Shown here one piece after another: positions 1 to 64,000 of a stretch of DNA of 64,000 bases. The DNA is from an uncultured Gammaproteobacteria bacterium (GTDB taxonomy: Bacteria > Patescibacteriota > Microgenomatia > Woykebacterales > RBG-16-39-9b): contig CAYHXX010000004.1 of NCBI GenBank assembly GCA_964360785.1, forward strand, positions 5,568 through 69,567, written 5' to 3'. The translations under genes were made by a program, and so were the position numbers. The notes under the pieces were generated by a model. That model was not told where the DNA came from and did no database searches. It saw nothing but the letters and a program-made list of their open reading frames with translations. Numbering within the stretch: the stretch's first letter is position 1; the number at the start of each line of letters is the position of its first letter.

Positions 1-3
1 CAC

Positions 4-468
4 GTGCTATTTGTCGCAATAATTGTGACAATTACCTTATTCTGCTTTTTCGCCTTTAGTTTCTGGGCGGTTTATATTTTTTCGAAGAGTACAAGTATAG
101 TTTTTTTAATTATCCCAATTATCCTTTTACTATTGTTCTTAGCTGCTTTACCGGAACTTTTCAAAAGTTTCGGCTCAGCTCCAGAAAATGCCGAGATCTA
201 TATCACTGACAAAGGAGTATATCGTCGGCGGTCTCAAAAAGAGGAATATCAGTTTATCTCTTGGGCTCAAATGAGTAGCTACGATATGTGCTATCTTGCC
301 TCGACTAGCCCGCTGGGAAAACTTTTTCCCCGATCAACGCAATTTATTCTCAAATCAAAATATGAAGAAGACAACTTTGTCGTTGATGCTTTTGGGGAAG
401 ATGTTGATATTCTCCGAACCCATCTCAAAGAAAACAACGTTCCGTTTGGGTTTATGAAAACCTCCTAA
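4..468 (+). CDS. hypothetical membrane protein, possibly 5' partial (frame open to window start)
   Basis: N-terminal hydrophobic segments; low-GC native composition; frame is open upstream to position 1. Confidence 0.35.
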   Translation: MLFVAIIVTITLFCFFAFSFWAVYIFSKSTSIVFLIIPIILLLLFLAALPELFKSFGSAPENAEIYITDKGVYRRRSQKEEYQFISWAQMSSYDMCYLASTSPLGKLFPRSTQFILKSKYEEDNFVVDAFGEDVDILRTHLKENNVPFGFMKTS

Positions 469-481
469 ACTATCCTATAGA

Positions 482-510
482 CTTGACAACTTAATTCTAA
501 CCTGTTAAAA
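482..510 (+). promoter_or_regulatory. sigma70-like promoter TTGACA-17-TAAAAT driving the GC-rich unit 525-1170
   Basis: ttgaca at 482-487, 17-nt spacer, taaaat. Confidence 0.45.
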
Positions 511-1138
511 TTCTGCCGCTTCACTCAACAAAGTGTAGCTAGGTGTTCCAAAATTCCTAAACCTACTGTCCCTCAGGTTGCGGATGATGGAGTGCTGAAA
601 CAGCTTTGGTGATTGGCCGTTTATTTGATTTGGCCAAAATGCCAGAAAAGGTCAGACCCCGCTCTCCAACGTGAGGAGAGGGTAGACCACAGGAGGGACA
701 TCATGGTTACGGTACTGCTGTACCTTGCCATTGTCACCGGAGACCTGGGTTACGTGGAGGATGCTGTGCGACACGCTGTGTCGTGCGACGCTTGCCTTCC
801 GGAGCTCATGGTTTTCATCTTCGGCTTCTAAAGCCGGAGTGTGACACCGAGCCGCGGTAAAACAAGTTCTTCCTGCAAAACTCGTCTTGACGAGTAGCTA
901 TAGGAAGTGTCTTGGATCGGCTTGGGAACAGAAGGTGTAGGAAGTCGAGTCCGAAAGGGCGCTAGGCTTCTCAAACCAATCACCCGGAGGAACGCCAACC
1001 TCCGAAATGTCCAGATGTCCGCAAGGCAACCTGGGCAAAAAACTAAACGTGCGGTTTGGGCTCTGCTTGACGATGCGTATGCAAAGTCAGCCCACCCAAC
1101 CAAAGAAGGCCAAATCAATTGGCCTGCTTTGGAGGAGT

Positions 1139-1170
1139 AACGACCTTGAAAGAGGTCGTTTTTCTTTTTC
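1139..1170 (+). terminator. intrinsic terminator (aacgacc-loop-ggtcg + T-run), member of a repeated terminator module
   Basis: gtaacgaccttgaaagaggtcgtttttctttttc; near-identical to 10761-10792 and 43605-43634. Confidence 0.6.
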
Positions 1171-1213
1171 TAACTCTTGACGGATATCTACGATTCCCTA
1201 TAATTTTTGAGAG

Positions 1214-2299
1214 ATGAATAAAGATCTGCCTTTTTACGTTGCTTTGTCACAGGCGCCTGGTATTGGTCAAAAACGATTTAAAGTTTTAACTGAAAATTTT
1301 AAGTCAGCTCGCGAAGTTTGGAATTCTCCTGACAAATTATTAAGACAAATTCTTGACCCAGCAGTTTTCGAGAAGTTCAGCAAATTTCGTCAAAGTGTTG
1401 ATCCGGAAAAACTTCTCTCCGAGATTTTAAAAAAAGATATTAAAATTGTTGCCTTTTTTGAAAAAGATTATCCGGAGAAATTAAAAGAGATTTTTGACCC
1501 ACCTCCTGTTCTTTATATTAAAGGTGAATTAAAACCAGAGGATAATCTGGCATTGGCGGTGGTTGGTACGCGAAGAATTACTAACTATGGTCGGGAAGTG
1601 ACAGAAAGTTTAGTTCGCCAGCTTGCTAGTTCTGGTTTGACAATTGTTTCTGGTTTGGCTCGCGGGGTTGATTCGCTGGCACATAAAACTGCCGTTGAGA
1701 ACAATTGTCGAACAATTGCAGTTTTAGGTTGTGGTGTTGACATTGTGTATCCAGCGCAGAATGTTCTGCTCGCAAAAGAAATTATTAAAAACGGTGCGCT
1801 GGTTAGCGAATATCCTCCGGGAACAGAGCCTATCCCAGGACATTTTCCCGCCCGCAATCGAATAATTTCTGGTTTGGCACTTGGAACTTTGGTTACTGAA
1901 GCTGATGAAAAATCCGGCTCTTTGATAACTGCTAGTTTGGCATTGGAGCAAAATCGTGAAGTTTTTGCTGTTCCCGGACCAATCTATTCACGACTCTCTA
2001 AAGGACCAGCGGGGTTAATTAAACAGGGCGCAAAGTTAGTCACTTCAGCTGAGGACATATTGGAGGAGCTGAATGTCAGTGATCAGAAAGCAGGTAGCAG
2101 AAAACAGGTAAAACCGACAGGGGAAAACAAAGACGAGAAGTTAATAATAAACCTCCTGGAAAATGAAAGTAAACATATCGACCAACTTTCGCGCGAAAGC
2201 AGTATTGCAACTGAAAAACTCAACGGCCTTTTGGTAACAATGGAACTTTCTGGAAAAGTAACAAACCTCGGCGGCGGCAATTATTCCCTTACTCATTAG
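1214..2299 (+). CDS. dprA: DNA processing protein DprA/Smf
   Basis: Rossmann-like Smf core: LAVVGTRRITNYG, GLARGVDSLAH, AVLGCGVDIVYP, FPARNRIISGLALG, EQNREVFAVPG. Confidence 0.9.
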   Translation: MNKDLPFYVALSQAPGIGQKRFKVLTENFKSAREVWNSPDKLLRQILDPAVFEKFSKFRQSVDPEKLLSEILKKDIKIVAFFEKDYPEKLKEIFDPPPVLYIKGELKPEDNLALAVVGTRRITNYGREVTESLVRQLASSGLTIVSGLARGVDSLAHKTAVENNCRTIAVLGCGVDIVYPAQNVLLAKEIIKNGALVSEYPPGTEPIPGHFPARNRIISGLALGTLVTEADEKSGSLITASLALEQNREVFAVPGPIYSRLSKGPAGLIKQGAKLVTSAEDILEELNVSDQKAGSRKQVKPTGENKDEKLIINLLENESKHIDQLSRESSIATEKLNGLLVTMELSGKVTNLGGGNYSLTH

Positions 2300-2338
2300 A
2301 AAAACCTCGATCTTTTTGGTATACTTCTGCACTGTTAA

Positions 2339-2680
2339 GTGAAGGAGGGAGCCATGTGTTACCAGATCCGTTACGGACAGAGATCCAGAGGTATCTTGAC
2401 GACGAGTGGTTTCGACATATACTCAGCCGACGGGTACCGTCTGTTTGAGATTTTCTGGACACGTCCGGACTTTTCCCGATATCTTGTTATTCGACTAGTG
2501 AGTAGATGGGCACGACAGCATCTGATGACACCCAGACCACTTGAGAGTGACAAAGGACTTTGCTTGGAGATGTACCCGGGCACTATTGATATTGATCAGG
2601 TGCTTAGGGACATAGCCAAACTACTCGATACGGTCTCGGAGCTCATGCGGGTTACCAAGGGAAGGATAGTGTTGTCGTGA
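2339..2680 (+). CDS. hypothetical protein, GC-rich cassette gene 1
   Basis: strong SD gaaggaggga before ATG; GC-rich; ATGA overlap with the next ORF. Confidence 0.35.
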   Translation: MKEGAMCYQIRYGQRSRGILTTSGFDIYSADGYRLFEIFWTRPDFSRYLVIRLVSRWARQHLMTPRPLESDKGLCLEMYPGTIDIDQVLRDIAKLLDTVSELMRVTKGRIVLS

Positions 2681-2898
2681 TCTCCGCAAGTGCCCGCGAG
2701 AGACTCAAGAAGGAAGTAGCAGATATACTCAGAAAGTATTCGCACGCAGACATCCATCTACTTATCGAGTCTGTAGATGAGGCGTTGGCAGAGGAGTGTG
2801 GTCCTAAGTTGGATCAGGAAATATTTGCAATACTGGAAGAGCTCGTACTTGAAGAGCGGATCGAGCTTGCCAAAAGTAAAATAATATGGAGAGAGTAG
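2677..2898 (+). CDS. hypothetical acidic helical protein, GC-rich cassette gene 2
   Basis: overlapping start/stop with the upstream ORF; followed by terminator hairpin at about 2903-2942. Confidence 0.35.
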   Translation: MISASARERLKKEVADILRKYSHADIHLLIESVDEALAEECGPKLDQEIFAILEELVLEERIELAKSKIIWRE

Positions 2899-2997
2899 CA
2901 GCGAAGCACCAATCGAGATTCGAAAGGTGCTTTCTCTTTTTTGGAGTAATCGCAACTTTTTACAAGCTCTAAAAAAGATATGGTATATTAAGAAAGT

Positions 2998-4971
2998 ATG
3001 TCGAAACCTTTAATCATTGTGGAATCACCCACCAAAGCACGCACCTTAGCGCGTTTTTTGGGGGATGGTTTTCATATCGAAGCTTCGATGGGACACGTCC
3101 GAGATCTCCCCAAAGCCAAGCTTGGTGTTGATGTGGACAAAGACTTTGAACCACAATATGTTATTCCCAAAGATAAGCGCAAGACAGTCGAAAAGCTCAA
3201 GGAAATTAGCAAGACTGCCAAGGAAGTGATTCTCGCCACCGACCCTGACCGTGAAGGTGAGGCGATTGCTTGGCATATTAGTTTTTTAACAACTTCGAAC
3301 AAGGCTGATGCCGCAAAGCTCAAAAGAATTGTCTTTCATGAAATTACCAAGGAGGCGATAGAGGAGGCACTGGAAAAGCCAAGAACGTTAGATATCCAGC
3401 TTGTCGATGCCCAACAAGCCCGAAGAATCTTGGATAGATTGGTTGGTTACAAACTTTCTCCGCTACTTTGGTTTAAGGTAAAAAAGGGTCTATCAGCTGG
3501 TCGGGTGCAGTCAATTGCCGTACGTTTGATTGTTGAGCGTGAACGTGAGATCGAAGCCTTCAACCCAGATGAATACTGGTCTATCGATACTCTTCTGTCC
3601 AAAGCAAAGGACAAATTCAGTGCTTCTTTAGTTGAAAAGGAAGATAAGAAGATCGATCTCAAGAATGAAAAGGATAGCAAACCAATAGTTACTGACTTGG
3701 AAAAAGCCAATTATTCAATCAAGAATGTTAACCAACGCGAGTCCAAGAAAAGTCCTTACCCACCATTTACAACTTCAACCTTGACTCAAGCAGCAGCCAA
3801 TCGGTTCGGTTACACAGCCAAAAAAACAATGAAATTGGCACAAGATTTGTATGAGGAGGGGTTTATTACTTATCATCGTACGGATTCGGTCAATCTTTCC
3901 CAGTCGATTTTAACTGCCGCCAAGAAGTATATTGAAACAAGTCTTGGCAAAGAATATTTACCACTTGGGGGATCGCGTGTTTACAAAACCAAATCCAAAG
4001 TTGCCCAAGAAGCTCACGAAGCGATCCGCCCAACAAAACTAGAAGTCGATAAAGACAAAGTAGACCAGAGTGCCGACCACAAAAAACTCTACAAACTCAT
4101 CTGGGATCGGTTTATTGCCTCGCAACTCTCTGATGCGATTTACGATCACGTAACTTTGGATATCTCTGCTGACAAATATATGTTGCGGGCAAGTGGCTCG
4201 ATCATCAAGTTTGCTGGTTGGCTCAAAGTTTATGGTCGTGAGGAAGGTGATCAGATCGAGGAAAAGAAAGTCCCGCTTTTGCAGGTTGGGGACGATCTGA
4301 AACTGGAGGAGCTCTTGCCGGAGCAGCATTTTACCCAACCACCACCGCGTTATACAGAAGCGTCGTTGGTCAAGGCAATGGAGGAAAAAGGAATTGGCCG
4401 CCCATCGACCTATGCGCCGATTATTTCAACCATTCTGGACCGCAACTATGTAGAGCGAGAAGAACGAAAGTTCAAACCAACACCACTGGGTGTGGCAACC
4501 AACGACTTTCTCGTTAAAGGTTTCCCAAAACTGATCGATGCCGCTTTTACTGCCAAGATGGAGGGCTCTCTCGATAGTATCGCCAACGGTGAGGTGAAGT
4601 GGGTGCCGGTTATAAGAGAGTTTTTTGTCCCATTCCAGAAAGATCTTGATGAAGCCTACAAAAATGATCGGGTAAAAGTCGAAGCCGAACTTACTGATGA
4701 GCTTTGCCCAGAAGGCCATCGGCTTGTGATTCGTTATGGTAAGTTTGGAAAGTTCCTTGCCTGTGAAAAATTCCCAGATCACAAATTTACCAAGAATTTT
4801 GAAGAAAAGGTCGAAGCAGTTTGCCCAGATAGCGGTGATCCCGTCGTCGTTCGCCGGACGAGAAAAGGAAGACCGTTTTTCGGATGTAGTGCTTATCCAA
4901 AATGTAAGTGGATGAGTTGGAAAAATCCCGCTCTTGAGAACCAACCCTCAGCCCCAATTGCCGAAGCCTAG
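2998..4971 (+). CDS. topA: DNA topoisomerase I
   Basis: TOPRIM N-terminus MSKPLIIVESPTKARTLARFLG, active-site region, C-terminal Zn-ribbon CPEGH...C. Confidence 0.95.
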   Translation: MSKPLIIVESPTKARTLARFLGDGFHIEASMGHVRDLPKAKLGVDVDKDFEPQYVIPKDKRKTVEKLKEISKTAKEVILATDPDREGEAIAWHISFLTTSNKADAAKLKRIVFHEITKEAIEEALEKPRTLDIQLVDAQQARRILDRLVGYKLSPLLWFKVKKGLSAGRVQSIAVRLIVEREREIEAFNPDEYWSIDTLLSKAKDKFSASLVEKEDKKIDLKNEKDSKPIVTDLEKANYSIKNVNQRESKKSPYPPFTTSTLTQAAANRFGYTAKKTMKLAQDLYEEGFITYHRTDSVNLSQSILTAAKKYIETSLGKEYLPLGGSRVYKTKSKVAQEAHEAIRPTKLEVDKDKVDQSADHKKLYKLIWDRFIASQLSDAIYDHVTLDISADKYMLRASGSIIKFAGWLKVYGREEGDQIEEKKVPLLQVGDDLKLEELLPEQHFTQPPPRYTEASLVKAMEEKGIGRPSTYAPIISTILDRNYVEREERKFKPTPLGVATNDFLVKGFPKLIDAAFTAKMEGSLDSIANGEVKWVPVIREFFVPFQKDLDEAYKNDRVKVEAELTDELCPEGHRLVIRYGKFGKFLACEKFPDHKFTKNFEEKVEAVCPDSGDPVVVRRTRKGRPFFGCSAYPKCKWMSWKNPALENQPSAPIAEA

Positions 4972-5092
4972 ATTCCTAGATAAGTAGTTAATTGTATTTG
5001 ACAATTGTCTGCAATTGCGAAATGCGTCCTTGTTTCCAAAATAAGTTTAAGAAGCGCAACAATTTTAAGAAGTATGAATAAGGTACTAGTGT

Positions 5093-5131
5093 CCCATAGC
5101 ATTTGACTTTTGAACCTAAATATGCTATTAT
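5093..5131 (+). promoter_or_regulatory. promoter module cccatag-N-TTGACT-17-TATTAT, near-identical copy at 43213-43251
   Basis: cccatagcatttgacttttgaacctaaatatgctattat matches cccatagtacttgacttttgaagctaaatatactataat at about 35/39. Confidence 0.55.
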
Positions 5132-5198
5132 ATACACATAAGCTAAAAACTTATCTCGGCAGAACAAGTGTTCTCTCGAGTAGCACACTGGAGGAGAA

Positions 5199-5501
5199 AT
5201 GTCGGGCACGATTTGGGGGCTCTACGGTCTCGGATTCTTCACCGGAATCTTCGTGGTGGTCTTCAACAAGGACCAGCACGGGTGGCTCTGGAAGTTCAGC
5301 TGCATCTTTCTGGTCGGGTGGATCCCAGAGCGGATCTACACCTGGGGGCGGGCATTGTTCGGGCGGAAGCATACCATGTCGATCATGGGCTTCCTAACCC
5401 TTACCTTCCTGCTCATCTTCTTCTTCCCGGTCAGCATCCTGGTCTACTGGATGGCTAACCGGGGGAGGAGAACGGCAACGACGGGACCAGGCACGCCGTA
5501 G
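5199..5501 (+). CDS. small membrane protein (about 3 TM), GC-rich island
   Basis: SD ggaggag 2 nt before ATG; hydrophobic segments; high GC3. Confidence 0.45.
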   Translation: MSGTIWGLYGLGFFTGIFVVVFNKDQHGWLWKFSCIFLVGWIPERIYTWGRALFGRKHTMSIMGFLTLTFLLIFFFPVSILVYWMANRGRRTATTGPGTP

Positions 5502-5698
5502 GCACAACTCCAGGTGCGGGGCGGTCGGAAGTAGTTTCATGCGCAAGCACGAAACCTACCCGACCACCCTAATCCTAACTTTTAGTTTGCGAATTAGTTT
5601 CAATCCGCCAGCCGGCGGAGAAGCTAGCTCGGAAGCTAAAACTTCTTTCCGATAGAACAAGTTCATCGGAATATCACGGGGGATAGAAAGGAAAGACA

Positions 5699-5881
5699 AT
5701 GAGGTATTTGTTTTGGGCCGTGGGTTACGGACTGATCATTGGGGTCGTAATGACCGTCATGTTCGTCCATGAGCACATGGGCTCTACTACCGAAGGTCTG
5801 GAATGGTTCGTCATGATGACAGTGAACGGATCGTTCTTCTTCGGCGTACCCTTTGCCCTGCTGACGGTTCGGGAGGGGTAG
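5699..5881 (+). CDS. small membrane protein (2 TM), GC-rich island
   Basis: SD aaggaaag before ATG; two hydrophobic helices. Confidence 0.35.
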   Translation: MRYLFWAVGYGLIIGVVMTVMFVHEHMGSTTEGLEWFVMMTVNGSFFFGVPFALLTVREG

Positions 5882-6070
5882 CTGAATCATAGTTTCGGGC
5901 ACAAGAGTCACCTCTGCAACGGAATAATTGGTGGGTGCCTATTCCAAAGCGAGTAATCGCTGAGGAAGAAAGCACCCGCCCAACAACCAACTCTTCGACA
6001 GATAGGCACAATGGTGCTATACTTTATGGCTATCTGCGGGGGAGTTGAATGGAGTCAAGGAGAGAATCGC

Positions 6071-6562
6071 ATGGATTGCACATTTACACGGGTCATGTTT
6101 GGTCTTCTCGTCGTCATTCTGGTCGGGAACGCGATCACCCTGAAGAACGTTAGCCGCTCGGTGGCGCCGCGCACAGACGAGGAGAAGCGGGAAGCTATCG
6201 AGAGGACCGTGAGTAACCCGGCCGTGAATGGTGTCTATGATCCTGACGTCGTCGTGTACGCCACGACGCAGCTTCAAGGGATCTACGGGGACATGGTCAA
6301 CTATCCGGATCGACCGGTTCCGGTCGATGAAGTTCTACTCTACCTGACCTACCTCGCTGAGGGGTCGATGAGTAGACCAGACGCAATCGACTTCTGTAGC
6401 CGTGTACGTCCGCTCTGGAGTGCGTCGCACAGAATTGGCGATTTGCTTTTTGGAAAAGAGGCAACTCAGAATCAGCAAGACCTGTTCAGTAGAATTGACA
6501 ACGCCGTCGGTCAGAAAGACAAAGATGGTGCTTGTCAGTCTACACAGGAGGTGAGCACGTGA
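6071..6562 (+). CDS. hypothetical TM-anchored protein, GC-rich island (ORF track 6011..6562; ATG at 6071 preferred)
   Basis: SD aaggagag 6 nt before atggattgc; N-terminal TM then soluble domain; terminator hairpin at 6593-6637. Confidence 0.4.
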   Translation: MDCTFTRVMFGLLVVILVGNAITLKNVSRSVAPRTDEEKREAIERTVSNPAVNGVYDPDVVVYATTQLQGIYGDMVNYPDRPVPVDEVLLYLTYLAEGSMSRPDAIDFCSRVRPLWSASHRIGDLLFGKEATQNQQDLFSRIDNAVGQKDKDGACQSTQEVST

Positions 6563-6660
6563 ACAACGTTCCCACCGCAACAGGCACTTCGTGGATGAAT
6601 CCCCCCGGATCCACGAAGTGCCGTAAGTTTTTTCCAAATATTGAAATTAAAATCGAATAG

Positions 6661-7095
6661 TTAGTTGGAAGTATTGACGTTGACGTCGATATCGTTCTTG
6701 ATTGAGGTTTTACTTGAGCTGTTTGTTGTGGTTGAGCTAGAAGAGTTGTCACATTCAACCTTCACATTTATGTCCCCGCTACTTTTTTCATTCACATTCA
6801 CTTGATCTGCTGGAACGATTGTAACCACACCGTTGCGAGTCACTTTACAAGTTCCACTTGTGCTTTGGTTGGTTTGTTCTGACTTTACTTGATTGTTTAC
6901 CTCAACGTTTGTGGAGTTGTTACCATTTTCAACATTGACGTTACCAGTAGAGCTGTCTTCAACTTTTGTTCTTTCGACTGCTGGTTTGGTCACGGAGTCA
7001 TTTTTTATAAGATAATTGGAAAACACTGCGGTGAAGAAAATAGCAAGCAAAAACACCATACTTAGCGAAAATTTATGAGTCTTGAGAGTTTGCAT
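6661..7095 (-). CDS. secreted/anchored low-complexity N/S/T/V-rich protein
   Basis: start MQTLKTHKF with signal-like h-region MVFLLAIFFTAVF; NVNV/NSS-rich body; upstream part of the 6661..7401 ORF lacks support. Confidence 0.4.
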   Translation of the reverse strand: MQTLKTHKFSLSMVFLLAIFFTAVFSNYLIKNDSVTKPAVERTKVEDSSTGNVNVENGNNSTNVEVNNQVKSEQTNQSTSGTCKVTRNGVVTIVPADQVNVNEKSSGDINVKVECDNSSSSTTTNSSSKTSIKNDIDVNVNTSN

Positions 7096-7224
7096 TTCAA
7101 GAGGATTATGCCACTCAATAATAATTAAGTAAACAAGTAAGCACTGCGTTGACTTTACTAAAGTTTGATTTGTCGCTATAATCTCGATCGGTGTACGGGA
7201 GGAGTAGACAAAGGAGGCCCCGCC

Positions 7225-7443
7225 ATGGTCAAAGCAAACCAAGAAAAAATCCGGAAGTTGCGGATTGCGGTCCGGTACTTGCTCGAAAAAGGACAAATTG
7301 ACCCGAATATCGGGGGTAGCAGAGGTGCTCAGGTAAAGTTGGCAGAGCACTTCAAGGTTAGCCGTCAGCGTGTGCATCAGATTGTTGTGGAGGAGAGACA
7401 AAAGAAAGCTACGACAAAATCTCCTATATCACAGGCTAGCTAA
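7225..7443 (+). CDS. small HTH DNA-binding protein
   Basis: SD aaaggagg 7 nt before ATG at 7225; helix-turn-helix LAEHFKVSRQRVHQIV. Confidence 0.4.
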   Translation: MVKANQEKIRKLRIAVRYLLEKGQIDPNIGGSRGAQVKLAEHFKVSRQRVHQIVVEERQKKATTKSPISQAS

Positions 7444-7564
7444 CCACTAGCCTTCTTCTTCTGACTACTTTTGACCCACTTTCAATTTTAAAATTCAGCT
7501 GCTATATTGTTAGGGCAAGGAGATCCCGTCCGCTGGTTGGCGGATCTAGGAGTCGTCCAAAGTT

Positions 7565-8197
7565 ATGATTCTTTCCGACCGTGACATCAAGAGAGCAATA
7601 AGCTCTGGCAAAATCTCTATAGATCCTAGCCCAAACTTTGAAAGCCAGCTTGGTAGCTGTTCAATTGATTTTCATCTTGGAAATACTTTCAAAATTTTCA
7701 ACCATTCCAAATACCCATACATCGATCCGCGCAGCCCTAATCTCACGAGTGAATTGATGAAGGATATTGTGGTTCCCGGAGATGAGCCGTTTATCATGCG
7801 GCCAGGAGAATTTTGTTTGGCGACAACAGTTGAGAACCTGAAACTCGCCGATGATCTTTTGGGAAGACTTGAGGGCCGCAGTTCTTTGGGAAGAATCGGA
7901 ATTATCGTCCACTCAACTGCTGCTCGTTTTGATCCAGGTTGGGATGGTACGCCAGTATTGGAGCTAGGAAATATTGGGGTTTTACCAGTAGCACTTTACC
8001 CAAAGATGAAGATTTGTAGTTTTACCTTCGAACAACTTTCAAGCCCATCAGAGAATCCTTATGCGAAACGAAAGAACGCAAAATATACAAACCAAAAGAG
8101 CCCAGTAGCTAGTCGGATCTCCGAAGAAATGAGTACAACTGAGGCTCGTTATGTGCGGCATGGAAAAAAGTCTGTGAGGGTCGATGGTCTTAAGTAA
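7565..8197 (+). CDS. dcd: dCTP deaminase (Dcd/dUTPase superfamily, long form)
   Basis: MILSDRDIKRAI...IDPSP, RSSLGRIGIIVHSTAARFDPGWDGTPVLELGNIG, ICSFTFEQLSSP. Confidence 0.85.
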   Translation: MILSDRDIKRAISSGKISIDPSPNFESQLGSCSIDFHLGNTFKIFNHSKYPYIDPRSPNLTSELMKDIVVPGDEPFIMRPGEFCLATTVENLKLADDLLGRLEGRSSLGRIGIIVHSTAARFDPGWDGTPVLELGNIGVLPVALYPKMKICSFTFEQLSSPSENPYAKRKNAKYTNQKSPVASRISEEMSTTEARYVRHGKKSVRVDGLK

Positions 8198-8678
8198 CAC
8201 AACAATCAAGAAATTAATTCAAGAAAAGAAGATCAAGATAAATCCGTTTTCCAATGAATCTGTGGGGGCTGTTTCCATTGATCTTCATCTCGATGAAACC
8301 GCGCTCAATCCAGATACTCGTGTGGAAACAGATCTGAAAGATTTTCATCTCACACCAGATGAGTTTTATCTTGCCGCAACAGCGGAGTTTGTCGAACTTC
8401 CGAGCAATATTGTGGCCCGTGTTGTTCCAAGATCTTCGCTTGCCCGACTTGGAGTTTTGGCGACTTTTGATGCTGATATCTTGCCGCCAAATTATGCTGG
8501 AAAACCATTGTTGACTCTAAAAAATCTCTCGCGCAAACCAGTATTACTTAAACCCGGACTTGCGGTCGCGCAGATTATGTTTGAACAAGTTGATCAAGAG
8601 GTTGAAGGGTACAAAAGCCGTTACAACCATAAAAAGATCGAGGAAAGTAAACTTTGTGAGGAAATAGATGGCAAATAG
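8184..8678 (+). CDS. second Dcd/dUTPase-superfamily protein, short form, possibly a dUTPase
   Basis: MVLSNTTIKKLI..INP, RSSLARLGVLATFDADILPPNYAGKPLLTLKN; 14-nt overlap with the upstream dcd. Confidence 0.65.
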   Translation: MVLSNTTIKKLIQEKKIKINPFSNESVGAVSIDLHLDETALNPDTRVETDLKDFHLTPDEFYLAATAEFVELPSNIVARVVPRSSLARLGVLATFDADILPPNYAGKPLLTLKNLSRKPVLLKPGLAVAQIMFEQVDQEVEGYKSRYNHKKIEESKLCEEIDGK

Positions 8679-10239
8679 AACAGAAAAGTGGCCGCTTTTA
8701 TACGAAAACATTTTACGGGTTGGTGATCCAGACCAGTCGGTTGGGGTAGTTACACTCTGGACTGAGCGGGATGTGATTAAAGATTCACTCGAAAAGAAAG
8801 ATTACGCTGCCATTGGCAATCTGTATTCGCCAGCTGGCATAAACCACATGATGCGCAATGTTCTGGCCAACCCCAGCATTCGCCATCTAATAGTGTGGGG
8901 AGCGGATATGTCTGGTTCTGGTTCTTCTTTGCGTAATTTCTTTGAAAAAGGAATCGATAACGATTACAAGATTATTGATGCACCTGGTCAGATTGAGACT
9001 GAGATTCCCAAAGAAGCAGTCGAATCCTTCCGAACAAATGTTGAACTGATTGATATGAGAGGAAAACCAAAAGAAGAAGTTGTGAAAGCTGTCAAAAGTT
9101 TTAAAAAAGAAAAACCATTCCGAAAAGAAGCAGCTCTTTTCCCAGCCGCAGAGAAAAAAGTTGTCAGCTGGCCATCAGAGCAGATTAGTTTCCGGATTGA
9201 ATCGCCAAAAGTTGCTAGTCTTTGGTTGAAAGTTCTCAACATGGTGACCAAATACGGTCGGGTCAAATCTACCCGCTATGCCACGACCAATGAACTTAAA
9301 GAATTGCTCAATCTCAACTCTGTTCTTACAGACGAGGATCCAGACAATGAATATTTCCCCGAATATCTTCCCTTTACTACAAACGAACTGAAAGCTTATT
9401 ACCCAGAGTGGCTGACTGCTCGTCGTATTCCCGGAATGGCTTACAATTATGGTGACCGGATGCGCAATCTGGATGGAATCAATCAAATTGAAGAGATCAA
9501 AAAACTCTTACAGACTCGTCCAGATAGTAAAAAAATGATTGCATCTTTATATAATGTAAAAGTTGACTGGGCAGCAGCTAATACGGGTGACACACCTTGC
9601 ATCACCCAAGTGATTTGTGGTGTGCAAGATAAGAAACTCTTTATGACAGTCCATGTCCGCTCCCAGGATATGTTCCATGGTTGGCCGAGAAATATGTTTG
9701 CTGCCCGCAAAATGCAAAAAGAAATCGCCGACTCGGGTGGATATCCAATGGGGAAACTCGCGATGATTACTCACAGTGCCCATATGTACGCCGATGATTG
9801 GGCGACTGCACAGGAGCTTCTCGACAAGTACTATATAAAAGAAACAGCGCAGTATAAACCCGGTTTTCATTTCCAAGAAGACCCGAGGGGCAACTGGTTG
9901 GTAGACATTGATTGGGAAAACAAACTTATATTGGCCAAGTTGATGAGCCCAGATATGAGTACAGAGTTGACTATGTTTCATGGAAAAACGGCTAAAGAAG
10001 TGATAAAACAAATCGGTGAGTGGGAAATCCTGACTTTACCTTCACATGCACTTGATTTTGGAGCCGAGCTACAAAAAGCGGAGATTGCACTAAACTATGA
10101 TCTGCATGATTGGAAACAAGATCGAGCTATCAATTTCGAAAGACAGAAGGTGGAAAGCCCTGTGGTTGAAAAGTCAGAGCGAGTACTGCCGCCAACCCGC
10201 TATATCAAACGCGGGAAGAAATCTATCCCAATAAAATAG
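8668..10239 (+). CDS. fusion protein: N-terminal MtrA-like domain + thymidylate synthase (ThyA)-fold domain
   Basis: N-terminus KWPLLYENILRVGDPDQSVGVVTL..NPSIRHLIVWG..EIPKEAVESFRTNVELIDM resembles tetrahydromethanopterin S-methyltransferase subunit A; C-terminal half has ThyA motifs incl. nucleophile DTPCITQVI, VRSQDMFHGWPRNMFAARKM, ITHSAHMY; 11-nt overlap with upstream gene. Confidence 0.55.
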   Translation: MANRTEKWPLLYENILRVGDPDQSVGVVTLWTERDVIKDSLEKKDYAAIGNLYSPAGINHMMRNVLANPSIRHLIVWGADMSGSGSSLRNFFEKGIDNDYKIIDAPGQIETEIPKEAVESFRTNVELIDMRGKPKEEVVKAVKSFKKEKPFRKEAALFPAAEKKVVSWPSEQISFRIESPKVASLWLKVLNMVTKYGRVKSTRYATTNELKELLNLNSVLTDEDPDNEYFPEYLPFTTNELKAYYPEWLTARRIPGMAYNYGDRMRNLDGINQIEEIKKLLQTRPDSKKMIASLYNVKVDWAAANTGDTPCITQVICGVQDKKLFMTVHVRSQDMFHGWPRNMFAARKMQKEIADSGGYPMGKLAMITHSAHMYADDWATAQELLDKYYIKETAQYKPGFHFQEDPRGNWLVDIDWENKLILAKLMSPDMSTELTMFHGKTAKEVIKQIGEWEILTLPSHALDFGAELQKAEIALNYDLHDWKQDRAINFERQKVESPVVEKSERVLPPTRYIKRGKKSIPIK

Positions 10240-10281
10240 TTATAGGGTTGACAAATCCTTTTTTTGTGTTAGAATCCAAGC

Positions 10282-10551
10282 GTGGACGCTTGGATGCGCA
10301 CTTGTGTGTCGGAGCGGCCTGTCTTCTCTGCTACCCTGGTAACGGATCAGGTGTTGGTGGACTTTTCCGAGGAGGAGACTCTGCAGCTTGCTGTAGAGTA
10401 TCTGAATTGGGGTGAGTTCACGATCCTGATTTCAGTATCAGTGGTAGGAGAAGGCGGGTTGGTTGAAGTACCAGAACCACTTAGGGAGGAGCTGACGGAT
10501 TACTTCCGGACGCACCACCTTCGTGGGGTTGGGACCAAGACCGCGCTCTAG
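10282..10551 (+). CDS. hypothetical ORF in a GC-rich unit (weak; no SD)
   Basis: only long ORF between promoter ttgaca-17-tagaat (10246-10275) and terminator 10761-10792; transcript begins with a hairpin ccaagcgtggacgcttgg. Confidence 0.2.
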   Translation: MDAWMRTCVSERPVFSATLVTDQVLVDFSEEETLQLAVEYLNWGEFTILISVSVVGEGGLVEVPEPLREELTDYFRTHHLRGVGTKTAL

Positions 10552-10760
10552 GCCACCGGGGGTTTGATGGAATCCTTGTCGACAAATCTATCAACGCAGC
10601 CAGCGTGAGATAGTATCCATCCGGTTCTACTCAACCGTTTGTGGTATGCAAAGACCACGGAGAATGAGGGGAGTGTAGGGAGCGAAAGGAGAGTGCTATG
10701 TATAAAGCATACACCTGTCCCTACCTTAAGATTTTCAAACTTTGGAAAGCTTAAGAAGAG

Positions 10761-10792
10761 GAACGACCTAGAAATGGGTCGTTTTTCTTTTT
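10761..10792 (+). terminator. intrinsic terminator, repeated module copy 2
   Basis: aacgacctagaaatgggtcgtttttctttt. Confidence 0.6.
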
Positions 10793-10819
10793 ATCAAACG
10801 TATAGTATATTAGTCACCT

Positions 10820-11482
10820 ATGCATGGAAAAATTATTGATTTTGAAGGAATAGACGGTACTGGAAAAAGTACTCAGGTCAAACTTCTAATAAACTATTTA
10901 AAGAAAAACAAAAAGAAGCATAGTTTCTACAAATTTCCACAGTATCAAGCTACTTTCCACGGTAAAACTATTACCAAGTTTCTCAGGGGAGAGTTTGGGA
11001 CGATTTCTGACGTCAGCCCGTATTTGATCTCCCTTGCCTACGCGATGGATCGGGTTTCAACCAAAGAAAAACTTTTTGATGATCTCAACGACGGTAAAAT
11101 AATTATCTGCGACCGTTACGCTCCAAGTAACAAAGCCCATCAAGCTGCCAAAATGATTGAGCCAAAAAGAGCGGATTTCCTGAATTGGTTAGACGAGCTT
11201 GATTACAAAGTTAACAAAATGCCGCGGGAAGATTGGGTAGTTCTGCTTGATATGACAGTAGAGTCAGCATTTAAACTTCTCGAAAAAATCCCACGCAAAA
11301 AAGACATCCACGAGACTGAAGCAGCATACATGGAGGAAGCTCGCAAAGTTTATCTCAAAATGGCCCAGGGTAACCATCACTGGCTCGTTATTAATTGTAT
11401 AGACGAAAAAGGTAAACTCAAAAGCAAAAACCAAATTCACAAAGAGATAGTTGAGATTTTATCCCAAAAGCATATAATCTAA
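10820..11482 (+). CDS. tmk: thymidylate kinase
   Basis: P-loop FEGIDGTGKST, DRY-type ICDRYAPSN, lid region. Confidence 0.85.
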   Translation: MHGKIIDFEGIDGTGKSTQVKLLINYLKKNKKKHSFYKFPQYQATFHGKTITKFLRGEFGTISDVSPYLISLAYAMDRVSTKEKLFDDLNDGKIIICDRYAPSNKAHQAAKMIEPKRADFLNWLDELDYKVNKMPREDWVVLLDMTVESAFKLLEKIPRKKDIHETEAAYMEEARKVYLKMAQGNHHWLVINCIDEKGKLKSKNQIHKEIVEILSQKHII

Positions 11483-11503
11483 TCGAATTTCGGGAGGTGA
11501 GAC

Positions 11504-12094
11504 GTGAAGGTCTATCTGTTCCTGTACCCGATCAAGGAGTACATCTACAGCCTGCTTCTGATGTGGCCAACTTTCAGTTTCAACGAACATCAAGCGAGTG
11601 AAATCAATCGGTTAATCAGGGCCAGATATCGCGAAAGAGGTTACCAGATCTGGTGGTTGCTATTTAGCGACCCTAATGACCTCGAAAAGCCAGATTTGAC
11701 TAGGATATTTGATGGAATGAATATCTTAGAGGGGGATACACTGATTCCTTGTGGGATTACCTTCCAAGACCACATCAGTAAGAAACTGTACGCGGACTCG
11801 GAGAGAGTTGTTGATCGATTACCTAAGGATATTGAAGAATTGGTACTAGGAGGTTTCCACCAGGGCGATTGTGTTGACAAGGTTGCCGCGTGTGCTTATT
11901 CACGGGGGACACCTACTTTTGTCGACGAAGATACGACAGAATACTTTTTCTCGCGAACAGGGTCTATGGGCGATATACCTACTCTTAGAGAAGAATTTAG
12001 GGTGAGTGAGTTAACTTCAGAGCGGGATAAAACTTGGATTAATTGGATTCTAGAGCGCAGAAGAAATAAACCATGGTTGACACAAAAACCATGA
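11504..12094 (+). CDS. hypothetical protein (GTG start)
   Basis: ORF after tmk; no recognised motif. Confidence 0.35.
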   Translation: MKVYLFLYPIKEYIYSLLLMWPTFSFNEHQASEINRLIRARYRERGYQIWWLLFSDPNDLEKPDLTRIFDGMNILEGDTLIPCGITFQDHISKKLYADSERVVDRLPKDIEELVLGGFHQGDCVDKVAACAYSRGTPTFVDEDTTEYFFSRTGSMGDIPTLREEFRVSELTSERDKTWINWILERRRNKPWLTQKP

Positions 12095-12257
12095 TAGGCC
12101 TCGACTGACAGACAGGTTGGGGCTTTTTTGTGGGGTTGCCAAACCTTTCCCAACCAGTTTATTCTTTAACTATGCAGATGTTTCTCGCCAACATCATGTT
12201 TTGCATCCATTAACCACGCAAGTTGCGTGGTTTTCCATTTCAAAGGGGAGGGTTGAT

Positions 12258-12467
12258 ATGGTAATGGCCGCCATCCACAAGGTTGAGTTGGAAAACATCA
12301 AGAGAGAGGGTCCAGGAGAGGTTATAGTCGTAGAGTCGAGCCGCGGAGTGTATTCTGGTTTTCCTTACACAGAAGTTAGGGTCAATTTCAGAGATCTCAA
12401 CCGAGTCGTTGAACTTCGTGTTTTCGAAATACCAGAAGGACAAGGTGTACAGCTTCCGCTCGTCTGA
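12258..12467 (+). CDS. small hypothetical protein (ATG at 12258 within ORF 12117..12467)
   Basis: SD aggggaggg before ATG; preceded by a perfect palindrome aaccacgc-N5-gcgtggtt. Confidence 0.3.
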   Translation: MVMAAIHKVELENIKREGPGEVIVVESSRGVYSGFPYTEVRVNFRDLNRVVELRVFEIPEGQGVQLPLV

Positions 12468-12641
12468 AGGGTTAGGACAAATTCCTTGCCCTTCTTTTCT
12501 TTGTTGACTTGGTTTGCTATAATCGAGCCCGCGAGATTATATATTAAATTACACACACCGAAGCGTTTAACCCTGCATTGCGATTGTTAAAGACAATTCG
12601 ATGTAATCTTTGGTGGAGGACAAAAAGGGAAAAACAAATTT

Positions 12642-13511
12642 ATGAGCCTACCAAGTTTAAAAGAACTGCTTGAAGCAGGTGTCCATTTTGGTCACGAGAC
12701 CAAGCGTTGGAATCCAAAGATGGCTTCTTATATTTTTACAGCCAAAGAGCGTATCCATATCATTGATCTGGAAAAAACTGATGCAGCATTGAAGAAAGCG
12801 ACTGATTTTGTACGTCAGATCGGCCAAAACAATGGTCAGATAGTTTTCCTAGCTACCAAGAGACAAGCCTCGGAAATCGTCAAAAACGAAGCTATTAGAG
12901 TCGGTGCGATGTATTTGACAACCCGTTGGGTTGGAGGTTTGTTTACCAATTTTGAAGCAGTTTCAAAAACCTTGACCAAACTCACAGAGCTTGAGGAAAA
13001 GTCCAAGGATGAACGTTATACCAAGCGCGAGCAGCTGCTGATGACCCGAGAAATCGACAAGATCATTCGCAGTCTTGGCGGCGTACGCCACATGCAAAAA
13101 CTTCCAGAAGCAATATTTATCGTTGATAGCCATAAGGAAGTGAATGCGATACTTGAGTCCCAGAAAACTGGAGTAAAAATTGTCGCAATCGTTGATACAA
13201 ATGGAGACCCAACAGTAGTTGATTACCCAATTCCTGGCAATGATGATGCGATACGAGCAATCTCAATCCTGGTCAAGACTATTGCCGACAGTTACCTTGA
13301 AGGTAAAGAAAAAGGTGAAAAGATCGAGAAGGTTATAGAAGAAGAAAAAACCGAGGGCGGTGTCGCCGCAGAACCTGTAAAAGAAAAGCCTAAGAAGGCT
13401 CCGGCAAAAAAGGCCACTGAGAAAGTAGTTGAGAAAAAGGAAGTAAAAAAGAAAGTTACAAAAGTAAGCAAGAGCTTCATTCTAACGAAAGTAAAAAAGG
13501 AGAAAGCCTAA
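12642..13511 (+). CDS. rpsB: 30S ribosomal protein S2 with K/E-rich C-terminal extension
   Basis: MSLPSLKELLEAGVHFGHETKRWNPKM... Confidence 0.95.
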   Translation: MSLPSLKELLEAGVHFGHETKRWNPKMASYIFTAKERIHIIDLEKTDAALKKATDFVRQIGQNNGQIVFLATKRQASEIVKNEAIRVGAMYLTTRWVGGLFTNFEAVSKTLTKLTELEEKSKDERYTKREQLLMTREIDKIIRSLGGVRHMQKLPEAIFIVDSHKEVNAILESQKTGVKIVAIVDTNGDPTVVDYPIPGNDDAIRAISILVKTIADSYLEGKEKGEKIEKVIEEEKTEGGVAAEPVKEKPKKAPAKKATEKVVEKKEVKKKVTKVSKSFILTKVKKEKA

Positions 13512-13512
13512 T

Positions 13513-13974
13513 ATGGGAGAAATAAGTGCAGAATTAGTTAAAAAGATTCGTGACGAAACCGGTGCAGGTGTGATGGATATCCGCCGTGCTCTGCTCGAGT
13601 CAAACGGTGATGAAAAAGCTGCAAAAGAGCTTCTGAAAGCCAAAGGTGATGCCGCTGTTGCCAAACGCTCTGAAAGGGAAACTGCCCAAGGTGTCATCGA
13701 AACCTATGTCCATTCGGGAGGCAAAGTTGGAGCGATGGTATTGCTCGCTTGTGAGACAGATTTTGTTGCCAAAACTGACGAGTTTAAAACCCTCGCTCGG
13801 GAACTTGCAATGCAAGTAGCAGCCATGAATCCTACGAACGTTGATGAACTTATAGACCAAGACTATATCCGAGATTCGGGTAAGAATGTGAAACAGCTGG
13901 TCAACGAAGTTATTGCCAAGACTGGTGAAAATATTCAAGTAAAAAGAATTGCGCGATTTTCCTTGGGGGATTAA
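13513..13974 (+). CDS. tsf: elongation factor Ts (short form)
   Basis: ISAELVKKIRDETGAGVMDIRRAL, ETDFVAKTDEF. Confidence 0.85.
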   Translation: MGEISAELVKKIRDETGAGVMDIRRALLESNGDEKAAKELLKAKGDAAVAKRSERETAQGVIETYVHSGGKVGAMVLLACETDFVAKTDEFKTLARELAMQVAAMNPTNVDELIDQDYIRDSGKNVKQLVNEVIAKTGENIQVKRIARFSLGD

Positions 13975-13983
13975 AATCTACCT

Positions 13984-14196
13984 ATGAAGCATGTACTCTT
14001 TGTACTTTGGTTTCCTTTAGCGATTACAATTTTCTTTTTCGTTAGTAATCTCCTTACAACAATTTATATTAGTTTTAATTTGGATTATGTTCCAGTGATT
14101 GGGAATTTTGGAAGAATTCTTATTTTTATCGTGAGCGCTGTACTTATTGGCGAACTAACACTTTTTCTTTACAAACGGCTCTATAAAGCAAGTTAA
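13984..14196 (+). CDS. small hypothetical membrane protein
   Basis: two hydrophobic segments between tsf and frr. Confidence 0.3.
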   Translation: MKHVLFVLWFPLAITIFFFVSNLLTTIYISFNLDYVPVIGNFGRILIFIVSAVLIGELTLFLYKRLYKAS

Positions 14197-14204
14197 ATAT
14201 AGTT

Positions 14205-14759
14205 ATGGATACTCAAATTTCAGACGCCAGACATCGGATGCAAAAAGCGATCGAGCACCTTCTTGAAGAGTTGCTTTCAATTCGTTCTGGAAGAGCAGCT
14301 CCAAGCTTGCTAGAAAGTGTCAAAGCCAATGCTTATGGGCAGACAATGAGTTTGAAAGAACTTGCGAGTATCACCGCCCCCGAGCCAAGAATGTTGATGG
14401 TTCAGCCGTGGGATGCTGGTAATATCGACAGCATTGCCAAAGCTATTCGTGACGCTGGGATGGGATTCAACCCCATTGTCGAGTCAAACATGATCCGAGT
14501 CGCAGTCCCAGCTCTGAATGAAGAAAGACGCAACGATTTGATCAAACTAGTTAATGAAAAAAGTGAAGCCGCCAGAATTGCAATTCGTTCAATCCGACGG
14601 GAAATAATTGAATCTATCGAAAAGGAAGAGAAAAATGGTAAGATCTCTAAAGACGATTCGCACAGGTTTCAAGAACAAGTTCAGAAAATAACTGACGAAA
14701 TGGTTGGTGAAATCGATAAAGTAGCCCGAGCAAAAGAAACAGAACTACGCGAGGTTTAG
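14205..14759 (+). CDS. frr: ribosome recycling factor
   Basis: LLSIRSGRAAPSLLESVKANAYGQTMSLKELA..VQPWD. Confidence 0.9.
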   Translation: MDTQISDARHRMQKAIEHLLEELLSIRSGRAAPSLLESVKANAYGQTMSLKELASITAPEPRMLMVQPWDAGNIDSIAKAIRDAGMGFNPIVESNMIRVAVPALNEERRNDLIKLVNEKSEAARIAIRSIRREIIESIEKEEKNGKISKDDSHRFQEQVQKITDEMVGEIDKVARAKETELREV

Positions 14760-14791
14760 ATTTAGAATTAGTTCCCTTTTTAACTAAATAA

Positions 14792-15937
14792 ATGGAATTT
14801 GTACTTTCCCTTTTGGTTGGTTTAGGTGTTTTAAGTTTTTTGGTCTTGATACATGAGGCAGGACACTTTGTTGTTGCTCGTGCTTTTGGGGTCAAAGTTG
14901 AAGAATTTGGAATTGGCTTTCCTTTTCTAGGACGAATCTTCAAATTTAAAAGAAATGGAGTAGTTTACTCGGTTAATTGGTTACTCTTTGGTGGTTTTGT
15001 CCAGCTTTATGGGGAAGAGGCCGGTAGTGCCAAGGGTCCGGAAAGTTTCTCCTCCAAAAATGTTTGGGTCAGATTTACGATTGCAATTGCTGGTATCTTG
15101 GTAAACATTGTCCTGGCGATAATTCTTTTCACAATCCTTCTGGCGAGTTCAAATTTCAAGGTCGATTTCCAATCTCCAATTGAGAACAAGTTTCCATTTG
15201 GAACTGAAACAAAATTTGTCATGGTCAGCGGTGTGAGTGAAAACTCGCCCGCAGAGAAAGCTGGAATGAAGTTTGGGGACAAGATTTTGAGTGTTGACGC
15301 AAATGAAATCGCAGGTGTCAAGCAAATCCAAGAGTATGTCAAAGACCACAGAGGTGAGCCAGTAACTTTCCAAATAGAAAATATTAATGAAAAATCTTCA
15401 AGAGAAGTTATCGCAATACCAAGAGTAGATCCGCCAGAAGGTCAAGGAGCTCTTGGAATTGGTTTAGACGAAGGACAGACACTTTCGTACAACAGCGTAC
15501 CCGAGAGGGTCTTTGTAGGGGTGTTGCATTCGATCAACATGATTGATTTCCAGATTGCTGGTTTGCAAAGCTTTCTTTCACAGTCGGTCAAAGAAAAATC
15601 AATTGAGCCGCTTGCTTCTCAAGCCTCGGGGCCAGTTCGAATTGTTGCCGTACTGGGAGTTTTGGTACGAGATAGTGGTTCGGAAGTAGTGAAAGTAGTG
15701 GTGACATTTACGGCACTAATTTCTTTGATGCTAGGAATCGGAAATCTTTTGCCGATACCAGCACTTGACGGAGGCAGGTTGTTCTTCTTTCTTATCGAGG
15801 GAATCACTGGGAAAAAGGTAAAACCGAAAATAGAAAATATGATTCATGGTGTTGGTTTCGCAGTTTTGTTACTTCTAATATTTGTCATCACTGCCAACGA
15901 CATCTTTCGCATCTTCACCGGCCAGCTTTTTGGTTAA
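14792..15937 (+). CDS. rseP: RIP zinc metalloprotease RseP (site-2 protease)
   Basis: HEAGHFVVA, PDZ domain, LLPIPALDGG. Confidence 0.85.
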   Translation: MEFVLSLLVGLGVLSFLVLIHEAGHFVVARAFGVKVEEFGIGFPFLGRIFKFKRNGVVYSVNWLLFGGFVQLYGEEAGSAKGPESFSSKNVWVRFTIAIAGILVNIVLAIILFTILLASSNFKVDFQSPIENKFPFGTETKFVMVSGVSENSPAEKAGMKFGDKILSVDANEIAGVKQIQEYVKDHRGEPVTFQIENINEKSSREVIAIPRVDPPEGQGALGIGLDEGQTLSYNSVPERVFVGVLHSINMIDFQIAGLQSFLSQSVKEKSIEPLASQASGPVRIVAVLGVLVRDSGSEVVKVVVTFTALISLMLGIGNLLPIPALDGGRLFFFLIEGITGKKVKPKIENMIHGVGFAVLLLLIFVITANDIFRIFTGQLFG

Positions 15938-16006
15938 TACTAGCTACAAAATACTTTTAGTCCACGAAGTGGCCGCAGCATGCGCTAGCGTGCTATAATT
16001 TTCCCA

Positions 16007-17221
16007 ATGCGGCAGTCTCAACTTTTTGGTAAAACTTCAAAGCAAGCTCCGACCGATGCAACGGCTATATCTCATCAATTCTTAGTTCGGGGTGGCTTCA
16101 TTGATCAGCTGATGAGTGGAGTTTATAGTTTTCTGCCGCTCGGTTTACGTGTCCACCAAAAAATAGAGAACATAATTCGGGAAGAGATGAACGCCGCCGG
16201 CGGCCAGGAAATTTTGTTGCCGGCACTTTCACCAAAAAGTCTTTGGGAAGAAACCGGGCGTTGGACAACCTACGATCCGCCACTTTTTAAACTCAAAGAC
16301 CGCCACGACAAAGAGCTTGCTCTTGGGCCAACTCACGAGGAAGTTATTACTGATTTGGTCCGCCGCCGCGTCCAAAGTTACAAAGACTTACCACTTGCGC
16401 TCTATCAAATTCAAGGAAAATTCCGCAATGAGCTTCGTTCTACTGGGGGTTTGCTGCGGGTGCGAGAGTTTGTCATGAAGGACCTCTACAGTTTTAACGA
16501 AAGCGAAGAGGATCTGGAAAAATATTTTGAAAAAATGATTGAGGTCTACGAAAAAGTCTTTAATCGCTGTGGCATCAAACCGATTATCACCAAAGCGTCA
16601 GGCGGAAGTATTGGTGGTAGCACGACTTACGAATTCCAAGCGCCGACAAAAGTTGGTGAAGATACCGTTTATTTAAACAAAGAAACAGGAAAAGCCTTCA
16701 ACAAAGAACTTCTTGACGAGATCCCTGAAAATGAACGTGATCAGTATGAACAAATCCCGGCGGTTGAAGCTGGACAAGTTTTTTCCTTGGGGACAAAATA
16801 TTCAGCGGTCATGGGGGCCAACTTTGTTGACCGTGACGGGAAGGAAAAACCAATTGTCATGGGTTGTTACGGAATTGGCCTGGGGCGTTTACTAGCGATA
16901 ATCGTTGAAGCTTTTCATGATGATCGCGGTATCATCTGGCCGGAAGAAGTCGCCCCGTTTGCAGTTCATCTAATTAGTCTTGGGAATACTGACGAAGTTA
17001 ATAAGGAGGCAGAAAAAATCTACGAAAAACTGCTCAAAGACAATATCGAAGTCTTGTTTGACGACCGGGAAGATTCCGCTGGTGTTAAGCTAGGGGACGC
17101 AGACCTAATAGGAATTCCACAGCGTTGGATAGTCTCGGAGAAGACTTTGAAAGAAGGATCAGTCGAAGTGAAAAAACGTTCAGAAGAGACTGCAAAACTA
17201 ATCAAAATTTCCTCAATCTAA
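16007..17221 (+). CDS. proS: prolyl-tRNA synthetase (compact form without editing domain)
   Basis: class II core FLVRGGFI, GPTHEEVITDL, FRNELRSTGGLLRVREFVMKDLYSF, anticodon-binding C-terminus. Confidence 0.85.
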   Translation: MRQSQLFGKTSKQAPTDATAISHQFLVRGGFIDQLMSGVYSFLPLGLRVHQKIENIIREEMNAAGGQEILLPALSPKSLWEETGRWTTYDPPLFKLKDRHDKELALGPTHEEVITDLVRRRVQSYKDLPLALYQIQGKFRNELRSTGGLLRVREFVMKDLYSFNESEEDLEKYFEKMIEVYEKVFNRCGIKPIITKASGGSIGGSTTYEFQAPTKVGEDTVYLNKETGKAFNKELLDEIPENERDQYEQIPAVEAGQVFSLGTKYSAVMGANFVDRDGKEKPIVMGCYGIGLGRLLAIIVEAFHDDRGIIWPEEVAPFAVHLISLGNTDEVNKEAEKIYEKLLKDNIEVLFDDREDSAGVKLGDADLIGIPQRWIVSEKTLKEGSVEVKKRSEETAKLIKISSI

Positions 17222-17350
17222 ACCAAGTTAGTTGAAAACCCATAGTTACTCTGGTAAAATGCCTCAATCGGAAGGAGACCGCACAGGTTTCGCTCATGAA
17301 CACCTGTAGAAAGTGCTGACGGATGAAAGCCCAAACGGAGGCAACCCGCT

Positions 17351-17614
17351 ATGCCTTTCGATTGGAAGCCGCCCAACGAAGCACCGGTTCCAGATAACGC
17401 AGACCTGATCGTAGAGTCGATTAACAGATTCTGGGAAGAAAATCACGAGGCAACTATCAAGGTCATGTATAGCTACAAGTTGGGTACGATGGCTTTCTCG
17501 TTGAATATCAAAGGTGGAGATTCGCTTTGTTATATGGGTATTATTGATACCGTCGAAGCGCGCAAGATAGTAGAGATTCTTGATGAAATACGTATGTACG
17601 CGCAAGCAATCTAA
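17351..17614 (+). CDS. hypothetical protein, GC-rich single-gene cassette
   Basis: promoter ttgaaa-17-taaaat at 17232-17260 (contains cccatagt), SD acggagg, terminator 17624-17657. Confidence 0.35.
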   Translation: MPFDWKPPNEAPVPDNADLIVESINRFWEENHEATIKVMYSYKLGTMAFSLNIKGGDSLCYMGIIDTVEARKIVEILDEIRMYAQAI

Positions 17615-17799
17615 TAATTGCAACAGACTCCTCACGCCCTGGGGAGTCTCTCTTTTTCAAAAAGAAAAGGCCCGACTTATTCAGAAGGACCTTCGTCATC
17701 TCTCTCAGATTTTGGTTTTTTGAGACAAGCTCGGATACCGGCGCTGCATAAAGAGAGGCCAATACCAATCAAGAGCAGTTTGATTAACATTTCAGTCTC

Positions 17800-18033
17800 C
17801 TAGTAGTCTGTTGGGTAGCCAGCGTAGGGATCTTCTCTTTTCACCGGATCGAAATAGAAGAGGAAGTAGACCAGAAGGGCTGCAACAATCCCAACTACTG
17901 TCAATCCCACAGCTATTGGTAAGGCTGCTATCCAGAAACTACCTGTCAGGTACCAGAGAATTGCTGTGACTATGGCGATGAATATCAGATCCACAGCACC
18001 GAATATGATCTCGAAAGCAAACCGTTTCAGCAT
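17800..18033 (-). CDS. small membrane protein (77 aa; start MLKRFAFE)
   Basis: SD aaggagg directly upstream on minus strand; two TM helices. Confidence 0.45.
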   Translation of the reverse strand: MLKRFAFEIIFGAVDLIFIAIVTAILWYLTGSFWIAALPIAVGLTVVGIVAALLVYFLFYFDPVKREDPYAGYPTDY

Positions 18034-18121
18034 GGCTCGCCTCCTTCCAAAAAGATTATACACCGATTCAGTTTGTTTTTTCCCTAAAAAAAGAGTAAAA
18101 TAGCTCGTTAGCTTAAAAAAG

Positions 18122-19042
18122 ATGAAAAATACCATTGACCTACATGCGCACACGATCTATTCAGATGGTGGTCTCACACCGATTGCTTTGGTGATGCGTG
18201 CCAAGGAGATCGGTCTCAAGAGCATAGCGGTCACTGATCATGACAATATCTCAGCAATTGAGGTGGCGACAATCAAAGGTGCGGAACTTGGTGTTGAGAT
18301 CATTCCGGGAATTGAGCTGACTGCCTATGTCGATGAGATGCTGGATTTGCACATCTTGGGGTATTTTATTGATAAAAAGAGCCGGCATCTAAACGAGAGG
18401 CTCGAATTTTACAAAAAGCAAAGAGAAGTAAAGAGCAAGAAGGTAGTCGAGAATCTAAAAGGGTTTGGATACAAGATAGATTTTAATGAGGTCAAGAAAC
18501 TAGCAAAAGGAACAATCGCTCAGCCTCATCTTGCCTACATTGTGATCAACAATTCTTCCAACACAGCCAAGTTGACCGAAGAGTTTGGAGAAATACCAAC
18601 AACCGGAGAATTTATCAAGGAGTACCTGGCAGTTGGCGGCAAGGCCTACGAACCACGGGAAGCGGCAACTCCAGAGGAAGCAATTGAGATCATTCACGAA
18701 GCTTCCGGTATCGCCGTCCTAGCCCATCCTTGTTGGAATCTAGCGGCCAAGGTTGGTTCGAAACTAATATTTGATGACCAGTGGGTGGAAAAACTAGTGA
18801 AAATGGGACTTGATGGCATCGAAGTTTATGCCCATCGTGATACCAAAGAAGATACCGAAAAAGCGGTTGAGCACTACGAGAAAGTTGCCGACAAGTACAA
18901 ACTTATCAAAACTGGTGGCAGTGATTTCCATGGGTTTGGTAGTGCGGGCAAAGATCTTGGGTTTAAAGATTTTTCTGTTAGTATTCCAGCCAAGGCTTTG
19001 AGTGATTTGAGGAAGTTAAAAGCAAGTCTTACTGTCAAATAA
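18122..19042 (+). CDS. PHP-domain phosphoesterase
   Basis: IDLHAHTIYSDG, VTDHDN, PHP metal-binding histidines. Confidence 0.8.
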   Translation: MKNTIDLHAHTIYSDGGLTPIALVMRAKEIGLKSIAVTDHDNISAIEVATIKGAELGVEIIPGIELTAYVDEMLDLHILGYFIDKKSRHLNERLEFYKKQREVKSKKVVENLKGFGYKIDFNEVKKLAKGTIAQPHLAYIVINNSSNTAKLTEEFGEIPTTGEFIKEYLAVGGKAYEPREAATPEEAIEIIHEASGIAVLAHPCWNLAAKVGSKLIFDDQWVEKLVKMGLDGIEVYAHRDTKEDTEKAVEHYEKVADKYKLIKTGGSDFHGFGSAGKDLGFKDFSVSIPAKALSDLRKLKASLTVK

Positions 19043-19353
19043 TGGAAGAGTGTTTGTTTTGCAACATCGTCAACAAAAAAATCCCTGCTTCCTTTGTTTA
19101 CCAGGATAGTGAGATAGTAGTTTTTCCGGATATAAATCCTAAAAGTCGAGTCCATTTGTTAGTTGTGCCGACCCTGCACATAAAGAGCTTTTTAGACATA
19201 GAGGACAAGCAGTTTGTGGTGTTGACAAAACTAGCAAAAGTGATACAAAGTTTAGTGAAGAGTAAAAAATTGGAAAATGGTTACCAATTACTTTTCAATG
19301 GTGGCCACTACCAGCACGTACCGCATTTGCATTGGCATTTGCTCGGTGATTAA
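19042..19353 (+). CDS. HIT-family hydrolase
   Basis: histidine triad HVPHLHWHLLG. Confidence 0.85.
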   Translation: MEECLFCNIVNKKIPASFVYQDSEIVVFPDINPKSRVHLLVVPTLHIKSFLDIEDKQFVVLTKLAKVIQSLVKSKKLENGYQLLFNGGHYQHVPHLHWHLLGD

Positions 19354-19375
19354 AACGTTTGGAGGTGTTTTTTAA

Positions 19376-19567
19376 TTGACTATTGTTAGAGCCCAAGAAG
19401 GTGAACCAGTCGAGGTTCTAATCAGAAAATTTAATAAGAAAGTTTTAGCAGACGGAGTTCTCAACGAGCTCAAAAAGCGAGAATTTTACGAGAAACCTTC
19501 CAGCATACGTAAACGTGAGAAAAAAGAACGAGCAAGACTGATTTATAAACGCAGTCGGGGAGATTAA
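19376..19567 (+). CDS. rpsU: 30S ribosomal protein S21 (TTG start)
   Basis: VRAQEGEPVEVLIRKFNKKV...KPSSIRKREKKERARL. Confidence 0.8.
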   Translation: MTIVRAQEGEPVEVLIRKFNKKVLADGVLNELKKREFYEKPSSIRKREKKERARLIYKRSRGD

Positions 19568-19573
19568 AGAATA

Positions 19574-20035
19574 ATGGCATTTTTCGTTAATGCCGTTGTT
19601 GAGCCGCATTACCCCCTGTCCCGGAAACTTCTCAAGGCAGCAGCCACAAAAACACTAGAACTGATGGACGTCAAAGGCAATGCGCGTGTCGATATTTCTG
19701 TTATTGGCGATCGCAAAATGCGAGCTCTCAACAAAGAGTTTCGCGGCAAGGATCATTCGACTGATGTTCTGTCGTTTTCATTTGAACTTTCAGACAAAAA
19801 AGCCGGAAAATTCGTCAATCCGCCTGGGACAGATTTCCTCAACCTCGGTGATGTGATTATATCCTACCCGCAACTAATGGAAAAAGCTGCCAAGCAAAAT
19901 ATGCTGGTGGATGACATGGCCAACCTCCTCGTCGTCCACGGAATCTTGCATTTGCTTGGTTACGACCACGAAGTTCCCGCCGAAGCCCACGTAATGGAAA
20001 AACTCGAAGACCAAATCCTCGAACAACTAAAATGA
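19574..20035 (+). CDS. ybeY: rRNA maturation endoribonuclease YbeY
   Basis: HGILHLLGYDH zinc-binding motif. Confidence 0.9.
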   Translation: MAFFVNAVVEPHYPLSRKLLKAAATKTLELMDVKGNARVDISVIGDRKMRALNKEFRGKDHSTDVLSFSFELSDKKAGKFVNPPGTDFLNLGDVIISYPQLMEKAAKQNMLVDDMANLLVVHGILHLLGYDHEVPAEAHVMEKLEDQILEQLK

Positions 20036-20115
20036 TTGACTAATCCCATTCAGTCGTAAAGTAGTTCCCAAATTTTTGTAAACAAGTATAATAACTGCGA
20101 AGAAGGAGGAGACTC

Positions 20116-20559
20116 ATGTGCTGCACAGACAGCTGGTTGTCCTGCACACGGTGTTTTGAGAAATATCCAGCGGAAGCTATCTACTGCATGCGCTGCGGCA
20201 AGAAAACAGGCAAGACTCAGCAAGATCGGATGTGGCCGGGTGAAATTTTAAGAATTGCTCATGATGCTGACATGACACTACTAGAGGAAGCCATACGGGC
20301 CGCGTTTGGCCAACTCCCAAACGGGCGGCAAAGTATCACCAACGATGAGATTCAGACTATACTTCCGAGATTGACAGAGAAGCAAGGGCAGGTATTGATC
20401 CGTGCCTTCAACCTGGACAAGAAAGGGGTGCGCCCTAGAAAAGAGATTTCTGCAGAGATGGGATCATCTGTAAGAGCTGTTATGGAGCGTGTTGACTGGG
20501 CATTAGCCTGTGTTAACGAGTCGCTGGAAATTGAATATTACCGAAGGATCCAGGCGTGA
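20116..20559 (+). CDS. Zn-ribbon + sigma-70 region-4-like HTH protein, GC-rich cassette
   Basis: CxxC..CxxC at the N-terminus; LTEKQGQVLIRAFNLD..RPRKEISAEMGSSVRAVMERVDWAL resembles sigma region 4; SD gaaggagga. Confidence 0.4.
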   Translation: MCCTDSWLSCTRCFEKYPAEAIYCMRCGKKTGKTQQDRMWPGEILRIAHDADMTLLEEAIRAAFGQLPNGRQSITNDEIQTILPRLTEKQGQVLIRAFNLDKKGVRPRKEISAEMGSSVRAVMERVDWALACVNESLEIEYYRRIQA

Positions 20560-20634
20560 ACCCACTCACGCCTTTTTATTTTTCCCAAAAACTTGCAGGA
20601 TTAGCTTATAATTTCAACAGGAAAGGAGATCTCA

Positions 20635-21003
20635 ATGACACTCAAGACTTATAGTCCCGGTGTTTGGGCTATGGCGTTTCATTACCCAGACTACTCTCAA
20701 GCCTTTGAGGTTTGGAGGCAGATCAATCGCTATCTACAAGAACCTGTATTTGACGGTGGTGTTGCAGCATACAGACTGCGAAAAGTGGAGGAAGATGGGG
20801 AAACAAAGGGGTACATATATATCGTCGCTGCAGGGCAAAGTTTATCACCAGAAATGCAGGCGAGGTTGGAAACGATATGTAAAGATGGCCTGTCCACAGA
20901 AGTCGAAGACAGTATTGTTCTGAAAGTAGCTGAAGATCACGAAGGACGTTATGTGCCTGGAGTGAAAACGCACTTCCACAACCGAGCCTTCCGACACATA
21001 TAG
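20635..21003 (+). CDS. hypothetical protein, second gene of the GC-rich cassette
   Basis: SD aaaggagatc before ATG; terminator 21004-21034. Confidence 0.35.
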   Translation: MTLKTYSPGVWAMAFHYPDYSQAFEVWRQINRYLQEPVFDGGVAAYRLRKVEEDGETKGYIYIVAAGQSLSPEMQARLETICKDGLSTEVEDSIVLKVAEDHEGRYVPGVKTHFHNRAFRHI

Positions 21004-21048
21004 CGTACCTTCTGGTGCGCTTTTTCTTTTTCCTGATATACTATTCCC

Positions 21049-21561
21049 ATGAAATTGATAGTTGGTTTGGGAAATCCGGGAGCAGAATATGCTGGTACGC
21101 GGCACAATCTTGGTTTTGAAGTGGTTGACGCTCTAGTTTTCGGGAAAAAAGCTTCGCCGGAAATTAGCAAGAAACTTCAAGCAATAATCTACAAATTGCC
21201 TGGTGTTATTCTGATCAAGCCGCAAACTTTTATGAATCTCTCTGGAGTTTCAGTTGTGGCAGCGGTGAATTTCTACAAAATCGATCTTAACGATTTGCTG
21301 GTGATCCATGACGATGTTGACTTTGAACTTGGGGAAGTAAAACATCAATTTGACCGAAGTTCTGCGGGGAATAAAGGGGTCGAGTCAATCATCAAAGCCC
21401 TCAATTCTCAAGCTTTCAATAGGTTGAGACTTGGTATTGGGCACTCGGATCTTGATACCTCGGACCACGTATTGCAGAAGTTTTCAGACGAGGAAAAACA
21501 AGTTGCCCAACGTATGGTCGAGCGAGCAGCTGAAGTTACCCAAAATTGGATTAACGCATAA
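21049..21561 (+). CDS. pth: peptidyl-tRNA hydrolase
   Basis: MKLIVGLGNPGAEYAGTRHNLGF. Confidence 0.9.
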   Translation: MKLIVGLGNPGAEYAGTRHNLGFEVVDALVFGKKASPEISKKLQAIIYKLPGVILIKPQTFMNLSGVSVVAAVNFYKIDLNDLLVIHDDVDFELGEVKHQFDRSSAGNKGVESIIKALNSQAFNRLRLGIGHSDLDTSDHVLQKFSDEEKQVAQRMVERAAEVTQNWINA

Positions 21562-21770
21562 GAATTGGAGGTACAGTTATAGATTCGCTTTGCTCTCTGT
21601 AACTTAAGAAAGTTATCGACATTAGTTTTGGTTCAAACCTAAAAGCCACTGACACCCCCACAAAGTCCCGTTGGGAGAGTTTCCGTATTACCATCAAACA
21701 AGAGATCGACTATCGCGAAATTTCCAATAGACTAATTGAATATCAATACCAAAACATTGGCCGTTCTCAA

Positions 21771-23558
21771 GTGGTCGAGGAAGGTCAATTTTCATTTCGA
21801 GGAGGGCTGCTCGATATTTGGCTGGAGCGTTACAAAATACCAGTTCGACTAGATCTGATTGGCAACCATCTTGAAGGAATTTACTTATTTAACCCGCTAA
21901 CCAACGAGAAAGTTCGGGAGTTGAAAGAGCTGGTTATCATTCCCTTTAAATCCCTTCCTGATCTGGATAAAGTGTGGAAAAAATCTCACGGTGGGGAAAG
22001 AGAGAAAATATTTCTTTCCGAGATCAAAGAGGGTGACTATGTTGTTCATATCGACAACGGGATTGGGAAATTCTTGGGTTTTGAACGCAAAAAAACTTCT
22101 GAAGGCGAGGTTGAAAGTTTGGTTGTCGAGTTTGCCAAAGGTGACAAACTTTTTGTTCCAGTTACCCAAATTGAGCGATTAACTAAGTATATTGGAGGGA
22201 CGGGAAGAAAACCAAATCTAAGTTCTTTGGGAACAGCAGGGTGGGAAAGAATCAAACAGCGAGTCAAAGATTCAGTCATCGCCGTGGCCAAGGACTTGCT
22301 TGAGGTCTACGCCAAAAGAGAATTGAGTACACGCAAACCGTATTCCGAGGATGACAGTTGGCAACGGCAATTGGAAAACAGTTTTGATTATAAAGAGACA
22401 GACGATCAGCTTGCTGCTGTTGCGGATATCAAAAACGATCTATACCGTCCGCGTCCGATGGATAGGTTGCTAGTTGGCGATGTTGGTTTTGGGAAAACTG
22501 AAGTTGCACTGCGAGCTGCTTTCAAAGTAGCGCATGATTCCCAGCAAGTGGCACTTCTTGTTCCGACGACGATTCTTGCCGAACAGCATTTCCATCTTTT
22601 CAAAAGCCGGTTGGAAGCCTTTCCTATAAGAGTAGAAATATTATCTCGAACAGTTGATAAAGACAGACAGAGAGATATTATTACTAATGTAGAAAATGGT
22701 CAAGTTGACATACTTATTGGGACCCACAGACTGCTATCTAAAGATGTCGTTTTCAAGAATTTGGGACTTTTAATTATCGATGAGGAGCATCGTTTTGGAG
22801 TCGAGCAAAAGGAAAAACTTAAAAAAGTTAGAGCCGAAGTTGACTGTTTGTCGCTTTCAGCAACACCCATTCCGCGAACATTGCATATGGCTCTGACCAA
22901 AATTCGGGATGTTTCTTTATTGACAAGAGCACCAGTCGGCCGGGAGCCAATTGCCACCAAAGTAGGCGAAACTGATTGGGACCAGGTTAAACTTGCGATT
23001 GACCAAGAACTGAACCGATCAGGTCAGACTTTTTTCTTGTCCAACCGAGTAGCCACGATTGCTGCTAAAGCCCAAAAAATCCGGGAGTTGGTTCCCTTCG
23101 CCCGTGTTGAATATGCACATGGGCAAATGAACGAGTTGCAACTCGAGAAAACCATGAATCTACTTTACGAAGGCAAGATCGATGTTTTGGTTTGTACCAC
23201 CATCATTGGTTCAGGGCTCGATGTTCCCAATGTGAATACGATCATAGTTGAAAACGCTCACAAATTTGGATTGGCTGATCTTTATCAACTCCGTGGCCGA
23301 GTTGGCCGTTCAGAACGAGAGGCACACGCTTATCTTTTTTATCCAAAAGGTTATCAACCTGAAGGTCCAGCAGCGCAGCGGTTACTCGCAATTTCTCAAG
23401 CGACAGAACTCGGGAGTGGTTTTAAAATAGCCAACCAAGATCTTGAAATTCGGGGAGCGGGCAATATGCTCGGTGCAGCCCAAAGCGGAAATATCTCTTT
23501 AGTAGGTTTCGAATTGTATGTTCAGTTACTCTCACAGGCTGTAGAAAATTTGAAATAA
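21771..23558 (+). CDS. mfd: transcription-repair coupling factor Mfd, minimal form (lacks N-terminal UvrB-homology D1 and C-terminal D7)
   Basis: begins at the GEF..RGGLLDIW motif; CarD/RNAP-interacting domain KEGDYVVHIDNGIGKFLGF; SF2 helicase motifs GDVGFGKTEVA, DEEHRFG, QLRGRVGRS. Confidence 0.8.
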   Translation: MVEEGQFSFRGGLLDIWLERYKIPVRLDLIGNHLEGIYLFNPLTNEKVRELKELVIIPFKSLPDLDKVWKKSHGGEREKIFLSEIKEGDYVVHIDNGIGKFLGFERKKTSEGEVESLVVEFAKGDKLFVPVTQIERLTKYIGGTGRKPNLSSLGTAGWERIKQRVKDSVIAVAKDLLEVYAKRELSTRKPYSEDDSWQRQLENSFDYKETDDQLAAVADIKNDLYRPRPMDRLLVGDVGFGKTEVALRAAFKVAHDSQQVALLVPTTILAEQHFHLFKSRLEAFPIRVEILSRTVDKDRQRDIITNVENGQVDILIGTHRLLSKDVVFKNLGLLIIDEEHRFGVEQKEKLKKVRAEVDCLSLSATPIPRTLHMALTKIRDVSLLTRAPVGREPIATKVGETDWDQVKLAIDQELNRSGQTFFLSNRVATIAAKAQKIRELVPFARVEYAHGQMNELQLEKTMNLLYEGKIDVLVCTTIIGSGLDVPNVNTIIVENAHKFGLADLYQLRGRVGRSEREAHAYLFYPKGYQPEGPAAQRLLAISQATELGSGFKIANQDLEIRGAGNMLGAAQSGNISLVGFELYVQLLSQAVENLK

Positions 23559-23819
23559 TAATAGGTTTGAACTTTTAGTCCGAAGGACGCAAAGCGCGTA
23601 GCGATTTATATCCAACTTCTCGCCCAAGCCATCGAACAACTCAAAAATTAAATCTAAGTGAGCAATTGCGGGGCTTTTTTATTGACAAGGCCGGGCCTTA
23701 GCCACACGGAGTTTTTTTCTTTCCAAAATTTGTAAGAATATGTTATACTATAGGGCAGAATACAGCCTGCGGAGAGTATCCGTGTAAGTGCTGATAAGTT
23801 CGAAACGGAGAGAGTTAAA

Positions 23820-24686
23820 ATGTCGATAGACGAAACGGTCGTAAGGCCGCAAGTTGCCCTTTTCATCGATCTGGAAAACATCCGCTACAGTTTCTTGAGC
23901 CAGTTCAAATATGAACCGGATTTCAAGTCACTTTTCGGTGTTGCCCGGGCGGAAGGTCCTGTCTCGGTCGCCTACGCCTACGCCGATTTTTCACGTCACC
24001 CTGAGGCGGTGCGTCGGCAACTGGAAGCGTTGGGGATCACCTGCCGTGACACCCCAGTGCGGGTTCAGCAATCCAACGGCGAGACTCGGGTCAAAAGTAC
24101 TGTAGACCCGCAAATGATGCTCGACATCTTAGAGACGGCGCTTGACCGGCCGCAGGTTAAGACCTTCATCGTTGGGACCGGGGACTCGGACTTTTTGCGC
24201 ATCGTGACGATGTTGCAAAACCGATTCGAGAAACGGGTCTTGGTAATCGGGGTGCCGGGAACCCTGAGCCAGGATCTTGCGGCAGCGGCTACAGACGTCA
24301 TAAACCTGGAGCCGGTTGTCATTACGGGTGACAACCCGATCGTCGGGGCGATCGTTCATCTAATGAGGACGAAAACACCGCCGGTGGGGTTCTGGACACT
24401 CCCGCAACTTGCCAAGTGGGCGAACCAGACCCATAATGGGGTTCCGGGAACGGATAGCGAAAGGTCGGCTGCTATCTCGTTCATGGTCCAGAACGGTTTA
24501 ATCAGGCAGGAGGTCCTGCCGGCCGAAGGCGAGCTAACCGAACGACGGGCCAGCAGTATTGATGAGGAGAACGAGCTGGTCAAAGAGATTCTCGCAGGCA
24601 GCACACCAAAACAGACACCCGGTCAAAGTCTTCTCGAGGCGTTCAGGGAGGCCGACTTGTCTGGAGAAAGTAACGCCAACAACTGA
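23820..24686 (+). CDS. NYN-domain (LabA-like) protein with C-terminal LOTUS/OST-HTH-like domain, GC-rich
   Basis: VALFIDLENI, TFIVGTGDSDFLRIV, RVLVIGV typical NYN core; C-terminal WTLPQLAKWAN..GLIRQE helix-rich domain. Confidence 0.55.
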   Translation: MSIDETVVRPQVALFIDLENIRYSFLSQFKYEPDFKSLFGVARAEGPVSVAYAYADFSRHPEAVRRQLEALGITCRDTPVRVQQSNGETRVKSTVDPQMMLDILETALDRPQVKTFIVGTGDSDFLRIVTMLQNRFEKRVLVIGVPGTLSQDLAAAATDVINLEPVVITGDNPIVGAIVHLMRTKTPPVGFWTLPQLAKWANQTHNGVPGTDSERSAAISFMVQNGLIRQEVLPAEGELTERRASSIDEENELVKEILAGSTPKQTPGQSLLEAFREADLSGESNANN

Positions 24687-24775
24687 ATAACAATAGAATA
24701 ATCACAACAAAGGGCTTTGCGGAAACGTAAAGCCCTCATCATTTTAAAAATTATTTGTTGCAAGGCCGGGCCTTG

Positions 24776-25162
24776 TCAGTCTATTTTTGGGATTCCGTAC
24801 TCAATGTGGGGATTTTTGTGGATGCCGACAAAGTTAATATAACCATCTTCGTGGTGCTCACAGTAGCTGCCGACACACTCTCTGTCGCTATAATGATGAG
24901 TATTGTGCACTAATCCGCCATAGCGATTCCAGACATAAGTACCGTGGACTTCGACGCGATCACCGATTTTTACTGGTACTCGATAGGCCCGTAAGAGACT
25001 GTTGGCAACCAAAACCGTATGGCCAGCGTGAAGTTCGAGCACAAATTTCTGGTGGGGAGTGGAGTCAGTATCATCGGGAAGTATTTTGATAACCTTTCCG
25101 ATAGCAGTCAGGGGGACATTGTGCATCTTACGGGCAAAGGCAGTTTCAGCAGTTATTTGCAT
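24776..25162 (-). CDS. hypothetical protein (possibly DUF3465-like)
   Basis: 128-aa ORF with moderate GC; a vague DUF3465 resemblance from memory is all I have. Confidence 0.35.
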   Translation of the reverse strand: MQITAETAFARKMHNVPLTAIGKVIKILPDDTDSTPHQKFVLELHAGHTVLVANSLLRAYRVPVKIGDRVEVHGTYVWNRYGGLVHNTHHYSDRECVGSYCEHHEDGYINFVGIHKNPHIEYGIPKID

Positions 25163-25403
25163 CTTTTCTTAGTATTAAGAAAAAAGGGGAAAGAATCAAG
25201 TTTTTTAATTTCTACCTTTGGTAGCAAAGGTAGAGCCAAACTACCGCCTGACTGCGCGTGCTACAAAAAATTAAGTCGCTCGAGCAAAATTGTTAAACTC
25301 TCCCGATCAGAATCGGGATCAAACAAACAATTTATGCTAGGTCGCTAGGTCGCTTGGTTAATTCTTTGTTTAACGCATGCTCGCAATGGCGGGAAAAAGG
25401 GAA

Positions 25404-25685
25404 CTAACCTTTCAACAAATCCTGCAAACCACCGAGGCCGCCCATCATACCTTGCATTTTCTTGGCAGCGACTTTTTGGGCCTCGTCGTTGGCTTTGTTA
25501 ATGGCATCTTTCAATTTATTTTTATCGACGTTGTCTTCGAAATCTAAGTTGAGTATCTTTTGCGCTCCGTTGATGCGAACTTTCACACCGCCGTGTTCCA
25601 CATCCAGAACCTCAGATTCCAATTCCTTCTTCATCTGATCAGCCTGCTTTTTGAGATCATAAAGCTGCTTCATTTTGTCAAACAT
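25404..25685 (-). CDS. ybaB: nucleoid-associated protein YbaB/EbfC
   Basis: MFDKMKQLYDLKKQADQMKKEL..GGVKVRINGAQKI..MQGMMGGLGGLQ. Confidence 0.85.
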   Translation of the reverse strand: MFDKMKQLYDLKKQADQMKKELESEVLDVEHGGVKVRINGAQKILNLDFEDNVDKNKLKDAINKANDEAQKVAAKKMQGMMGGLGGLQDLLKG

Positions 25686-25725
25686 AAATTGCCCTCCGGT
25701 TGAGTTTTGAGTTCGGAGTTAGGAA

Positions 25726-26091
25726 TTAGGAGTTAATTTTTAATTTCTTTGAAACACTTACTAAAATCTTGATTAACTCTTCACACTCCTGTCTCAAATT
25801 TATTAATTTATTCTCTGATAGTAATTCAGATTCAAGTATTAAATCAATCCAGTAACCTGTTTCTCTTGCTTCTTTGAGACTAATACTTATCTTGCTAGCA
25901 AAATCCTTTCGAGAGTAGGTAGATTGAGCTTCCTGTAAGTTTGCTCCAATAGAGGTTCCCGATCGTACAAGCTGATTTGCTAACGCATACCCAGCTGGAT
26001 TCTTTGGTAGAATGCTTGAAAGGTTCAGAATTCTTACTGAAAATTTGAATGCCTTTTCTAGTAATTCTTTCTTAAACTCATCATTCTGCAC
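25726..26091 (-). CDS. four-helix-bundle protein (23S rRNA intervening-sequence protein family)
   Basis: KAFKFSVRILNLS, RSGTSIGANLQEAQ, KEARETGYWIDLI. Confidence 0.7.
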   Translation of the reverse strand: MQNDEFKKELLEKAFKFSVRILNLSSILPKNPAGYALANQLVRSGTSIGANLQEAQSTYSRKDFASKISISLKEARETGYWIDLILESELLSENKLINLRQECEELIKILVSVSKKLKINS

Positions 26092-26105
26092 TCTTAACTC
26101 CTAAC

Positions 26106-27686
26106 TCAGTTAAGTTTTCCAAATAATTCTGAAGGATCAGCCTCTTCAACCTCCTCAACCTTTGCTTTTTCTGGTTTTTCCGGGCGGACTCCAACTTTTC
26201 CTACTATTCTAACAGGTTTGCCAAGTGTTTCTTCAATCATTGCTGCTATCAGTCTAGAGTTCTTTGGTTCTTCGACTAGATCTTTGTGAAATTGAAAATA
26301 AACTTCCAGACTCAGCAGCCCATCTTCAATTTCTGTTGGCTTGGCGTTGCGCAAGAAAACTCCCAAAGAGTTGTTTTGGGAGCGGACTTTTTGCAAAATA
26401 GCAGACCAGTTTTTTTGGAGCTCTTCTATTTTTACAGAGTTTTTTGAAGACGTTCTAACTGGTTTTTCTGCATTTTTCGGATTTTCTACAATAGTTTCTG
26501 CAGCTATCTCAACAAGTTCTGCGGCAACTTTTTGTTCTGTCTTGACCTTTGGTTCTTCCACAGGAGCACTTTCCTCGACTACCTTTTCTGTACCTTCTGG
26601 TTCTCCATCTCCAAACTCACAAGCCTCAATGACCGCGAGTTCCAAAGGCAACACTGGAATAGGTGAGTCTTTGATTGTGGCTGTCGCTTCGGAAAATAGT
26701 CCAATCCATTTTTGGAGTTCCCTTGTAGAGAGTTGTTCGCCAAAGTCAGACAGTTCCTTATATTGTTGGGGTGAATATTTTGCTGCATCCACTGTTAGCA
26801 CCCCAACTTTTATAAGCAGTAGATCGCGTAAAGTTTCAACCAAGCTCTCACCCAAAACTTTGTAATCACCAGAGAAGTTCTGAAGCCAGAGGACTGCTTC
26901 GCGGGTTCTTTTTCCAAAGATTAGGTCAAACGGTACGACGCCCTTCAAAAAAGTTCGGCCGAGTATTTCTTCGATTTCTTCTGGGCTAGCCTTTGGATTG
27001 GTAGTAACAACTTTTTCGAGCAGTACTTCACCATCGCGAAAACTTCCACCCGAGTGTCTGGCGATAAGCTCCAAGCTTTCTTTTGGGAGATCCTTGGCTT
27101 CGGCAATTTTCTTAAACTTCTCATGGGTTTTCTCCGAAAGGTGAAATTCATATTTCTGTACGCGAGAGGCGATTGTTGCGGGGATTTTGTGAGCCTCGGT
27201 TGTCGCTAGGATAAATATCGCGTGAGCTGGCGGCTCTTCAAGTGTTTTCAAAAGAGCGTTGAAAGCTTCATTGGTGAGTTGGTGGGCTTCATCAATGATA
27301 TAGACTTTGAAGCGGGAAGATCCCGGTGCAAGATTGATCCGTTCGCGCAGATCACGGATCTCGTCAATTCCGCGATTACTGGCGGCATCAAGTTCGAGTA
27401 CATCAAAGTTTCGCCCTTCGGTGGTCGAAGTACAGGAAGTGCATTTGTTGCAAGGTTCACCAAAACCGCCAGCTGGCGGATCGCCCTTGTATTTTTCACA
27501 GTTGACGGCTTTGGCAAAGATCCGGGCAGTTGAAGTTTTTCCTGTACCACGCGGCCCCGAGAAAAGATAAGCATGGGTGATCCTTCCACTTTCAAGCTGT
27601 GTTAGCAATGGTTTGACGATATGTTCTTGGTCGACAATTTCTGAAAAGTTTTGGGGTCGGTACTTGCGGTATAAACTCATAACCAA
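26106..27686 (-). CDS. dnaX: DNA polymerase III subunit gamma/tau
   Basis: YRPQNFSEIVDQEHI, GPRGTGKTSTARIFAKAVNC, Zn module CNKCTSC, DEAHQL. Confidence 0.9.
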   Translation of the reverse strand: MVMSLYRKYRPQNFSEIVDQEHIVKPLLTQLESGRITHAYLFSGPRGTGKTSTARIFAKAVNCEKYKGDPPAGGFGEPCNKCTSCTSTTEGRNFDVLELDAASNRGIDEIRDLRERINLAPGSSRFKVYIIDEAHQLTNEAFNALLKTLEEPPAHAIFILATTEAHKIPATIASRVQKYEFHLSEKTHEKFKKIAEAKDLPKESLELIARHSGGSFRDGEVLLEKVVTTNPKASPEEIEEILGRTFLKGVVPFDLIFGKRTREAVLWLQNFSGDYKVLGESLVETLRDLLLIKVGVLTVDAAKYSPQQYKELSDFGEQLSTRELQKWIGLFSEATATIKDSPIPVLPLELAVIEACEFGDGEPEGTEKVVEESAPVEEPKVKTEQKVAAELVEIAAETIVENPKNAEKPVRTSSKNSVKIEELQKNWSAILQKVRSQNNSLGVFLRNAKPTEIEDGLLSLEVYFQFHKDLVEEPKNSRLIAAMIEETLGKPVRIVGKVGVRPEKPEKAKVEEVEEADPSELFGKLN

Positions 27687-27799
27687 GATATTTTAAACCT
27701 CGGGATAGAGAGTGTCCAGCAGTGCCTTTTTCTTTTTCTCAAACTTTGACGCTTGTGTATAATCTGATTATCGCCACTGCGTTTTTCCAAGGAGGCTAT

Positions 27800-28198
27800 A
27801 TGGAGCCCCTTCCGGTAATTGACCTTATTAACGCTCAACTAACGAGAAGAGAGAAGGAATTTGGGATCAGAGACGACAGTCGGCTCAATAATGTTTGGCA
27901 TGAGGCTCTCAGCTATTGGCACTATATCTTTGAAGAGATCATGGAGTTAGCCGAAGCGGGTAAGCCCCTCTCACGAAAGGGGCTGTTGCAGGACATTGCC
28001 TGGGCAAAAGAAGAGTCCATGAAAGTGTTTGGTATCAACAGAAATTTCGAAGATCCGGAGAGTTTGTGGTTCTTTGCTGTCTGCAAAGATATCCTCGAGC
28101 CCTTGGCTTGGCGTCTTGCCCGAATGCGAAAGAGAGACAGGAAGGTGATAGATATAAGGAGGAGAACAGCCGAGATCATTCAAATGCCTGTTCGCTAA
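27800..28198 (+). CDS. hypothetical protein (ATG at 27800 within ORF 27722..28198)
   Basis: SD caaggagg before ATG; moderately GC-rich. Confidence 0.35.
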   Translation: MEPLPVIDLINAQLTRREKEFGIRDDSRLNNVWHEALSYWHYIFEEIMELAEAGKPLSRKGLLQDIAWAKEESMKVFGINRNFEDPESLWFFAVCKDILEPLAWRLARMRKRDRKVIDIRRRTAEIIQMPVR

Positions 28199-28275
28199 GA
28201 CGCCTTGTTCACGGTTAAACCGGAATCGGGCGTTTTCTTTTCTCATGATCTCGTATCTGCTAGAATGTTACTTCA

Positions 28276-28872
28276 ATGCAAATCCCCAAAAGTGTAGCGG
28301 CGGTTATCGCTGAATTTGAAAAACTTCCTGGTATTGGGCCAAAGAGTGCCCAGAGGCTGACCTATTATTTACTTCACGCGCCCAAAGAATATGCTCACGC
28401 CCTCTCTTCTGCAATTTCCGAGCTGCGGGACAAGACAGTGCTTTGTAGCACTTGTTACAACGTTGCCGAAGCAGATCCTTGTGAAGTTTGCGCAAGTACA
28501 TCCCGTGACCGCTCGGTGATCATGGTAGTTGAGGAACCCCTTGACGCTTTGGCGATGGAGCGTTCAGGTTCTTTCAAAGGCATGTATCACGTTCTTCACG
28601 GAGTGATCGCGCCACTTGATAATATTGGTCCAGATGAGCTCTACCTCAAACAGCTTTTGCCGAGATTGAAGTCAGGCGAGGTTAACGAAGTGATTTTGGC
28701 GACCAATCCAAATATCGAAGGCGAGGCCACCGCAATGTATATCCAAAAACTACTTTCACCACTTGGGCTTCACATTACCCGGATCGCACGTGGGCTGCCC
28801 ACAGGAGCCGATCTGGAATATGCTGATGAAACTACTCTTTCGCGGGCAGTCGAGGGAAGAGTGGACTTTTAG
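28276..28872 (+). CDS. recR: recombination protein RecR
   Basis: HhH LPGIGPKSAQRL, C4 zinc finger CSTCYNVAEADPCEVC, Toprim. Confidence 0.9.
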   Translation: MQIPKSVAAVIAEFEKLPGIGPKSAQRLTYYLLHAPKEYAHALSSAISELRDKTVLCSTCYNVAEADPCEVCASTSRDRSVIMVVEEPLDALAMERSGSFKGMYHVLHGVIAPLDNIGPDELYLKQLLPRLKSGEVNEVILATNPNIEGEATAMYIQKLLSPLGLHITRIARGLPTGADLEYADETTLSRAVEGRVDF

Positions 28873-28962
28873 ATTTGACTTTCAAGTCCGCGAGAATGCA
28901 AACCTTCTTAGATTTGACTTTCAAGTCCGCGAGAATGCAAACCTTCTTAGATTTGACAAGGT
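28870..28962. repeat. 39-bp direct tandem repeat, about 2.4 copies, beginning at the recR stop codon
   Basis: tagatttgactttcaagtccgcgagaatgcaaaccttct repeated perfectly at 28870-28908 and 28909-28947 plus a partial third copy. Confidence 0.85.
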
Positions 28963-28992
28963 TTGAGACTGAGTATTAGAGTTAACTTAACA

Positions 28993-29337
28993 ATGACCTC
29001 ACAACTGCTCGCTCTGCTCAATCCCTTCCTCACCGTCGGTATATCGACTTTTGTACTGTACTATTATTTCGTCAAACCCAAACACAAACTTCGTAAAGAA
29101 CAACTGCTGCTTTTTTGGTTTCTGGTGTCAGCGGTATTTTTCTTCATTCCGTATATTCCCAAAAATATAACAGTTCCCTTTGCCTATTTTCTAATCCAGT
29201 CAGCAGTAGCGTATCTACTGTTGCGGAACTACTGGAAAGTTACAGATAAGGAACCACTGAAACTTACCGCTATTTTTGTAGGGTGCAATGTCTTTACAAT
29301 TGTGATTTTTGGCTATCTTTTCAATGGTGTAGTTTAA
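28993..29337 (+). CDS. hypothetical membrane protein
   Basis: three to four hydrophobic segments; ATG at 28993 within ORF 28963..29337. Confidence 0.4.
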   Translation: MTSQLLALLNPFLTVGISTFVLYYYFVKPKHKLRKEQLLLFWFLVSAVFFFIPYIPKNITVPFAYFLIQSAVAYLLLRNYWKVTDKEPLKLTAIFVGCNVFTIVIFGYLFNGVV

Positions 29338-29371
29338 AATTCCTTTTCCAAAGTCTATACTAGCAACTGTC

Positions 29372-29866
29372 ATGTCTGAGCAGAAAATCCTAAATATTGT
29401 TTTGAGCCCAGTGGTTTACCGGGGCCAAATCTTACTTCTCAAAAGAGCCAAAGAACCTTTTAAAGATTTGTGGGGGATGCCAGGCGGTAAGGTCGAGTTT
29501 GGGGAAAATATTGATACAGCGATTGAAAGGGAGATCAGGGAAGAAACAGGATTGCCTGTAAAGTTTACTGCCGTGCGTGGCCTCGTTAACGAAACTTTCC
29601 ATGATAGCAAAACCGATAAAATAGAAGCCCAATCAATTATTTTCGTTTGTGAGGTGCATCCTGCGCACAATAAACACGTTGATTCGGTTGAGGGTAAATT
29701 GGCATGGTTCAAACTTAAAGATTGGCCAAAACTGAAAAAACAGATTATCCCTTCCGACTACCTGATGGTTGAGAGGTTTATCATCCGACAAAGACAGGCT
29801 ATTTCCGTTAATAAGGTGAAAATGTTGCAAGGAAGAGAATATAAAATCTCAAGGACAGATTTATAA
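29372..29866 (+). CDS. NUDIX hydrolase
   Basis: Nudix box GGKVEFGENIDTAIEREIREETGL. Confidence 0.8.
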   Translation: MSEQKILNIVLSPVVYRGQILLLKRAKEPFKDLWGMPGGKVEFGENIDTAIEREIREETGLPVKFTAVRGLVNETFHDSKTDKIEAQSIIFVCEVHPAHNKHVDSVEGKLAWFKLKDWPKLKKQIIPSDYLMVERFIIRQRQAISVNKVKMLQGREYKISRTDL

Positions 29867-30480
29867 TGACAACAATAGTAGTTGGTTTGGTAGGTCCAAT
29901 CGGTGTTGGTAAGACTACAATTGCAAATTATTTAGAAAGTACTGGTTTTCAAAAACTGAAATTTTCTGACCCCATCAAAGAAGAAACTGATCGTAGGAAA
30001 CTGACCAACACTAGAGAGGCCTATCAAGACATTGGGGACAGTTTGCGAGAAAAGTTTGGTAACGACTATATTTCCCGTTCGCTCCACGACAAAATCAAAG
30101 CAAAAGCCAATAAATCCTTTGTTGTCGAAGGGTTCCGCAATCCAGGAGAGATTTCCATTTTTCAAAAATTACCAAACTTTGTTCTGGTTGGTTTGAATGC
30201 TGATCCAAAAGTACGCTACGAAAGATTGAAAAATAGAGGCGAACCACACGATCCAAAAACTTGGGAAGCTTTTGAGAAACAAGAGGCTCGGGATCAGGGA
30301 ATTGGGCAGCCTGAGTATGGTCAGCAAGTGCTTGCGAGTTTGGAACTAGCTGATTTTGTTATTGACACAGATAAGGTACAATCAGAGGTAAATATAACGA
30401 TAGATAAAATATTAAAGGAGTTTCAGAATGACCCTAAAAGAACAATTTCAAGAAGATCTCAAGACTGCGCTTTTTGCTAG
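29866..30480 (+). CDS. P-loop nucleotide/nucleoside kinase-like protein (dephospho-CoA kinase or dNMP kinase-like)
   Basis: Walker A VGLVGPIGVGKTT; small size; family assignment uncertain. Confidence 0.45.
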   Translation: MTTIVVGLVGPIGVGKTTIANYLESTGFQKLKFSDPIKEETDRRKLTNTREAYQDIGDSLREKFGNDYISRSLHDKIKAKANKSFVVEGFRNPGEISIFQKLPNFVLVGLNADPKVRYERLKNRGEPHDPKTWEAFEKQEARDQGIGQPEYGQQVLASLELADFVIDTDKVQSEVNITIDKILKEFQNDPKRTISRRSQDCAFC

Positions 30481-30868
30481 AGAAGAACTCAGAGTTTCTA
30501 CAATCCGGATGCTGATTGCTGATATGAAAAATTATCAGATCGAGAAACAGCGGGAACTGGAAGATACTGATGTTGTCAGTTTGATCGAAAGACAGGTCAA
30601 GCGTCACCGCGAGAGTATCGAAGGTTTTGAAAAAGGAGCTCGTATCGAGATGGCGGAAAAAGAAAAAAAGGAACTCACAATCTTGCAAACTTACTTGCCT
30701 GAGCAAATTTCCGAAGAACAGATCGCCGCTGAAGTTGAAAAGGCAATTAACTCTACTACTGCCTCCACAATTGCCGACATGGGCAAAGTAATGGGAGCCT
30801 TGCAGACCCTCAAGGGTAAGGCTGATTTTTCAATAGTTTCAAAGTTGGTAAAAGAGAAATTATCTTAG
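30428..30868 (+). CDS. GatB/YqeY domain protein
   Basis: MTLKEQFQEDLKTALFAREELRVSTIRMLIADMKN..., YqeY-like helical domain. Confidence 0.8.
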   Translation: MTLKEQFQEDLKTALFAREELRVSTIRMLIADMKNYQIEKQRELEDTDVVSLIERQVKRHRESIEGFEKGARIEMAEKEKKELTILQTYLPEQISEEQIAAEVEKAINSTTASTIADMGKVMGALQTLKGKADFSIVSKLVKEKLS

Positions 30869-31011
30869 ACGACATTCTTGCCCGTTTGTTTCTTGAAATT
30901 CAACCTAAAAAAGAGTATATAGAAGTTAACACAATGCAACCGTCTGAAAGCCACCAGTGGTTGTGTTGACGTGCTGCCCGTTTTGTTAGTTGGATAAACC
31001 CGAAGCGTATT

Positions 31012-31620
31012 GGCGGGGGAACGCTATTGCAAGGGTGGTCTGGAAACCTGTGGCGGGGAGACACAGACCTTAAGGCTAACTAGGCACACGTCGGAACAGA
31101 AAGGGAAGGAGGTAGTGAGTAGAGACAATCGGAGTCTAATCACGAGGCAGGTGCAGATGGGTTTCACTTACCACATCGGCCTGCCTCACTTTTTTTGTTG
31201 TAACAGGCAATTTTCAAAAAAGTAATTATTGATTTTTTATTTTACTAGTACTATCGTTTATTTATCACATAGGGAAGGAGGTAGAGATATCGAGAGTTGG
31301 AAGTGGGGAGCGGCGTTTTGGCCAGGTGTCATAAGCCTGATCCGTCGAAAGAAGTGTACCTGGCCTCGGTTACCAGCAACCCCGCCGTTGGTTTTCCACT
31401 ATGCCGCTCCCTGCGTACCAGAAAGTTGAGAGTTCTCTGAGCAGACCGTTGAAAAGTCGAGAGTGCGAGGTCTCGGCTTTCCCTCAGCGTGTCAGCTCGG
31501 TGTTCTAGAAGACGGTCGCCCGAATGCACGTTCTACTTCCTCCTTTGAGAACGTATGCAGCGACCGTCTTCTCCTTCGGGCAGCCGGGATTCATGAAAAC
31601 CCACCCGCCACCAGGACATT
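31012..31620 (+). ncRNA. candidate structured ncRNA region (GC-rich, no convincing ORF); ends GGCGGGG...CCCGCCACCA
   Basis: 5' ggcggggg at 31012 complementary to cccgcc+acca at about 31605-31618; internal rho-independent terminator at about 31150-31200; very low protein-coding plausibility. Confidence 0.2.
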
Positions 31621-31785
31621 CCGTCCGGCTGCCCATCTTTTTTATATAAGCAGACTTGTATATTCAGAAATATATAGGAAGACCTGTATATTCAGAAATA
31701 TATCAAACTATTGCATTTTCTCCAAAAACAGGTATAATTTGATCTTAACGAGGCATCTTTTCATACCCCCTGAAGAGAACTATTT

Positions 31786-32211
31786 ATGTTAAGTATTTTT
31801 GGAAAAAAGTTTCATGAAAGTGAGACAAAATTGGCTGACCTGATAACCCGTTTTGCGGGGAGTATGACATTTGTCTACTTACACATTATCTGGTTTGCGC
31901 TTTGGATCCTTTTCGCCAAGCAAATTGGCGATACTTTTCCGTTCGGGCTTTTGACTATGGTTGTTTCCCTTGAAGCGATTTTTCTGGCTACCTTCATCAT
32001 GGTCAACCAAAACCGTCAGGCTGAGATTGCTGAACAACGGGAGATAGAAGATGAGCAGGAACAGGAAGAAATCGCTGAAGATATTGAGGACATTCAGCAA
32101 GAGTTTGACGAGATCCAAGATGATCTCTCAGAAGTCCGCCGTTTAATTGAAAAGATTGAAAAAAGAATTCCTAACCCAGCCGACCAGGCTAGCAAACTTC
32201 AAGAGAAATAA
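31786..32211 (+). CDS. DUF1003-family membrane protein with acidic coiled-coil tail
   Basis: FAGSMTFVYLHIIWFALWI.., two TM then E/D-rich tail. Confidence 0.55.
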   Translation: MLSIFGKKFHESETKLADLITRFAGSMTFVYLHIIWFALWILFAKQIGDTFPFGLLTMVVSLEAIFLATFIMVNQNRQAEIAEQREIEDEQEQEEIAEDIEDIQQEFDEIQDDLSEVRRLIEKIEKRIPNPADQASKLQEK

Positions 32212-32246
32212 TTGACTTTAACCTTTTCTAAAAATACAATAAAGAT

Positions 32247-32624
32247 ATGAAAGCAGTTGAGTTTAAAATAAAAACACAACCTTGGACTGGTTGGCAAAAA
32301 GAACAGGCTGAAGCAAAAGAGGAAAAGGCGACCGTCAAGATTGGTGATATGCTTTATTTACACTCTGACATGGCAAAAGCAGTTACTGAACCAGCAGTTG
32401 GACGGGCAGACTATAATTTTACAGTTTCAGTTCGGGACGACAGTGTTATTTTGGTACCTAGCTTACCAGTACCTGTAAATGACCAAGGAGGGATTGATCT
32501 TGGGGCTAATCGGGAAAATATAATTTCAATTGCAAAAGGTGAGTCAAAGCGGCTGGCGACACCAACAATGGATGGTGGAACGAAATGGGAAATTACAGTT
32601 GAAGACATAAAAGAAATCGATTAG
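32247..32624 (+). CDS. hypothetical protein
   Basis: low-GC ORF with terminator at 32650-32680. Confidence 0.4.
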   Translation: MKAVEFKIKTQPWTGWQKEQAEAKEEKATVKIGDMLYLHSDMAKAVTEPAVGRADYNFTVSVRDDSVILVPSLPVPVNDQGGIDLGANRENIISIAKGESKRLATPTMDGGTKWEITVEDIKEID

Positions 32625-32741
32625 AGGTTTGATAAGAATTATTTTAAAATCTAATTACTAGCCTCAAGGCTAGTTTTTTGTTGTATAAGCACGATAATTC
32701 CATCTCGCGCTTGTAACTCTGACGAGTTATAATCACAGCCA

Positions 32742-34130
32742 ATGGCTGATATTTTTCTAACAAATACGCTGTCGAGAAAGAAGGAAAAATTTGAACCGAT
32801 TAAACCAGGTTTTGTTGGGATCTATTCTTGTGGACCGACAGTTTATCGCAACGTTCATATTGGTAACCTGCGCACCTATATCGCTGCTGATTTATTAAAA
32901 AGAATGTTCCAGTACAATGGTTTTCACATAAACCATGTGAAAAATATCACTGACGTTGGCCATATGCGTACTACTGGTGCAGATGAAGCCTATGATCCGA
33001 TCATCAATGAAGCTATAAAAGAGGGAAAAACGCCACTAGAGATTTCCCAGCACTATACTGACCTTTATAACCAAGATGAGGCTAAACTCAATATTATTCC
33101 GGCCAATGAAAATCCCAAAGCGACCGACCATATAGAGGAGATGATCGAGATCATCAAAAAACTTCTGGAAAAAGGTTTTGCCTACGAAAGTACTGGAAAT
33201 GTGTACTTTGAAGTTAAGAAGTTTAAAGAATACGGCAAGCTCTCGGGAAATACCCTGGAAAAAATGGACCAACTGTTGGAGGCAGTTAGGGTCTCAGTCG
33301 AAACAGATAAAAACGAAACTGCAGATTTCGCTCTTTGGAAAAAAGCAGACGAGGGGCGGGCGATGGTCTGGGATAGCCCTTGGGGTAAGGGTTTTCCTGG
33401 TTGGCACATTGAGTGTTCAGCCATGTCGGTCAAATATTTGGGAGAGAACTTTGATATTCACACTGGTGCCGAGGATCTGATCTTTCCACATCACGAGGAC
33501 GAGATTGCCCAGTCAGAAGCCGCCTTTGGGAAAAAATTTGTTAACTTTTGGTCACACGCTGGTTACTTGCTTGTCGATGGGAAAAAAATGGCCCGTTCGG
33601 CCGGCAATTTTTACATTCTCGACGATATTATAAAAAAAGGTTTTAGCCCGTTGGCTTTTCGTTATCTGACACTGACGACTCACTATAAATCCAGACTCAA
33701 TTTTACCTGGGAGTCTTTGGAAGCTTCCCAAAATGCTTTGAACAATCTGTATAGGGAAATCTCAAGTTATAGCCAGCCTTCGAAAGAAACTCTGGGAAAT
33801 TTTGAAAAGAAATTTCTCGAGGCTATAAACGATGATCTCGACATGCCCAAAGCTTTAACAATTATCCAAGAGATACTTGATAGTAAAGAAGAGGATGGGA
33901 AAAAACTTGCTACGTTGATCAAATTTGATGAAGTGTTGGGTCTGAATCTTCGCGATAATGTTGGTGGTGAGATACCAACAGATGTTGAAGCTCTGGTAAG
34001 GGAAAGACATGCTGCACGAATTTCGAAAGATTGGGCCAAGTCTGATGAACTTCGTAAAAAGATTGCAGACCTGGGTTTTGAAGTTATCGATTCGGGGGAT
34101 AGCTCCAAATTGAAGAAGATTATCAAGTAA
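32742..34130 (+). CDS. cysS: cysteinyl-tRNA synthetase
   Basis: HIGN motif (VHIGNLRTY), KMSKS-like KMARSAGN, Zn-binding Cys. Confidence 0.9.
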   Translation: MADIFLTNTLSRKKEKFEPIKPGFVGIYSCGPTVYRNVHIGNLRTYIAADLLKRMFQYNGFHINHVKNITDVGHMRTTGADEAYDPIINEAIKEGKTPLEISQHYTDLYNQDEAKLNIIPANENPKATDHIEEMIEIIKKLLEKGFAYESTGNVYFEVKKFKEYGKLSGNTLEKMDQLLEAVRVSVETDKNETADFALWKKADEGRAMVWDSPWGKGFPGWHIECSAMSVKYLGENFDIHTGAEDLIFPHHEDEIAQSEAAFGKKFVNFWSHAGYLLVDGKKMARSAGNFYILDDIIKKGFSPLAFRYLTLTTHYKSRLNFTWESLEASQNALNNLYREISSYSQPSKETLGNFEKKFLEAINDDLDMPKALTIIQEILDSKEEDGKKLATLIKFDEVLGLNLRDNVGGEIPTDVEALVRERHAARISKDWAKSDELRKKIADLGFEVIDSGDSSKLKKIIK

Positions 34131-34189
34131 AATATGTTGCAATATGAGAGTAATTGACACCTAGCTGCTTGTTTGCTAGTATATTTTGC

Positions 34190-34264
34190 AATGGGTTCCA
34201 AGTTTAACATCGTTCTCGTTATTAGCCTCACCCTTATGGAGGGCGGCTCTGACGTTGACCGGTA
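34190..34264 (+). CDS. candidate 24-aa hydrophobic peptide MGSKFNIVLVISLTLMEGGSDVDR, near-leaderless
   Basis: promoter ttgaca(34153)-17/18-tagtat ends 8 nt before the ATG; terminator hairpin gacctcctaccacaggaggtttttt follows at 34294-34320. Confidence 0.2.
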
Positions 34265-34351
34265 AGTTACCTGGAACAACAACGAACGAGCTGACCTCCT
34301 ACCACAGGAGGTTTTTTCGTTTGTTGGAGCTCAAAGCCATCCGGAAGTGAG

Positions 34352-34855
34352 GTGGAAAGTTTCCACCGCCAGGCCAAGCAAGGAGGAATGGTAATGGCCG
34401 AAGGTAGTCTCAACGGGTTCAAGGGAGAGATCGTGCGGTTCCGGTTGCAAGATGTGCCAGAACCTGTGGTAGTCTGTTACGTCAAGAGGACTGGCCTTGC
34501 CGCGGTGTGGATCAAGGCGTTGGGACGTCACGACGCGGAGGTAGAGCTATCCGGCGCTGGCTTTACTGAGATCGAGGCCGCGACCAACGCTGTTCGGCAG
34601 CTGCTCGGTGAGGCTGACGGCAACCAGTTGAAAGTCTACCGAGCGGAGCCCAAGCGGGAGAAGCGCAGTGGCGTTAGCGTAGTTCAGTCGGCCATCTCCT
34701 ACGATGTCGGCGCCGAATACCGCGAGGAGTTCGGACAGGGGACTGGTGCCCACCGACTTGCCACCCAAGCTTATATCATGGCGCTCTTCACGGCGATCAA
34801 TAAGATCCACGTGAAGTTGGCGAACCGCGAGATGGTACCGGTAAGGACAGCATAG
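34352..34855 (+). CDS. hypothetical protein, GC-rich (likely start ATG 34394 after SD aaggagga)
   Basis: high GC3 ORF; no recognised motif. Confidence 0.4.
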   Translation: MESFHRQAKQGGMVMAEGSLNGFKGEIVRFRLQDVPEPVVVCYVKRTGLAAVWIKALGRHDAEVELSGAGFTEIEAATNAVRQLLGEADGNQLKVYRAEPKREKRSGVSVVQSAISYDVGAEYREEFGQGTGAHRLATQAYIMALFTAINKIHVKLANREMVPVRTA

Positions 34856-34916
34856 AAAGAAGAAAAAGAGATGGTCCTTCACGCCTCCGAACCGCATTGG
34901 ATCGGAGGCTTCTTTT

Positions 34917-36404
34917 TTGGTACAATTGAAGGTACTTAAAACAACCATGCCCAGGTACTCAAGCCTCAAGCCTAATTTTCAAAAAGGATTCACGTTTTTG
35001 CACAGCGAAAAGGCAGAACGAGTGCTAAAATTGTTTTTGCAAAAAGCAAAAACCAGCACTGGATTTACACTTTCGGAGGTTCTGATAGCTTCTGCGATTA
35101 TCGCGATTATCGGTGTGTCCATAATGAGCACCGTCGCCCTTTTTCTCAAGTTTTCGGCTGATGCACGCGGGCAAATCCAAGCCCAAAATCTCGCTCATCA
35201 GAAAATCGAATTTATCCGCAACATGCCTTATGACGACGTAGCCACAGTAGCAGGGGCGATCTACCCACCGGGAAACATTCCGGATAATGAAGACATCACG
35301 GTCGACAATCAAGTTTATAAAGTTCAGACACTGATAAACTACGTTGATGACCCCTTTGATGGGGATGTTGGGGGGACAATAGTTGGAAAACCAGTGGATA
35401 TTTATCCCTATGACTACAAAAAGATCAGTATAAAAATTCGGGATAAGAATAATTCCAAAATATTGGCTCAGACTACAACAACAATGTCGGCCAAGGCTGC
35501 TGAAACTGCAACCAATACGGGAATTTTATCCTTGCGAGTGCAGAATTCCCAGGGGAATCCTGTAGCAGGAGCAGTTGTTAATGTTACCAACCCGACTCCA
35601 GTTCCGCCGGTCAATATCAATACATTTACTGATGTTTCCGGACTAGTTTTGATACCGTCGCTTCCACCAAGTTCAAACAATGAGTATCATGTTACGGTGA
35701 GTTTAAGTGGTTACAACAGCGACTCTACCAACCCAGCTTTTGCTCCCAACAACCTTAGCCCAGTGAAGCCAGACTTCAATATTCTAGCGCAGCAAATAAC
35801 GCCACTAACGTTGGAAATAGATCTTGTGGGTAGCATGCAAATAACCGCAAGAGATACTGCTGGAGCAGTCATGACTGGTCTAAACCTGAGCGTGAAAGGG
35901 GATAAATTGACTTATGCTTCTCCAGATACATACAAGTTTAGTCAAACTGCCGCAACTGACGGCAGTGGTGTGGTAAATTTGAGCAATCTCGAGTGGGATA
36001 GCTATAGTATCGCTGTGCCCAGTGGTTACTACATTGTTTCAAGTTCGCCTTATCAGAAAGTTAGCGTCAGTGCGGGTCAGGGTATCAATGTAAGTTTAGT
36101 GGTTACAAACAATAGTAACTATCCGACTGTAGCCAGCACCATGCCAAGTGCGGGAGTGAATAACTCGACCTTAGATTTCAACATTACCGGTACAAATCTA
36201 GTTTCGGGAACAACCGTGCTCTTGCGTCTGGCTGGGCAGCCTGATATCAGTGCAACCGGAGTTATTAGTGCCAGTGGAGATACAGAATTAACGGGCACAT
36301 TTGATTTAACCGGAAAACAATCAGGGATTTGGGATTTGATAGTTACAGATCCGAGTAGCCGGGTTGTGACGCAAACTGGCGGTTTTAGCATCAGCGCACC
36401 CTAA
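34917..36404 (+). CDS. type IV pilin-like protein with long leader
   Basis: class III signal KTSTG|FTLSEVLIASAIIAIIG (E at +5) preceded by a leader containing QKGFTF decoy motif. Confidence 0.6.
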   Translation: MVQLKVLKTTMPRYSSLKPNFQKGFTFLHSEKAERVLKLFLQKAKTSTGFTLSEVLIASAIIAIIGVSIMSTVALFLKFSADARGQIQAQNLAHQKIEFIRNMPYDDVATVAGAIYPPGNIPDNEDITVDNQVYKVQTLINYVDDPFDGDVGGTIVGKPVDIYPYDYKKISIKIRDKNNSKILAQTTTTMSAKAAETATNTGILSLRVQNSQGNPVAGAVVNVTNPTPVPPVNINTFTDVSGLVLIPSLPPSSNNEYHVTVSLSGYNSDSTNPAFAPNNLSPVKPDFNILAQQITPLTLEIDLVGSMQITARDTAGAVMTGLNLSVKGDKLTYASPDTYKFSQTAATDGSGVVNLSNLEWDSYSIAVPSGYYIVSSSPYQKVSVSAGQGINVSLVVTNNSNYPTVASTMPSAGVNNSTLDFNITGTNLVSGTTVLLRLAGQPDISATGVISASGDTELTGTFDLTGKQSGIWDLIVTDPSSRVVTQTGGFSISAP

Positions 36405-36406
36405 AT

Positions 36407-37186
36407 ATGACAAGTGCTAAGGAATACATAAGAGAAAACAGTCCCGTACAAGAGCGAGGTTTTACGTTTTTACCTCGCAAAAAGGCAGAGCCTTTGTTAA
36501 AATCTTCAAACAAGGGATTTACGTTTTCACGAAGTGAAAAGGCAGAGCCTTTGTTAAAATCTTCAAACAAGGGATTTACGTTTTCACGAAGTGAAAAGGC
36601 AGAGCCTTTGTTAAAATCTTCAAACAAAGGCTTTACCTTGATTGAAATTTTGGTTGCAATGGCAGCCGGATCAATTATCTTAATCGTAGTTGCTCAGTTA
36701 TTTGTCAACGGTTTATTGTACAATCTAATCGGTTTTAATAGCTTTAACTCCCAGGCTGATGCGATTGCGGTACTCAATCGGGTTGCAAAAGAAATTCGTC
36801 AGGGTCCAGCTGTTGTAGTTGCTAATGATCAAAGTATAACGATACTCGAGTATCTAAATATCACTGATGACGCTCCCTACCAAGTCCGTTTCTATCTCAA
36901 TGGTGCCAATTTTATTCGCGGGCAGATTCCACCAACGGGTTCAGGTCCGAGCTACACCTACAACCCCGCTAGTGAAACTTTTAAGACGCTTGGTACAGCT
37001 ATACAAAATGGGGCAACCCCCATATTTACCTATTATGATCAGTATGGAAATCAATTGAGTAGTCCAATTATTACTGGAAACATTACTTTAGTTAAAGTGA
37101 CGTTAAATTTTGGGGAGACAAAACTGCGGACGGCTTTCACCGCCACGACTCAAGCACAACTGCGATTTAAAAAAACTAATTTATGA
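36407..37186 (+). CDS. type IV pilin/pseudopilin with about 70-aa repeat-containing leader
   Basis: NKG|FTLIEILVAMAAGSIILIV prepilin peptidase site; leader has 3 x KAEPLLKSSNKGFTFSRSE. Confidence 0.7.
   Translation: MTSAKEYIRENSPVQERGFTFLPRKKAEPLLKSSNKGFTFSRSEKAEPLLKSSNKGFTFSRSEKAEPLLKSSNKGFTLIEILVAMAAGSIILIVVAQLFVNGLLYNLIGFNSFNSQADAIAVLNRVAKEIRQGPAVVVANDQSITILEYLNITDDAPYQVRFYLNGANFIRGQIPPTGSGPSYTYNPASETFKTLGTAIQNGATPIFTYYDQYGNQLSSPIITGNITLVKVTLNFGETKLRTAFTATTQAQLRFKKTNL
36483..36640. repeat. 57-bp perfect tandem repeat (about 2.8 copies) inside the pilin leader coding region
   Basis: aggcagagcctttgttaaaatcttcaaacaagggatttacgttttcacgaagtgaaa x2 identical + partial; each unit holds hairpins aaaggc-agag-gccttt and ttttcac-gaa-gtgaaaa. 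Confidence 0.85.
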
Positions 37187-38838
37187 TACTGACTAGGTTG
37201 TTAAAAAATACAAAACAAAGAGGATTTACGGGTTCCCGCAGGATAAAGGCAAAACCGTTGTTTGAAAATTCTAACAAAGGTTTTATCTTACTTGGTGCGG
37301 TTCTAATCTTGGCTGTAGTCACTGTGATGATCGCGGTAATATTTTCCTTAGTACTACTTTCACTTACCAAATCAGATCGTAACAGCCGCCAGATATCAGT
37401 ATTAGATATTTCTGAAGCAGGTATTAATTACTATCTTTGGCATCTTTCGCACAACTCAACTGATTATTGTGATGATACTGCTTGTCCGCCTGGGATCGGG
37501 CCTTTCGGTCCCTATGAACACAGCTTCACCAATAGCAGCGGTGAGGTGATTGGTACTTACACCCTTTGGATTGCACCGCCTGGTATAGCTGAAGGTGGAA
37601 AAGTCACTCTTTGTCATACGCCGCCTGATCCTGACCAAACTATTACAGTTGCCATTTCGGCTGTTCAAGCTCATCTTGATCATGGTGACACAATTGGAGA
37701 ATGTGGAGGTGGGGTTACTCCTGGAAGCAATGTGGTTACAGTTGAGTCTCGAGGCGATATAACCGGCGGCAATGAAAACCGTACCATAGTGGCAGAGCTT
37801 GGTATTCCGTCCTTTGCCAATTACTCAATTGTTGCTGATGATACAGTCAACCATTTGCGAATTGGGGCAGGCACAGAAACTTTTGGTCCAATCCACAACA
37901 ACGGCGGAGTACGGTTTGATGGGATAGCGCATGCAATTGTGACTAGTTCAATGGCTAGCTATGATGATCCGGATCACGATGATGTTGACTCACCGGAACA
38001 TGCCTGGCACTCAGATATTATTCAGGAAAGTGGCGTCCATACTCATCAAGCCGATCCAAATAGTGTTTTTCTCGCTGGGCGGCAATTTCCTGTCCCGCCA
38101 GTCAGTTTTTCAGCGATATCAACTGACCTACAGAACCTAAGGACCCTGGGACAAGTTGCTGGACAGGGTGTTTATTACGGCAGTTCGGGAAGTCTCGGCT
38201 ACCATATCGTACTTAAAACCAACGATACGTTTGCCATTTATCGTGTGACGGGAGTGGGCAACAACTGTAGTGGTGTACCAAGAGAAAACATTACCAACGA
38301 GGTGCTCATTACCAATAGGAATTTTCCTAGTAACGGTGTTATTTTTATCGAGGACAAACTTTGGCTTGATGGGAAAATAAATAGTGCTCAGCTTACCATT
38401 GCTGCGGCGAGGATCGGAGCTACGCCCGCCCAGGAAAAATCGGTGATTATCAACAATGATCTGGAGTATACGAATTACGATGGTTCCGACAAACTTGGTG
38501 TGGTAGCGCAGAAAAATGTAACAGTTGGTTATAATAGCGAGGGGGATTTTAGTGGTAGCTCTGATAACCAAGAGCTAAGGATTGATGCAGCCATGATTGC
38601 GCAGAATGGTCGAATTGGTCGAAATTACTATGGAGCTGGTTGTGGTGGAAACTACGTTCGCAACAACATAACAGTTTATGGCTCTCTTGCTACCCATTTT
38701 CGCTACGGTTTTGCGTATACAGATGGTACAGGCTATCAAAACCGAAATTTACTGTACGACCCTTATCTGACATTGGTACCACCGCCATTTTTTCCGACAA
38801 CTGGAAGTTATTCAATCCTTTCCTGGAAAGAGAAGTAG
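37183..38838 (+). CDS. large pilin-like/minor pilin or tip-associated protein (551 aa)
   Basis: leader KAKPLFENSNKG|FILLGAVLILAVV homologous to the neighbouring pilin leaders (no E+5); ATGA overlap with upstream pilin. Confidence 0.45.
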   Translation: MILTRLLKNTKQRGFTGSRRIKAKPLFENSNKGFILLGAVLILAVVTVMIAVIFSLVLLSLTKSDRNSRQISVLDISEAGINYYLWHLSHNSTDYCDDTACPPGIGPFGPYEHSFTNSSGEVIGTYTLWIAPPGIAEGGKVTLCHTPPDPDQTITVAISAVQAHLDHGDTIGECGGGVTPGSNVVTVESRGDITGGNENRTIVAELGIPSFANYSIVADDTVNHLRIGAGTETFGPIHNNGGVRFDGIAHAIVTSSMASYDDPDHDDVDSPEHAWHSDIIQESGVHTHQADPNSVFLAGRQFPVPPVSFSAISTDLQNLRTLGQVAGQGVYYGSSGSLGYHIVLKTNDTFAIYRVTGVGNNCSGVPRENITNEVLITNRNFPSNGVIFIEDKLWLDGKINSAQLTIAAARIGATPAQEKSVIINNDLEYTNYDGSDKLGVVAQKNVTVGYNSEGDFSGSSDNQELRIDAAMIAQNGRIGRNYYGAGCGGNYVRNNITVYGSLATHFRYGFAYTDGTGYQNRNLLYDPYLTLVPPPFFPTTGSYSILSWKEK

Positions 38839-38898
38839 GGAATTTACTTCTGCAAATTCTGTAGAATGATGATAAGATAAATAAAGTAAAAACTGCCT

Positions 38899-39444
38899 AT
38901 GCTAGTCTTGAAAAAAGCTAAAGATATAAACTTATTGCCCGAATCCGAAGCAGCCCAAGGTGTTACAAAAGCAGCACCGATATTACTCTTGTTTTTAGTG
39001 GTTCTTGTAGGTGTCGTTGTTGTATCACTGATAGTTACTTTTTTGAAATTTTCCACAGCAAGCGAAGGGCGGTCCTTGCAAGAAGACCTTGCAGTCAAGA
39101 ACCAAGAGTGGCAAAAAGTCGCTTCGAGTGCGGCGGGTTTGAGTCAAATTAAGAATAAGCTGACGTCCTACCAAAGTTTTAAGACCCAATACCCTTCGCT
39201 CAATCCATATATCGAGAAACTAAAAAGCCAGTTACCAAGTTCGGCCAGTCTCATGAGTCTGAGTATTGATAACAAAGGTAAAGCCAACTTTCAAGTAGAG
39301 ATGTCCAAGCCAGAGGACGGCTATCAACTAGTGGAAATTCTCAACAAAAACACAAATTTCTCTGGTGTGAGACTTGTGACTCTCAGTAAAAGCGGGCAGG
39401 ATGGGAAATATCTTATTAATATCGATCTGACAATCAGCAAATGA
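38899..39444 (+). CDS. pilN: PilN-like pilus assembly protein
   Basis: N-terminal INLLP motif, single TM, periplasmic domain. Confidence 0.55.
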   Translation: MLVLKKAKDINLLPESEAAQGVTKAAPILLLFLVVLVGVVVVSLIVTFLKFSTASEGRSLQEDLAVKNQEWQKVASSAAGLSQIKNKLTSYQSFKTQYPSLNPYIEKLKSQLPSSASLMSLSIDNKGKANFQVEMSKPEDGYQLVEILNKNTNFSGVRLVTLSKSGQDGKYLINIDLTISK

Positions 39445-40211
39445 AAGAACTGCTTTCTTTAATAAAAAAACCAATTTTCGCTATACTTTTTGGATTTTTA
39501 TTTACGGCCCTGCTTTGTAGCCTTATGGTTTTTGGGCTTATTATGCCTGGTTTTAGTAGCTGGCAAGAAGGAACAAAAGCAAATAAAGATTTAGAAACAA
39601 AGGTGAGTAAGGTTTCACAGAACATAACCTTGGCAAAAGGGGTCAATGATTCTGAAAGAAAAAGCTACACTGAAGTTATGGATATTTTCTATCCTGTTGC
39701 AGCTGATTATTTACATTTTGCCACCTTGAACGAAAACTTAGCTGCGCAGATGGGTGTTAGTGTGACAAGTTTCACAAATGCCCAAACAAGTTCGAGTGCG
39801 GCCGCGGCCAAGGCGCCTTCAATCGGTCCGGCTGCTGGGAGTAGTTCTTCTTCAAGTTCGTCTGCAGCTAGTGTTGCGCCAGCAGCTACGCTGAGTTCAA
39901 TCTACGTGTCGGTTGCGTATAAAGGACAATTTGAATCCGTTGAGAGTTTTATTAGAAATTTAACAAAGCTAGATCGTTTGATTGGCCTCAGTACAATGGT
40001 GTTTACCAAAGTGGAAAATACAAATGAAATCACCGCCAATGCAACCTTCACACTTCCGCTTTCAGCAAAAAGTACCGCCGCAAGTACTAGTGAAGACATC
40101 CAGTTACTCTCCTTGGAGGACAAAAAGATACTAGAGGAAATCAAGTCGAAGATAGAGTTCTTTGCAAACCCGGCAGACACTCCAATCGGAAAAACCGATC
40201 CGTTCAACTAA
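39441..40211 (+). CDS. PilO-like pilus assembly protein with S/A low-complexity linker
   Basis: N-terminal TM, coiled-coil, position after pilN with ATGA overlap. Confidence 0.4.
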   Translation: MKELLSLIKKPIFAILFGFLFTALLCSLMVFGLIMPGFSSWQEGTKANKDLETKVSKVSQNITLAKGVNDSERKSYTEVMDIFYPVAADYLHFATLNENLAAQMGVSVTSFTNAQTSSSAAAAKAPSIGPAAGSSSSSSSSAASVAPAATLSSIYVSVAYKGQFESVESFIRNLTKLDRLIGLSTMVFTKVENTNEITANATFTLPLSAKSTAASTSEDIQLLSLEDKKILEEIKSKIEFFANPADTPIGKTDPFN

Positions 40212-40328
40212 ACTTCTCTCCTACGAAATTGAAATTCTAGTGCCTCCTTGATTAGGTGAGTAAAGTGGGTTGCTTGTTTAGTTACAAAAATACGAGTTGC
40301 TGTATTATAAAAACCGGAGATAGCTAAT

Positions 40329-40991
40329 ATGGCAACAACAGACAAACAAAAACTATTTGTTGAAGAGCTAATTAAACCGGTTGGAATAACCGATAACCGA
40401 GTTTTAAAAGCATTTGCAAAAGTTCCCCGTGAGGAATTTGTTCCCGCGAAGTACCGCAGCCAAGCTTATCAGGATGGGCCTTTGCCAATTGGTGAGGGAC
40501 AGACCATCAGCCAGCCTTCACTCGTTGCATTGATGACACAGCTGTTGAATTTAAAAGGGGATGAGAAGGTGTTGGAAATTGGTACTGGTAGTGGCTATCA
40601 AGCCGCGATCCTTTCACAGCTGTCCAAAGAAGTTCACACTATCGAAAGGCTTTCAGAACTCTCCCAAACTGCACAAACTGTTTGCCAAAACTTGGGTTAC
40701 AAAAATATTCATTTCCACGTTGGTGATGGTTCGTTGGGGCTGACCAAAGAACAGCCTTTTGATGCGATTATTGTCACAGCCGGGGCTAAGGAAATCCCAC
40801 AACCATTGGTCGATCAATTAAAAATTGGTGGTCGGTTGGTGATACCTTCTGGTGAAACTTTAGTGAGTCAAAGCTTGAAAGTGGTTACCAGAACTAAAAA
40901 AGGAATAGAAATAAAAGAAATCGAACCGGTAGCGTTCGTGCCTTTGATCGGGAAACATGGTTGGAAAGACAACCTAAATAGTTTCATTTAG
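40329..40991 (+). CDS. pcm: protein-L-isoaspartate O-methyltransferase
   Basis: SAM motif VLEIGTGSGYQAAIL; PCMT core GQTISQPSLVA. Confidence 0.85.
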   Translation: MATTDKQKLFVEELIKPVGITDNRVLKAFAKVPREEFVPAKYRSQAYQDGPLPIGEGQTISQPSLVALMTQLLNLKGDEKVLEIGTGSGYQAAILSQLSKEVHTIERLSELSQTAQTVCQNLGYKNIHFHVGDGSLGLTKEQPFDAIIVTAGAKEIPQPLVDQLKIGGRLVIPSGETLVSQSLKVVTRTKKGIEIKEIEPVAFVPLIGKHGWKDNLNSFI

Positions 40992-41054
40992 ATTTGATTT
41001 CAAATGCAGAAAAATATCTTGCATAACCCAAAATAGAAGGATTATAATCGGGTT

Positions 41055-41408
41055 ATGAAGCTAGCGGATTGGAAAAAACTTCTTATTCCACCAGTCGCGA
41101 TTTACGCTGTTATCTTCCTTTTTATTTCCGCCCTTATTGGCGCCAAAATCGACGCACATGGTCTCTGGGTTTGGATCGTCACCCTTGGAATTTCAATTGT
41201 TGGGCTATACATAGCTACCAATTACGTCAAGCCAAAATTTTGGCAGGACGGGCTAAGATACGGTTTTGTTTGGTTGGTAATCCTTGTTTTTCTTGATTTG
41301 ATTTTGACCGTTCCGTTCACAGGTATGGGATATTTCTCCGATTGGAGATCTTTTGTGCCTTACGTTCTCACCCTTGCTTTTCCCACAATTTTAGCTAAGA
41401 AGACTTAA
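41055..41408 (+). CDS. hypothetical membrane protein
   Basis: four hydrophobic segments. Confidence 0.4.
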   Translation: MKLADWKKLLIPPVAIYAVIFLFISALIGAKIDAHGLWVWIVTLGISIVGLYIATNYVKPKFWQDGLRYGFVWLVILVFLDLILTVPFTGMGYFSDWRSFVPYVLTLAFPTILAKKT

Positions 41409-41493
41409 ATATCCCAACAATTTGAAGACCTAGAGTATAATGGCTGCAATAGCAGGAAGAATTCATCTGCTGAAAAGTTAGTGGGAGGGTGCG

Positions 41494-41736
41494 ATGCGAG
41501 TGGTTACCGCCGACTCTCTGAACACCCTTCGGGTTGGGCAGAGAGCCAGATACACTGGGATGGTGAGGCGAAGAGAGCTTACGGCGCTCGTTCGTGTCAA
41601 CGGGGTCTACAGCCGTCACGCGGGTTTGCGCATCGAAGTGATCAAGAAGCAGAAGCCGGCGCGCAGCTTCAAGATTGGAGATACCTTCACCATCGCTTTC
41701 GGCAAGCACGAGACGCTAGCGGTGGAGGACGACTAA
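41494..41736 (+). CDS. small hypothetical protein 1 of GC-rich four-ORF operon
   Basis: SD gggaggg 4 nt before ATG; GC3-rich. Confidence 0.35.
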   Translation: MRVVTADSLNTLRVGQRARYTGMVRRRELTALVRVNGVYSRHAGLRIEVIKKQKPARSFKIGDTFTIAFGKHETLAVEDD

Positions 41737-41774
41737 TCGGCAAGGAAGTAGCTGGCGAAAAGCCAGGAGGTGTT

Positions 41775-41963
41775 ATGCCCAGAATGATCATTGAAATCGA
41801 GTCGGAAGACGGGATCGCGATCGACGAGTTGGTTGCGGCGGCTGCCCTTTCTAAGTTGATCCTGGGTCTTGTTGATCCCGGGTCAATCCCCGCCGAACCC
41901 AAGCGTATTCCTGTTCCGTTTGGTCGGGGCCAGCTCTTTCTGAGCTGGACCTTCGAGGCTTAA
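41775..41963 (+). CDS. small hypothetical protein 2 (62 aa)
   Basis: preceded by hairpin-SD module tagctggcgaaaagccaggagg. Confidence 0.35.
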   Translation: MPRMIIEIESEDGIAIDELVAAAALSKLILGLVDPGSIPAEPKRIPVPFGRGQLFLSWTFEA

Positions 41964-42004
41964 CCACCAATACGCAGTTGGCGAAAAGCCAGGAGGAGAG
42001 AGTC

Positions 42005-42304
42005 GTGTACGTTAAAGTTGTCAAAGTCCCAGCGGGGGAGGCGCCTTTGCATGTTCGGCAAGCTTGGGTGGGGACTGTTTTCCAAGCTGTAGGACCCAGG
42101 GAGTATTGGGAAGAGGGGATTGTCACCGGAAAAGACAATCCTGCTCGCCTTGGCTACGCCGTACCTCAAGAGCTTGCGGTGGAAGCACTCGAGCGAAGGA
42201 ACCCAGCAGCGGCAGACTGGTTCCGAGAACATTTACGCTACCATTCCAACAACCTAATCTTCGGAGCGGACGAGGTCGTGGAAATCCACAACGAAGGAAT
42301 GTAG
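42005..42304 (+). CDS. small hypothetical protein 3 (GTG start)
   Basis: preceded by agttggcgaaaagccaggagg, 9 nt to GTG. Confidence 0.3.
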   Translation: MYVKVVKVPAGEAPLHVRQAWVGTVFQAVGPREYWEEGIVTGKDNPARLGYAVPQELAVEALERRNPAAADWFREHLRYHSNNLIFGADEVVEIHNEGM

Positions 42305-42327
42305 CTGGCGAAGGCCAAGGAGGAGAC

Positions 42328-42684
42328 ATGCACAGTTACGGTATCGATCACGGTCCGGATGAGGTTGCCCAGCCGCAACCCATGTCGAACGGCTTCTACG
42401 TTGAGGTGTACAAGCTCAATGCTGTTCGTTTCAGCATAGCTCATCCCGCTCTCAACAATCGCCAAGCTCGGGTCGGTATCTTCGTAGTGATCGACGAAGT
42501 CACCCAGAGCTGGGGTGAAGACGGAAGAGGAGATCGAGGAATCGCCTTTACTGGCTACCTCAAGCCGGAAAAGGGTGATCAGTCTCTGCACTGGGTGAGG
42601 GGCGTTTACAGCTTCAGCCGTCACGGTGGTAGTATCGAGACGGAATCTGAGATCGAGCTCAGGATCGCTCCGGTCGCCGCCTGA
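42328..42684 (+). CDS. small hypothetical protein 4 (118 aa)
   Basis: preceded by tagctggcgaaggccaaggagg; terminator 42737-42777 follows. Confidence 0.35.
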   Translation: MHSYGIDHGPDEVAQPQPMSNGFYVEVYKLNAVRFSIAHPALNNRQARVGIFVVIDEVTQSWGEDGRGDRGIAFTGYLKPEKGDQSLHWVRGVYSFSRHGGSIETESEIELRIAPVAA

Positions 42685-42849
42685 TCAAGAACATACCTAA
42701 CGCGAGAGTGGAGAGAAGATCAATTCCTGTCCACAAGGGTCGTCGCATCATGCACGACCCTTTCGCGTTTTAATTTTCAAAAAACTTGTCCCGATTGAAT
42801 CGGGATTTGCTTATCTTAGGTCCTGAAATTAAAATAAAAGAAAAAGCTC

Positions 42850-43197
42850 ATGACAGACATCATTGCGAAAAATCTTGAAACCTCTGAAAATTCACGAACC
42901 TTTCTGGATGGCAGTAAACGTACAGTTGTTATTTTAGAATCCGTTGCTATTGGTCGGGGAGAATATCTGCCGGGCTGGCAATGGTCGAAGCACGCTGGTG
43001 CGCAGACTGGAAAAGCTTCAGAATCTCACATTGGTTACATCATTTCCGGGAGTATGGTATCCAAAGGTTCTGATGGAGCAGAAGTTACCGTCGGACCAGG
43101 AGATGCTTTTGAAGTCCAACCTGGACATGATGCTTGGGTACTCGGAAATGAACCTTGCATCGCACTCGATTTTGAGCATTTAGGTAAGGAAAAGTAA
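42850..43197 (+). CDS. cupin-domain protein
   Basis: two-motif cupin pattern (G..H..GYIISG / GPGDAFEVQPGHDAW). Confidence 0.55.
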   Translation: MTDIIAKNLETSENSRTFLDGSKRTVVILESVAIGRGEYLPGWQWSKHAGAQTGKASESHIGYIISGSMVSKGSDGAEVTVGPGDAFEVQPGHDAWVLGNEPCIALDFEHLGKEK

Positions 43198-43212
43198 TTC
43201 CCCAACAAAAAA

Positions 43213-43251
43213 CCCATAGTACTTGACTTTTGAAGCTAAATATACTATAAT
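43213..43251 (+). promoter_or_regulatory. promoter module, second copy of the 5093-5131 element (TTGACT-17-TATAAT)
   Basis: cccatagtacttgacttttgaagctaaatatactataat. Confidence 0.55.
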
Positions 43252-43286
43252 AATATCAATCAGGTGTAGCGTGAAAGGATAGCACC

Positions 43287-43487
43287 ATGATTGCGTTGTT
43301 CGTCATAATGGCGATTCCGTTCTGGTTTCTGGTGGTGATCCGAGTAGTTCTACTTACGATCCTCGCCATCTTCCTCATCGCCATCTTCATTACATTGTCC
43401 CAAATCGGGAGAAGTGGTGAGAATGGGATTACCGCAATGCAGAAGAGACTGAAGCGGGAGGCGAAAGAGAAGGAGGCGAAGAAGTAG
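43287..43487 (+). CDS. small membrane protein with K/E-rich tail, GC-rich cassette
   Basis: SD aaagga before ATG; two hydrophobic helices; terminator module 43605-43634. Confidence 0.4.
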   Translation: MIALFVIMAIPFWFLVVIRVVLLTILAIFLIAIFITLSQIGRSGENGITAMQKRLKREAKEKEAKK

Positions 43488-43604
43488 GAGAATAGGTTAC
43501 ACGGATGGGAGCGGTCGGCGAAAGCCAGACTGAACCGTAGCGAACCACAAGTTTGCTCTCTTCCCGGCCCTTAAGAAAATCAGATTGGTTTGTTTAAGAA
43601 GAGA

Positions 43605-43634
43605 AACGACTCAGCAATGGGTCGTTTTTCTTTG
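43605..43634 (+). terminator. intrinsic terminator, repeated module copy 3
   Basis: aacgactcagcaatgggtcgtttttctttg. Confidence 0.6.
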
Positions 43635-43677
43635 GGAAAATTTGCTTATCTACGGAGGGAAAAGTTAAAATCAAAAT

Positions 43678-44058
43678 ATGAAAACAAAAATAGAAACTTC
43701 TGAAGCGCCGGGTGCACCGGGACTTTTGTCACAGGCAGTTGTAAGTGGCGATACTATTTATGTAGCCGGTCAAATACACAACACTGCTGATGGCAAAATG
43801 GTTGAAGGTTCAACTGAAGAAAAAGTTCACCAGATAATGAAAAATTTCGCTGCAATTCTGAAAGCTGCCAATTCGGACTTTGCACACGTAGTCAAAGTCA
43901 ATATTTATGTTACTGATATGGCAGAACTTCCAAAACTCAACGAAGTCTACAAAACCTATTTCACCACTGAACCCTTGCCAGTGCGAGAAGCAGTCTGCGT
44001 GAAAGCCTTACCTCTCGGCGCGAATATTGAAATGAGCTGCATCGCCTCCAAAAGCTAA
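43678..44058 (+). CDS. ridA: RidA/YjgF-family enamine/imine deaminase
   Basis: APGAPGLLSQAVVSGDTIYVAGQI...NIYVTDM...R.AV.V..LP. Confidence 0.85.
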   Translation: MKTKIETSEAPGAPGLLSQAVVSGDTIYVAGQIHNTADGKMVEGSTEEKVHQIMKNFAAILKAANSDFAHVVKVNIYVTDMAELPKLNEVYKTYFTTEPLPVREAVCVKALPLGANIEMSCIASKS

Positions 44059-44123
44059 TTTTGCTTATTCAACTTCTTCTCACCAAAATGCTAGAATGAG
44101 AGCTAAAGTCTGGTTAATATACT

Positions 44124-44771
44124 TTGGCAATGACTACAACAGAAGTTAACAATTTTTGCATAGAGAAAATTCTTCAACAAAAAGAGAGCCCACTTTTTAT
44201 TGCGATTACCGGCGACTCAGGAAGTGGGAAAAGTTATTTTTCATCTTTAATTAAAAATGAGTTTAAAAAAAGAAATTTGGCCTACACATATATCGATTTT
44301 GATGACTTTCTGATACCCCGCAAAGATCGCGAACCAATGAAAAATATGTACTATAAAGAGGGCGAATTTAAAGGAAAATCCTACTGGGAAATTTTGGAAA
44401 ATATGTTTTACTTAGACAAAATGAAAAAAGTTATTAGTGATCTTAGAGAAGGTAAGCCTTCTACTTACGTACCTTATTCTCGAGAAACCGGTGATATATC
44501 ACTAAAAGAAAAAACTGTAAATCCAGCAGATTACATAATTTTTGATACGTCAATGCTACTTAACCTAATGGACTTTGTAATTCTAGTTGACGTTACCAGG
44601 GAAAATATCATCAAGAGGAAATTAAAGAGAGATAGTGATGTTAGGACTCCTCATGAAATTATCGATATGCATAATAAAGTGCAAGGTTTTTATTGGGATA
44701 GAGCCAAACCAAGTAATCCCGATGTTACAATAGACAATAATGACGTTAATAATCCGAAAATTATTTCTTAA
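44124..44771 (+). CDS. uridine kinase/phosphoribulokinase-family P-loop kinase
   Basis: IAITGDSGSGKSYFS Walker A typical of the udk/PRK family. Confidence 0.5.
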   Translation: MAMTTTEVNNFCIEKILQQKESPLFIAITGDSGSGKSYFSSLIKNEFKKRNLAYTYIDFDDFLIPRKDREPMKNMYYKEGEFKGKSYWEILENMFYLDKMKKVISDLREGKPSTYVPYSRETGDISLKEKTVNPADYIIFDTSMLLNLMDFVILVDVTRENIIKRKLKRDSDVRTPHEIIDMHNKVQGFYWDRAKPSNPDVTIDNNDVNNPKIIS

Positions 44772-44782
44772 AAACAAGCGAA

Positions 44783-45718
44783 ATGAAAACTAAATCTGGA
44801 AAAAATATTTCTAAAATTGGAATTGGTAGTTACGGAATTGGCGGTCGGGGTCATAGGGATATGAAAATTACTGAAAAGGATGAAGATGAAATATATATTG
44901 AGGCTCTTGTTCACACATTAAAAAAAGGGATTAATTTCACTGAAATTTCCCTTGGTTATGGTCAAGGGCAGGCACTTACTTTGTTCAAAAAAGCTTTTGA
45001 TAAAAGCGAGATTGCTCGAGAAGATCTGTTTATAACTAACTCTCTTTACCCTAGGGATTTGCCCTCAATCGATGTTATCAAAGAAGATATAGATAACTTT
45101 TATAAAATAATGGATACAGCTTATGCTGATTCCACACTTGTCGATCAGTCTTTGCTTACACTTTATGGAGAAGAGGAGATTTACAAAATTTTACAAAACC
45201 TCCTAACGACAGGTAAAACTAAATATGTCAGTATGTCAAACTCGAATTCTGAAGGCATACGAAGATACAAAAAGGAATTTGGCGACAAGTTTGTTGCTCA
45301 CGAGGGCCACCTGAGTTTTGAAATACGAGAAGTGCAAGATGCTGGCATTTTCGAGTTGTGCAAAGAGCTAGGAATAGAGAACATTATCTGGAGACCTTTG
45401 CGGCGAGGCTTAACTTTCCAACACAGTTGGCCCTTACTTGTTGAACTTTCCAAAAAATATCAAAAAACCCAAGATCAGATAATTCTAAATTGGATTTGTA
45501 ACCTAGGTTACCACCCTATGGTTATGTCTAAAAATAAAGGCCATATCGATGAAAATTTCTCCTCAACCGATTTTGAAATGTCAAAGAATGATTATAAGCG
45601 GATGACTGACTGGCGGCCGCAAAACTATCATCCACCGAAAATTGATTGGGAAAAAGATGGGCAAGGAGCAGTAATTGTTGATTTGGCGAAGGATTTTGAA
45701 AAACATTCAAGAAGCTAA
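44783..45718 (+). CDS. aldo/keto reductase
   Basis: ISKIGIGSYGIGG start, AKR (alpha/beta)8 pattern. Confidence 0.7.
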   Translation: MKTKSGKNISKIGIGSYGIGGRGHRDMKITEKDEDEIYIEALVHTLKKGINFTEISLGYGQGQALTLFKKAFDKSEIAREDLFITNSLYPRDLPSIDVIKEDIDNFYKIMDTAYADSTLVDQSLLTLYGEEEIYKILQNLLTTGKTKYVSMSNSNSEGIRRYKKEFGDKFVAHEGHLSFEIREVQDAGIFELCKELGIENIIWRPLRRGLTFQHSWPLLVELSKKYQKTQDQIILNWICNLGYHPMVMSKNKGHIDENFSSTDFEMSKNDYKRMTDWRPQNYHPPKIDWEKDGQGAVIVDLAKDFEKHSRS

Positions 45719-45761
45719 ATTTTAGGGAAGGAAAAAGCTACAATCTTTCAAATTAAGAGAT

Positions 45762-46613
45762 TTACCCAGGAATTGGATCGGTGGTTATACAGCCGGGGGT
45801 AGCAAGAGTCTCATCGTACAAACTAGCATCACCCACATAAGTTTCCCAATTTTTCATCAGATCTTGAAGTTTTGTAGTTATCTGCTGTTTGACTGAAGGG
45901 TCGAGATAGAGAAACGGGCAGACGTGCTCTGGTTGACTGCCGCCGCCATTGAGAATCCCAATTTTGACTGTTCCGTATCCAGCTGGAACACTCTTGTCGA
46001 AATCACTCACCTCCGCCACCACTTGTCCAGCTTTGACCTTGTCACCAACTTTGACAACCGGGTTGAGGACATGCTCGGTTTCGAACATCCATTTCTGCAT
46101 CTGGCCATCACTACTGACCATAACCGAGTAATCTCCACTCCAAACTTTTTCGATTCTGGCGACGACCCCGTCCACCAGGGCGAGCACTTTGGTTCCACTC
46201 GGAACCACGAAAGTTGGCTGCGGGTTGGCTTTATCCTTTCCACTAGTAGTACTATTTCCCGGAATGACGAATCCATAGGGCATAAAGACTCGGTTGAACT
46301 GCAGCTTTTTCTTGGTGAAAAGAAAATCTCCGGCTTTGTTGGTAGCAGCGTCGTAGTAGTCGAGGTTGACGCCGATGGATTTGAGTTTCAAGTTTGGCGC
46401 GTTCGTGTCGACTGGTTCTTGCTGAGTATTTTCAGTAGTTACTGAAGAAGACGCGGAGTTTTTTGAATCTTGGGAAGCAGTTTGGGTTTTTGGTTTTGTG
46501 GCGAACAAAAAGGCAACTATCAGACCAAGGAAAATTATTAATAAAATTAAAATCACCCACCAGTATTTTTTTAGGTTAGCAAATTTGTTCGCAGTTGTCT
46601 CAAGTGAGGGCAT
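45762..46613 (-). CDS. membrane-anchored LytM/M23-like (possibly degenerate) domain protein
   Basis: N-terminal TM; C-terminal VLALVDGVVARIE..GDYSVMVS..HV..VVKVGDKVKAGQVVAEV resembles M23 barrel without clear HxxxD/HxH. Confidence 0.4.
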   Translation of the reverse strand: MPSLETTANKFANLKKYWWVILILLIIFLGLIVAFLFATKPKTQTASQDSKNSASSSVTTENTQQEPVDTNAPNLKLKSIGVNLDYYDAATNKAGDFLFTKKKLQFNRVFMPYGFVIPGNSTTSGKDKANPQPTFVVPSGTKVLALVDGVVARIEKVWSGDYSVMVSSDGQMQKWMFETEHVLNPVVKVGDKVKAGQVVAEVSDFDKSVPAGYGTVKIGILNGGGSQPEHVCPFLYLDPSVKQQITTKLQDLMKNWETYVGDASLYDETLATPGCITTDPIPG

Positions 46614-46828
46614 TAACTCAATTATAGCAGAAATTCTTTAGCCCAAGTTTCCGCTAGTTCGATTTCACTTTTTCCCAACAAAAAACCCCGATTTAGTCGG
46701 GGTTACTTGTCCTAAGAAAACCTCCGCTAGATCAGCGGATTGGAGATTTGCTTGGGGATCGAGGCGTAACTGGCGGTTACGTCTCGGTGGATCTCTCATA
46801 ACTTTTTCCTTTCCTGGTTGCGGACTGG

Positions 46829-47149
46829 TTACTGCTGATTCACTAAGGTGCGCAGCTTGTCAGCGTACAGGAAGCTGTAGATCCCCACCATCGCTGTTGC
46901 GATGAGTGGCGGACAGAACAATTCGAAGTACACGTTCTTATCCCCGAGGACCAAGGGCCAAGGGGCGGCTAACATTGACCCAGCCAGGATGAGTAACCAG
47001 ACCAGTGGATGGAGCTTTGCTGCCCACTCTCTGGCCGGTGAGAACTTGAAGTCCTTGTCGAGAAAGGCGATGCACATGTAGATCACGAAAAACACCGAGA
47101 TCTCGAAACCCAAAAGGGCCAGCACCGTGTTGTGTACCAAATCCTCCAT
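46829..47149 (-). CDS. hypothetical membrane protein
   Basis: three hydrophobic segments; terminator hairpin ccccgatttagtcgggg downstream on the minus strand. Confidence 0.4.
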   Translation of the reverse strand: MEDLVHNTVLALLGFEISVFFVIYMCIAFLDKDFKFSPAREWAAKLHPLVWLLILAGSMLAAPWPLVLGDKNVYFELFCPPLIATAMVGIYSFLYADKLRTLVNQQ

Positions 47150-47172
47150 AATTCCTCCTCGGCTTTCGCCGT

Positions 47173-47448
47173 TTAGAGCCCTTCCATTCGATATTGCGGG
47201 CTCGGTCCCAATTCCTTCTTTTCTACAGCGTCAGGCGGTGGATCCACCAACTTCCAGCGTGTATCACCGCCAGCGTAATCGCTGTCCTGGTCAACGTAAC
47301 CTCGTGGGTCAAGTGCATTGTTCAGCGATTGGACCACACCGTTCACACTGAGGCATGTTCGGGTTGCAATCTCTCGCGCAGTGCCCGCTCCTCCCAGCTC
47401 ATGCAGAGCTTGGAGTATGGTCCTTTGGATGGGCTTTAGGCTTGGCAT
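47173..47448 (-). CDS. winged-helix DNA-binding protein, GC-rich
   Basis: RTILQALHELGGAGTAREIATRTCLSVNGVVQSLNNAL HTH. Confidence 0.45.
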   Translation of the reverse strand: MPSLKPIQRTILQALHELGGAGTAREIATRTCLSVNGVVQSLNNALDPRGYVDQDSDYAGGDTRWKLVDPPPDAVEKKELGPSPQYRMEGL

Positions 47449-47598
47449 GGCCGCTCCTTACCGAATGCCTGGTTTAGCTTATCAACATTATACTTCGGTT
47501 ATACAAATTTTGAGAAATAAGTCGGGGAAAAAGAGAAGAGCCCCCGCCGTAATGAGGGAGGGGCTCTTGGTTGTGCCGTCACGTCGAGGAGCATTGGG

Positions 47599-48108
47599 TT
47601 AGCTTGCGGCCGCGTCGTTGCTCGTGGCGTCCGCCTGTTCCTCGCTGATCGGCAGGATGTCAGGCGAGTTCTTGTCCTCCTGAATCTCCTTCATCCTGTC
47701 CTTGCAGATTCCTGCCACCGCGCTCCAGATCCACCTGGAGATCACCTCGTCGAGGTGCGATAAGAGGCCGGAAACCGCGGCAGCGAGCTCATCCTGCACG
47801 AAGCCGCCGGCGAAGCGGGCGTCTCCGCCTTCGAGGATCCACGGCGCCTCATTGACGATATAGCTGGACGATTGGCCCGTGCGATGACATAGTTCGGCCT
47901 TCGCGCGGGCGATCTCGTCGTACTTGTGCGCCCAGCTCTCCTTGGGGTCCACGGCGATAGTGGTCTCGTAGAGATGAAACGACGGTTCGATCACCACGAT
48001 GTGGAGGTTCCTCCTGCCGCCGCCGAGCTCCGCGAGGAGCGCGTCGATCGAAGGGCGAACCAAGGCGACGGCCTGGTCGAAGACTTCCTGGGTAACCAGA
48101 AACGACAT
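47599..48108 (-). CDS. hypothetical protein, GC-rich (possibly GlcG/DUF336-like)
   Basis: high GC3; terminator hairpin gagcccctccctcattacggcgggggctc on minus at about 47527-47570. Confidence 0.35.
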   Translation of the reverse strand: MSFLVTQEVFDQAVALVRPSIDALLAELGGGRRNLHIVVIEPSFHLYETTIAVDPKESWAHKYDEIARAKAELCHRTGQSSSYIVNEAPWILEGGDARFAGGFVQDELAAAVSGLLSHLDEVISRWIWSAVAGICKDRMKEIQEDKNSPDILPISEEQADATSNDAAAS

Positions 48109-48306
48109 GGGTTTACTCTCCCTTTTCTAACTCAACCTGTCCAAACTTATGGACAAGGATTTACGAGTAAAATCATGCTTGATTATAGCAGAAAAAGAGA
48201 AGTATGTAAATACTATAAGATAGTTACCGGCCTCATTACTCTTTCTTCCTATTTTTATCAGATGATAGGAGAACTATTGGTTCCGCACTAAGAAGTGTTA
48301 ATTGAA

Positions 48307-48927
48307 CTATTTCTTTGCAGTTCTAAGTCGCCAGATCAAAGCAATGATCGGAAGTGTAAAAAACATCAGCACTTGAACATAGGTTTCCGGTGGACGGGGA
48401 AGATATTCTCCAATGGTTGGTAATTTACTCAAGTCAAATATTTGCGTCGGTGGGGCTTGTACCAAATGCATTGAGTATTCTTGCAATAACTTAGGTAGGA
48501 GTATTGCTGCTATCACAACTGCAGCCACCTTTTTATTAATAAATAAATCCTCTTTTCTAAACTTTTTGTATATTAAGTAAAATATAAAGAAATTCTCAAA
48601 GAAATTTGGGAAAAAGAACAATAAACCTCGAAAGTTTAAAATAATTGCGAGAAAAACTCCGATAAACCGATAGTAAAAAGAGAATAGTGCCACTTTCTTG
48701 GCGAGAACATCTTTCCAAGAAAGACAAGTGTAGGCAGCGATGGCTAGATAAAAAGTATCTAGGATCTTATCCCAAGTCTGATAATGACTCATATAAACCC
48801 CTGTTTGGCTGAGGTAGAAATAATCGCTGAGATCCAAATAAGATGAAAGTAATACACCAAAAAGCGGCCAGCGGAGGATTGAAAGAGGAACTGTCAGTCG
48901 TAAAATCGTCCAAATAATCCAAATCAT
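48307..48927 (-). CDS. polytopic membrane protein
   Basis: at least six hydrophobic segments; low GC. Confidence 0.45.
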   Translation of the reverse strand: MIWIIWTILRLTVPLSILRWPLFGVLLSSYLDLSDYFYLSQTGVYMSHYQTWDKILDTFYLAIAAYTCLSWKDVLAKKVALFSFYYRFIGVFLAIILNFRGLLFFFPNFFENFFIFYLIYKKFRKEDLFINKKVAAVVIAAILLPKLLQEYSMHLVQAPPTQIFDLSKLPTIGEYLPRPPETYVQVLMFFTLPIIALIWRLRTAKK

Positions 48928-49011
48928 GATTACCTTCCTTTGCCAATATAAATTAGAAAGGGCCTTAGAACAATAAGGAGTTTGCTTGACTTAGTTTTAG
49001 GAAACAATGTA

Positions 49012-49036
49012 ATATATCCCTATAAGGGGGATATAA
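49012..49036. promoter_or_regulatory. CsoR-type operator-like inverted repeat ATATCCC-tataa-GGGGATAT overlapping the -10 region of the copper operon promoter
   Basis: palindrome immediately after promoter ttgact-18-taatat; resembles GC-tract pseudo-palindromes bound by CsoR. Confidence 0.45.
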
Positions 49037-49039
49037 TTT

Positions 49040-49312
49040 ATGGCATACCGACCAAGGAACACACAAGAAAGAATTCTTCACCGGCTAAAAATAGTCCAAG
49101 GACATCTCAAAAAAGTTATAAATATGGTTGAAGAAGACGATTATTGTATTGATATTCTCCACCAAACCCAAGCAATCGAAAAGGCTTTAAAAGAAGCCGA
49201 CAACTTAATGCTTGAGAACCATCTGCAATCCTGTGTTTCTGATGCGATCAAAGGAGGTCGGAAGAGCGAAGCAATTGCGGAGGTCATTGAAGTATTTCGT
49301 AAAGCGCAATAA
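49040..49312 (+). CDS. csoR: CsoR/RcnR-family metal-sensing repressor
   Basis: RLKIVQGHLKKVINMVEEDDYCIDILHQTQAIEKAL...HLQSCV. Confidence 0.75.
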   Translation: MAYRPRNTQERILHRLKIVQGHLKKVINMVEEDDYCIDILHQTQAIEKALKEADNLMLENHLQSCVSDAIKGGRKSEAIAEVIEVFRKAQ

Positions 49313-49315
49313 TTT

Positions 49316-49679
49316 TATGACAATAGATAAAATTTTAGTCATCTTTTTTAGTATCGCAGGAATCGGTTTCACCTATTGGTTTTTTCTGAGGAAGGGTGAG
49401 AAAGAAGTCGTCGTAGCCTTGAATTCAATTGATATTTATGTCGATGGTGGTTATCAACCGGAAGTTATTTCGATAGCAAAGGGTAAAACAACCAAAATTA
49501 ATTTTCTACGAAAAGATTCGTCAGCTTGTTTGGAAGAAGTCGTCCTATCAGATTTCAAAATCCGCAAATATTTGCCTTTAAACCAAAAAGTAACTGTTGA
49601 AGTTACTCCGCCAAAACAAGGAATGTTTGATATTTCCTGCGGGATGAACATGTTTCACGGAAAGATCAAGGTAAACTAA
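49316..49679 (+). CDS. cupredoxin-like domain protein (N-terminal TM anchor)
   Basis: ATG at 49316; FDISCGMNMFHGKIKVN resembles the C-terminal domain at 52700-52960. Confidence 0.5.
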
Positions 49680-51920
49680 ATGGCAGAAACTAAACAAACT
49701 TATGCAATCAAAGGTATGCACTGTGCCTCCTGTGTCGGAGTGCTAGAAAAATCGCTTAAGAGAACTTCTGGAATTAAAGAAGCCGTAGTAAATCTAGCTA
49801 CCGAAAAGGCAACTGTCACTTTTGATCCAGATATTTGTAGTGAAGACCAAATAGCTTCCGCAGTCGCGAATGTCGGCTACAAAGTGGTTACAGGTAAGGA
49901 AGCTACTTCTGTTGATCAGGAAAAAGCGGAAAAAGCCAAAGAGTTAAAGGATTTACGCAATAAAGTTGTGGTTAGTCTATTCTTAGGAGCGTTAATTTTG
50001 TGGGGGAGTTTCCCTGGATTAATCAATACTGCTCCGGAATTTTTAAAAAACTTTTGGGTTCAACTAATACTCGCTACTCCGGTACAGTTTTGGGCAGCTC
50101 TTGGTTTTTACAAGGCAACTATTCCCGCCCTGAAACACCGAACTGCCAATATGGATACTTTGGTTGCACTCGGTACAACGGTCGCTTACGGGTATTCCGC
50201 TTTTGTGACAATCTTTCCTAGTGTAATTATGAATTTAGAAATTGAGGCCATGCCGTACTTTGATGTAGCGACTCTTGTTATTGGTTTGATCCTACTTGGT
50301 CGTTATTTCGAGGCCAAAGCCAAAGCCGGAACCAGCGAAGCAATCAAAAAATTAATCGGCATGCAGGCCAAGACAGCTCGAGTTTTACGTGATGGCAAAG
50401 AAATCGATATTCCGATTGAAAAGGTTGTCATCGGGGATGCGATTAGAGTTCGACCAGGTGAGAAGATTCCGGTTGATGGGCAAATTTTGGAAGGAGAATC
50501 TAGTGTTGACGAGTCCATGTTAACCGGTGAGAGCATTCCGGTGGATAAATCCAAAGGCGACAGCGTTGTCGGAGCGACCCTGAATAAAACCGGGACCTTC
50601 ACTTACCGAGCCACCAAAATCGGTCAGGATACAATGCTTGCCCAAATTATAAAACTTGTCTCTGAAGCTCAAGGGTCTAAGGCCCCGATTCAACGAGTTG
50701 CCGATCTGATCTCTTCGTACTTCGTCCCAATTGTTATCATGCTGGCATTTGCTACTTTTGGAGTCTGGTACGTTTTTGGTTCTTCGCCAGCTGGCGAACC
50801 AAGTTTAGTTTTTGCTTTGCTCAATACTGTTGCGGTTCTCATCATTGCTTGTCCTTGTGCCATGGGTTTGGCGACGCCAACTGCGATCATGGTGGGAACT
50901 GGCATTGGTGCTGAGCACGGAATTTTGATAAAAGACGCCGAAAGTTTGGAGATTGCCCACAAAGTTAAGACCATTATTTTTGACAAAACCGGGACTTTGA
51001 CCAAAGGTAGCCCTGAAGTTACAGACATTATTCCAGCGGGCAAATTATCAGAGGATGAAGTTTTAAAAATTGCGGCTTCGATCGAGAAAGGTTCGGAACA
51101 CTCATTAGCGGAAGCAATTGTTAAACATGCGGAGACGAAAAAAATTGATCTGGAAAAAGTTAGCGCCTTTAAAGCAATCGCTGGTCACGGAGTTGAAGGA
51201 AAGGTTGAAGAAAAGCAAGTTTATCTTGGTAATAGAAAGTTAATGGATCGAGAAAAGATTAATTATCGAACTTACTTAACTCAAATTGAAAAGTTAGAGA
51301 CCGAAGGCAAAACAGTTATGTTACTTGCAGTTGACCGAAATCTAGTTGGGTTAGTTGCGGTTGCCGATACGGTTAAGGAGAGTGCAAAAGCAGGAGTAGA
51401 ACCTTTGCAGAAAAAGGGAATCGAGGTGGTCATGATCAGTGGTGATAATCAAAGAACAGCAAATGCAATAGCTGAAAAATTAGGAATTAAAAGGGTTTTG
51501 GCTGAAGTATTGCCAGACCAGAAAGAAGCGGAAGTGAGAAAAATCCAAGCCGAGGGAAAAATAGTTGCCATGGTCGGTGATGGTATCAATGACGCCCCCG
51601 CCCTTGCTGCCGCCGATGTTGGCATCGCGATGGGTTCAGGAACTGATGTGGCGATTGAAGCAGCTGACATTACTTTGATTAACAAAGATTTAAAATCAGT
51701 GGCTAGTGCAATTGAGCTTTCCCGCAAAACCATGCGGACAATCAAAATGAATCTCTTTTGGGCATTTGGTTATAATGTTGTTTTGATACCGGTCGCTATG
51801 GGAGCGCTTTACCCATTTTGGGGTTTACTGCTCAACCCAATTTTTGCCTCAATGGCAATGGCGTTGAGTTCAATTTCAGTGGTTAGCAACTCTTTATTGC
51901 TGAGAAAGGCTAAGATATGA
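49680..51920 (+). CDS. copA: copper-translocating P1B-type ATPase
   Basis: [31 protein letters not shown]. Confidence 0.95.
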
Positions 51921-52960
51921 ATCTTTGGGTAATATTTCTAACTGGGTTGACGGTCGGAGGTTTGACTTGTTTAGCAGTTCAGGGCGGACTTTTGGCCTCG
52001 GTTATTGCTGCCAGAGAAGAAGAGGTTGGTAGCAATATCAAGAAACACGCTCTTTACGCGACAGGAGTTTTTCTAGTTTTTAAGCTTTTTTCATACACTG
52101 TTTTAGGATTTATTCTCGGTGCCTTTGGCGGCGCGCTGAATATTAGTAGTAGTGTGCAGACATTCATGCAACTTTTGGCTGGGATTTATATGATTCTTGT
52201 GGCAATGAATTTGCTCAATATTCACCCGATTTTTCGCTACGCTATTATTCAACCGCCACGGTTTTTAACACGATTGGTAAAAAACCAGTCAAAATCCAAA
52301 GACATCTTTGCGCCGGCCTTTTTGGGTGCAATGACAATTTTTATTCCTTGTGGGACAACTTTGGCAATGGAGGCCCTGGCGATTAGTAGTGCTAATGCTT
52401 TTGTTGGCGCTGGAGTGATGGCAGCGTTTATTTTGGGAACAATGCCTTTGTTTTTTGGAGTTGGAGCGGTTACTTCTTTTATGGGAGAAGCCTTTAAAAC
52501 AAAATTCTTTAAACTAGCCGCGGTAGCAGTGATTTACCTTGGTGTGACCTCTATTAACGGAGCTTTGGTTTCAATGGATTCTCCGTTCACATTTCAAAAA
52601 TTAGCGGAGAAATTCCCGGTTTCGCTCAGTATCGGGGGAGCAGTTTCGGAAAATGAACAGCAACCCGAAGCGACTCAAAGTAGTGAAATTGTTACTAGCC
52701 AGGATGTGCAGATCAACATAACTTTCCAAGGTTATAGCCCAAACTATTTTCGGGTAAAAAAGGGTGAACCGGTAAAGCTGACTTTAAAAAGTGATGGCGC
52801 CTTTAGTTGTGCCTCGGCCTTCCGTATCCCGTCCCTCGGGATAAGCAAGAACCTGACGCCAAATGATACAGAGGTGATTACCTTTACGCCTGACAAAGCT
52901 GGTAAGATCCAATTCAACTGCTCAATGGGAATGTATCGCGGAATCATTGAGGTAATATGA
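51917..52960 (+). CDS. polytopic membrane protein (TauE/CcdA-like) fused to C-terminal cupredoxin-like domain
   Basis: ATGA overlap with copA; C-terminal domain [21 protein letters not shown] paralogous to 49316..49679. Confidence 0.5.
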
Positions 52961-53184
52961 GTACTTTTGTCAAAGAAAAACTAAAAATTTCTGGTATGCA
53001 CTGTACTTCTTGTGCAATGAATATTGATTTTGATTTGGAAGATCTTGATGGGGTAAGTTCAGCAAAAACAAACTATGCAAGAGAGGAAACCGAGGTTGAG
53101 TTTGATCCCGAAAAACTACAGCTAGAAGAGATTTTAAAACAAATCCAGAAAACCGGTTATAAAGCCACTGCGATTACACAATAA
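52957..53184 (+). CDS. copZ: copper chaperone CopZ (HMA domain)
   Basis: GMHCTSCAMNI. Confidence 0.8.
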   Translation: MSTFVKEKLKISGMHCTSCAMNIDFDLEDLDGVSSAKTNYAREETEVEFDPEKLQLEEILKQIQKTGYKATAITQ

Positions 53185-53224
53185 ATCTGTTCGAACTTTA
53201 AAAGCCCTTTTGGAATTTAAGCCT

Positions 53225-54496
53225 TTACTCAACGAACGTCAGCGCGATTCCTTTTTTGTCAGCACGGCCGGTTCTACCGATTCGGTGAATGTAGTCCTCG
53301 TAAGTTCCAGGTAGGTCGTAGTTGATAACGTGAGATACATTATCTATATCTAGTCCGCGACTAGCTACATCCGTAGCCAGAAGAATCTGGATATTGTTTT
53401 GTTTGAAACTCTGCAAGATTCTTTGGCGCTGACCTTGGGTTCTATTTCCATGAATTGCCCCGACATTAAAGCCGCGTTCGGTTAGTTGTTTATTTAGTTT
53501 TTCAATCCCGTGTTTGGTACGGCCGAAAATCATGACTTTATTAAATTCGTCCTGGTTTAGCAGATCATGAAGTTGGTCGACCTTTTTAGTTCTATCGACG
53601 ACTCGGACAATATCTTGATCTACATTTTCTGATGTGGGTTGCTGTTGCACCGAGACAGTTACCGGATCTTTGACGAAATCTCGCAGTATTTCCTGAACTT
53701 TAGAAGGAACAGTGGCTGAGAAGAAAAGAGACTGTCTTGGGGTAGGAAGTAGGGAGACAAAGAACTTGATATCGTTGATAAAACCAATGTCGACCATCAG
53801 GTCAACCTCATCGAGAACAATGTTTCGAAAATCAGTCAGGCGCAGTTGTTTCTGCTCGATCAAATCTTTAAGACGTCCGGGTGTTCCAATGACTACATTT
53901 GGATTTCGGCGCAGATCAAAAACCTGTTTTCTGGAACTTGCTCCACCAATAATCAGTGCAGAAAATATTCTCATGCCAAAGGCGAACTCTCTAAACTCAT
54001 CGTTGATTTGGCCGGCTAGTTCGCGAGTAGGGGTTACGATCAGAACTTTTTCGTTGCGGTTCCTGTAAATTTTCTCTAGTAGTGGAATCAAGAAAGCAGC
54101 AGTTTTTCCAGTACCAGTGTTGGCAATTCCGATCAAGTCTCTACCATCGAGAATCGGCTGAATTGCTTTGTCCTGAATTGGAGTTGGGTGAGTATAGCCC
54201 TTTTTTGAAATGTTTTGATGCAAAGGCTGTACCAGATTGAAATCATTAAATGAGTTATGCGGTGTGTAGCTTTCTGATGGGGAGGTCTCAGAGGCTTTCT
54301 TAATAAAAAGGTTTACATCACGGTTGCCAAGTTTTCCTTTAATGTTGGCTGGCCCGCTTTGAGGACGGTTGCCGAATCTGTTCTGATTGCTATTTTGAGA
54401 ATGATTAAAACCACCACCATTGGTGGGACGTCCGAAGCGGTTACGGTTGCCACGAAAACCACTATTTTTAAAGCCCGACTTGTTGGGTTGAAACAT
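53225..54496 (-). CDS. DEAD-box ATP-dependent RNA helicase with RG-rich N-terminus
   Basis: Q motif, ANTGTGKTAAF, DEVD (LDEVDLM), SAT, HRIGRTGR. Confidence 0.9.
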   Translation of the reverse strand: MFQPNKSGFKNSGFRGNRNRFGRPTNGGGFNHSQNSNQNRFGNRPQSGPANIKGKLGNRDVNLFIKKASETSPSESYTPHNSFNDFNLVQPLHQNISKKGYTHPTPIQDKAIQPILDGRDLIGIANTGTGKTAAFLIPLLEKIYRNRNEKVLIVTPTRELAGQINDEFREFAFGMRIFSALIIGGASSRKQVFDLRRNPNVVIGTPGRLKDLIEQKQLRLTDFRNIVLDEVDLMVDIGFINDIKFFVSLLPTPRQSLFFSATVPSKVQEILRDFVKDPVTVSVQQQPTSENVDQDIVRVVDRTKKVDQLHDLLNQDEFNKVMIFGRTKHGIEKLNKQLTERGFNVGAIHGNRTQGQRQRILQSFKQNNIQILLATDVASRGLDIDNVSHVINYDLPGTYEDYIHRIGRTGRADKKGIALTFVE

Positions 54497-54690
54497 AATT
54501 TTTTTGAAAGAGAAGCTAAGAAAAAAATTAAAGGTTAATCTTAGGAGCTAGTATCAAAGATAACCCTTAACCGCATAAATTGCAGTAGTGAAAGGAAAGA
54601 ATCGTTGTTCAGCTCGAATTCTAATTCAAAGGGAGTATAACACAGTTTTGGAAAAAAAGCAAAATACTATAAGTTGTAGAGTAGTTATTT

Positions 54691-55677
54691 CTACTTAAGA
54701 ATTAGATCCAGAGCTTGTTTGGCATTAGTCGGTGTTGTCATAAAGGAGCCGTGCAGTCCCTTTGGATCTTTGATGAAGAGTACAACGCTAGCACCATATT
54801 TCTCGATTGTTGTTTTTGTAGACTCCATCGCTTGGCAACCATTGATATCTGGTTCAGGGTCTTTTTCACCACAATACAAAATCCATTTATAATTCGCAAA
54901 AGGAGTGGTGCCAAACGTACCGTTCAAAATATCCTTATTTGGGGAGTAGTCATTGGCAAAGCGACCGGCATTTGAAATGACATAATCAAAATATTTGCTG
55001 CTAGAATTGAGTGCCGCAATAGAATAGCTATTGGCTGATCCACGACTATATCCTTCAAACACGATCAAATCCGTTTGGGTAAAACCTTGAGAGGCTAGGA
55101 AACTGTTAATTACTTTGTTCATTTCGGCCGGTGTGTAGTAGTCGCTAGAAGTTTCGCCTTGTCCGAACCACCACTGTAGGGAAGTTAGCGCAAAATCGTA
55201 TTTTTCGGAAAGAATTGGATACCATGCTGCGAAATCTTGCGAAGCATAACCGTCGTGACCGCCGAGGGAAATAATAAGTTTTTTGGGGGAGCTGTTAGAC
55301 CAGTTTTGCGGTTTCCAATAAAGCCAGAAACTCTTGTTGTCAGAGGTCACAGAAAAACTAGCTCCTGCGGCAGAGGCATTTTGGTAATTCTGGCTGTCGG
55401 AACTTAGCATTCGCTGGTAAATTCCCAAAGAGGAAATATCTACGGTAGTTGTAGTTGCCTGCTTGCTAGTCTGAACCGCTGATTTGGTTGCGGTTGCAGT
55501 TTGAGAAGTGTTATTTGTTTGAACCGTGTTTCTGTTGGTTTTGTGACTTAAGATGTAAACCCCAGCGGCAACAATGGCGATAAGAAGCACTCCAACAGCT
55601 GCTAATACAGTTGGTTTTTTAAATATTGAAATCAGATCTTTTGGACTTTGGGAAAGTGGGGCAGGTTGCTCAGGCAT
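54691..55677 (-). CDS. secreted alpha/beta-hydrolase (esterase-like)
   Basis: N-terminal TM/signal; nucleophile elbow GYSRGS. Confidence 0.5.
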   Translation of the reverse strand: MPEQPAPLSQSPKDLISIFKKPTVLAAVGVLLIAIVAAGVYILSHKTNRNTVQTNNTSQTATATKSAVQTSKQATTTTVDISSLGIYQRMLSSDSQNYQNASAAGASFSVTSDNKSFWLYWKPQNWSNSSPKKLIISLGGHDGYASQDFAAWYPILSEKYDFALTSLQWWFGQGETSSDYYTPAEMNKVINSFLASQGFTQTDLIVFEGYSRGSANSYSIAALNSSSKYFDYVISNAGRFANDYSPNKDILNGTFGTTPFANYKWILYCGEKDPEPDINGCQAMESTKTTIEKYGASVVLFIKDPKGLHGSFMTTPTNAKQALDLILK

Positions 55678-55732
55678 TAAGAAAATTATTGCAAATTACC
55701 TTTTATAAAGCAAACCTGCTAAAATCCTTAAC

Positions 55733-56788
55733 ATGTTGAAAGTCGGAATTGTCGGGCTCCCAAACGTGGGTAAGTCTACCTTATTTAATGCTTTACTCAA
55801 AAAACAAGTCGCGCAAGCAGCAAACTATCCATTTACTACAATCGATCCAAATATTGGCGTAGTCGAAGTTCCCGACGAGCGTCTGCAAAAGTTGGCCGAG
55901 GTGGTCAAAACTGAAAAAATTATTCCGGCAGCTGTCGAGTTTGTCGATATTGCTGGTTTGGTTAAGGGTGCAGCTGCTGGTGAAGGTCTTGGAAACAAAT
56001 TCCTTTCCCATATTCGTGAAGTCGATGCTATTGCCCATGTGGTTAGAGAATTCGAGGATTCTGATGTACTGCGAAGTGATAGCTCGACTGATGCAAAGAG
56101 TGATGTTGAAACGATTAACACGGAGCTGATATTGGCTGATCTGGAAACGATCGAGAAGTTAGTTTTTGGTGCTAAGAAGGATGTCAAAGCCAAGGAAAAA
56201 AGTGCTGAGAAAAAATTGGAAGCCTACCTTAAACTTAAAGGAGGGTTGGAAAAGGGAACATTGGCCAAAGATATTGAGATTGATCCCGAACTAGCGGTTG
56301 GTTTACCGCTGATAACTATCAAGCCCACGATTTACGTTATTAACGTTGCTGAGTCCGAGTTGAAACAGGCAATCAATTTGGAATTAGAACCAAAGGTTGT
56401 TATTTGTGCCAAAGTCGAAGCTGAGCTAGTTGAATTAAATCCTGATGAGCAAAAAGATTACTTGAAAGAGTTAGGATTACATGAATCAGGATTGGAAAGG
56501 TTGATTAGCGAAAGTTACAAGCTACTCGGCTTGGTCACTTACTTCACTGCCGGTGAGAAGGAAGTTCGTGCCTGGACTATACATATTGATACAAAAGCAC
56601 CTCAAGCAGCGGGTGTAATCCACACAGATTTTGAAAAAGGCTTTATTAAAGCGGAGGTGATTAACTGGGAAAAGCTTGTTACTGTTGGTGGTTGGAATCA
56701 AGCAAGGGAAAAAGGTTTAGTTCGCCTTGAAGGTAAAGACTACCTCTTCCAAGACGGGGACACGACCATTTTCAAATTCAACGTTTAA
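55733..56788 (+). CDS. ychF: ribosome-binding ATPase YchF
   Basis: GIVGLPNVGKSTLFNAL, TGS domain C-terminus. Confidence 0.9.
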   Translation: MLKVGIVGLPNVGKSTLFNALLKKQVAQAANYPFTTIDPNIGVVEVPDERLQKLAEVVKTEKIIPAAVEFVDIAGLVKGAAAGEGLGNKFLSHIREVDAIAHVVREFEDSDVLRSDSSTDAKSDVETINTELILADLETIEKLVFGAKKDVKAKEKSAEKKLEAYLKLKGGLEKGTLAKDIEIDPELAVGLPLITIKPTIYVINVAESELKQAINLELEPKVVICAKVEAELVELNPDEQKDYLKELGLHESGLERLISESYKLLGLVTYFTAGEKEVRAWTIHIDTKAPQAAGVIHTDFEKGFIKAEVINWEKLVTVGGWNQAREKGLVRLEGKDYLFQDGDTTIFKFNV

Positions 56789-56875
56789 AAAAAGAGCCGA
56801 CTGCTTCGAATGTGGAAGCAGCCGGTTTTGCGTTGGCATCGTGCGAACTCGTGTCAGCAGCCGTGACGTAGGGTA

Positions 56876-57280
56876 TTACGAGTGGATGGGACGCATTTGC
56901 CGATGGTAAGCCAGACGTCGTTTCACTTCATTAAGTTTCTCTTCCTCCCGTTGACGGCGTTTCGCATCACGCACGAGGCGCGCGATTCGAGAGCGCAGGA
57001 CTGATGGACGCTTCTTCGCTGGCGTTCCCCGCATCTTCAAGCGCAGCCGGCGCAGTTGGTTGACGTCGATGCCACCGTTGCTCGTGATGCAGAGGTTAAC
57101 TTGCCGTCGGGTGTTGCGGTGGCTCTTGTGTGAACCGTCCGACGGTTGGAGGATTCGGTGCAGGTACCCTGTCACCGTTTCACGTCCTTCCTCGAGAAGC
57201 AGGTGACCCGCTCTTTCGAGAGCGATGGCTCGGGGAACACAATTTCCCGCATCCTCCCACGCAGGGATATTTAGTTCCAT
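56876..57280 (-). CDS. hypothetical basic protein, GC-rich
   Basis: R/K-rich C-terminus; high GC3. Confidence 0.3.
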   Translation of the reverse strand: MELNIPAWEDAGNCVPRAIALERAGHLLLEEGRETVTGYLHRILQPSDGSHKSHRNTRRQVNLCITSNGGIDVNQLRRLRLKMRGTPAKKRPSVLRSRIARLVRDAKRRQREEEKLNEVKRRLAYHRQMRPIHS

Positions 57281-57445
57281 GGTGGACTCTCCCTTCGGTA
57301 ATGACCTGATTGCTCGCTTACTTCTGGCCTATAATATAAAACTAATTGAGCTAAATTGCAAATCCAGTTTGTAGGTGGAGAAAAATTGGGCCGAGTGCAG
57401 GGTGTGCAATCGGCCCGTGACGGACTATTCGGTTGGTTTGGCGTA

Positions 57446-57769
57446 TCAGGCTGCGGTGTTTCGCCTCTGGCGTTCGGAGCGTTCTGAGTTGTCGATCATT
57501 GCCCAGAGACCGTTGCTGAAAGCGTCGGCTTGTTCGCTCCTTGGTGCCTTGGCGACCTTCGCCAGAAACTTGCGCAAGTTGTGTGGTCTGATGCAGAGCC
57601 CTTCGGCGGTGCCGTCGAAAAGTTGCTTGTAGGTCAGCCCAAGCACCGGCCGTCGCCGAGGGTTGGCGTAATCGTACAGGTGTCGAAGCATGTGATGCTT
57701 GACACGAGTGTCGAGCTGCGCTGGCGCTTTGGACGCTGCGGCCGCAATCTTACTCCGATCTATCTTCAT
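57446..57769 (-). CDS. hypothetical protein, GC-rich
   Basis: SD aaggag before ATG on minus strand. Confidence 0.35.
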   Translation of the reverse strand: MKIDRSKIAAAASKAPAQLDTRVKHHMLRHLYDYANPRRRPVLGLTYKQLFDGTAEGLCIRPHNLRKFLAKVAKAPRSEQADAFSNGLWAMIDNSERSERQRRNTAA

Positions 57770-57926
57770 CTACGACTCCTTCGTAAATAGCCTGCCTTAT
57801 CCGATAGGCGAGATATTATTACTTATCAAGCAAAAATGCAAATCCTTTTGATTTTTCTAGGTTCTTGCCTGTAAGTTAGGACCTATGATATACTCCGAGC
57901 GAAATATTCTTAGGGAAGAAGAAATA

Positions 57927-58283
57927 ATGGAAAAATACGAACTTTTAGTTTTGTTTGCGGAAGATACGACAGAACCTGACCAAAAGAAGCATGTCGACGC
58001 AATCAAAGATATAATCGAAAAAAACAAGGGCAACCTTACAGAAACTGAAAGTTGGGGCAAGAAAGCCTTAGCTTTCCAAATTGGCCAGAGTAAATCTGGT
58101 TTTTATTGGTTGTTAAAACTTGAAGGGCCAGCGGTGTTGCCAAAGAAACTCAATGATAGCCTGCGAATAGAGGATAACGTCTTGCGTTTTATTATCACAA
58201 AAATTGTAATTGTGAAAAAGATTGCCAAGAAAACCAAAAAGGTTGAACCAAAGAAAAAACTAGCAGAAACATTTATTAGGTAA
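57927..58283 (+). CDS. rpsF: 30S ribosomal protein S6
   Basis: start MEKYELLVLFAED typical S6 N-terminus (ATG 57927 preferred over 57885). Confidence 0.85.
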   Translation: MEKYELLVLFAEDTTEPDQKKHVDAIKDIIEKNKGNLTETESWGKKALAFQIGQSKSGFYWLLKLEGPAVLPKKLNDSLRIEDNVLRFIITKIVIVKKIAKKTKKVEPKKKLAETFIR

Positions 58284-58293
58284 AGGAGGAACT

Positions 58294-58830
58294 ATGTCGT
58301 CTCGTTCACTTAACAAGGTAATGTTGATCGGAAATCTTACTCGTGACCCGGAACTTCGTTACACACCCAATGGGGCTGCAGTTTGTTCGTTTGGGCTTGC
58401 CACTAACCGTAGTTGGGCTAGTGGAGACGAGGGCGAACGAAAAGAAGAAACTGAATTTCACCGAATTGTTGCTTGGAATAAGCTTGCCGAGCTCTGCTCA
58501 CAACTTTTAACTAAGGGGCGCAAGGTTTATGTCGAAGGTCGTTTGCAAACCAGATCTTGGGAAGGCCCCGAAGGTGAGAAACGTCAGGCAACCGAAATTG
58601 TGGCTGAAGATATGGTGCTTCTAGACTCTCGTCGAGATGGTGGTCCTGAGATAGCACATAAAGACGAGGCTGTAGAGACTTCTAAAGTTGAAGAAGAGAA
58701 TCACGACGAAACAAAGAACGAAGAAGACAAGAAAGACAAGAAAAAAGACAAAGGTAAGAAAGAGGATGAGCCCGAAGAGAAACCAGACAAAAAATCAGAT
58801 GAAATAGATATTGATGATATACCGTTTTAG
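58294..58830 (+). CDS. ssb: single-stranded DNA-binding protein
   Basis: OB fold LNKVMLIGNLTRDPELRYTPNGAAV; acidic tail ending DDIPF. Confidence 0.9.
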   Translation: MSSRSLNKVMLIGNLTRDPELRYTPNGAAVCSFGLATNRSWASGDEGERKEETEFHRIVAWNKLAELCSQLLTKGRKVYVEGRLQTRSWEGPEGEKRQATEIVAEDMVLLDSRRDGGPEIAHKDEAVETSKVEEENHDETKNEEDKKDKKKDKGKKEDEPEEKPDKKSDEIDIDDIPF

Positions 58831-58841
58831 GAATTTAAAAA

Positions 58842-59075
58842 ATGATTGAAAGAAATACAAGAGTTCGAACAAAAAAAGTTTGTAGTTTCTGCAAAGAGGA
58901 AACAATTCCTGATTACAAGGATGTAGTTTCAATGCGCAGGTTTATCTCCGATAGAGGCAAGATAGTCAATCGTGTCCGCAGCGGCGTTTGCTACAAACAC
59001 CAAAGAATTTTGAGCAACGCGATCAAGAGGAGTAGGTATATGGCTCTAATGCCATTTAGTGTTTCTGTGCGATAA
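58842..59075 (+). CDS. rpsR: 30S ribosomal protein S18
   Basis: CSFCKEE..IDYKDV..LRRFIS.RGKI..R..TG.C.KHQR. Confidence 0.9.
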
Positions 59076-59106
59076 ATTAAAATATATTGTTGTCTAAGAA
59101 GCCAAA

Positions 59107-60153
59107 ATGCCCCAAGCCTTCCCAAAAACCATAATAATTGATGTCGGAAAATCCTGGACAAAGGCTTTCAGAGTTTCCAACGATAAAAACAAGTTGGTTA
59201 TTGAAAAGAAAGTCAGTCTTCCGACTACGGTTGGTGATATTTCTTTTTCCGCAGACTTGCTTTTGAAAGACCTTAAAGCGACTAAACAAATACCAATTGT
59301 TGTCACCGGGTCTTTGCCAGAAGCAGAAAATCTGGCAAAAGACCTTGATGGTCTCTATGTTGATGCTTACAATGCAGAAGATTCATTTTCAAAATGGCTT
59401 TCGAAGAATGATTTCAAATCTCCAGTTTTCCTGAGTACTGGTGAGTATTCGTACGCAGCTAATTTGAAGATAAATCAAATTGGAGCTTTCATAACAGCTG
59501 AGGTAAATGAGACCGATATTGAAAACTATTTTGGAAATAAATCTCTCAAACCGCAGGCAATTCCAACTACTCCGGTAGATCTCGAGATAGAGGAGGCGTT
59601 TTATCGAGTTGCTTTTGCACACAATAAGAACTTTCAAAACGCTAAGAATGTAATAAATATTGTAGTTACTGGTGCTTTTTTCTCACTTGATCCACAGAAA
59701 TCCAAACTAGCACTAATAATTCTCGATATCCTTTCAAAAGGCAGAGTAGCTCAGGTCAAGCTTGACCGCTATCAGTTTTTTCATGGTTTTGGGGCTCTCC
59801 TCAAAAAACATCCAGAGATAGCCGATTGGGAAACAAATTTCATGCAAGATCTCGGAGCCTTCATATCTTTTGGTGGAAGGGGTCGAGTGATGCTCGACTA
59901 TGGATTTACCGAAAATCAGGAGTTGGAAATTACTGAAGATGAAATTGCCTTGGTTCCAGCACCAAGCAAGCAAAAGATTGAAATAACTTTTATGGAAAAG
60001 GAAAAAAAGAGAGTAACCCTGCACGGGGGCTCTTTTGGGGTGCTGCTTGATGGCCGCACCAAACCTCTCAAGATAGCTTTTGGCCGGGCAGACAGTCGTG
60101 CTGCAATGAAGCGCTGGCAGGCAGCAATTGAAAAAGTGGAGATGATAGAATGA
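59107..60153 (+). CDS. hypothetical protein, possible actin-like (ASKHA) fold
   Basis: N-terminal TIIIDVGKSWTKAF beta-hairpin resembles the ASKHA phosphate-1 region; no other motif recognised. Confidence 0.35.
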   Translation: MPQAFPKTIIIDVGKSWTKAFRVSNDKNKLVIEKKVSLPTTVGDISFSADLLLKDLKATKQIPIVVTGSLPEAENLAKDLDGLYVDAYNAEDSFSKWLSKNDFKSPVFLSTGEYSYAANLKINQIGAFITAEVNETDIENYFGNKSLKPQAIPTTPVDLEIEEAFYRVAFAHNKNFQNAKNVINIVVTGAFFSLDPQKSKLALIILDILSKGRVAQVKLDRYQFFHGFGALLKKHPEIADWETNFMQDLGAFISFGGRGRVMLDYGFTENQELEITEDEIALVPAPSKQKIEITFMEKEKKRVTLHGGSFGVLLDGRTKPLKIAFGRADSRAAMKRWQAAIEKVEMIE

Positions 60154-61208
60154 TTTGCCCTCTTTGGCACAGAGTAAACATCAATAACCAATTTGACCTC
60201 GTACGGCCGTTTGTGGGTACTTGTAAACCTTCGGTAAAAGTTAATGATAAGGTCGAGGCAGAGAGTGTGATTGCACATTGTGAAGTTTCAGCTGGTCAGA
60301 GACTAGTGAAGGTAGCAAATGTTTTGGGGGTAAGTCGCCATACAGTTAAAAAGTATTTGCTACGTAATGTTGGTGATCGTATATACCAGGGTGAAATAAT
60401 TGCTCGCAAAAAGGGTGTTTTGGGAGTGGGAAAAAATGAGCTGAAGAGTCCGGTCGATGGTGTCATCACTGATGTCGATAAAAATGGTGATTTACTCGTA
60501 AAGTTTTTGCCTATGCCTGTGAGATTGGTAGCTGGTGCTTCGGGGTTAATTAGTAGTATTAGGGAGGATTCGATAACAGTACGTACTTTTGGTACAGAAA
60601 TAACAGGTGCAGTTGGTTTGGGAAAAAGCCGGGAAGGAATAATAAAAGTCATTGGCAAACCGACAGAATTTATTTTACCACAAAAAATAGACGCAACCTG
60701 CCAGGGAAGAGTGTTGGTGGGAGGAGCACATATTGATCGGGCAGCGATCGAGAAAGCTCTGACTATCGGGGTTAAGGGTGTAGTTGTCGGAGGTATTGAT
60801 TATCGGGATTTTATTAGTCTTGGTGTCACAAGTGATGTTGGTATTACGATTATTGTTACCGAAGGTTTTGGTACAGTGAGTATGGGCAATGATATTTACG
60901 AAGCTTTTAACAAACTGAATGACAAGTTTGCCTTTGTTAATGGGTCTGAGAGAACGATACTCGTACCAGAGGATAGAAAAGTGGTTGACAACAAACCAAT
61001 CGTCCAGGAAACCTGGCGAGAGTTAAAGGCGGGAGATTTAGTTCGATATTTCCGACCAGATTCTTCGGAACTTGTTGGGGTAGTTGAAGATATTAGTGAA
61101 GATGACGTAGAATTAAGCTCTGGACTTTCGACCAGAATTGCCCAAATCAAATTTATTTCCGGCAATAAAATTAATGCAGCAGCAGCGAATCTCGAGATAA
61201 TTTCATAA
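60150..61208 (+). CDS. hypothetical protein with barrel-like segment (SPVDGVITDVDKNGDLLV)
   Basis: ATGA overlap with the upstream unknown gene. Confidence 0.35.
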   Translation: MICPLWHRVNINNQFDLVRPFVGTCKPSVKVNDKVEAESVIAHCEVSAGQRLVKVANVLGVSRHTVKKYLLRNVGDRIYQGEIIARKKGVLGVGKNELKSPVDGVITDVDKNGDLLVKFLPMPVRLVAGASGLISSIREDSITVRTFGTEITGAVGLGKSREGIIKVIGKPTEFILPQKIDATCQGRVLVGGAHIDRAAIEKALTIGVKGVVVGGIDYRDFISLGVTSDVGITIIVTEGFGTVSMGNDIYEAFNKLNDKFAFVNGSERTILVPEDRKVVDNKPIVQETWRELKAGDLVRYFRPDSSELVGVVEDISEDDVELSSGLSTRIAQIKFISGNKINAAAANLEIIS

Positions 61209-61235
61209 GTGTAATCAAATATACGTCTTTGTATA

Positions 61236-62450
61236 ATGGAACAAGAAAAAAGTCAAAACCCACAAATCTTCCCGAAGTTTATCATTGCAGTTTTTCTGTT
61301 TGTACTTGGTATTTGGATTGGACGCAATGTTGCTATTCCTTTTTTTCCGGAAGCCGACCAGCCAAAGTACCAAGTTCTCAATAGACTCAATTCCAAAGAC
61401 GATGTAGATTTTTCTACTTTCTGGGAAACTTGGGACAAACTTAATACAACTTTTCTCAACAAGAAAGATCTTGCTGGTGAGAAGTTGGTTCAGGGCGCAA
61501 TCGAGGGTTTGGTGAATGCTGCCGGGGATCCTTACACTTCCTATTTCAATCCTGATGATAATACCTCTTTTAACAACGAGCTCTCAGGTACTTTTGAAGG
61601 AGTTGGTATGGAGCTTGGTGTAAAAGAGAGCAAGTTGGTAGTTATTGCCCCACTAGATGACTCCCCAGCAAGCAAAGCGGGGATTTTGGCAGGAGATCGA
61701 ATTGTGGAGATCGAAGGCAAGGATGCCACAAAGTACTCAATCGCTGATGCTGTTTCAATGATTCGTGGCAAGGCGGGAACAAAGATAAAAATTACCTTGA
61801 CGAGGGAAGGTAGGGTAGACCCGCTAAAACTAGAACTAACCAGGGCGACTATCAGCGTCAAGTCAATAAAATCACGTTACGAAGGAGATGTAGCAATCAT
61901 CAATATCACTCGTTTTGGTGATACTACAAAAGAAGAATGGGACAAAGTGGTTAGTGAGTACATAACCAAAGGTACCAAAAAGATTATCATTGATCTTCGC
62001 AATGATCCGGGCGGTAGACTCGATGTTGCGATAGCAATTGCAGGAGAATTTGTAACCAAAAAGGACAGTGTTGTCCAACAAGAAGACTCCGATGGCAAAA
62101 GACAACAGTTTTACTCTCAGATAGACGGAAGACTGCAAAATGTTGAAGCCGTCATACTCATAAACAAAGGTAGTGCCTCTGCTTCGGAAATTGTTGCTGG
62201 AGCGCTGCAAGATTACAAGAAAGCTACAGTTGTTGGGGAGACAAGTTTTGGTAAAGGTACCGTCCAAGCGGTTACGGATCTCAAAGATGGTTCGGGTTTA
62301 CATATTACTATAGCCAAATGGCTCACCCCAAAAGGTAATTGGATCCATGGAAAAGGGATCAAACCTGACGTGGAAGTGGGTCTAACCGAAGCTGACGCTC
62401 TTGCTGGAAAAGACCCCCAGTTGCAAAAAGCTTTGAGTTTATTAAAATAA
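61236..62450 (+). CDS. ctpA: carboxyl-terminal processing protease (S41)
   Basis: PDZ GDRIVEIEGKD; S41 core IDLRNDPGG, catalytic Ser/Lys region. Confidence 0.85.
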   Translation: MEQEKSQNPQIFPKFIIAVFLFVLGIWIGRNVAIPFFPEADQPKYQVLNRLNSKDDVDFSTFWETWDKLNTTFLNKKDLAGEKLVQGAIEGLVNAAGDPYTSYFNPDDNTSFNNELSGTFEGVGMELGVKESKLVVIAPLDDSPASKAGILAGDRIVEIEGKDATKYSIADAVSMIRGKAGTKIKITLTREGRVDPLKLELTRATISVKSIKSRYEGDVAIINITRFGDTTKEEWDKVVSEYITKGTKKIIIDLRNDPGGRLDVAIAIAGEFVTKKDSVVQQEDSDGKRQQFYSQIDGRLQNVEAVILINKGSASASEIVAGALQDYKKATVVGETSFGKGTVQAVTDLKDGSGLHITIAKWLTPKGNWIHGKGIKPDVEVGLTEADALAGKDPQLQKALSLLK

Positions 62451-62457
62451 ATTTGGC

Positions 62458-63645
62458 ATGCAAATACAAGAAATAAACAATTTTCTACAAAAATACAAAC
62501 AGCAGCTCTTGATTGCAGCCGCGGTTGTAGCCGGATTAATATTATTTCTTGTACTTTCATTTGTTATTGTTGTTAGCTACCCAACTTGGTACCAAAAACT
62601 TTCTTTCAAAGATTCTATTCCTGAATTTTTGCGTCCCCAAACAGAGTTCGCTAGAACTGGTGCTGGCACTGCTATTCGTACTGTGGAAGAGTCGGCGATT
62701 ATCGATGTGGTTGATAAGACTTCTGTGGCAGTGGTGTCGATAGTTGCCAAGACAGTAAGTTTTGATCCAGATCGAGGAGCCGTGACTGACCAGCAGGGTA
62801 TTGGAACTGGTTTTCTCATTGAAGCGGATGGTTTGATTATTACCAATAACCATGTGGTTTGTTCGGAAGGCGTTGACTATGCAGTTGTGACGAAGGACAA
62901 AAAAACCTACGACGTCAAAAAGATTGATCTTGATCCGTCAAATGACATTGCAATTCTGCGAATTGAGGCCAAGAACCTGCCGTTTCTAGAACTGGGAAAT
63001 TCCGATCCAGAAGTACTTAAAGCCGGTCAAAAAGTCATTGCTATCGGTAATGCCTTGGGGCAGTTTCAAAACAGTGTCACCGTCGGTGTAGTTTCTGGTT
63101 TAGGTCGAGGAATTACAGCCGGCAATACTGGCTGTGCGAACCAACAGGGCCGTGAAACTTTGCAGAATGTGATCCAAACTGATGCAGCACTAAATCCTGG
63201 AAATTCCGGTGGGCCTCTGCTGGATCTGTCTGGGAGGGTGATTGGTGTTAATTTTGCTATTTCAGGAAGCGGTGAAAATCTTGGTTTTGTTATCCCCATA
63301 AACCGTGTTAAAGATATCATTGATCAATACAAAAAAGACGGTAAGATTGTCAAACCCTATCTTGGAGTTGTTTACCAAACCATTGATAGTGATATCGCTA
63401 GTGTTCAGAAGGTCCCACAAGGAGCTTTTGTTCGTCGGGTAGTTAGCGGTTCTCCAGCCGACAAAGCCGGAGTAGAGGCAGGGGATATAATCACGGAGAT
63501 AAATGGTCAGAAACTAGGAGAAGATGCTGATCTGGTATCGGTTTTAAATACATTAAAGGTAGGTCAAAAAATTGAGATCAAGGTTTACCGAGATGGAAAG
63601 ACAAAATCACTTTCTGCAACTCTTGGAGAAGCTCCAACTAGTTAA
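62458..63645 (+). CDS. htrA: HtrA/DegP-family serine protease
   Basis: GTGFLI..GLIITNNHVV, D..AILRI, GNSGGPLLD, C-terminal PDZ. Confidence 0.9.
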   Translation: MQIQEINNFLQKYKQQLLIAAAVVAGLILFLVLSFVIVVSYPTWYQKLSFKDSIPEFLRPQTEFARTGAGTAIRTVEESAIIDVVDKTSVAVVSIVAKTVSFDPDRGAVTDQQGIGTGFLIEADGLIITNNHVVCSEGVDYAVVTKDKKTYDVKKIDLDPSNDIAILRIEAKNLPFLELGNSDPEVLKAGQKVIAIGNALGQFQNSVTVGVVSGLGRGITAGNTGCANQQGRETLQNVIQTDAALNPGNSGGPLLDLSGRVIGVNFAISGSGENLGFVIPINRVKDIIDQYKKDGKIVKPYLGVVYQTIDSDIASVQKVPQGAFVRRVVSGSPADKAGVEAGDIITEINGQKLGEDADLVSVLNTLKVGQKIEIKVYRDGKTKSLSATLGEAPTS

Positions 63646-63692
63646 ATTTCTTTGACAACAAATTCCAAATTGAGATAGCATATAAATATAAA

Positions 63693-64000
63693 TGGCCACT
63701 GACCCAAAGACTTCAAAATTTACACCAAGAACTTGGTTTTCCCTTTTGCTAGTTGGTTTGTTACTTATTTCTATTGCACTGACGCAGATTGCCACCCGTA
63801 TCACACGTGACAACCGTTCCCAAGCAGCTAGCCCTTCATTGACGTTTTCCTACTCCCGACCGAACTCTTACTGGACAATGAGATCTACAACTTGTAGCAA
63901 TAATGGAAACATTAGCGGAACTACGTCAGGTCTTTCAGCAGTTAGTGGAACTTATGAATTTAGCCCTTACTGCTATGTTAGTTGGACTGTGCGTCCTGTA
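63693..64000 (+). CDS. hypothetical secreted protein, 3' partial
   Basis: signal-like N-terminus WFSLLLVGLLLISIAL; runs off window end. Confidence 0.3.

Follow-up and report, generated by a model that had tools for sequence, protein, structure and literature searches.

GC-rich segments between conserved genes of a 64-kb bacterial DNA stretch as probable accessory transcription units

Composition and boundaries of the segments

The window, i.e. the whole analysed stretch of 64 kb, would represent a core-genome section of an ultra-small, Saccharimonadales-type CPR bacterium of the Hainich groundwater, with cassettes at operon junctions; its CysS matched the nearest GTDB representative, a Saccharimonadales MAG, at 77 %. 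Exact matches of its proteins assigned the window to ENA ERZ1292618 (Hain_H52_01um_R2_87). A sequence-only reading had reported about 15 sharply GC-rich segments of 55-60 % GC in a background of 35-40 % GC, and this observation was partly confirmed. The GC content was 0.437 across the whole window, 0.519 inside the 14 listed segments and 0.420 outside, thus the background had been underestimated. Seven segments were clearly GC-rich, with 0.50-0.58 overall and peaks of 0.55-0.64 in 300-nt windows: 470-1170 (0.50, peak 0.55), 5090-6640 (0.52), 23700-24750 (0.53), 34150-34860 (0.55), 41440-42780 (0.55), 47170-48110 (0.58, the true island extending over 46650-48200) and 56870-57770 (0.56). Three to four were moderate, among them 2330-2945 (0.48), 10240-10795 (0.49) and 31000-31620 (0.51). 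Four were indistinct in bulk GC (17230-17660, 0.46; 20060-21035, 0.47; 27790-28200, 0.47; 43200-43640, 0.46), nonetheless the GC3 of their ORFs was elevated to 0.51-0.70. The proposed range of 55-60 % GC applied therefore to some segments and failed for the others, four of which were near the background. The high GC3 was borne out, and codon usage differed from that of the core genes: median GC3 was 0.62 in island ORFs (0.43-0.85) and 0.39 in core genes (0.29-0.55; Mann-Whitney p = 2e-11), and codon preferences were reversed between islands and core (ATC 78 % vs 31 %, AAG 76 % vs 30 %, TTC 77 % vs 28 %). Amino acid usage in island ORFs was shifted from Lys to Arg and from Ile to Val. The ORFs accounted for most of the GC excess, their GC peaking at the third codon position, and the island UTRs had a GC content of 0.50 vs 0.36 in core spacers. 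The GC excess is real and affects codons, amino acid usage and UTRs alike.

Consensus scans of the sequence placed the best promoter-like and terminator-like matches of the window at the segment ends. The top promoter-like sites, scoring 10-11 of 12 and often with an extended -10 TG, were located at island starts, on the forward strand at 483, 5103, 5995, 10248, 17232, 20065, 34154 and 43223 and on the minus strand at 48210 and 47516. The best hairpins followed by a T-run lay at island ends (forward strand: 1139, 17625, 20552, 21002, 24711 and 42788; minus strand: 46704 and 56825), and an AGGAGG or GGAGG Shine-Dalgarno (SD) motif preceded nearly every island ORF. The scans thus upheld the claim that each segment has its own promoter, strong SD motif and intrinsic terminator, and support the prediction of autonomous promoter-ORF-terminator units. 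The intergenic position was confirmed for the slots between dprA and topA, ybeY and pth, the thyA fusion and tmk, and ychF and rpsF.

Content of the cassettes

All cassettes are on the forward strand except islands F and G; the promoters and terminators given below are predictions from consensus matches. Island A (469..1213) consists of a predicted promoter (483-511), a leader (518-702), a 42-codon ORF (703-831), a structured RNA of ~300 nt (832-1138), a terminator module shared with other cassettes (1119-1169) and a predicted restart promoter for dprA (1177-1204), which occurs only where island A occurs. Its ORF had a four-fold divergence of 0.35 vs 0.56-0.70 in core genes, and the differences were mostly synonymous third-position changes. 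The filler between dprA and topA (2300..2997) is weak in GC (0.46-0.50), with a promoter-like site (2297-2325) and two ORFs (2354-2680, 108 aa; 2677-2898, 73 aa). Island B (4972..6660) contains three units behind a shared promoter module (5093-5132): B1 (5199-5501, 100 aa, two TM, GC3 0.85), a conserved structured RNA (5502-5699), B2 (5700-5881, ~60 aa, two TM) and B3 (6071-6562, 163 aa, N-terminal TM) with a second predicted promoter (5995-6023). The cassette between thyA and tmk (10240..10819) has a predicted promoter (10248-10275), a possibly leaderless ORF (10282-10551, 89 aa), a structured 3' region and the shared terminator module (10742-10792). Three weak members are found at 17222..17800 (promoter 17232-17260; ORF 17351-17614, 87 aa, GC3 0.51; terminator 17625-17649), between ybeY and pth at 20036..21048 (predicted promoter 20065-20092; ORFs 20116-20559, 147 aa, and 20635-21003, 122 aa; predicted terminators 20552-20573 and 21002-21021) and at 27687..28275 (promoter 27736-27763; ORF 27800-28198, 132 aa, GC3 0.55).

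Island C (23559..24775; promoter-like site 23720-23749, terminator 24711-24736) encodes a protein of 288 aa with a GC3 of 0.66 (23820-24686). It had been read as a NYN-LOTUS protein; the NYN domain was found (Pfam, E = 1.4e-23), a LOTUS domain was undetected, and PADLOC gave only a generic NYN match. A candidate pair of small RNAs (30869..31785), GC-rich and strongly folded, comprises the units 30990-31200 and 31270-31640, which lack a credible ORF and are each closed by a hairpin plus T-run. Island E (41409..42849, terminator 42788-42806) is an orphan operon of four genes, E1 (41494-41736), E2 (41775-41963), E3 (42005-42304) and E4 (42328-42684), with a hairpin-plus-AGGAGG motif repeated upstream of E2, E3 and E4. 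The minimal cassette (43198..43677) has the shared promoter module (43213-43252), a hydrophobic ORF of 66 aa (43287-43487, GC3 0.70), a structured 3' UTR and the shared terminator module (43585-43635). On the minus strand, island F (46614..48306, promoter 48210-48182, terminator 46704-46684) is the most GC-rich (peak 0.64) and encodes F1 (47599-48108, 169 aa, GC3 0.83), F2 (47173-47448, 91 aa, HTH-like by eye, predicted promoter 47516-47487) and F3 (46829-47149, 106 aa, three TM). Island G (56789..57884), also on the minus strand in the slot between ychF and rpsF, has promoter-like sites at 57842-57815 and 57362-57333, the ORFs G1 (57446-57769, 107 aa) and G2 (56876-57280, 134 aa, Arg-rich) and a terminator (56825-56797).

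Nearly all cargo lacked Pfam families, and the cargo proteins were unrelated to one another. The idea of a cassette family holds for the promoter and terminator modules that some members share, but not for the proteins. F1 had one homologue among 5.8e9 protein clusters, located in L173 in an unrelated context with a GC3 of 0.49; E4 had none among 1.84e9 representative proteins. The AF2 model of F1 (pLDDT 73) matched the GlcG/HbpS/EfgA fold, which suggests a very divergent GlcG/HbpS-like protein. This fold match and the synonymous-dominated divergence of ORF A indicate that the cassettes encode real proteins. The proposed small membrane proteins were confirmed by the hydropathy of B1, B2, B3 and F3 and by a direct reading of the ORF at 43287; the proposed HTH proteins are weakly supported, as the Sigma70_r4_2 match of the 147-aa ORF (20116-20559; E = 0.006) falls short of the cutoff of Pfam.

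Island D (34131..34916) differs from this variable set. A predicted promoter (34154-34182) precedes a putative leader peptide of 24 codons rich in Ile, Val and Leu (34191-34265), an attenuator hairpin with T-run (34293-34313) and an ORF resembling the LeuA allosteric domain (34394-34855, 153 aa, GC3 0.71), whose sister orthologues are annotated as PF08502. Leaders of 72-81 % identity are present in L172, L005 and L170, and all three have a peptide rich in branched-chain amino acids and the same terminator. Judged from these alignments, island D is a leader-peptide attenuator unit of old age that was inherited vertically in at least four genomes, and not mobile. The set is therefore heterogeneous, as it includes one or more old regulatory units next to the variable orphan cassettes.

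Slot turnover and structured RNA

The comparison with sister genomes revealed the same slots as empty, homologously filled or differently filled. The slot of island A was empty in L085 and L088 and had a homologous filler in L086. Between dprA and topA, L086 had no insert, while other ORFs were present in L088, L089, L181 and L182; the 108-aa ORF was 62 % identical in L085, TopA 92 %. The slot between thyA and tmk was empty in L089 and held three differing cargos in the window, L086 and L088; the fillers of L086 and L088 were GC-rich, and L088 had the same 3' module as the window. In L171, ychF adjoins rpsF directly. Cargo families also changed place, as F1 in L173 and a homologue of E3 (44 %) in L172 occupied other slots. 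The promoter module common to 5093 and 43213 was also found in L085, L088, L089 and L182, the terminator module common to 1139, 10762 and 43605 in L086 and L088. Fillers had a GC3 of 0.58-0.81 vs ~0.30-0.52 in core genes of L085, L086, L088 and L181, with a weaker GC contrast in more distant relatives. B1 and B3 were only 30-50 % identical to their orthologues and saturated at four-fold sites (0.67-0.69), yet their GC3 was 0.62-0.85 in both genomes. The units are lineage-wide, and each slot has its own history of gain, loss and replacement in the sisters.

The sequence-only reading had assigned to the cassettes proteins or nothing convincing and overlooked the large share that conserved structured RNA has in the signal. 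The median folding z-score was -1.21 in island windows vs -0.16 in the core (p = 2.5e-7), with extreme values in islands A and B, the 10.2 kb cassette and at 31.0-31.7 kb. The island A transcript folds with z = -7.25, and among 104 predicted pairs of its 3' RNA, compared between two sequences only, the window and L086, none was broken, four had compensatory and 12 one-sided changes. In island B (z = -9.4 at 5501-5700), the non-coding stretches were 87-100 % identical to L085, L086, L088 and L181; GGAAGCTAAAACTTC was unchanged in the window, L085, L086 and L088, and the stretch around it matched L181 at 92-96 %. In the cassette between thyA and tmk, the stretches 10301-10500 and 10601-10800 had z-scores of -8.4 and -5.2, and the units of the small RNA pair had -4.5 to -5.1. 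GNRA-capped hairpins occurred 1.5 times per kb in islands vs 0.24 in the core, and the non-coding parts of cassettes were better conserved than the ORFs. No Rfam family matched the cassette RNAs; for the small RNA pair, nothing was found at E <= 1 apart from chance miRNA matches. Inside the ORFs of islands C, E, F and G, the z-scores were near zero and no better than those of shuffles, thus structure beyond composition is concentrated in UTRs and spacers, and selection on folding is no obvious explanation for the high GC3 of these ORFs.

Origin of the cassettes

A window that was misassembled or engineered, with DNA of a GC-rich organism interleaved into a low-GC genome, would account for sharp compositional boundaries at gene junctions in a contig of low coverage (~5.8x by its name). 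This alternative is refuted for the tested junctions and extremely improbable overall: the replicate assemblies R1 (window 1018-5965, from the end of island A through the start of island B) and R3 (22359-27196, both junctions of island C) matched at 99.92-99.96 %, sisters from unrelated samples (SRR31809889, SRR31239915, SRR11524814 and GCA_964491295) have homologous or analogous GC-rich fillers at the same slots, and the boundaries coincide with functional signals rather than arbitrary break points. Structured non-coding RNA is the usual cause of GC-rich intergenic DNA in lower-GC genomes, as are cis-regulatory RNAs. The better folding and conservation of non-coding parts, the compensatory changes in island A, the enriched GNRA hairpins and the ORF-less units at 31.0-31.7 kb would fit a set of such RNAs with incidental ORFs; however, most of the GC excess resides in ORFs with canonical SD motifs and peaks at third positions, ORF A differs chiefly at third positions, the F1 fold is confident, the NYN domain significant, the ORF interiors of C, E, F and G fold like shuffles and Rfam gave no match, which makes RNA alone quite unlikely as an explanation.

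A horizontal origin was weighed in two forms. Recent, unameliorated import by natural transformation from a GC-rich donor, e.g., an actinomycetotal host of this epibiont, agrees with GC3, codon and amino acid shifts fitting a source of 55-60 % GC, the replacement of Lys by Arg and of Ile by Val being expected from long residence in a GC-rich replicon. Patchy presence among sisters, the fading GC contrast in distant relatives, the two GC3 values of the F1 family (0.83 here, 0.49 in L173) resembling stages of amelioration, and the DprA and type IV pilins encoded in the window point in the same direction. Against it, well-sampled GC-rich phyla should have appeared in the searches with F1 and E4, nearly all cargo is without Pfam families, promoters, SD motifs and terminators follow the local AT-rich pattern and are common to several cassettes, orthologues of B1 and B3 are saturated but GC-rich in both genomes, and island D was inherited vertically while GC-rich in four genomes. 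Patescibacteria acquire genes mostly from other Patescibacteria, the majority of them without assigned function (PMC12455944). It is therefore unlikely that the cassettes were recently imported from a GC-rich donor among the sampled lineages, although four-fold saturation leaves divergence times loose, so a slow amelioration from a very GC-rich ancestor with GC3 > 0.9 is conceivable. The claim of horizontal acquisition stands as to slot turnover and is doubtful as to a recent GC-rich donor. That the cassettes are carried by a dedicated mobile-element system, be it integron-like, MITE/IS-like or one drawing on an unsampled GC-rich extrachromosomal pool, with the shared modules as element ends, or that they are remnants of integrated phage or plasmid DNA, appears improbable. 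End modules recur across slots and genomes, cargo families change slots, the membrane, HTH-like and NYN nuclease cargo is typical for accessory genes of mobile elements, and the cassettes exceed every examined host chromosome in GC. Yet, as the sequence-only reading had stated, integrases, transposases and att-like boundaries are absent from the 64-kb window, as are relaxases and tRNAs; filled and empty sites compared reveal neither target-site duplications nor terminal inverted repeats, attC-like repeats were not found, four tested cargos had no relatives on viral contigs, PHROG gave no significant hits and PADLOC none except NYN. Module matches on viral contigs were to unrelated low-GC phages at about chance level, and the modules, being ordinary sequences of promoters and terminators, could spread by local duplication.

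The GC-rich segments are probably accessory, self-contained transcription units, about ten in number, i.e. 'moron-like' chromosomal cassettes at the junctions of conserved operons. Each unit would be read from its own sigma-70-type promoter and ended by an intrinsic terminator, and would carry one to four ORFs with strong SD motifs. These ORFs, set in long untranslated RNA that folds strongly, would encode orphan proteins restricted to the lineage: small membrane, small basic or HTH-like, NYN nuclease and very divergent GlcG/HbpS-like proteins. If a former operon is interrupted by a unit, transcription of the downstream core gene would restart from a new promoter. We infer that turnover is driven by homologous recombination following natural transformation, which would make use of the conserved flanks in the core and may also use the end modules that cassettes share; a dedicated recombinase does not appear to be involved. 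With low certainty, the GC excess may be maintained in this flexible gene pool, most likely by selection on transcript folding or stability and possibly with GC-biased repair at recombination hot spots as contributor, and is less likely to be the unameliorated mark of a recent foreign donor.

Genomic setting and composition of the GC-rich segments

The sequence originated from the 0.1 µm fraction of groundwater from Hainich well H52; exact matches of two of its proteins assign it to a contig of 79.7 kb (ENA ERZ1292618, Hain_H52_01um_R2_87). The window is a dense run of housekeeping genes, with mreBCD/PBP2 located just upstream of its listed genes. The core gene order includes dprA, topA, dcd, a dcd/dut-like gene, an MtrA-ThyA-pterin-binding fusion, tmk, rpsB, tsf, frr and rseP, then a class II aaRS gene, rpsU, ybeY, pth, mfd, dnaX, ybaB, recR and cysS, and finally type IV pilin-like genes, PCMT, RidA, a copper cluster, a DEAD helicase, ychF and rpsF. 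A genome-collection scan with CysS identified as nearest species representative a Candidatus Saccharimonadales MAG with 77 % identity, thus the window belongs to a CPR/Patescibacteria chromosome. With a representative of only this identity, the synteny was too loose for spotting empty sites. For a metagenome scan YchF was too conserved a protein; among the matches listed, relatives had at most 57 % identity and presented no sister loci. Sister contigs were reached via TopA homologues with 92, 87, 87, 83, 79 and 77 % identity, all from unrelated sequencing runs, and these contigs keep the same core gene order as the window.

Several public MAG records titled 'uncultured Gammaproteobacteria' (L006, L007, L009, L010) have a CysS 53–58 % identical to that of the window and a gene order resembling the one observed here; the order in L006 closely follows that of the Patescibacteria MAG L008. 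The taxonomic labels of these four records are probably wrong. In the region 7565–10239, the thymidylate synthase is a 523-aa MtrA-ThyA-pterin-binding (DUF4346) fusion. Before it lie two neighbouring DCD-family genes, of which the second shows a weak dUTPase signature; all sisters keep this arrangement. Between dnaX and ybaB lies a gene of the 23S-rRNA-intervening-sequence protein family (PF05635; 25726–26091, minus strand) with the lowest GC3 of its block, 0.29. The stop codon of recR is directly followed by a 39-nt unit in perfect tandem repetition (28869–28957, 2.3 copies), with one TTGACT -35-like hexamer per copy. Three adjacent pilin-like ORFs (34917–38838, especially 36455–36640) carry one to three tandem 19-aa units, KGFTFSRSEKAEPLLKSSN, encoded by a 57-nt repeat (2.8 copies, 98 % identical) before the true prepilin motif KGFTLIEILV; possibly, the units are pseudo-cleavage sites of the leader peptide that arose by duplication.

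The sequence-only reading had described fourteen listed segments as sharply GC-rich cassettes on a background of about 35–40 % GC. It recognized the kind of feature, but overstated its degree and number, and placed the background too low. The GC content is 0.437 for the whole window, 0.519 for the fourteen segments pooled and 0.420 for the remainder. A clear GC enrichment, with maxima of 0.55–0.64 in 300-nt windows, was found in seven segments (approximately 500–1200, 5100–6650, 23750–24750, 34200–35000, 41350–42800, 46650–48200 and 56700–57900), three are moderate (2400–2800, 10250–10750 and 31250–31700), and four, at 17230, 20060, 27790 and 43200, are indistinct in bulk GC. The third codon positions separated the two classes more sharply than bulk GC: the median GC3 was 0.62 for 23 island ORFs versus 0.39 for 55 core genes (p = 2e-11). 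Relative to the core genes, the island ORFs have inverted synonymous preferences, and the amino-acid usage is shifted from lysine to arginine. The untranslated parts of the island transcripts have a GC content of 0.50, compared to 0.36 in ordinary core spacers.

The feature is real and no artefact. One independent replicate assembly (R1) reproduced the window between 1018 and 5965 at 99.96 % identity, another one (R3) between 22359 and 27196 at 99.92 %, and several island junctions lie within these stretches. In the five closest genomes (the window and the relatives L085, L086, L088 and L181), the ORFs in the slots, i.e., the junctions between two core genes, are small and have a GC3 of 0.58–0.81 versus about 0.30–0.52 in the core. 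The replicate assemblies and the GC-rich fillers in sister slots contradict a chimeric or engineered sequence, which had been offered as the alternative explanation. For the annotation of CPR MAGs this means that such patches are not to be equated with contamination or chimeras, and that trimming is unwarranted.

Slot turnover, predicted expression signals and cargo

The slot before dprA (slot A) is filled in the window and in L086. In L085 and L088 it is empty, and the two core genes concerned, a 171-aa gene and dprA, are adjacent with only about 30 nt between them. The dprA/topA junction is empty in L086 and the ychF/rpsF junction in L171. Between thyA and tmk, L089 has no insertion, while three unrelated GC-rich cargos occupy this site in the window, L086 and L088. 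Judged from these sequence comparisons, the slots behave as hot spots. The only detectable relative of the ORF F1 was found in a completely different neighbourhood, on contig L173, and a relative of E3 in a different slot, on contig L172, so the cargo is not tied to its slot. The absence of an integrase, a transposase or att-like boundaries, proposed from the sequence alone, was borne out: neither integrase nor transposase nor tRNA genes were found among the called genes and in the tRNA search of the window, the repeat search revealed no attC-like family of imperfect inverted repeats, only a terminator module, and the filled and empty junctions of slot A presented no target-site duplication.

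Consensus scans placed the strongest promoter-like matches of the window at island starts and the strongest hairpin-plus-T-run sites at island ends. The motifs AGGAGG or GGAGG precede nearly every island ORF by 4–9 nt. The earlier assignment of an own promoter, Shine-Dalgarno sequence (SD) and terminator to each unit thus agrees with the predicted signals. Island A starts right after the upstream stop codon and ends in a putative terminator followed by a near-consensus promoter for dprA, which is missing where slot A is empty. Three cassettes of the window, with zero expected by chance, end in a common terminator module of about 50 nt (AACGAC...GGTCGTTTTTCTTT with upstream context); the module also closes cassettes in L086 and L088, one of them with a different cargo. 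Island B and the 43.2 kb cassette both start with a 40-nt promoter module, in which 35 of the 40 positions agree between them; the module was also present at topA/dcd in L085, L088, L089 and L182 and at thyA/tmk in L088. A few exact matches to the promoter and terminator modules were observed on viral contigs, in unrelated low-GC phages or on one high-GC contig, and no homologous genes lay beside them. With a rough estimate of 0.2 chance matches for the promoter 21-mer, the viral matches were attributed to chance or generic signals. Within island E, the motif G[TC]AG[CT]TGGCGAA[AG][AG]GCCA[AG]GGAGG precedes E2, E3 and E4 (41748–41782, 41974–42008 and 42301–42335) and folds into a short hairpin; its 3' arm and the SD overlap.

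The island ORFs do not constitute one protein family, as no paralogy was detected at E < 0.1. Their orthologues are far less conserved than the core: identities were 47 % for B1 and 32–34 % for B3, where TopA was 87–92 % identical. F1 (47599–48108, minus strand) had no Pfam match at E <= 0.01, including PF03928 (GlcG/HbpS/EfgA, DUF336), and the PDB sequence search yielded nothing meaningful. The predicted structure (pLDDT 73), however, matched the small-ligand/haem-binding fold of GlcG/HbpS/EfgA (Foldseek probability 1.0, E about 1e-3, TM about 0.5 to 4clc, 3fpv and 6bws), thus F1 is a real protein. After F1 come a small HTH-like protein and a protein with three transmembrane segments; the three could be a sensor-regulator-membrane trio. 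The protein of island C contains a NYN nuclease domain (E = 1.4e-23, residues 12–164), and its residues 165–288 have no LOTUS/OST-HTH match at E <= 0.01. Small hydrophobic peptides are encoded by ORF A (42 aa), B2 (about 57–60 aa, two transmembrane segments) and the ORF at 43287 (66 aa). Four cargo proteins were without relatives on IMG/VR contigs in a search that finds close relatives only, PHROGs gave two marginal matches and none significant, and PADLOC reported a generic NYN match, but no other defence or toxin-antitoxin signature.

Folded RNA elements and the leader region of island D

The island A transcript folds with a z-score of -7.25 relative to dinucleotide shuffles. A folding scan of the whole window (200-nt windows, sense strand) revealed a median z of -1.21 in the strong islands versus -0.16 in the core (p = 2.5e-7); 37 % of the island windows were below -2, compared to 10 % in the core. 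Within core sequence, z was uncorrelated with GC. The density of GNRA-capped hairpins in the islands is six times that of the core and 3.6 times that of composition-matched shuffles. The signal is concentrated in untranslated regions and spacers; inside the ORFs of the islands C, E, F and G, folding does not exceed that of shuffles. In contrast to the fast-diverging cargo proteins, the non-coding parts are highly conserved. Over 456 nt, ORF A with its 3' region shares 87 % identity with L086, compared to 65–66 % for the genes on either side. In the 3' region, this comparison of only two sequences showed none of 104 predicted pairs broken, together with four compensatory double and twelve compatible single changes. 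The spacer after B1 is also 87 % identical to L086 and contains the motif GGAAGCTAAAACTTC, invariant in the window, L085, L086 and L088; the stretch around it matches L181 at 92–96 %. A conserved non-coding element between topA and dcd (window 5500–5700, z = -9.4 for this copy; L085 4865–5035; L086 6865–7045; L088 8457–8640; L181 13711–13847) is retained while the flanking ORFs change, with B1 absent in L085 and L088.

At 31 kb, two GC-rich folded units (30990–31200 and 31270–31640, z about -4.5 to -5.1) both begin with GGGAAGGAGGTAG.GA and finish in a hairpin plus T-run. They contain no convincing ORF and are followed by a 28-nt tandem repeat (31643–31703, 2.2 copies). The segment of 31.0–31.7 kb looks like two small RNA genes. 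Rfam provided no match at the gathering score in the whole window, and in 450–6700 and 30850–31800 there were only chance-level matches at E <= 1; with both the tRNA and the Rfam searches empty, the patches are not known RNA genes. The 3' domain of island A, the topA/dcd element with its invariant GGAAGCUAAAACUUC and the 31 kb units are candidates for new structured RNAs without an Rfam family.

Island D (34154–34855) consists of a predicted promoter, a near-leaderless Ile/Val/Leu-rich ORF of 24–25 codons, a hairpin with T-run and the gene of a 153-aa protein similar to the LeuA allosteric domain. Counterparts are present in L172 (2855–3457), L005 (3517–4144) and L170 (2491–3083). The leader peptides of 24–25 codons are rich in Ile, Val and Leu in all four genomes, and the GC hairpin (34293–34313) plus T-run between leader ORF and 153-aa gene is likewise conserved. 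The leader is 72–81 % identical in the three more distant genomes. Island D is clearly inherited vertically and is not a mobile cassette. Its architecture makes it a candidate branched-chain amino-acid leader-peptide attenuator. As in leu and ilv leaders, an ORF with Ile/Val/Leu codons directly precedes a GC hairpin and U-run, located before a gene related to leucine sensing (LeuA allosteric domain). Unlike these leaders, the ORF is almost leaderless, and the regulated gene would encode a stand-alone allosteric-domain protein. To our knowledge, the group of this organism is generally reported to be without amino-acid biosynthesis. An attenuator in such a group suggests the sensing of host-supplied amino acids.

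Origin of the GC excess and relation to known systems

Translational selection as cause of the high GC3 was ruled out by the low GC3 of the ribosomal-protein genes. An import of the cassettes from a sampled GC-rich lineage is unlikely because a search of 5.8 billion clusters turned up a single homologue of F1, and for E4 there was none in 1.84 billion representatives, all of which HMMER read. A composition maintained in place is favoured by B1 and B3: between the window and L086, four-fold sites are saturated in the core (0.56–0.70) and equally in these two ORFs, yet their GC3 is still 0.62–0.85 in both genomes. Island D, which is clearly vertical and has a raised GC content in each of the four genomes known to contain it, argues in the same direction. 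Against a maintained composition stand the amino-acid shift, which is the expectation for a long stay in a GC-rich replicon, the GC3 of the F1 family, 0.83 in the window versus 0.49 in L173, and the fading of the contrast in relatives with a TopA identity of 79 % or less. The four-fold saturation also loosens the timing argument. For these reasons we only tentatively prefer selection at the RNA level, GC-biased conversion or both to a recent import. Should the excess be maintained and not imported, the flexible genes of these organisms would be subject either to a constraint not recognised so far, through selection on RNA, or to such a mutational process, through biased conversion.

Phage morons, described by Hendrix and colleagues in lambdoid phages such as HK97 and HK022, are autonomous promoter-gene-terminator units between genes that are adjacent in relatives. 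The units of the window share three of the four defining features, i.e., a predicted own promoter and terminator, an insertion between otherwise adjacent genes and a deviant composition, and their cargo is unrelated to the functions of the neighbours. The fourth feature, phage residence, is absent: the units are located in a bacterial core chromosome between housekeeping operons, without phage gene or PHROG signal. They also differ by long conserved structured RNAs and by a shift towards higher GC that persists in orthologous copies. Genomic islets or flexible-genome hot spots are small accessory insertions that naturally competent bacteria exchange via homologous recombination. The fixed slots between conserved core genes with variable content in empty, filled and replaced states and the lack of a dedicated recombinase resemble such islets; the units, however, are very small (0.4–1.7 kb), dense (at least 10 per 64 kb) and almost entirely of orphan cargo, with promoter and terminator modules common to some of them. 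In composition they are GC-richer than the core, unlike most accessory DNA, which is AT-richer. In the 'GC-IGR' approach of the Breaker laboratory, GC-rich intergenic regions serve as candidates for structured non-coding RNA. Accordingly placed patches coincide here with folded conserved RNA (the 3' region of island A, the slot-B element, the 31 kb units and the leader of island D), but most units also encode SD-led proteins, and the GC enrichment reaches third codon positions and amino-acid usage.

Other known elements are more distant. Integron cassettes are likewise small, with one or few genes and unrelated, often orphan cargo, but none of their defining features was found: the units lack attC, IntI and an array, seem to have their own promoter each and are dispersed among core genes. 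Also none of the features defining classical genomic islands and integrative elements was present, neither an integrase or transposase nor a tRNA-adjacent att site nor flanking direct repeats. Several units encode hydrophobic peptides of 42–66 aa in highly structured mRNAs with strong terminators, similar to type I toxin-antitoxin systems of the hok/sok kind. A small hydrophobic peptide by itself does not establish membership in this group. Unlike these systems, there was no Rfam or Pfam match, and many units encode larger soluble proteins. For an antisense RNA, the consensus scan indicated no strong minus-strand promoter-like site in the islands A and B and the 43.2 kb cassette; weak promoters could escape it.

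The units are best filed as moron-like accessory cassettes, here in a CPR chromosome; the overall interpretation of the sequence-only reading was only partly right. The set is heterogeneous: island D is not mobile, the 31 kb segment is RNA-gene-like, and island E is a four-gene orphan operon. In subsurface Patescibacteria, islands of 2.7–45 kb with mostly intra-phylum donors were reported in 2025, 62 % of the acquired genes being unannotated, and nothing at the scale of these cassettes (PMC12455944). Our search of the literature on CPR and Saccharibacteria found no prior description of GC-rich cassettes, structured RNAs or small proteins like these. A wider reading, which we regard as possible but doubtful, is that a subclade of the Saccharimonadales maintains previously undescribed chromosomal mini-cassettes of promoter, structured RNA plus orphan ORFs, and terminator. 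These would shuffle among fixed slots via shared modules without a recombinase, and their GC-richness would be actively maintained by selection on RNA folding or stability or by GC-biased conversion at the hot spots.

The genomes of CPR/Patescibacteria are tiny and streamlined, and a large share of their genes has no known function. For a part of this gene fraction the window reveals the site and the organisation, as dense, apparently autonomous cassettes with fast turnover between housekeeping operons. If the mini-cassette reading is true, the cassettes would serve ultra-small genomes as a nursery of novel RNAs and of genes that evolve fast or are newly born.

Follow-up and report, generated by a model that had tools for sequence, protein, structure and literature searches.

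A two-hairpin RNA 3'-end module that probably closes self-contained GC-rich units in a groundwater CPR clade

The window analyzed here, a stretch of 64,000 nucleotides within a 79.7-kb contig of a Hainich groundwater metagenome (0.1-um filter), contains look-alike sites that we consider likely to be copies of a conserved ~82-nt RNA 3'-end module closing self-contained units in a clade of groundwater CPR bacteria, the stepwise action proposed below included. Our preferred reading of this module is that of an intrinsic terminator which carries its own clamp for the 3' end and, in addition, an accessory hairpin. In silico, we could show the structure with its covariation, its strand specificity, its association with folded units rich in GC, and, for the units, polymorphic insertion with mosaic junctions; termination, RNA stabilisation and recombination through the modules, together with the mechanism of exchange, are roles that we infer. 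The relatives are CPR/Patescibacteria. The preliminary description of this DNA, which had noticed a stereotyped terminator tied to GC-rich units together with a shared promoter, is confirmed and turns out to have been understated.

The contig harbors the core-chromosome genes rpsB-tsf-frr, proS, mfd, dnaX, recR, cysS, ychF, rpsF-ssb-rpsR, dprA, topA, dcd, a thymidylate-synthase fusion and tmk, and the nearest named homologues of its Tmk, labelled Woykebacteria and Saccharimonadales, are 46-56% identical. GC content of the window is 43.7%, with ~10 GC-rich islands. No integrase, transposase or phage genes were detected on the 80-kb contig (Pfam recombinase search), a recombinase Pfam match was likewise missing from the related contig L183, and a tRNA scan of the window found none. 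Pfam and PHROGs searches with 10 GC-rich ORFs returned a single NYN domain only and therefore no phage signal. Unit 1 and its module, described below, are present in three replicate Hainich assemblies, and are thus neither a chimera nor an engineered construct. The thymidylate-synthase fusion (8668-10239) joins thymidylate synthase (PF00303) to MtrA-like (PF04208) and pterin-binding DUF4346 (PF14251) domains and is kept in all four relatives examined (L195-L198).

Three sites match AACGAC-N9-GGTCGTTTTT with 0 mismatches on the + strand, at positions 1139, 10762 (initially placed at 10761) and 43605. None of 100 dinucleotide shuffles of the window matched the observed count, and a repeat finder grouped the three sites as one 51-nt family (D3) with 71-80% identity. 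The loop of 8-9 nt assigned to these hairpins at first proved wrong, as each hairpin has a 9-bp stem capped by a GNRA tetraloop (GAAA or GCAA). The terminator module as such is real, but only its second hairpin had been seen: the likeness runs upstream into a module of ~82 nt, comprising a 13-bp upstream hairpin (H1) and the GNRA-capped terminator hairpin (H2).

The consensus obtained by aligning 26 copies displays these two hairpins. H1 (CCTAAG-C-AAATCTC...GAGGTTT-T-CTTAGG, 13 bp) is an imperfect palindrome: its arms are interrupted by a mismatch in the centre, and its terminal loop varies widely in length, from a few nt to about 50. In most copies, a pyrimidine-rich stretch precedes H1. H2 consists of a 9-bp core and the GNRA loop and is lengthened by a purine linker (AGGAGAAA) pairing with the T-tail; the C in TTTTTCTTT is conserved because it is paired with a linker G. 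Covariation supports both helices. Paired cells amount to 95.3%, a figure that falls to 60% or less once partners are displaced by 1-3 columns, the covariation score was equalled in 0 of 500 shuffles, and compensatory changes occur in eight of the 13 H1 pairs. The linker-tail helix covaries as well, with type A copies, partly ascertained by a pattern fixing AACGAC/GGTCG, reading AGGAG..TTTTTCTT (G:C) and type B copies ACAAG..TTTTTTGT (C:G). In type B (linker ACAAGAAG, stem CTAGCT/GGCTAG, tail TTTTTTGTT), the odd tail base is a G whose partner in the linker is a C, which amounts to a compensatory exchange of the type A pair. Conserved G-U pairs (for example in 21/26, 23/26 and 18/26 copies) and the far weaker scores that the model gives to the reverse strand favour a structure at the RNA level, formed by the sense strand. 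A mini-ORF starting at a loop ATG behind the AGGAGG-like linker was also considered and rejected, the ATG being missing in copy 1 and several other copies and the spacing being too long.

A covariance model of the module (R1) finds about 40 copies in related CPR/Patescibacteria contigs from several sites, including copies outside the search pattern that combine different H2 stems with the same H1. Full-module matches reach E-values of about 1e-15 to 1e-18, which are rough owing to a shortened calibration. The bare hairpin AACGACC..GGTCGTTTTTCTTT behaves differently, with >119 genome matches mostly in unrelated bacteria; as its scan of reference genomes returned mostly unrelated generic terminators, next to six CPR contigs with extended sequence, the bare hairpin is not diagnostic. 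A more specific metagenome scan added about 25 further contigs. This generic occurrence of the bare hairpin could speak for ordinary terminators that are alike by chance or by local duplication in this genome only, an explanation to which we give practically no weight: the full module is specific (0/100 shuffles, the above E-values and ~40 covarying copies in other CPR contigs), and covariation together with the copies in other CPR contigs refutes it. Rfam 15 yielded no match in the window at gathering score, and at E<=1 nothing at module sites of L183, L176, L165 and L148, where matches were confined to four tRNA genes and one chance sX4, all in L176. Viral contigs scanned with the type A hairpin and H1 consensus gave no match, nor did BLAST against phages and plasmids, and our literature search found no earlier description of the module or the cassette scaffold. 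With two covarying helices, ~40 copies and no Rfam family, the module is a well-supported new RNA structure.

In the window, R1 identifies four copies, all of which fold as predicted (z -4.8 to -5.9; z-scores throughout derive from 20-25 shuffles and are approximate) and form a stable stem-loop followed by a U-rich tract, namely a 9-bp core, GNRA loop and T5(C/G)T3. Copy 1 (1090..1171, +; 80.8 bits; two-hairpin MFE -30.3 kcal/mol, z -5.3) comprises H1 at 1100-1132 (+), with outer stem CCAAAG..CTTTGG and inner stem GGCCAA/TTGGCC, and linker plus extended H2 at 1133-1168 (+). The corresponding unit 1 starts with a promoter at 474..511 (+) made up of a CCTATAG box, a -35 element TTGACA (483-488) and a -10 element TAAAAT (506-511) with TG upstream; its body (518..1099, +; GC 0.53, body fold z -6.5) contains an ORF at 703-831 (+) encoding a hydrophobic peptide of 42 aa behind a strong Shine-Dalgarno sequence (SD), remaining ORFs being doubtful. 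Unit 2 has its promoter at 10239..10275 (+; -35 TTGACA at 10248-10253, -10 TAGAAT at 10270-10275), with a box TTATAGGG that abuts the stop codon of the upstream gene, and a body (10282..10724, +) with an 85-aa ORF at 10294-10551 that shows no recognisable SD and a structured 3' region of ~170 nt. It ends in copy 2 (10715..10794, +; 78.5 bits; z -5.6; H1 10725-10755, linker and H2 10756-10791), which is 95.7% identical to its orthologue in the relative L200. The spacer between T-tail and tmk (10795..10819, +; ..ATCAAACGTATAGTATATTAGTCACCT) is kept in L195, L198 and L200, and probably serves as a replacement promoter for tmk. Unit 3 combines a promoter at 43213..43252 (+; CCCATAG box, -35 TTGACT, -10 TATAAT) with a body at 43258..43569 (+), in which a 66-aa ORF (43287-43487), membrane-like and with a Lys/Glu-rich tail, is followed by a 3' UTR and copy 3 (43560..43637, +; 75.0 bits; z -5.9; H1 43570-43598, linker and H2 with a GCAA loop 43599-43633).

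The three members listed in the preliminary description are joined by a fourth that it had missed, copy 4 at 46673..46766 (-; 37.3 bits, E about 1e-6; z -4.75). Copy 4 has a conserved H1 (CCCCAAGCAAATCTCC..GGAGGTTTTCTTAGG) and the linker ACAAGTAA, and its terminator is "type B"-like, with a differing stem AACCCCGA/TCGGGGTT and the tail TTTTTTGTTGGG. It closes unit 4 (46767..48222, -), which has a CTTATAG box, a promoter TTTACA/TGCTATAAT at about 48217-48182 and three GC-rich ORFs (47599-48108, 47174-47449 and 46829-47149, all -). A hairpin regarded as related, terminating a four-ORF island at 42737..42764 (+), does exist, but its kinship does not hold: it is a single hairpin without H1 or linker-tail pairing and gave no model match even unfiltered at E<=5. 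Two hairpins had been cited as native host terminators; the one at 32657-32674 is one indeed, and the one at 56797-56825 (-) instead ends a GC-rich unit (56876-57280, -). The association of the module with GC-rich units stands, and its use extends to only ~4 of roughly 10 such units in the window.

The other GC-rich units lack Pfam domains, apart from one NYN-domain gene, and lie at 5140-6640, 34190-34920, 41450-42780, 56790-57800 (-) and 23820-24686. Each of these five has its own promoter and an unrelated terminator, with fold z between -0.2 and -5.6, indicating that the cassette phenomenon is broader than the module. A 40-nt promoter module recurs with 88% identity at 5093-5132 and 43213-43252 (CCCATAG..TTGACTTTTGAA.CTAAATAT.CTAT.ATA; repeat D15), and L060, like many other contigs, has this promoter too. 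The unit that starts at 5093 ends without the module. Within the four-ORF island, a small hairpin with a GAAA loop stands before each ORF and is fused to the SD (CTGGCGAAAAGCCAGGAGG; 41748-41782, 41974-42008 and 42301-42335), and a similar GGCGAAAGCCGAGGAGG precedes a unit 4 ORF at about 47160-47180 (-). These hairpins may be intercistronic processing or stability elements.

The same design is apparent in contigs with multiple copies, where a promoter box (YATAG-N0-4-TTGAC) is followed by one or a few ORFs of 50-58% GC and then by the module, and where such units alternate with host ORFs of 30-40% GC. The 300 nt upstream of the module are GC-richer than those downstream (51.4% versus 39.7%) in 34 of the 35 copies with enough flank (p=4e-10), bearing out the suggested co-occurrence with GC-rich units. 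Promoters are conserved as CCYATAG-N2-3-TTGACTT..TATTTTTGCTATAAT, or overall CCYATAG-TTGAC...TGnTATAAT; for 20 of 40 units the distance from box to module is 345-811 nt, with one more, window unit 4, at 1451 nt, and the box displays an eight-fold rise over these units. All five boxes of this kind in the window start GC-rich units, four of which close with the four modules. Cassette ORFs exhibit a coding-type distribution of GC over codon positions, with GC3 raised to 0.5-0.85 compared with 0.3-0.45 in host genes, and are mutually unrelated except for one pair. The family of this pair counts about 745 representatives and appears in three genomes, in three contexts and with three different terminators; for the 169-aa cassette protein and eight other family members scanned, no Pfam match exceeded threshold, with one weak sub-threshold match to PASTA.

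Copies of the module are found at many intergenic sites in both orientations, in convergent pairs, which point to one-way action, and in tandem module-promoter-ORF-module arrays in L183, L148 and L142; several copies occur within a few kb in L183, L176 and L148. Being palindromic, intergenic and present in multiple copies per genome, the module might be taken for an independent selfish repeat of the MITE or REP type inserted downstream of genes, its link to the units being incidental. We regard this as very unlikely: it is always co-oriented with the upstream GC-rich body (40 of 40 copies follow a same-strand unit) at a short distance, the last ORF usually ending 40-90 nt ahead, it is paired with a specific promoter, and junctions examined show neither terminal inverted repeats nor target duplications. 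Comparably little credit goes to the view that the units are type I toxin-antitoxin loci, in which the conserved 3' end pairs with an antisense antitoxin RNA. The small hydrophobic peptides of units 1 and 3 (42 and 66 aa) and highly folded mRNAs with predicted 5'-3' long-range pairing would suit such loci; however, the proteins encoded by most units with the module are not hydrophobic and measure 80-330 aa, no convincing antisense promoter was seen, and the reverse strand scores poorly with R1. The preferred reading, a 3'-end module closing a recurring promoter-body-terminator scaffold, also accords with the presence of this scaffold around unrelated bodies in >20 contigs from other genomes. 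The idea of a common modular scaffold holds in the sense of a natural one that recurs; that it was "built" is unsupported, given its presence in three Hainich replicates and other environmental assemblies and the lack of a match in phage and plasmid collections.

The units are extremely folded. Whole-unit z-scores are -7.7, -8.0 and -5.8 for units 1, 2 and 3, compared with +0.1 for tmk, -1.5 for the GC-rich NYN gene and -0.6 +/- 1.1 (minimum -2.4) for 21 host segments; 20 units in other contigs range from -3.2 to -11.2, and their bodies without the module from -0.9 to -7.7. Long-range 5'-3' pairing is predicted in units 1 and 2. In unit 2, all 175 predicted pairs survive the changes that separate window and L200: nine are altered yet paired, and other differences fall in loops. 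Codon changes in the unit 2 "ORF" are 10 nonsynonymous versus 7 synonymous, compared with 24 versus 60 in tmk. Folding, pair conservation and the substitution pattern of this ORF suggest that selection for RNA structure, and not a foreign origin, may account for part of the GC-richness, and would offer an account of GC-rich islands in AT-rich genomes that does not invoke foreign DNA.

These data also bear on the possibility that the module is chiefly a functional RNA domain, either a 3' element to which a protein binds or the core of an sRNA derived from the 3' end, with termination being secondary and the units being structured ncRNAs. A terminator needs no H1-like hairpin, and still H1 is conserved and covarying; a unit in L135 consists of promoter, leader and module without an ORF; bodies are extremely folded; the unit 2 "ORF" without SD changes with all predicted pairs kept; and most copies have the pyrimidine-rich stretch before H1. 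Against this, many units elsewhere contain long ORFs (100-330 aa) with GC1>GC3>GC2 and strong SDs, Rfam gave no match, and we know of no partner protein or target for the module. As the main function, we consider this rather unlikely, although it is compatible with, and does not exclude, the terminator-clamp reading.

Insertion polymorphism was analyzed by comparison with relatives. Gene order around tmk is kept in four of them, with a gap of 2 nt between the thymidylate-synthase fusion and tmk in L196 and L197. The same junction is filled by unit 2 in the window; in L195 it holds ~1 kb that includes three other small ORFs, and in L198 a GC-rich ORF of 173 aa whose terminator is unrelated. At this junction, the one dissected in detail and the basis of the mosaic-boundary result, what window and L195 have in common is limited to a patch of H1, the patch GTCGTTTTTC, and the tail with TATAGTATATT and the tmk start. 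The site of unit 1 is empty in L197 and occupied by a different small unit in L196, and in L170 a unit with the module stands immediately before dcd, a position at which the window has no such unit. The close relatives L195 and L198, of which 18-21 kb each were examined, lack the module in these stretches and have cassettes with other terminators; the module is therefore not essential to such cassettes. The closer relative L200 harbors an orthologous unit 2, and a block at about 10200-10860, covering the cassette and ~40 nt of each flanking gene, is 93-100% identical between window and L200 with a mid-ORF drop to 82%, the flanking housekeeping genes being 65-84% identical. Such a sharply bounded block implies recent exchange or very strong constraint, with constraint fitting the mid-ORF drop better. 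The scaffold is best taken as a natural one that is propagated, and is probably swapped through homologous recombination, among related CPR genomes.

Turnover of cassette content at a fixed junction recalls integrons, and H1 could accordingly be a folded-DNA recombination site resembling attC, with capture of cassettes by a site-specific recombinase whose gene lies elsewhere in the genome. As in integron cassettes, units are small, mostly orphan genes, and the imperfect palindrome at the end of each has a mismatch in its centre and a variable loop; several copies cluster within a few kb in the three contigs named above. Moreover, CCTAAG/CTTAGG of H1 resembles the R''/R' boxes of attC. The core-site consensus of these boxes is RYYYAAC ... 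GTTRRRY, however, which the outer stem CCTAAG...CTTAGG does not match. In further contrast to integron cassettes, each unit has its own promoter, units are dispersed over intergenic sites in mixed orientation including convergent pairs, and no integrase or transposase was found on the 80-kb contig or L183. Finally, the conserved G-U pairs would be mismatches in folded DNA, and A.C mismatches on the bottom strand, and thus favour an RNA structure. We therefore judge the integron-like explanation improbable; an attC-like site and an RNA-protein recognition element are given a low to moderate probability.

By analogy, the closest precedents are PeSL composites and phage morons. PeSLs (promoter-early stem-loops), mobile regulatory cassettes of T4-type phages, combine a conserved terminator stem-loop with a strong promoter of the sigma-70 type and flank orphan ORFs in hyperplastic regions of T4-like phage genomes, where the motifs delimit the indels and replacements seen between close relatives; a dedicated recombinase is not involved, exchange being credited to homologous recombination, and mini-circle intermediates occur (PMC2839356, PMC4122927). 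Similarly, the module and the CCYATAG-TTGAC..TGnTATAAT promoter flank unrelated ORFs and form tandem arrays with them; the one junction analysed in detail, with three inserts and common patches at H1 and at tail/promoter, is mosaic and may reflect replacement of the PeSL type. Unlike PeSLs, the present units reside in cellular CPR chromosomes between housekeeping genes, with no match in viral and phage collections; the module possesses a second conserved hairpin and the linker-tail clamp, and bodies are GC-rich and extremely folded. Phage morons are autonomous promoter-gene-terminator insertions. The units resemble them in being self-contained, with own promoter and terminator, in lying between genes that are adjacent in relatives, and in their deviant composition, yet differ by the housekeeping context without prophage or phage genes around them and by promoter and terminator sequences that are conserved across unrelated cassettes and genomes, a feature for which, to our knowledge, morons are not known. 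With ordinary Rho-independent terminators whose upstream A-tract pairs with the U-tail, the module shares a GC-containing stem, a tetraloop, a U-tract and an upstream purine tract complementary to the tail; it departs from them by sequence conservation across genomes, by a covarying G:C/C:G pair in the tail helix and by the obligatory 13-bp upstream hairpin.

Under the terminator-clamp reading, transcription of each unit would start at a strong promoter of the sigma-70 type, preceded by a CCYATAG box, and run through a GC-rich folded body with small ORF(s) into the module. As polymerase exits the structure-prone body, H1 (13 bp) would fold first and keep terminator and body apart. Intrinsic termination would then result from the 9-bp core of H2 with its GNRA cap, followed by U5(C/G)U3, and would shield the neighbouring housekeeping gene, which would have its own promoter just past the tail. 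After release, the purine linker is predicted to zip to the U-tail, so that the 3' end would be buried in a helix of ~15 bp beside H1, which should guard the RNA against 3' exonucleases. At the DNA level, promoter and terminator pieces would travel with the cassettes and probably provide homology patches for gain or replacement. A conserved scaffold of promoter and terminator that accepts one body after another would give accessory genes a simple way in and out, notable on an 80-kb contig without classical mobile-element genes, and in CPR/Patescibacteria, whose genomes are tiny and streamlined, yet carry in this lineage many autonomous extra units between essential genes. As a covariance model, the module together with the promoter constitutes a practical handle for finding such units in metagenomes.

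More speculatively, and with clearly less confidence, the units could represent a new cassette system of cellular CPR chromosomes, independent of a recombinase or served by an unknown one, in which a fixed "expression scaffold", kept even without cargo as in L135, has GC-rich hyper-structured RNAs or mini-genes swapped in and H1 acts as a recognition element for an RNA-binding protein or the recombination machinery. Such a system would be the cellular equivalent of phage PeSLs or integron cassettes, and the units would form a new abundant class of structured RNA.

Further elements were observed around the cassettes. The L135 unit (3930-4230, -) contains no ORF and measures just 209 nt from box to module; its promoter, its 5' leader and a 3' UTR that is the same as in L183_12098 are followed by the module, making it either a deletion derivative or an "empty scaffold"/small RNA. 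A conserved, clearly structured 5' leader of ~140 nt (..ATTAACAA..GGCAYCTTGTAACTGG..TAACTGTCATTRC..CCTGAAG..GCCAGTTACCAGGTGCCTTTTT) is present in four module-bearing units, in L135 (about 3930-4230, -), L149, L090 (about 4890-5070) and L183 (about 12750-12910, -). This leader, absent from the window and without an Rfam match in L183, where it was searched, could be riboswitch-like. Another conserved element, occupying the ~75-100 nt ahead of the box and ending ..AAGGTTCGAACRTCGTCCACGAYTCGGAGCCA-N4-CCYATAG, occurs in L183 (three copies), L148/L154, L142/L182 and L165, and carries a T-loop-like GGTTCGAA and a ..GCCA end; ARAGORN predicted no tRNA in these elements, nor did Rfam at E<=1 on L183, L176, L165 and L148. 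In L142, a real tRNA-Lys (11471-11545) stops 8 nt before the cassette promoter box. Two sets of repeats were seen elsewhere in the window. A perfect 39-nt tandem duplication (TTAGATTTGACTTTCAAGTCCGCGAGAATGCAAACCTTC x2) at 28869-28946, intergenic and located after recR, includes TTGACT, a -35-like hexamer. Tandem repeats of 57 nt and dispersed copies (..GGATTTACGTTTT..AAAAGGCAGAGCC.TTGTTAAAAT) at 36455-36617, 37219-37289 and 34983-35031 lie in or near an N_methyl/pilin-like gene cluster (34917-38838) and resemble repeated N-terminal pilin-type segments.

Follow-up and report, generated by a model that had tools for sequence, protein, structure and literature searches.

The window analysed here, that is, the whole stretch of 64,000 nucleotides, is part of a 79,740-bp contig recovered from groundwater of Hainich well H52, in the 0.1-um filter fraction. 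The overall GC content is 43.7%. The housekeeping genes show GC3 values of 0.29-0.49, and the small orphan ORFs of about ten scattered islands show values of 0.58-0.85. Searches of the island proteins against Pfam and PHROGs revealed only an NYN domain at 23820-24686 and, for 34352-34855, a LeuA_dimer match below threshold (E 0.002, 18.5 bits vs a cut-off of 24.9). Structured RNA was also considered as the content of these regions and was rejected, as Rfam returned nothing relevant either at gathering or at E<=1 and no tRNAs were found. When wider homology between the islands was sought, only promoter and terminator modules were found in common. The present analysis concerns the promoter module, two copies of which lie 38 kb apart on one contig. 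The first copy is located downstream of topA and is followed by a small membrane-protein gene, here called ORF1, and by the rest of an island:

5093 to 5132, plus strand: predicted promoter, copy 1, of near-consensus geometry
5093 to 5102, plus strand: upstream element of copy 1, CCCATAGCAT
5103 to 5108, plus strand: -35 element of copy 1, TTGACT
5109 to 5125, plus strand: 17-nt spacer of copy 1, with an extended -10 TG at 5123-5124
5126 to 5131, plus strand: -10 element of copy 1, TATTAT
5133 to 5198, plus strand: predicted 5'UTR of the ORF1 transcript, with a start site placed near A5138 by the geometry of the -10
5190 to 5196, plus strand: Shine-Dalgarno site of ORF1, GGAGGAG
5199 to 5501, plus strand: ORF1, encoding a small membrane protein of 100 aa (GC 0.58)
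5502 to 6640, plus strand: rest of the island downstream of topA, probably in the same transcription unit as ORF1
5502 to 5600, plus strand: conserved non-coding stretch
5699 to 5881, plus strand: 60-aa membrane ORF
6011 to 6562, plus strand: 183-aa ORF
about 6583 to 6635, plus strand: terminator-like hairpin with a T-run

The second copy heads a cassette with a single gene, here called ORF2, which occupies the 480-nt gap between a cupin gene and a RidA gene:

43213 to 43252, plus strand: predicted promoter, copy 2, starting 15 nt past the cupin stop codon at 43197
43213 to 43222, plus strand: upstream element of copy 2, CCCATAGTAC
43223 to 43228, plus strand: -35 element of copy 2, TTGACT
43229 to 43245, plus strand: 17-nt spacer of copy 2, in which the TG is lost (TAC)
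43246 to 43251, plus strand: -10 element of copy 2, TATAAT
43253 to 43286, plus strand: predicted short 5'UTR of ORF2, with a start site near A43258 judged from the geometry
43274 to 43279, plus strand: Shine-Dalgarno site of ORF2, AAAGGA
43287 to 43487, plus strand: ORF2, a 66-aa hydrophobic protein (GC3 0.70)
43570 to 43635, plus strand: 3' module of the ORF2 cassette, with paralogues at 1100-1169 and 10725-10792
43570 to 43598, plus strand: hairpin 1 of the 3' module
43599 to 43635, plus strand: A-rich stretch, terminator hairpin and T-tail of the 3' module

ORF1 contains two to three hydrophobic stretches and a tail with 3 Arg. Its codon-position GC values are 0.44 (GC1), 0.47 (GC2) and 0.85 (GC3), while the housekeeping genes that neighbour the cassettes have GC3 values of 0.33-0.44. 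An orthologue that is 68% identical was found on another contig (L035), and the dN/dS ratio between the two genes is 0.38. An exhaustive HMMER search of 1.84 billion representatives revealed three more relatives, all of which carry the core VVIFNxDxHGWxWKxxCIFLxGW, so that the family is a rare one with 5 members; comparison of ORF1 with Pfam and PHROG gave no match. The dN/dS value, the GC3 relative to the GC1 and the existence of this family demonstrated that ORF1 is a real gene. The same dN/dS value, together with a strong 3-base periodicity, also indicated that the GC-rich segments are coding. The 5'UTR of ORF1 is kept in its orthologues and is absent at copy 2, and a fold test of this region detected no significant structure. 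In addition, the gene order of the island downstream of topA is the same in a second relative (L047). The first transcript would probably extend from about 5138 through ORF1 and on via the 60-aa and 183-aa ORFs to the hairpin at about 6583-6635.

ORF2 possesses a 43-residue hydrophobic N-terminus followed by a mixed K/R/E-rich tail (8 K/R and 3 D/E). A search of 5.8 billion clusters found no homologue of this protein, which is thus an orphan, and its predicted coding status is based on periodicity, the Shine-Dalgarno site and hydrophobicity. The gene callers missed ORF2 on the source contig. The two-hairpin terminator module of this cassette also occurs in two other islands, and among its three copies 100% of the cells are paired, with 5 pairs changed on both sides. 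The sharing of this module indicates that the re-use of regulatory modules recurs in this genome. A monocistronic RNA of approximately 380 nt, running from about 43258 to the terminator at 43605-43635, is predicted for the cassette, and the predicted transcript folds unusually well (z = -4.5). The cassette was found in all five contigs recovered from this population. An earlier note on this DNA had described the genes behind the two copies as unrelated, GC-rich small membrane-protein ORFs with basic C-terminal tails. Both proteins are indeed hydrophobic and GC3-rich, and when they were compared by BLASTP no mutual similarity was detected (E = 6.5); the basic tail, however, fits ORF1 and is mixed with acidic residues in ORF2.

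The two promoter copies share a common layout, in which an upstream element of 10 nt (CCCATAG and 3 further nt) precedes a -35 element, a 17-nt spacer and a -10 element. Their hexamers score 10-11 of 12 against the sigma-70 consensus. The -35 TTGACT matches TTGACA in five of six positions in both copies, while the -10 matches TATAAT in five of six positions in copy 1 (TATTAT) and in all six in copy 2. The approach to the -10 reads TATGC, with the TG, in copy 1 and TATAC, without it, in copy 2; this -16 TRTG, or extended -10 TGn, is a motif of Gram-positive promoters. Both copies are intergenic, lie on the same strand as the ORF that follows and are located upstream of its Shine-Dalgarno site. 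Copy 1 is found 131 nt past the topA stop codon and 67 nt ahead of the ATG at 5199, and the -10 of copy 2 ends 35 nt ahead of the ATG at 43287. By every sequence criterion that could be applied, both segments are promoters, with predicted activity: the -35, the -10, the spacer, the position and the conservation in orthologues all agree with a housekeeping promoter of the sigma-70/sigma-A type.

The copy 1 segment (5093-5131) reads CCCATAGCATTTGACTTTTGAACCTAAATATGCTATTAT and the copy 2 segment (43213-43251) reads CCCATAGTACTTGACTTTTGAAGCTAAATATACTATAAT. They are identical at 34 of 39 positions, or at 35 of 40 (88%) when the next base, an A, is counted, and the five mismatches fall at module positions 8, 10, 23, 32 and 37. 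The upstream 10 nt, which lie outside any consensus, are identical at 8 of 10 positions, and the spacers at 15 of 17. The likeness ends sharply at 5093 on one side and at A5132 on the other. An ungapped comparison of the flanks, 120 nt per side, revealed only background identity beyond these 40 bp, and in an all-vs-all sensitive BLAST of the GC-rich islands the 40-bp segment was the only sequence common to the two loci. The boundaries of 5093-5131 and 43213-43251 that the earlier note had given proved exact, and its identity of about 35/39 was one too high. It had also called both promoters perfect and placed each about 60-70 bp upstream of its ORF. The geometry (TTGACT, 17 bp, TATTAT or TATAAT) was borne out, with the word perfect being true only of the -10 of copy 2, and the distance suits copy 1 and not copy 2.

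The statistical weight of this likeness was assessed on the source contig, which was extended 8.8 kb and 4.7 kb past the window for the search for further copies. The number of matches to the degenerate module pattern expected from 100 shuffles was 0. An empirical null was built from the 62 TTGNNN-17-TANNNT sites in the 77.5-kb reconstructed contig, giving 1,891 pairs that were scored at the 27 non-hexamer positions. The pair formed by copies 1 and 2 is identical at 23 of these 27 positions, so that the likeness reaches far past the hexamers, while for unrelated pairs in the same contig 7 is the most frequent score and 17 the highest. One other pair of sites also scores 23/27; it lies outside the window and resembles repeated genes. 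A search of the 77.5 kb that allowed up to 10 substitutions recovered two copies only, with no additional copy in the added sequence. In addition, the other strong promoters within the window have spacers unrelated to that of the module. Chance resemblance between two AT-rich intergenic segments, for which nothing more can be said than that consensus hexamers make up 12 of the 39 positions, is excluded by the shuffle expectation of 0 and by the null distribution of site pairs, and we leave it next to no probability.

A third promoter had been thought to share the core of the module:

17232 to 17260, plus strand: promoter-like site TTGAAA-17-TAAAAT, with CCCATAGT at 17239-17246 inside the spacer

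The sequence CCCATAGT is indeed present at this site. However, it stands in a different register, within the spacer, and the match does not exceed chance: 5 occurrences of CCCATAG were counted where 4.1 would be expected, and the 12-mer common to the 17232 site and the copy 2 flank arises in 44% of simulated windows. The site was thus not counted as a member of the pair.

Comparison with orthologous loci revealed more about the history of the two copies. L035 is a 751-bp contig in which the 3' end of topA shows 88% nucleotide identity, and its promoter, aactataggTTGACATTCGAACCTAAATATGCTATTAT, matches copy 1 at 27 of 29 positions from the -35 through the -10; this contig also carries the 5'UTR, ORF1 and the 3' flank of the copy 1 locus. 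L047 is a 21-kb contig with a topA of 87% amino acid identity and the gene order dprA-topA-ORF1 homologue (48% identical)-60 aa-169 aa-185 aa, in which the island has GC3 values of 0.68-0.75 vs 0.47. Its promoter reads cctataatacTTGACTTTTAGCCCCAAAAGTGCTATTAT. The promoters of copy 1, L035 and L047 do not differ in the -35, the TGC or the -10, which supports promoter function. The spacer of L047, TTTAGCCCCAAAAGTGC, is unlike that of copy 1 at 6 of 17 positions, whereas copy 2 is unlike copy 1 at only 2 of 17. Thus, the spacer is not tightly constrained, and recent common ancestry accounts better than constraint for the 15/17 identity between the copies. The orthologues of copy 1 also share start-site-proximal and 5'UTR sequence (ATAYACRTAAG...CTAAWAACTT...GCAYACTGGAGGA), while copy 2 has nothing in common with them past one base after the -10. 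This difference implies that the copied unit was the promoter alone. Moreover, the synteny of copy 1 and its island in L035 and L047 shows that they are old and positionally stable rather than mobile.

These orthologues were also used to polarise the differences, of which the short module of 40 bp offers just five. The two in the upstream element (positions 8 and 10) changed on the branch of copy 1. The other three changed on the branch of copy 2: position 23 lies in the spacer, the change at position 32 removed the TG, and that at position 37 made the -10 perfect. From these alignments we infer that copy 1 represents the ancestral state of the locus that follows topA. The spacer of copy 2 is of the window type and not that of L047, which points to a promoter-only duplication within this lineage. 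No relatives spanning the cupin-RidA gap were found: the cupin homologues are not syntenic, and exact look-ups of RidA returned matches only from the same population, all with the cassette. The common origin proposed in the earlier note is supported both by the identity beyond the consensus (23/27 against at most 17 at non-hexamer positions) and by the comparison of orthologues.

We consider it probable that the two segments are paralogues that go back to a single 40-bp promoter of the sigma-70/sigma-A type and that copy 2 arose through promoter-only copying. Under this scenario, sigma region 4 would read TTGACT in each copy, and sigma region 2 would read TATTAT or TATAAT across the 17-bp spacer. 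Transcription would start approximately 7 nt past the -10, near 5138 and 43258, and each transcript would bear a small, GC3-rich ORF for a membrane protein, preceded by a Shine-Dalgarno site. Copy 1 would represent the ancestral promoter of the stable island downstream of topA, and the promoter alone would have been copied to the head of the orphan 66-aa gene between cupin and RidA, perhaps through short-patch recombination or conversion. The outcome would be that two unrelated genes came under one strong, probably constitutive, transcription signal. During later drift, copy 1 may have changed two bases of its upstream element, and copy 2 may have lost the TG and gained TATAAT. The loss of the TG and the perfect TATAAT plausibly compensated for each other in copy 2, keeping promoter strength similar.

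An unlikely alternative, although the one that survives best, is that a single transcription factor binds across both copies and co-regulates the two membrane proteins, so that an operator keeps the 40 bp alike. The candidate contacts, which are equally doubtful, are the upstream CCCATAG and/or a dyad, ATAGYA...TRCTAT, that brackets the -35 and the -10. The inverted arms are 7 bp long in copy 1 (ATAGCAT / ATGCTAT) and 6 bp long in copy 2 (ATAGTA / TACTAT); judged against the sequence of L047, the changes at position 8 in copy 1 and at position 32 in copy 2 each create a Watson-Crick match. The likelihood that such a compensating pair arises by chance among five changes is about 0.02; however, this is a rough, post hoc estimate. 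ATAG located 1-3 nt upstream of a -35-like TTKAC was observed 8 times vs 2.4 expected, and at five of them a GC-rich island follows (477, 5096, 10242, 43216 and, on the minus strand, 48216). Nevertheless, the ATAG pattern was defined after the data had been seen, and its spacing to the -35 varies over those 1-3 nt. The orthologues also weigh against an operator: the spacer of L047 diverges freely, and the dyad arms match at 5 of 7 positions in L047 and are shifted by 2 nt in L035, with only ATAG...CTAT kept. The CTAT, in turn, is largely just a C plus the TAT of the -10. In addition, the arm centres are about 26 bp apart and would lie on opposite faces of the helix. A DNA hairpin or cruciform formed by the dyad was rejected as well, its energy being negligible: the values of -2.6 and -0.6 kcal/mol for copies 1 and 2 were not better than those of shuffles.

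Convergence, in which both promoters drifted independently to one optimal strong-promoter sequence (TTGACT, a T-rich and then A-rich spacer, the -16 TRTG and the -10), appears quite unlikely. Scans for the core, which covered GTDB genomes, JGI metagenomes and IMG/VR, found TTGACTTTTGAANCTAAATAT and a -10 at the proper distance in a number of unrelated contigs, including a WWE3 MAG (L002), where a glycosyltransferase-like gene follows it, marine phage contigs (L021, L029-L031 and L033) and a further group (L009, L011, L020, L022 and L027). One marine phage promoter is identical to the core of copy 2 at 28 of 29 positions, and a Firmicutes-like contig has sibling promoters ending in AAATATGATATAAT. 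The occurrence of the 21-nt core in unrelated genomes and phages indicates that part of the similarity is a generic strong-promoter consensus. However, these matches come from terabase-scale searches with 20 fixed bases, and by our estimate about that number would be expected in AT-rich DNA. Convergence also has to account for four findings: no promoter pair of the window other than this one comes near 23/27 in the 77.5 kb, apart from the resemblance of repeated genes outside it; the non-consensus upstream 10 nt are alike; the other strong promoters of the window did not arrive at the same spacer; and the orthologous promoter of L047 has a different one. The horizontal spread of the core was considered and rejected, since the matches are scattered over unrelated taxa and phages and were read as near-consensus coincidence. 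The core matches in L009, L011 and L020 also precede small hydrophobic ORFs.

The earlier note had suggested a modular mobile promoter element as the other source of the pair. Such an explanation could take two forms, and we regard it as very unlikely: a miniature mobile element could end in the promoter, which would face outwards, or promoter, ORF and terminator together could form a mobile cassette that inserts between housekeeping genes. The ORF2 unit fills the cupin-RidA gap, has its promoter in common with one island and its terminator in common with two others, and encodes an orphan with a foreign-looking GC3, and promoter-bearing repeats such as Correia, ERIC and REPIN are known (PMC3575422). 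However, no terminal inverted repeats or target-site duplications flank the module, no transposase or integrase was found nearby, and only two copies were found in the 77.5 kb. The copy 1 island is syntenic in two relatives and keeps its high GC3 even where ORF1 is only 48% identical, which indicates that it is old and stable. The presence of the second cassette in every contig recovered from the population also speaks against mobility.

Promoter-only duplication, the reading preferred here, is a recognised route of expression rewiring, few cases of which have been worked out in detail. The two syntenic relatives allow the ancestral copy to be named and the copied unit to be set at 40 bp, which begin with the upstream element and end with the base that follows the -10. 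The pair also offers a first sequence-level view of a possible strong promoter in an uncultivated ultra-small groundwater bacterium in which no promoter has been mapped. It suggests strong transcription of ORF1 and of the un-annotated ORF2, and ORF2 merits annotation; the practical consequence is small. What we see here is a real duplicated promoter that is ordinary in kind. The GC3-rich orphan islands, the shared terminator module with its covariation and the ATAG element are more curious than the promoter pair itself. A broader and decidedly improbable reading is that the dispersed GC3-rich orphan genes are run from interchangeable parts, an ATAG-marked promoter head and a two-hairpin terminator tail, with a dedicated ATAG/CCCATAG factor and with the copying of parts serving to plug in new or acquired ORFs. 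Such a system, just as improbable, would belong to a lineage that is probably candidate-phyla, as the 0.1-um groundwater source and the names of some cupin homologues suggest, would concern mostly genes for small membrane proteins and would use regulatory parts of the host type.

Among known systems, the Gram-positive extended sigma-A promoter is reportedly built from a -35 TTGACA, 17 bp, a -16 TRTG/TGn and TATAAT, as described by Voskuil & Chambliss in 1998 and in related work. The module resembles it in the TTGACT, 17-bp spacer and TATGC-TATTAT of copy 1 and in the perfect TATAAT of copy 2. It differs in its upstream CCCATAG/ATAG element, which has no place in that consensus. The two loci were also compared with type I toxin-antitoxin systems, in view of the small hydrophobic peptides behind strong promoters. 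Both encode a small hydrophobic protein, although their lengths of 100 and 66 aa exceed those of most type I toxins. A search for an antisense RNA gene found only one weak minus-strand site (43275-43247, 9/12), with no minus-strand terminator in the ORF2 cassette and no Rfam match. Integron gene cassettes were rejected, as the cassettes here are dispersed and have their own promoters, the terminator pair is without the GTTRRRY core, and no integrase was found.

As in Correia, ERIC and REPIN repeats (PMC3575422), the module is a short intergenic repeat able to supply promoters to neighbouring genes. However, those repeats are marked by terminal inverted repeats or hairpins, are present in many copies and come with target duplications, and in the 77.5 kb the module showed none of these features; likewise, the terminal repeats or stable hairpin and the target duplication that characterise MITE- or IS-derived promoter repeats are lacking. 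Promoter capture or recruitment (PMC3575422 and later work) is similar in that a resident promoter comes to lie before a gene of foreign-looking composition. The capture cases described in these sources involve IS elements or kilobase tandem duplications, whereas here a 40-bp unit appears 38 kb away.

The closest comparison is with putative mobile promoters, which are similar upstream sequences found before non-homologous genes within one genome (Matus-Garcia, Nijveen & van Passel 2012; PMC3575422). The families reported there are for the most part pairs, about 92% identical, with no tie to a known mobile element and an unknown mechanism, and the definition asks for a match of 50 nt or more, with an identity of 80% or higher, in the region from -150 to -50 relative to the start codon (PMC3575422). 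As in these families, the identity of the module copies (87-88%) exceeds 80% and the adjacent coding sequences are not paralogous. Unlike them, the match extends over 40 nt and lies at -106 to -67 in copy 1 and at about -74 to -35 in copy 2. By its length, the module is thus a short example of promoter reuse and not a formal putative mobile promoter. It differs from those families in a further respect, as orthologous loci are available here and let the ancestral copy be named.

The codon composition of the window is bimodal: the dispersed small orphan ORFs have a GC content at third codon positions (GC3) of 0.58-0.85, whereas the housekeeping genes, which include those for ribosomal proteins S6 and S18, lie at 0.29-0.49. 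The high-GC3 stretches are as follows.

561-1160, high-GC3 island
5141-6480, high-GC3 island
10281-10720, high-GC3 island
23821-24700, high-GC3 island
30921-31660, high-GC3 island
34221-34920, high-GC3 island
41421-42780, high-GC3 island
43287-43560, high-GC3 island
46721-48200, minus strand, high-GC3 island
56781-57820, minus strand, high-GC3 island

The same GC3 contrast was found in the syntenic island of a relative (contig L047); it is therefore a persistent property and not the signature of a fresh transfer. The small ORFs behind the two copies of the promoter module, ORF1 (5199-5501) and ORF2 (43287-43487), are both absent from the gene calls of the ENA source contig; ORF1 has been called on a Logan contig only, and ORF2 has been called nowhere.

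An upstream element also tends to accompany the island promoters. The motif YYATAG was found 1-3 nt upstream of the -35 element at 8 sites, against 2.4 expected. It may be either an upstream promoter element specific to this lineage or the binding site of a factor. Besides both module copies, the following island promoters carry it.

477-511, plus strand, island promoter with YYATAG
10242-10275, plus strand, island promoter with YYATAG
48216-48182, minus strand, island promoter with YYATAG

The sites at 477 and 48216 have a longer sequence in common, AACTATCYTATAG-NN-TTKACA. Directly upstream of copy 2 of the module, and overlapping its start, lies the 15-mer CCCAACAAAAAACCC (43201-43215), which recurs at 46674-46688, at the T-tail (opposite strand) of the terminator closing the minus-strand island 46721-48200. 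This recurrence is of marginal significance: BLAST between the islands gives E = 0.004, and an exact match of this length was obtained in only 1% of simulated windows, with a query that began 2 nt inside the 15-mer. On the 3' side of ORF1, a non-coding stretch (5502-5600; 3340-3432 in L047 and 716-751 in L035, the relatives' contigs) shows approximately 85-90% identity to that of a relative with only 48% identity in the ORF1 protein. The stretch can fold into a putative stem, rich in GC, that encloses a conserved TTCATGCGCAAGCACGAA hairpin; because almost all of the pairs are invariant, the structure is unproven.

Searches of other contigs revealed the same 21-nt promoter core in three unrelated metagenome contigs (L009, L011 and L020), followed in each by a short hydrophobic ORF of 26-72 aa and a terminator; in L009 and L011, the ORF is higher in GC than its own contig. 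This arrangement could be a coincidence, or near-consensus promoters may more generally tend to stand ahead of genes for small membrane peptides. A group of marine phages (L021, L023, L025, L028-L031 and L033, from marine metagenomes and IMG/VR) possesses TTGACTTTTGAAGCTAAATATGCTATAAT, identical to the copy 2 core at 28 of 29 positions, and the region downstream is rich in long inverted repeats and looks like a structured RNA. In the Logan contig SRR32696699_94863 (L038, 1021-1044), CCCATAGTA is directly followed by the Illumina adapter AGATCGGAAGAGCACACGTCTGA at the contig end, and the truncation of the module there is therefore an assembly artefact.

Several other repeats were noted in the window. 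A stop-hairpin-Shine-Dalgarno junction, GTAGCTGGCGAAAAGCCAGGAGG, occurs three times between short ORFs of the GC-rich island 41421-42780 (41748-41782, 41974-42008 and 42301-42335). A 39-nt unit, TTAGATTTGACTTTCAAGTCCGCGAGAATGCAAACCTTC, is perfectly duplicated in tandem at 28869-28946. A repeat of approximately 57 nt extends over 34983-37289: three copies stand in tandem at 36455-36639, and more distant ones fall within the flanking ORFs 34917-36404 and 37183-38838. It probably represents a repeated protein motif. A weak match to Rickettsia sRNA47 of Rfam at 62154-62269 (minus strand) scores 28 bits (E = 0.002), below the gathering score of 60, and is located within a protease gene; it is almost certainly due to chance.

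Three transcription units are closed by a shared 3' module of approximately 65 nt.

1100-1169, terminator module
10725-10792, terminator module
43570-43635, terminator module

Each copy consists of a first hairpin, then AGAAGAG and then an invariant hairpin, AACGACC...GGTCGTT, with a T-run. The first hairpin varies in sequence but preserves its 13 base pairs, which are 100% paired across the three copies; 5 of them have changed on both sides. The module has no match in Rfam. An A-rich stretch of the module is able to pair with the T-tail, and in this respect the module resembles a bidirectional terminator.

Follow-up and report, generated by a model that had tools for sequence, protein, structure and literature searches.

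[quoted passage not shown]

Introduction

Thymidylate synthesis is essential and a classic drug target, and to our knowledge only two mechanistic classes of thymidylate synthase are known, ThyA and ThyX. As a reference for the ThyA active site we used the E. coli enzyme, with its nucleophile Cys146, the dUMP-binding residues R166, S167, N177, H207 and Y209, and E58/Y94. Canonical ThyA also carries a bulky hydrophobic residue, L143, for water exclusion, an R126/R127 phosphate clamp from the partner subunit, and a C-terminal segment that closes over folate. Asp169 is pterin-binding and is replaced by Asn in flavin-dependent homologs (PMC13326640). Relatives that modify other pyrimidines, namely the 5-hydroxy-dCMP synthase AfhB, MilA and T4 dCMP hydroxymethylase, have Asp at position 177, matching their dCMP or CMP substrates; enzymes of the type of AfhB, a phage protein, also have the flavin-type Asn at 169. 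The archaeal, methanogen-type ThyA enzymes are biochemically uncharacterised (PMC9931769).

Accessory domains have a conceptual precedent in the bifunctional DHFR-TS of protozoa and plants, in which an N-terminal alpha/beta domain precedes the synthase in a chain of about 500 aa and cofactor handling is joined to synthesis. Here we describe a chain of similar layout whose N-terminal domain instead resembles MtrA, the corrinoid subunit of methyl-H4MPT:CoM methyltransferase (PDB 5laa, 5l8x; PMC4915002). We found no description of this three-domain family in the body of literature that we searched; database entries call its members 'thymidylate synthase', 'DUF4346 protein' or 'hypothetical'.

Results

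Four plus-strand genes at positions 7565-11482 of the analyzed window, a 64,000-nucleotide stretch of contig CAYHXX010000004.1, form a genuine gene cluster, a predicted dTMP-synthesis operon covering the pathway from dCTP to dTDP: dcd (7565..8197, 210 aa), a Dcd-fold paralog (8184..8678, 164 aa), the fusion gene (8668..10239, 523 aa) and tmk (10820..11482, 220 aa). The first three reading frames overlap by 14 nt (8184-8197) and 11 nt (8668-8678), and a GTGAGG Shine-Dalgarno-like sequence lies 5-7 nt 5' of the ATG of both the paralog and the fusion. A preliminary description of this DNA had proposed three overlapping, coupled genes; we confirmed its coordinates and both overlaps, and its pathway logic is correct.

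The dcd product is a dCTP deaminase by the equivalog model TIGR02274 (198.8 bits, cutoff 92.8), with M. tuberculosis Dcd as its best PDB match (chain 2qxx, E 4e-46, aa 1-186). The catalytic Glu is present, VLELGN aligning with TLELSN of 2qxx, and the enzyme is possibly a bifunctional dCTP deaminase/dUTPase. The paralog also exceeds the TIGR02274 cutoff (105 bits), but we rejected it as a deaminase because the Glu of the xLE motif is replaced by Thr (TLELSN to LLTLKN) and IDPGF by ILPPNY. It matches PF22769 (E 2e-31), the dUTPase family PF00692 (36.6 bits, cutoff 22) and the archaeal dUTPase model PRK02253 (48 bits), and is probably a Dcd-like dUTPase or a non-catalytic partner. Both proteins fall in the Dcd/dUTPase superfamily, as had been proposed. 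Across 82 species-level loci with the fusion, dcd lies directly upstream of it in 43; the paralog is limited to this window's locus (W) and to L004, L007, L008, L009 and L083.

Dcd and the fusion end in a common C-terminal tail (RYVRHGKKSVRVDGLK, 8147..8194, and RYIKRGKKSIPIK, 10198..10236). When the window is scanned in six frames, the pattern RY[IVL][KR].GKK has only two sites, one in the Dcd tail and one at 10198-10221. The tails co-occur in 6/6 loci, and Dcd lacks the tail in 37/37 loci where the fusion lacks it. AF2 models the fusion tail as a beta-hairpin at aa 511-522 with low confidence (pLDDT about 62). Such sharing is a hint that several enzymes may assemble into one complex.

The fusion and tmk are separated by a variable spacer (10240..10819, plus strand), a unit of its own that carries a promoter-like site (10248-10275; TTGACA-16-TAGAAT with TG, 11/12 matches) and a terminator-like hairpin (10762-10795). 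Between them lies an orphan 85-aa ORF (10294-10551), a singleton cluster for which we found no Pfam match and no homolog. The predicted transcript is strongly structured (RNA fold z = -6.8) and had no Rfam match, and in a 78%-identical relative different genes occupy the slot. The segment had been described as an inserted GC-rich cassette followed by tmk; it is a separate unit ahead of tmk, with only moderate GC enrichment (48.4%, and 54.7% in its ORF, against 43.7% for the window). The tmk product is a dTMP kinase (PF02223, 82.6 bits, cutoff 27; NF005923, 122 bits), and Tmk is encoded near the fusion in 49/82 loci.

The fusion itself comprises three domains and the tail: an N-terminal MtrA-fold domain (aa 5-146, 8680..9105), a compact ThyA catalytic core (aa 173-393, 9184..9846) and a PterinBD-DUF4346 domain of three beta-strands followed by two helices (aa 401-487, 9868..10128), all on the plus strand. 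Both MtrA (PF04208, E 2e-17, aa 5-146) and Thymidylat_synt (PF00303, E 1e-16, 60.9 bits, cutoff 24.3, aa 257-387) matched significantly, as the preliminary description had expected. It had assigned the C-terminal 300 or so residues to ThyA, which holds for the core; the last 120 or so are DUF4346 (PF14251, aa 404-478, E 6e-11, 43.4 bits, cutoff 29.6) plus the tail. The AF2 model of the whole chain has pLDDT 84.8 and pTM 0.70.

The fusion is one gene and no frameshift artefact. The same architecture occurs in the 82 loci and about 150 distant representatives, and the family numbers no fewer than 450 clusters when grouped at 50% identity (E <= 1e-10). Its holders are Patescibacteria (CPR), DPANN archaea, some Chloroflexota and KSB1, and it is common in the ultra-small CPR bacteria and DPANN. 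Neither this spread nor the existing database label figured in the earlier domain scheme. Neighboring genes across loci encode Dcd, Tmk, Tdk (thymidine kinase; 29 loci) and ribonucleotide reductase (adjoining in 13 loci), with the housekeeping genes topA, rpsB, tsf and frr around the fusion. Rosetta-stone fusions join Tmk to the three-domain synthase in P0295, P0300 and P0320, and dCMP-deaminase fusions also occur in the family.

We compared the core with the E. coli reference in 82 close homologs and 124 distant representatives. The catalytic and dUMP-binding set (C311, R331, S332, N342, H372, Y374, E212 and Y261) is present in 82/82 close homologs and kept in 116-124 of the 124 distant ones; Cys311, the nucleophile, is invariant, and so are the motifs HGWPRN and THSAHMY, which bears out the earlier reading of an intact ThyA active site. 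The Asp169 equivalent, D334, is found in 82/82 and 120/124. The best-scoring ThyA model is the methanogen-type TIGR03283 (aa 177-379, E 1e-31, 109.6 bits), aligned over its whole length (positions 3-199 of 201); like that model, the core has neither the long inserts nor the C-terminal segment of bacterial ThyA, whereas the MtrA-fold and DUF4346 domains are additions to it. Given the invariant catalytic set and a neighborhood that encodes Dcd, Tmk, Tdk and ribonucleotide reductase, we conclude from sequence and gene context that the protein is probably the ThyA-class thymidylate synthase of its hosts.

Several features stand against this assignment. Scores fall below the equivalog cutoffs of TIGR03283 (174.55) and TIGR03284 (37.8 bits, cutoff 108.35). 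In place of R126/R127 the close homologs have Lys288-Lys289 (82/82), which would be a conservative change, and distant members mostly have Arg-Arg. The L143 position is polar, Asp308 in 82/82 and N, H, S, D, G, K or E throughout the family. Compared with canonical E. coli ThyA (PF00303), the fusion further has DUF4346 replacing the folate-closing segment and an N-terminal domain of about 165 aa, and no folA was found within about 8 kb in any of the 82 loci.

The acidic residue at L143, shared with the T4 and MilA hydroxymethylases, raises the possibility that the product of the enzyme is 5-hydroxymethyl-dUMP or another C5 adduct, destined for modified DNA. The top structural matches are likewise modifying enzymes (AfhB, 9iqc/9iqu, and MilA), and a modified base would appear as T in sequencing. 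Asp308 is, however, the only hydroxymethylase-like residue: the L143 position varies in the family and is therefore no functional signature of it, while the invariant Asn342 (Asn177, dUMP-type) and the retained Asp169, with neither N177D nor D169N, exclude the dCMP-type and the flavin-type enzymes. Every PHROG match is to a thymidylate synthase family, modification genes such as those for glycosyltransferases are absent, the surroundings are housekeeping, and the nearby thymidine kinase implies that thymidine nucleotides are used. We regard a dUMP-modifying enzyme as extremely improbable. Pyrimidine hypermodification, suggested earlier, is likewise unlikely, given the invariant Asn177, the clade-specific acidic L143 position and a context of housekeeping dNTP metabolism.

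The N-terminal domain belongs to the MtrA family by its PF04208 match, and the reported loss of the corrinoid His was upheld. The cobalt ligand His84 and its partner Glu54 are both Ser in this fusion, Thr53 is lost too, and the meander GAIPF-Y/F-x-EN reads APGQIE--TE, with a two-residue deletion. Close homologs have Ser at position 84 (81/81), and the 124 distant representatives have S, T, A or G there, never His; a neighboring His86 is present in only 36 of the 82. In contrast to MtrA, the domain is joined to a thymidylate synthase and has no transmembrane helix, and no mtr genes occur among the called genes of the window between 2.6 and 55.7 kb. Unlike the first domain of DHFR-TS, it has the MtrA fold and gave no DHFR family match; a reductase activity would be purely hypothetical.

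Nevertheless, the residues conserved family-wide (G50, Y53, S54, G57, R63, N64, G78 and S84) lie on the beta2-alpha2 loop, helix alpha2 and the beta3-alpha3 loop, the segments of the MtrA cobalamin site, and include the tail-pocket residues Gly57 and Asn64. Since these are the best-conserved parts of the domain, some ligand probably binds there; their conservation calls for a specific ligand, which the preferred reading does not name.

One candidate is a redox or C1 cofactor, bound possibly together with DUF4346: either a reductant or a corrinoid bound His-off, with Ser/Thr below its cobalt. The synthase would then receive its methyl via this cofactor, or would itself reduce its dihydropterin again, so that FolA would be unnecessary. 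The conserved segments fit this model, as do the invariably small residue at position 84 and the lack of folA near the fusion in the 82 loci. In the corrinoid iron-sulfur protein, likewise, cobalt is not known to have a protein ligand, and a Thr lies below it. Consistent with the model, the equivalent locus of the cultured Saccharibacterium Southlakia holds a canonical 313-aa thyA and folA, folA is absent from 45% of CPR genomes, and the adjoining ribonucleotide reductase is, we infer from its Cys-rich C-terminus and the lack of a small-subunit neighbor, the B12-dependent class II enzyme. Against it, His84, Glu54, Thr53 and the meander are all gone, and the full methylene-transfer set (including Asp169, Glu58 and Tyr94) is kept, for which direct methyl-cation transfer would have no need. 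The methanogen-type models span the core only, so the core probably works alone. Absence of folA nearby is weak evidence, and folA was found with thyA in 4/5 among 12 CPR MAGs. We consider such a relay unlikely.

Alternatively, both accessory domains might be irrelevant to catalysis, serving on an ordinary ThyA as a scaffold, in oligomerisation or in regulation by a nucleotide effector such as dTTP or dCTP. The core is complete, the N-domain has a generic Rossmann-like fold whose pocket binds a nucleotide tail in MtrA, and the shared Dcd tail would suit a complex. Yet both domains are conserved nearly as well as the core, a pattern that extends over hundreds of clusters at 50% identity, and there are hardly any departures from the architecture. 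DUF4346 corresponds to the C-terminus of TIGR00284, an archaeal dihydropteroate-synthase-like model (weak match, E 0.0055), which suggests a pterin link; we found no informative solved relative of PF14251. Catalytically irrelevant accessory domains seem very unlikely.

Discussion

The reading that we favor, and think likely as a whole, is a coupled dTMP operon with a ThyA-class synthase at its center. Dcd would convert dCTP to dUTP or dUMP, with the Glu-less paralog probably acting as dUTPase or partner subunit; the synthase would convert dUMP to dTMP by methylene-tetrahydropterin, most likely CH2-H4folate from GlyA; and Tmk would yield dTDP. Catalytic chemistry would take place in the methanogen-type core, and DUF4346, at the place of the folate-closing segment, most likely contributes to binding or enclosing the pterin. 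The MtrA-fold domain no longer has the His-Glu cobalt ligation, but its pocket at that site is conserved. Its most likely role is to bind a ligand (a cofactor tail or effector) or to organise the oligomer; a function as a His-on corrinoid methyl carrier is unlikely.

The preliminary description was sound in its domain assignments, in noting that the corrinoid His is missing and in its pathway logic, and weaker in both functional suggestions. An alternative C1 donor, proposed for a host without canonical folate metabolism, fits poorly with an Asp169 kept in 120/124 distant members, and the premise does not hold for CPR genomes in general, because the reported frequencies among 4,581 of them are 81% for glyA, 80% for folD and 55% for folA (PMC11974145).

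The three-domain family bears on the biochemistry of archaeal-type ThyA. If, against our expectation, the His-less domain with DUF4346 did hold a His-off corrinoid or another redox or C1 carrier at the former cobalamin site, a widespread enzyme of CPR, DPANN and Chloroflexota would add a mechanistically distinct third class to the thymidylate synthases, a ThyA-like core with an internal cofactor relay, possibly independent of dihydrofolate reductase. On the favored reading, a third architecture, ThyA core with MtrA-fold and DUF4346 domains, appears to be the standard enzyme across a large share of microbial diversity. The roles of its accessory domains would give a function to DUF4346 and to a non-corrinoid branch of the MtrA family, and would shed light on how cofactor-scavenging symbionts make dTMP.

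The gene cluster and its fusion protein

The window belongs to a contig from Hainich groundwater (Hain_H52, ENA ERZ1292618) that derives from a Saccharimonadia-like CPR bacterium. The cluster consists of four ORFs at the positions assigned to them in the preliminary description. ORF1 (7565-8197) encodes a dCTP deaminase (Dcd) that scores 198.8 bits with TIGR02274 (cutoff 92.8). Its match to the M. tuberculosis Dcd chain 2qxx has E 4e-46, and the catalytic Glu is retained. ORF2 (8184-8678) encodes a 164-aa protein of the Dcd/dUTPase fold in which Thr occupies the Dcd catalytic Glu position and ILPPNY stands where Dcd reads IDPGF, and for these reasons we do not classify it as a deaminase. Judging by its length, a PF00692 match and a match to an archaeal dUTPase model, our best guess is a Dcd-like dUTPase, and ORF2 would be either a divergent dUTPase or else a non-catalytic subunit. 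The gene is strongly conserved within the close clade, which comprises the window's own locus (W) and L004, L007, L008, L009 and L083. Downstream lie the fusion gene (8668-10239, + strand) and, beyond a spacer, tmk (10820-11482), a dTMP kinase gene recognized by family profile matches. The first three genes overlap by 14 nt and 11 nt, with GTGAGG upstream of each downstream ATG, an arrangement consistent with translational coupling.

The 523-aa fusion contains an MtrA domain (PF04208, aa 5-146), a ThyA core (approximately aa 173-393, where TIGR03283 aligns over nearly its full length, with E 1e-31, and PF00303 covers aa 257-387) and a PterinBD-DUF4346 domain (PF14251, aa 404-478). The MtrA and ThyA assignments of the preliminary description are both borne out by profile matches, and the third domain had been missed. 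An AlphaFold2 model built from 28 homologs is confident (pLDDT 84.8, pTM 0.70).

Distribution of the fusion family

Among the best 120 database matches, nearly all have the same three-domain architecture. Scanning species-representative genomes yielded 80 fusion loci in Saccharimonadia, many Microgenomates lineages, some Paceibacterota and several Chloroflexota metagenome-assembled genomes (MAGs). The genes from high-GC Chloroflexota MAGs (L029, L030, L033 and L080) share 44-49% identity with the CPR protein, a pattern that points to inter-phylum transfer or to an ancient origin. When the ThyA core alone served as query, an exhaustive search returned 450 representatives of 50%-identity clusters at E <= 1e-10, of which the whole close CPR clade accounts for one or two. 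The next ~150 representatives are almost all 460-530 aa long, and their core begins close to residue 170. ThyA and DUF4346 were found in all of ten spread and six further named representatives, as was MtrA except in P0167 and P0320; named sources include candidate division KSB1, Kerfeldbacteria, Parcubacteria, Aenigmatarchaeota, Nanoarchaeota and Woesearchaeota. A literature search on DUF4346, on PF14251/PF04208 and on MtrA with thymidylate synthase or ThyA found nothing describing this architecture.

The possibility raised earlier that the fusion is a frameshift artifact of two separate genes was rejected, as nearly all homologs are single ORFs and the sole split copy carries a deletion. In that copy, from the close relative L088 (1498-3019; JGI 3300065473), the gene is split into a 203-aa "MtrA" and a 299-aa "thymidylate synthase", and ~50 nt are deleted within the ThyA core, removing the R203-E212 catalytic region. 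We regard L088 as a damaged copy, a pseudogene or an assembly error, and not as a two-gene ancestor. It illustrates how pieces of the fusion gene acquire an MtrA label in the genomes of non-methanogens.

Catalytic core and gene context

Diagnostic ThyA positions (E. coli numbering) were taken from PMC13326640, in which Asn177 indicates dUMP and Asp169 indicates pterin, not flavin. The equivalents of the Cys nucleophile, R166, S167, D169, N177, H207, Y209, E58 and Y94 are each present in 82/82 close homologs, and the same nine are found in 116-124 of 124 distant representatives. The equivalents of R126/R127 are Lys-Lys in the close clade only. At the L143 equivalent the close clade has Asp308, as in hydroxymethylases, which would accord with the earlier suggestion of a pyrimidine hypermodification enzyme. 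We rejected Asp308 as a hydroxymethylase signature since the superfamily table shows this position to be variable; across the family it is N, H, S, D, G, K or E, so Asp308 is not a family signature.

The fusion neighborhood is uniformly devoted to dNTP metabolism across 82 loci. Dcd lies directly upstream in 43 of them, and nearby genes encode Tmk (49 loci), thymidine kinase (29), HAD hydrolase (29) and ribonucleotide reductase (13). Some representatives are natural four-domain proteins that carry a further enzyme within the same polypeptide: P0295, P0300 and P0320 (~700 aa; P0300 from a Nanoarchaeota MAG) add a C-terminal thymidylate kinase, and P0184 and its cluster mate P0274 (733 aa; P0274 from a Nanoarchaeota MAG) add a dCMP deaminase. 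These fusions tie the synthase to the enzymes that presumably supply its substrate and consume its product. In P0167, an 837-aa variant, ~350 C-terminal residues have no assignment, and no MtrA match is detectable. Together, the catalytic residues, gene context and natural fusions favor a ThyA-class thymidylate synthase as the best-supported reading, an activity that we infer.

A peptide shared by Dcd and the fusion protein

The C-termini of Dcd (8147-8194) and the synthase (10198-10236) are the same basic peptide, RYVRHGKKSVRV and RYIKRGKKSIPI, respectively, a motif that occurs nowhere else in a six-frame translation of the window. Among relatives, the tail is present on both enzymes in 6/6 loci, the Dcd tail is found in 0/37 loci with a tail-less fusion, and the motif is absent from all other neighboring proteins. 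The shared tail may serve as a common docking or assembly tag. ORF2 as its receptor was not supported, as L011 has the tails without a nearby ORF2 and L083 has ORF2 without the tails.

The spacer and other features of the window

The 580-bp spacer between the fusion and tmk (10240-10819; 48% GC) contains a promoter-like site near consensus (10248-10275), an orphan 85-aa ORF with an atypical GC3 of 62% and a terminator-like hairpin (10762-10795). Its predicted RNA fold exceeds shuffled controls in stability by a wide margin (z = -6.8). Searches of the spacer found no tRNA or tmRNA and no Rfam match, whether gathering thresholds or a limit of E <= 1 were applied. Different genes fill this slot in a 78%-identical relative; the spacer is a variable insertion slot outside the operon's function.

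In a window-wide scan of the + strand, RNA structure was strongest in GC-rich, gene-poor islands at 10283-10800, ~600-1200, 5400-6600 and 43600-43800, where 200-nt z-scores were -4 to -6 compared to a window mean of -0.6. None of these islands has an Rfam match, and they may be either GC-rich cassettes or structured RNAs of an undescribed kind. Three sites in the window (10724-10792, 43569-43633 and 1126-1169) share a conserved terminator-like repeat, TTAAGAAGAG-AACGACC-loop-GGGTCGTTTTTCTTTTT, which is also present at 8976-9015 in L004, the locus of another species. Elsewhere in the window, a 196-aa ORF following tmk (11504-12094) has no Pfam, NCBIfam or PHROG match and is the only member of its cluster at 90% identity, and a 183-aa ORF in the upstream island (6011-6562) has no Pfam match. 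A copper-homeostasis cluster (~49040-53190) encodes a CsoR-like repressor, cupredoxin-domain proteins, a P-type ATPase with an HMA domain, a DsbD_2 protein and a small HMA protein.

Accessory domains and the C1 donor

In MtrA, His84 is the cobalt ligand and Glu54 its hydrogen-bond partner, Thr53, Lys52, Gly57 and Asn64 contact the nucleotide tail, and Tyr18 and Val61 sandwich the base, with a GAIPF-Y/F-x-EN meander (Wagner et al., PMC4915002). The fusion has Ser84 and Ser54 at the first two positions, lacks Thr53 and has a shortened meander. The ligand His is thus missing, as first noted: 81/81 close homologs carry Ser at position 84, and 124 distant members carry Ser, Thr, Ala or Gly. Because it is never His, the whole fusion family lacks MtrA-type His-on ligation. 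We also rejected His86 as a shifted cobalt ligand, as it is present in only 36/82 close homologs and replaced by Glu, Asp, Gln or Lys in distant members.

The N-domain residues conserved family-wide (G50, L52, Y53, G57, R63, N64, P69 and G78) map exactly onto the loops and helix that form the MtrA cobalamin site. Conservation of the two accessory domains (0.43 and 0.42) comes close to that of the catalytic core (0.47), so the former cobalamin site likely retains some ligand or interaction. [quoted passage not shown] The domain weakly matches the C-terminus of an archaeal dihydropteroate-synthase-like model, a fold search with it returned no informative relative, and a role as a pterin-related lid would fit.

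The observation in the preliminary description is confirmed and extended here, and its overall interpretation, an alternative C1 donor or cofactor in an organism lacking folate metabolism or else a hypermodification enzyme, is partly supported. The folate premise does not hold for CPR in general: across 4,581 CPR genomes, glyA was reported in 81%, folD in 80% and folA in 55%, and complementation of E. coli by folA genes from CPR was also reported (PMC11974145). The annotated part of the window contains no folate genes. A minority hypothesis is that the accessory domains free the synthase from its need for FolA, or use another cofactor. At the equivalent locus of Southlakia, a cultured Saccharibacterium, the order is tmk-dcd-folA-thyA and the ThyA is a canonical one of 313 aa, whereas no DHFR was found near the fusion in any of 82 loci. 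Given this contrast, and with folA missing from 45% of CPR genomes, we retain the hypothesis as a minority view alongside the favored assignment as a ThyA-class synthase. The fusion architecture is widespread, and databases already list it, generically named; the accessory domains, both of them conserved, raise a real mechanistic question.
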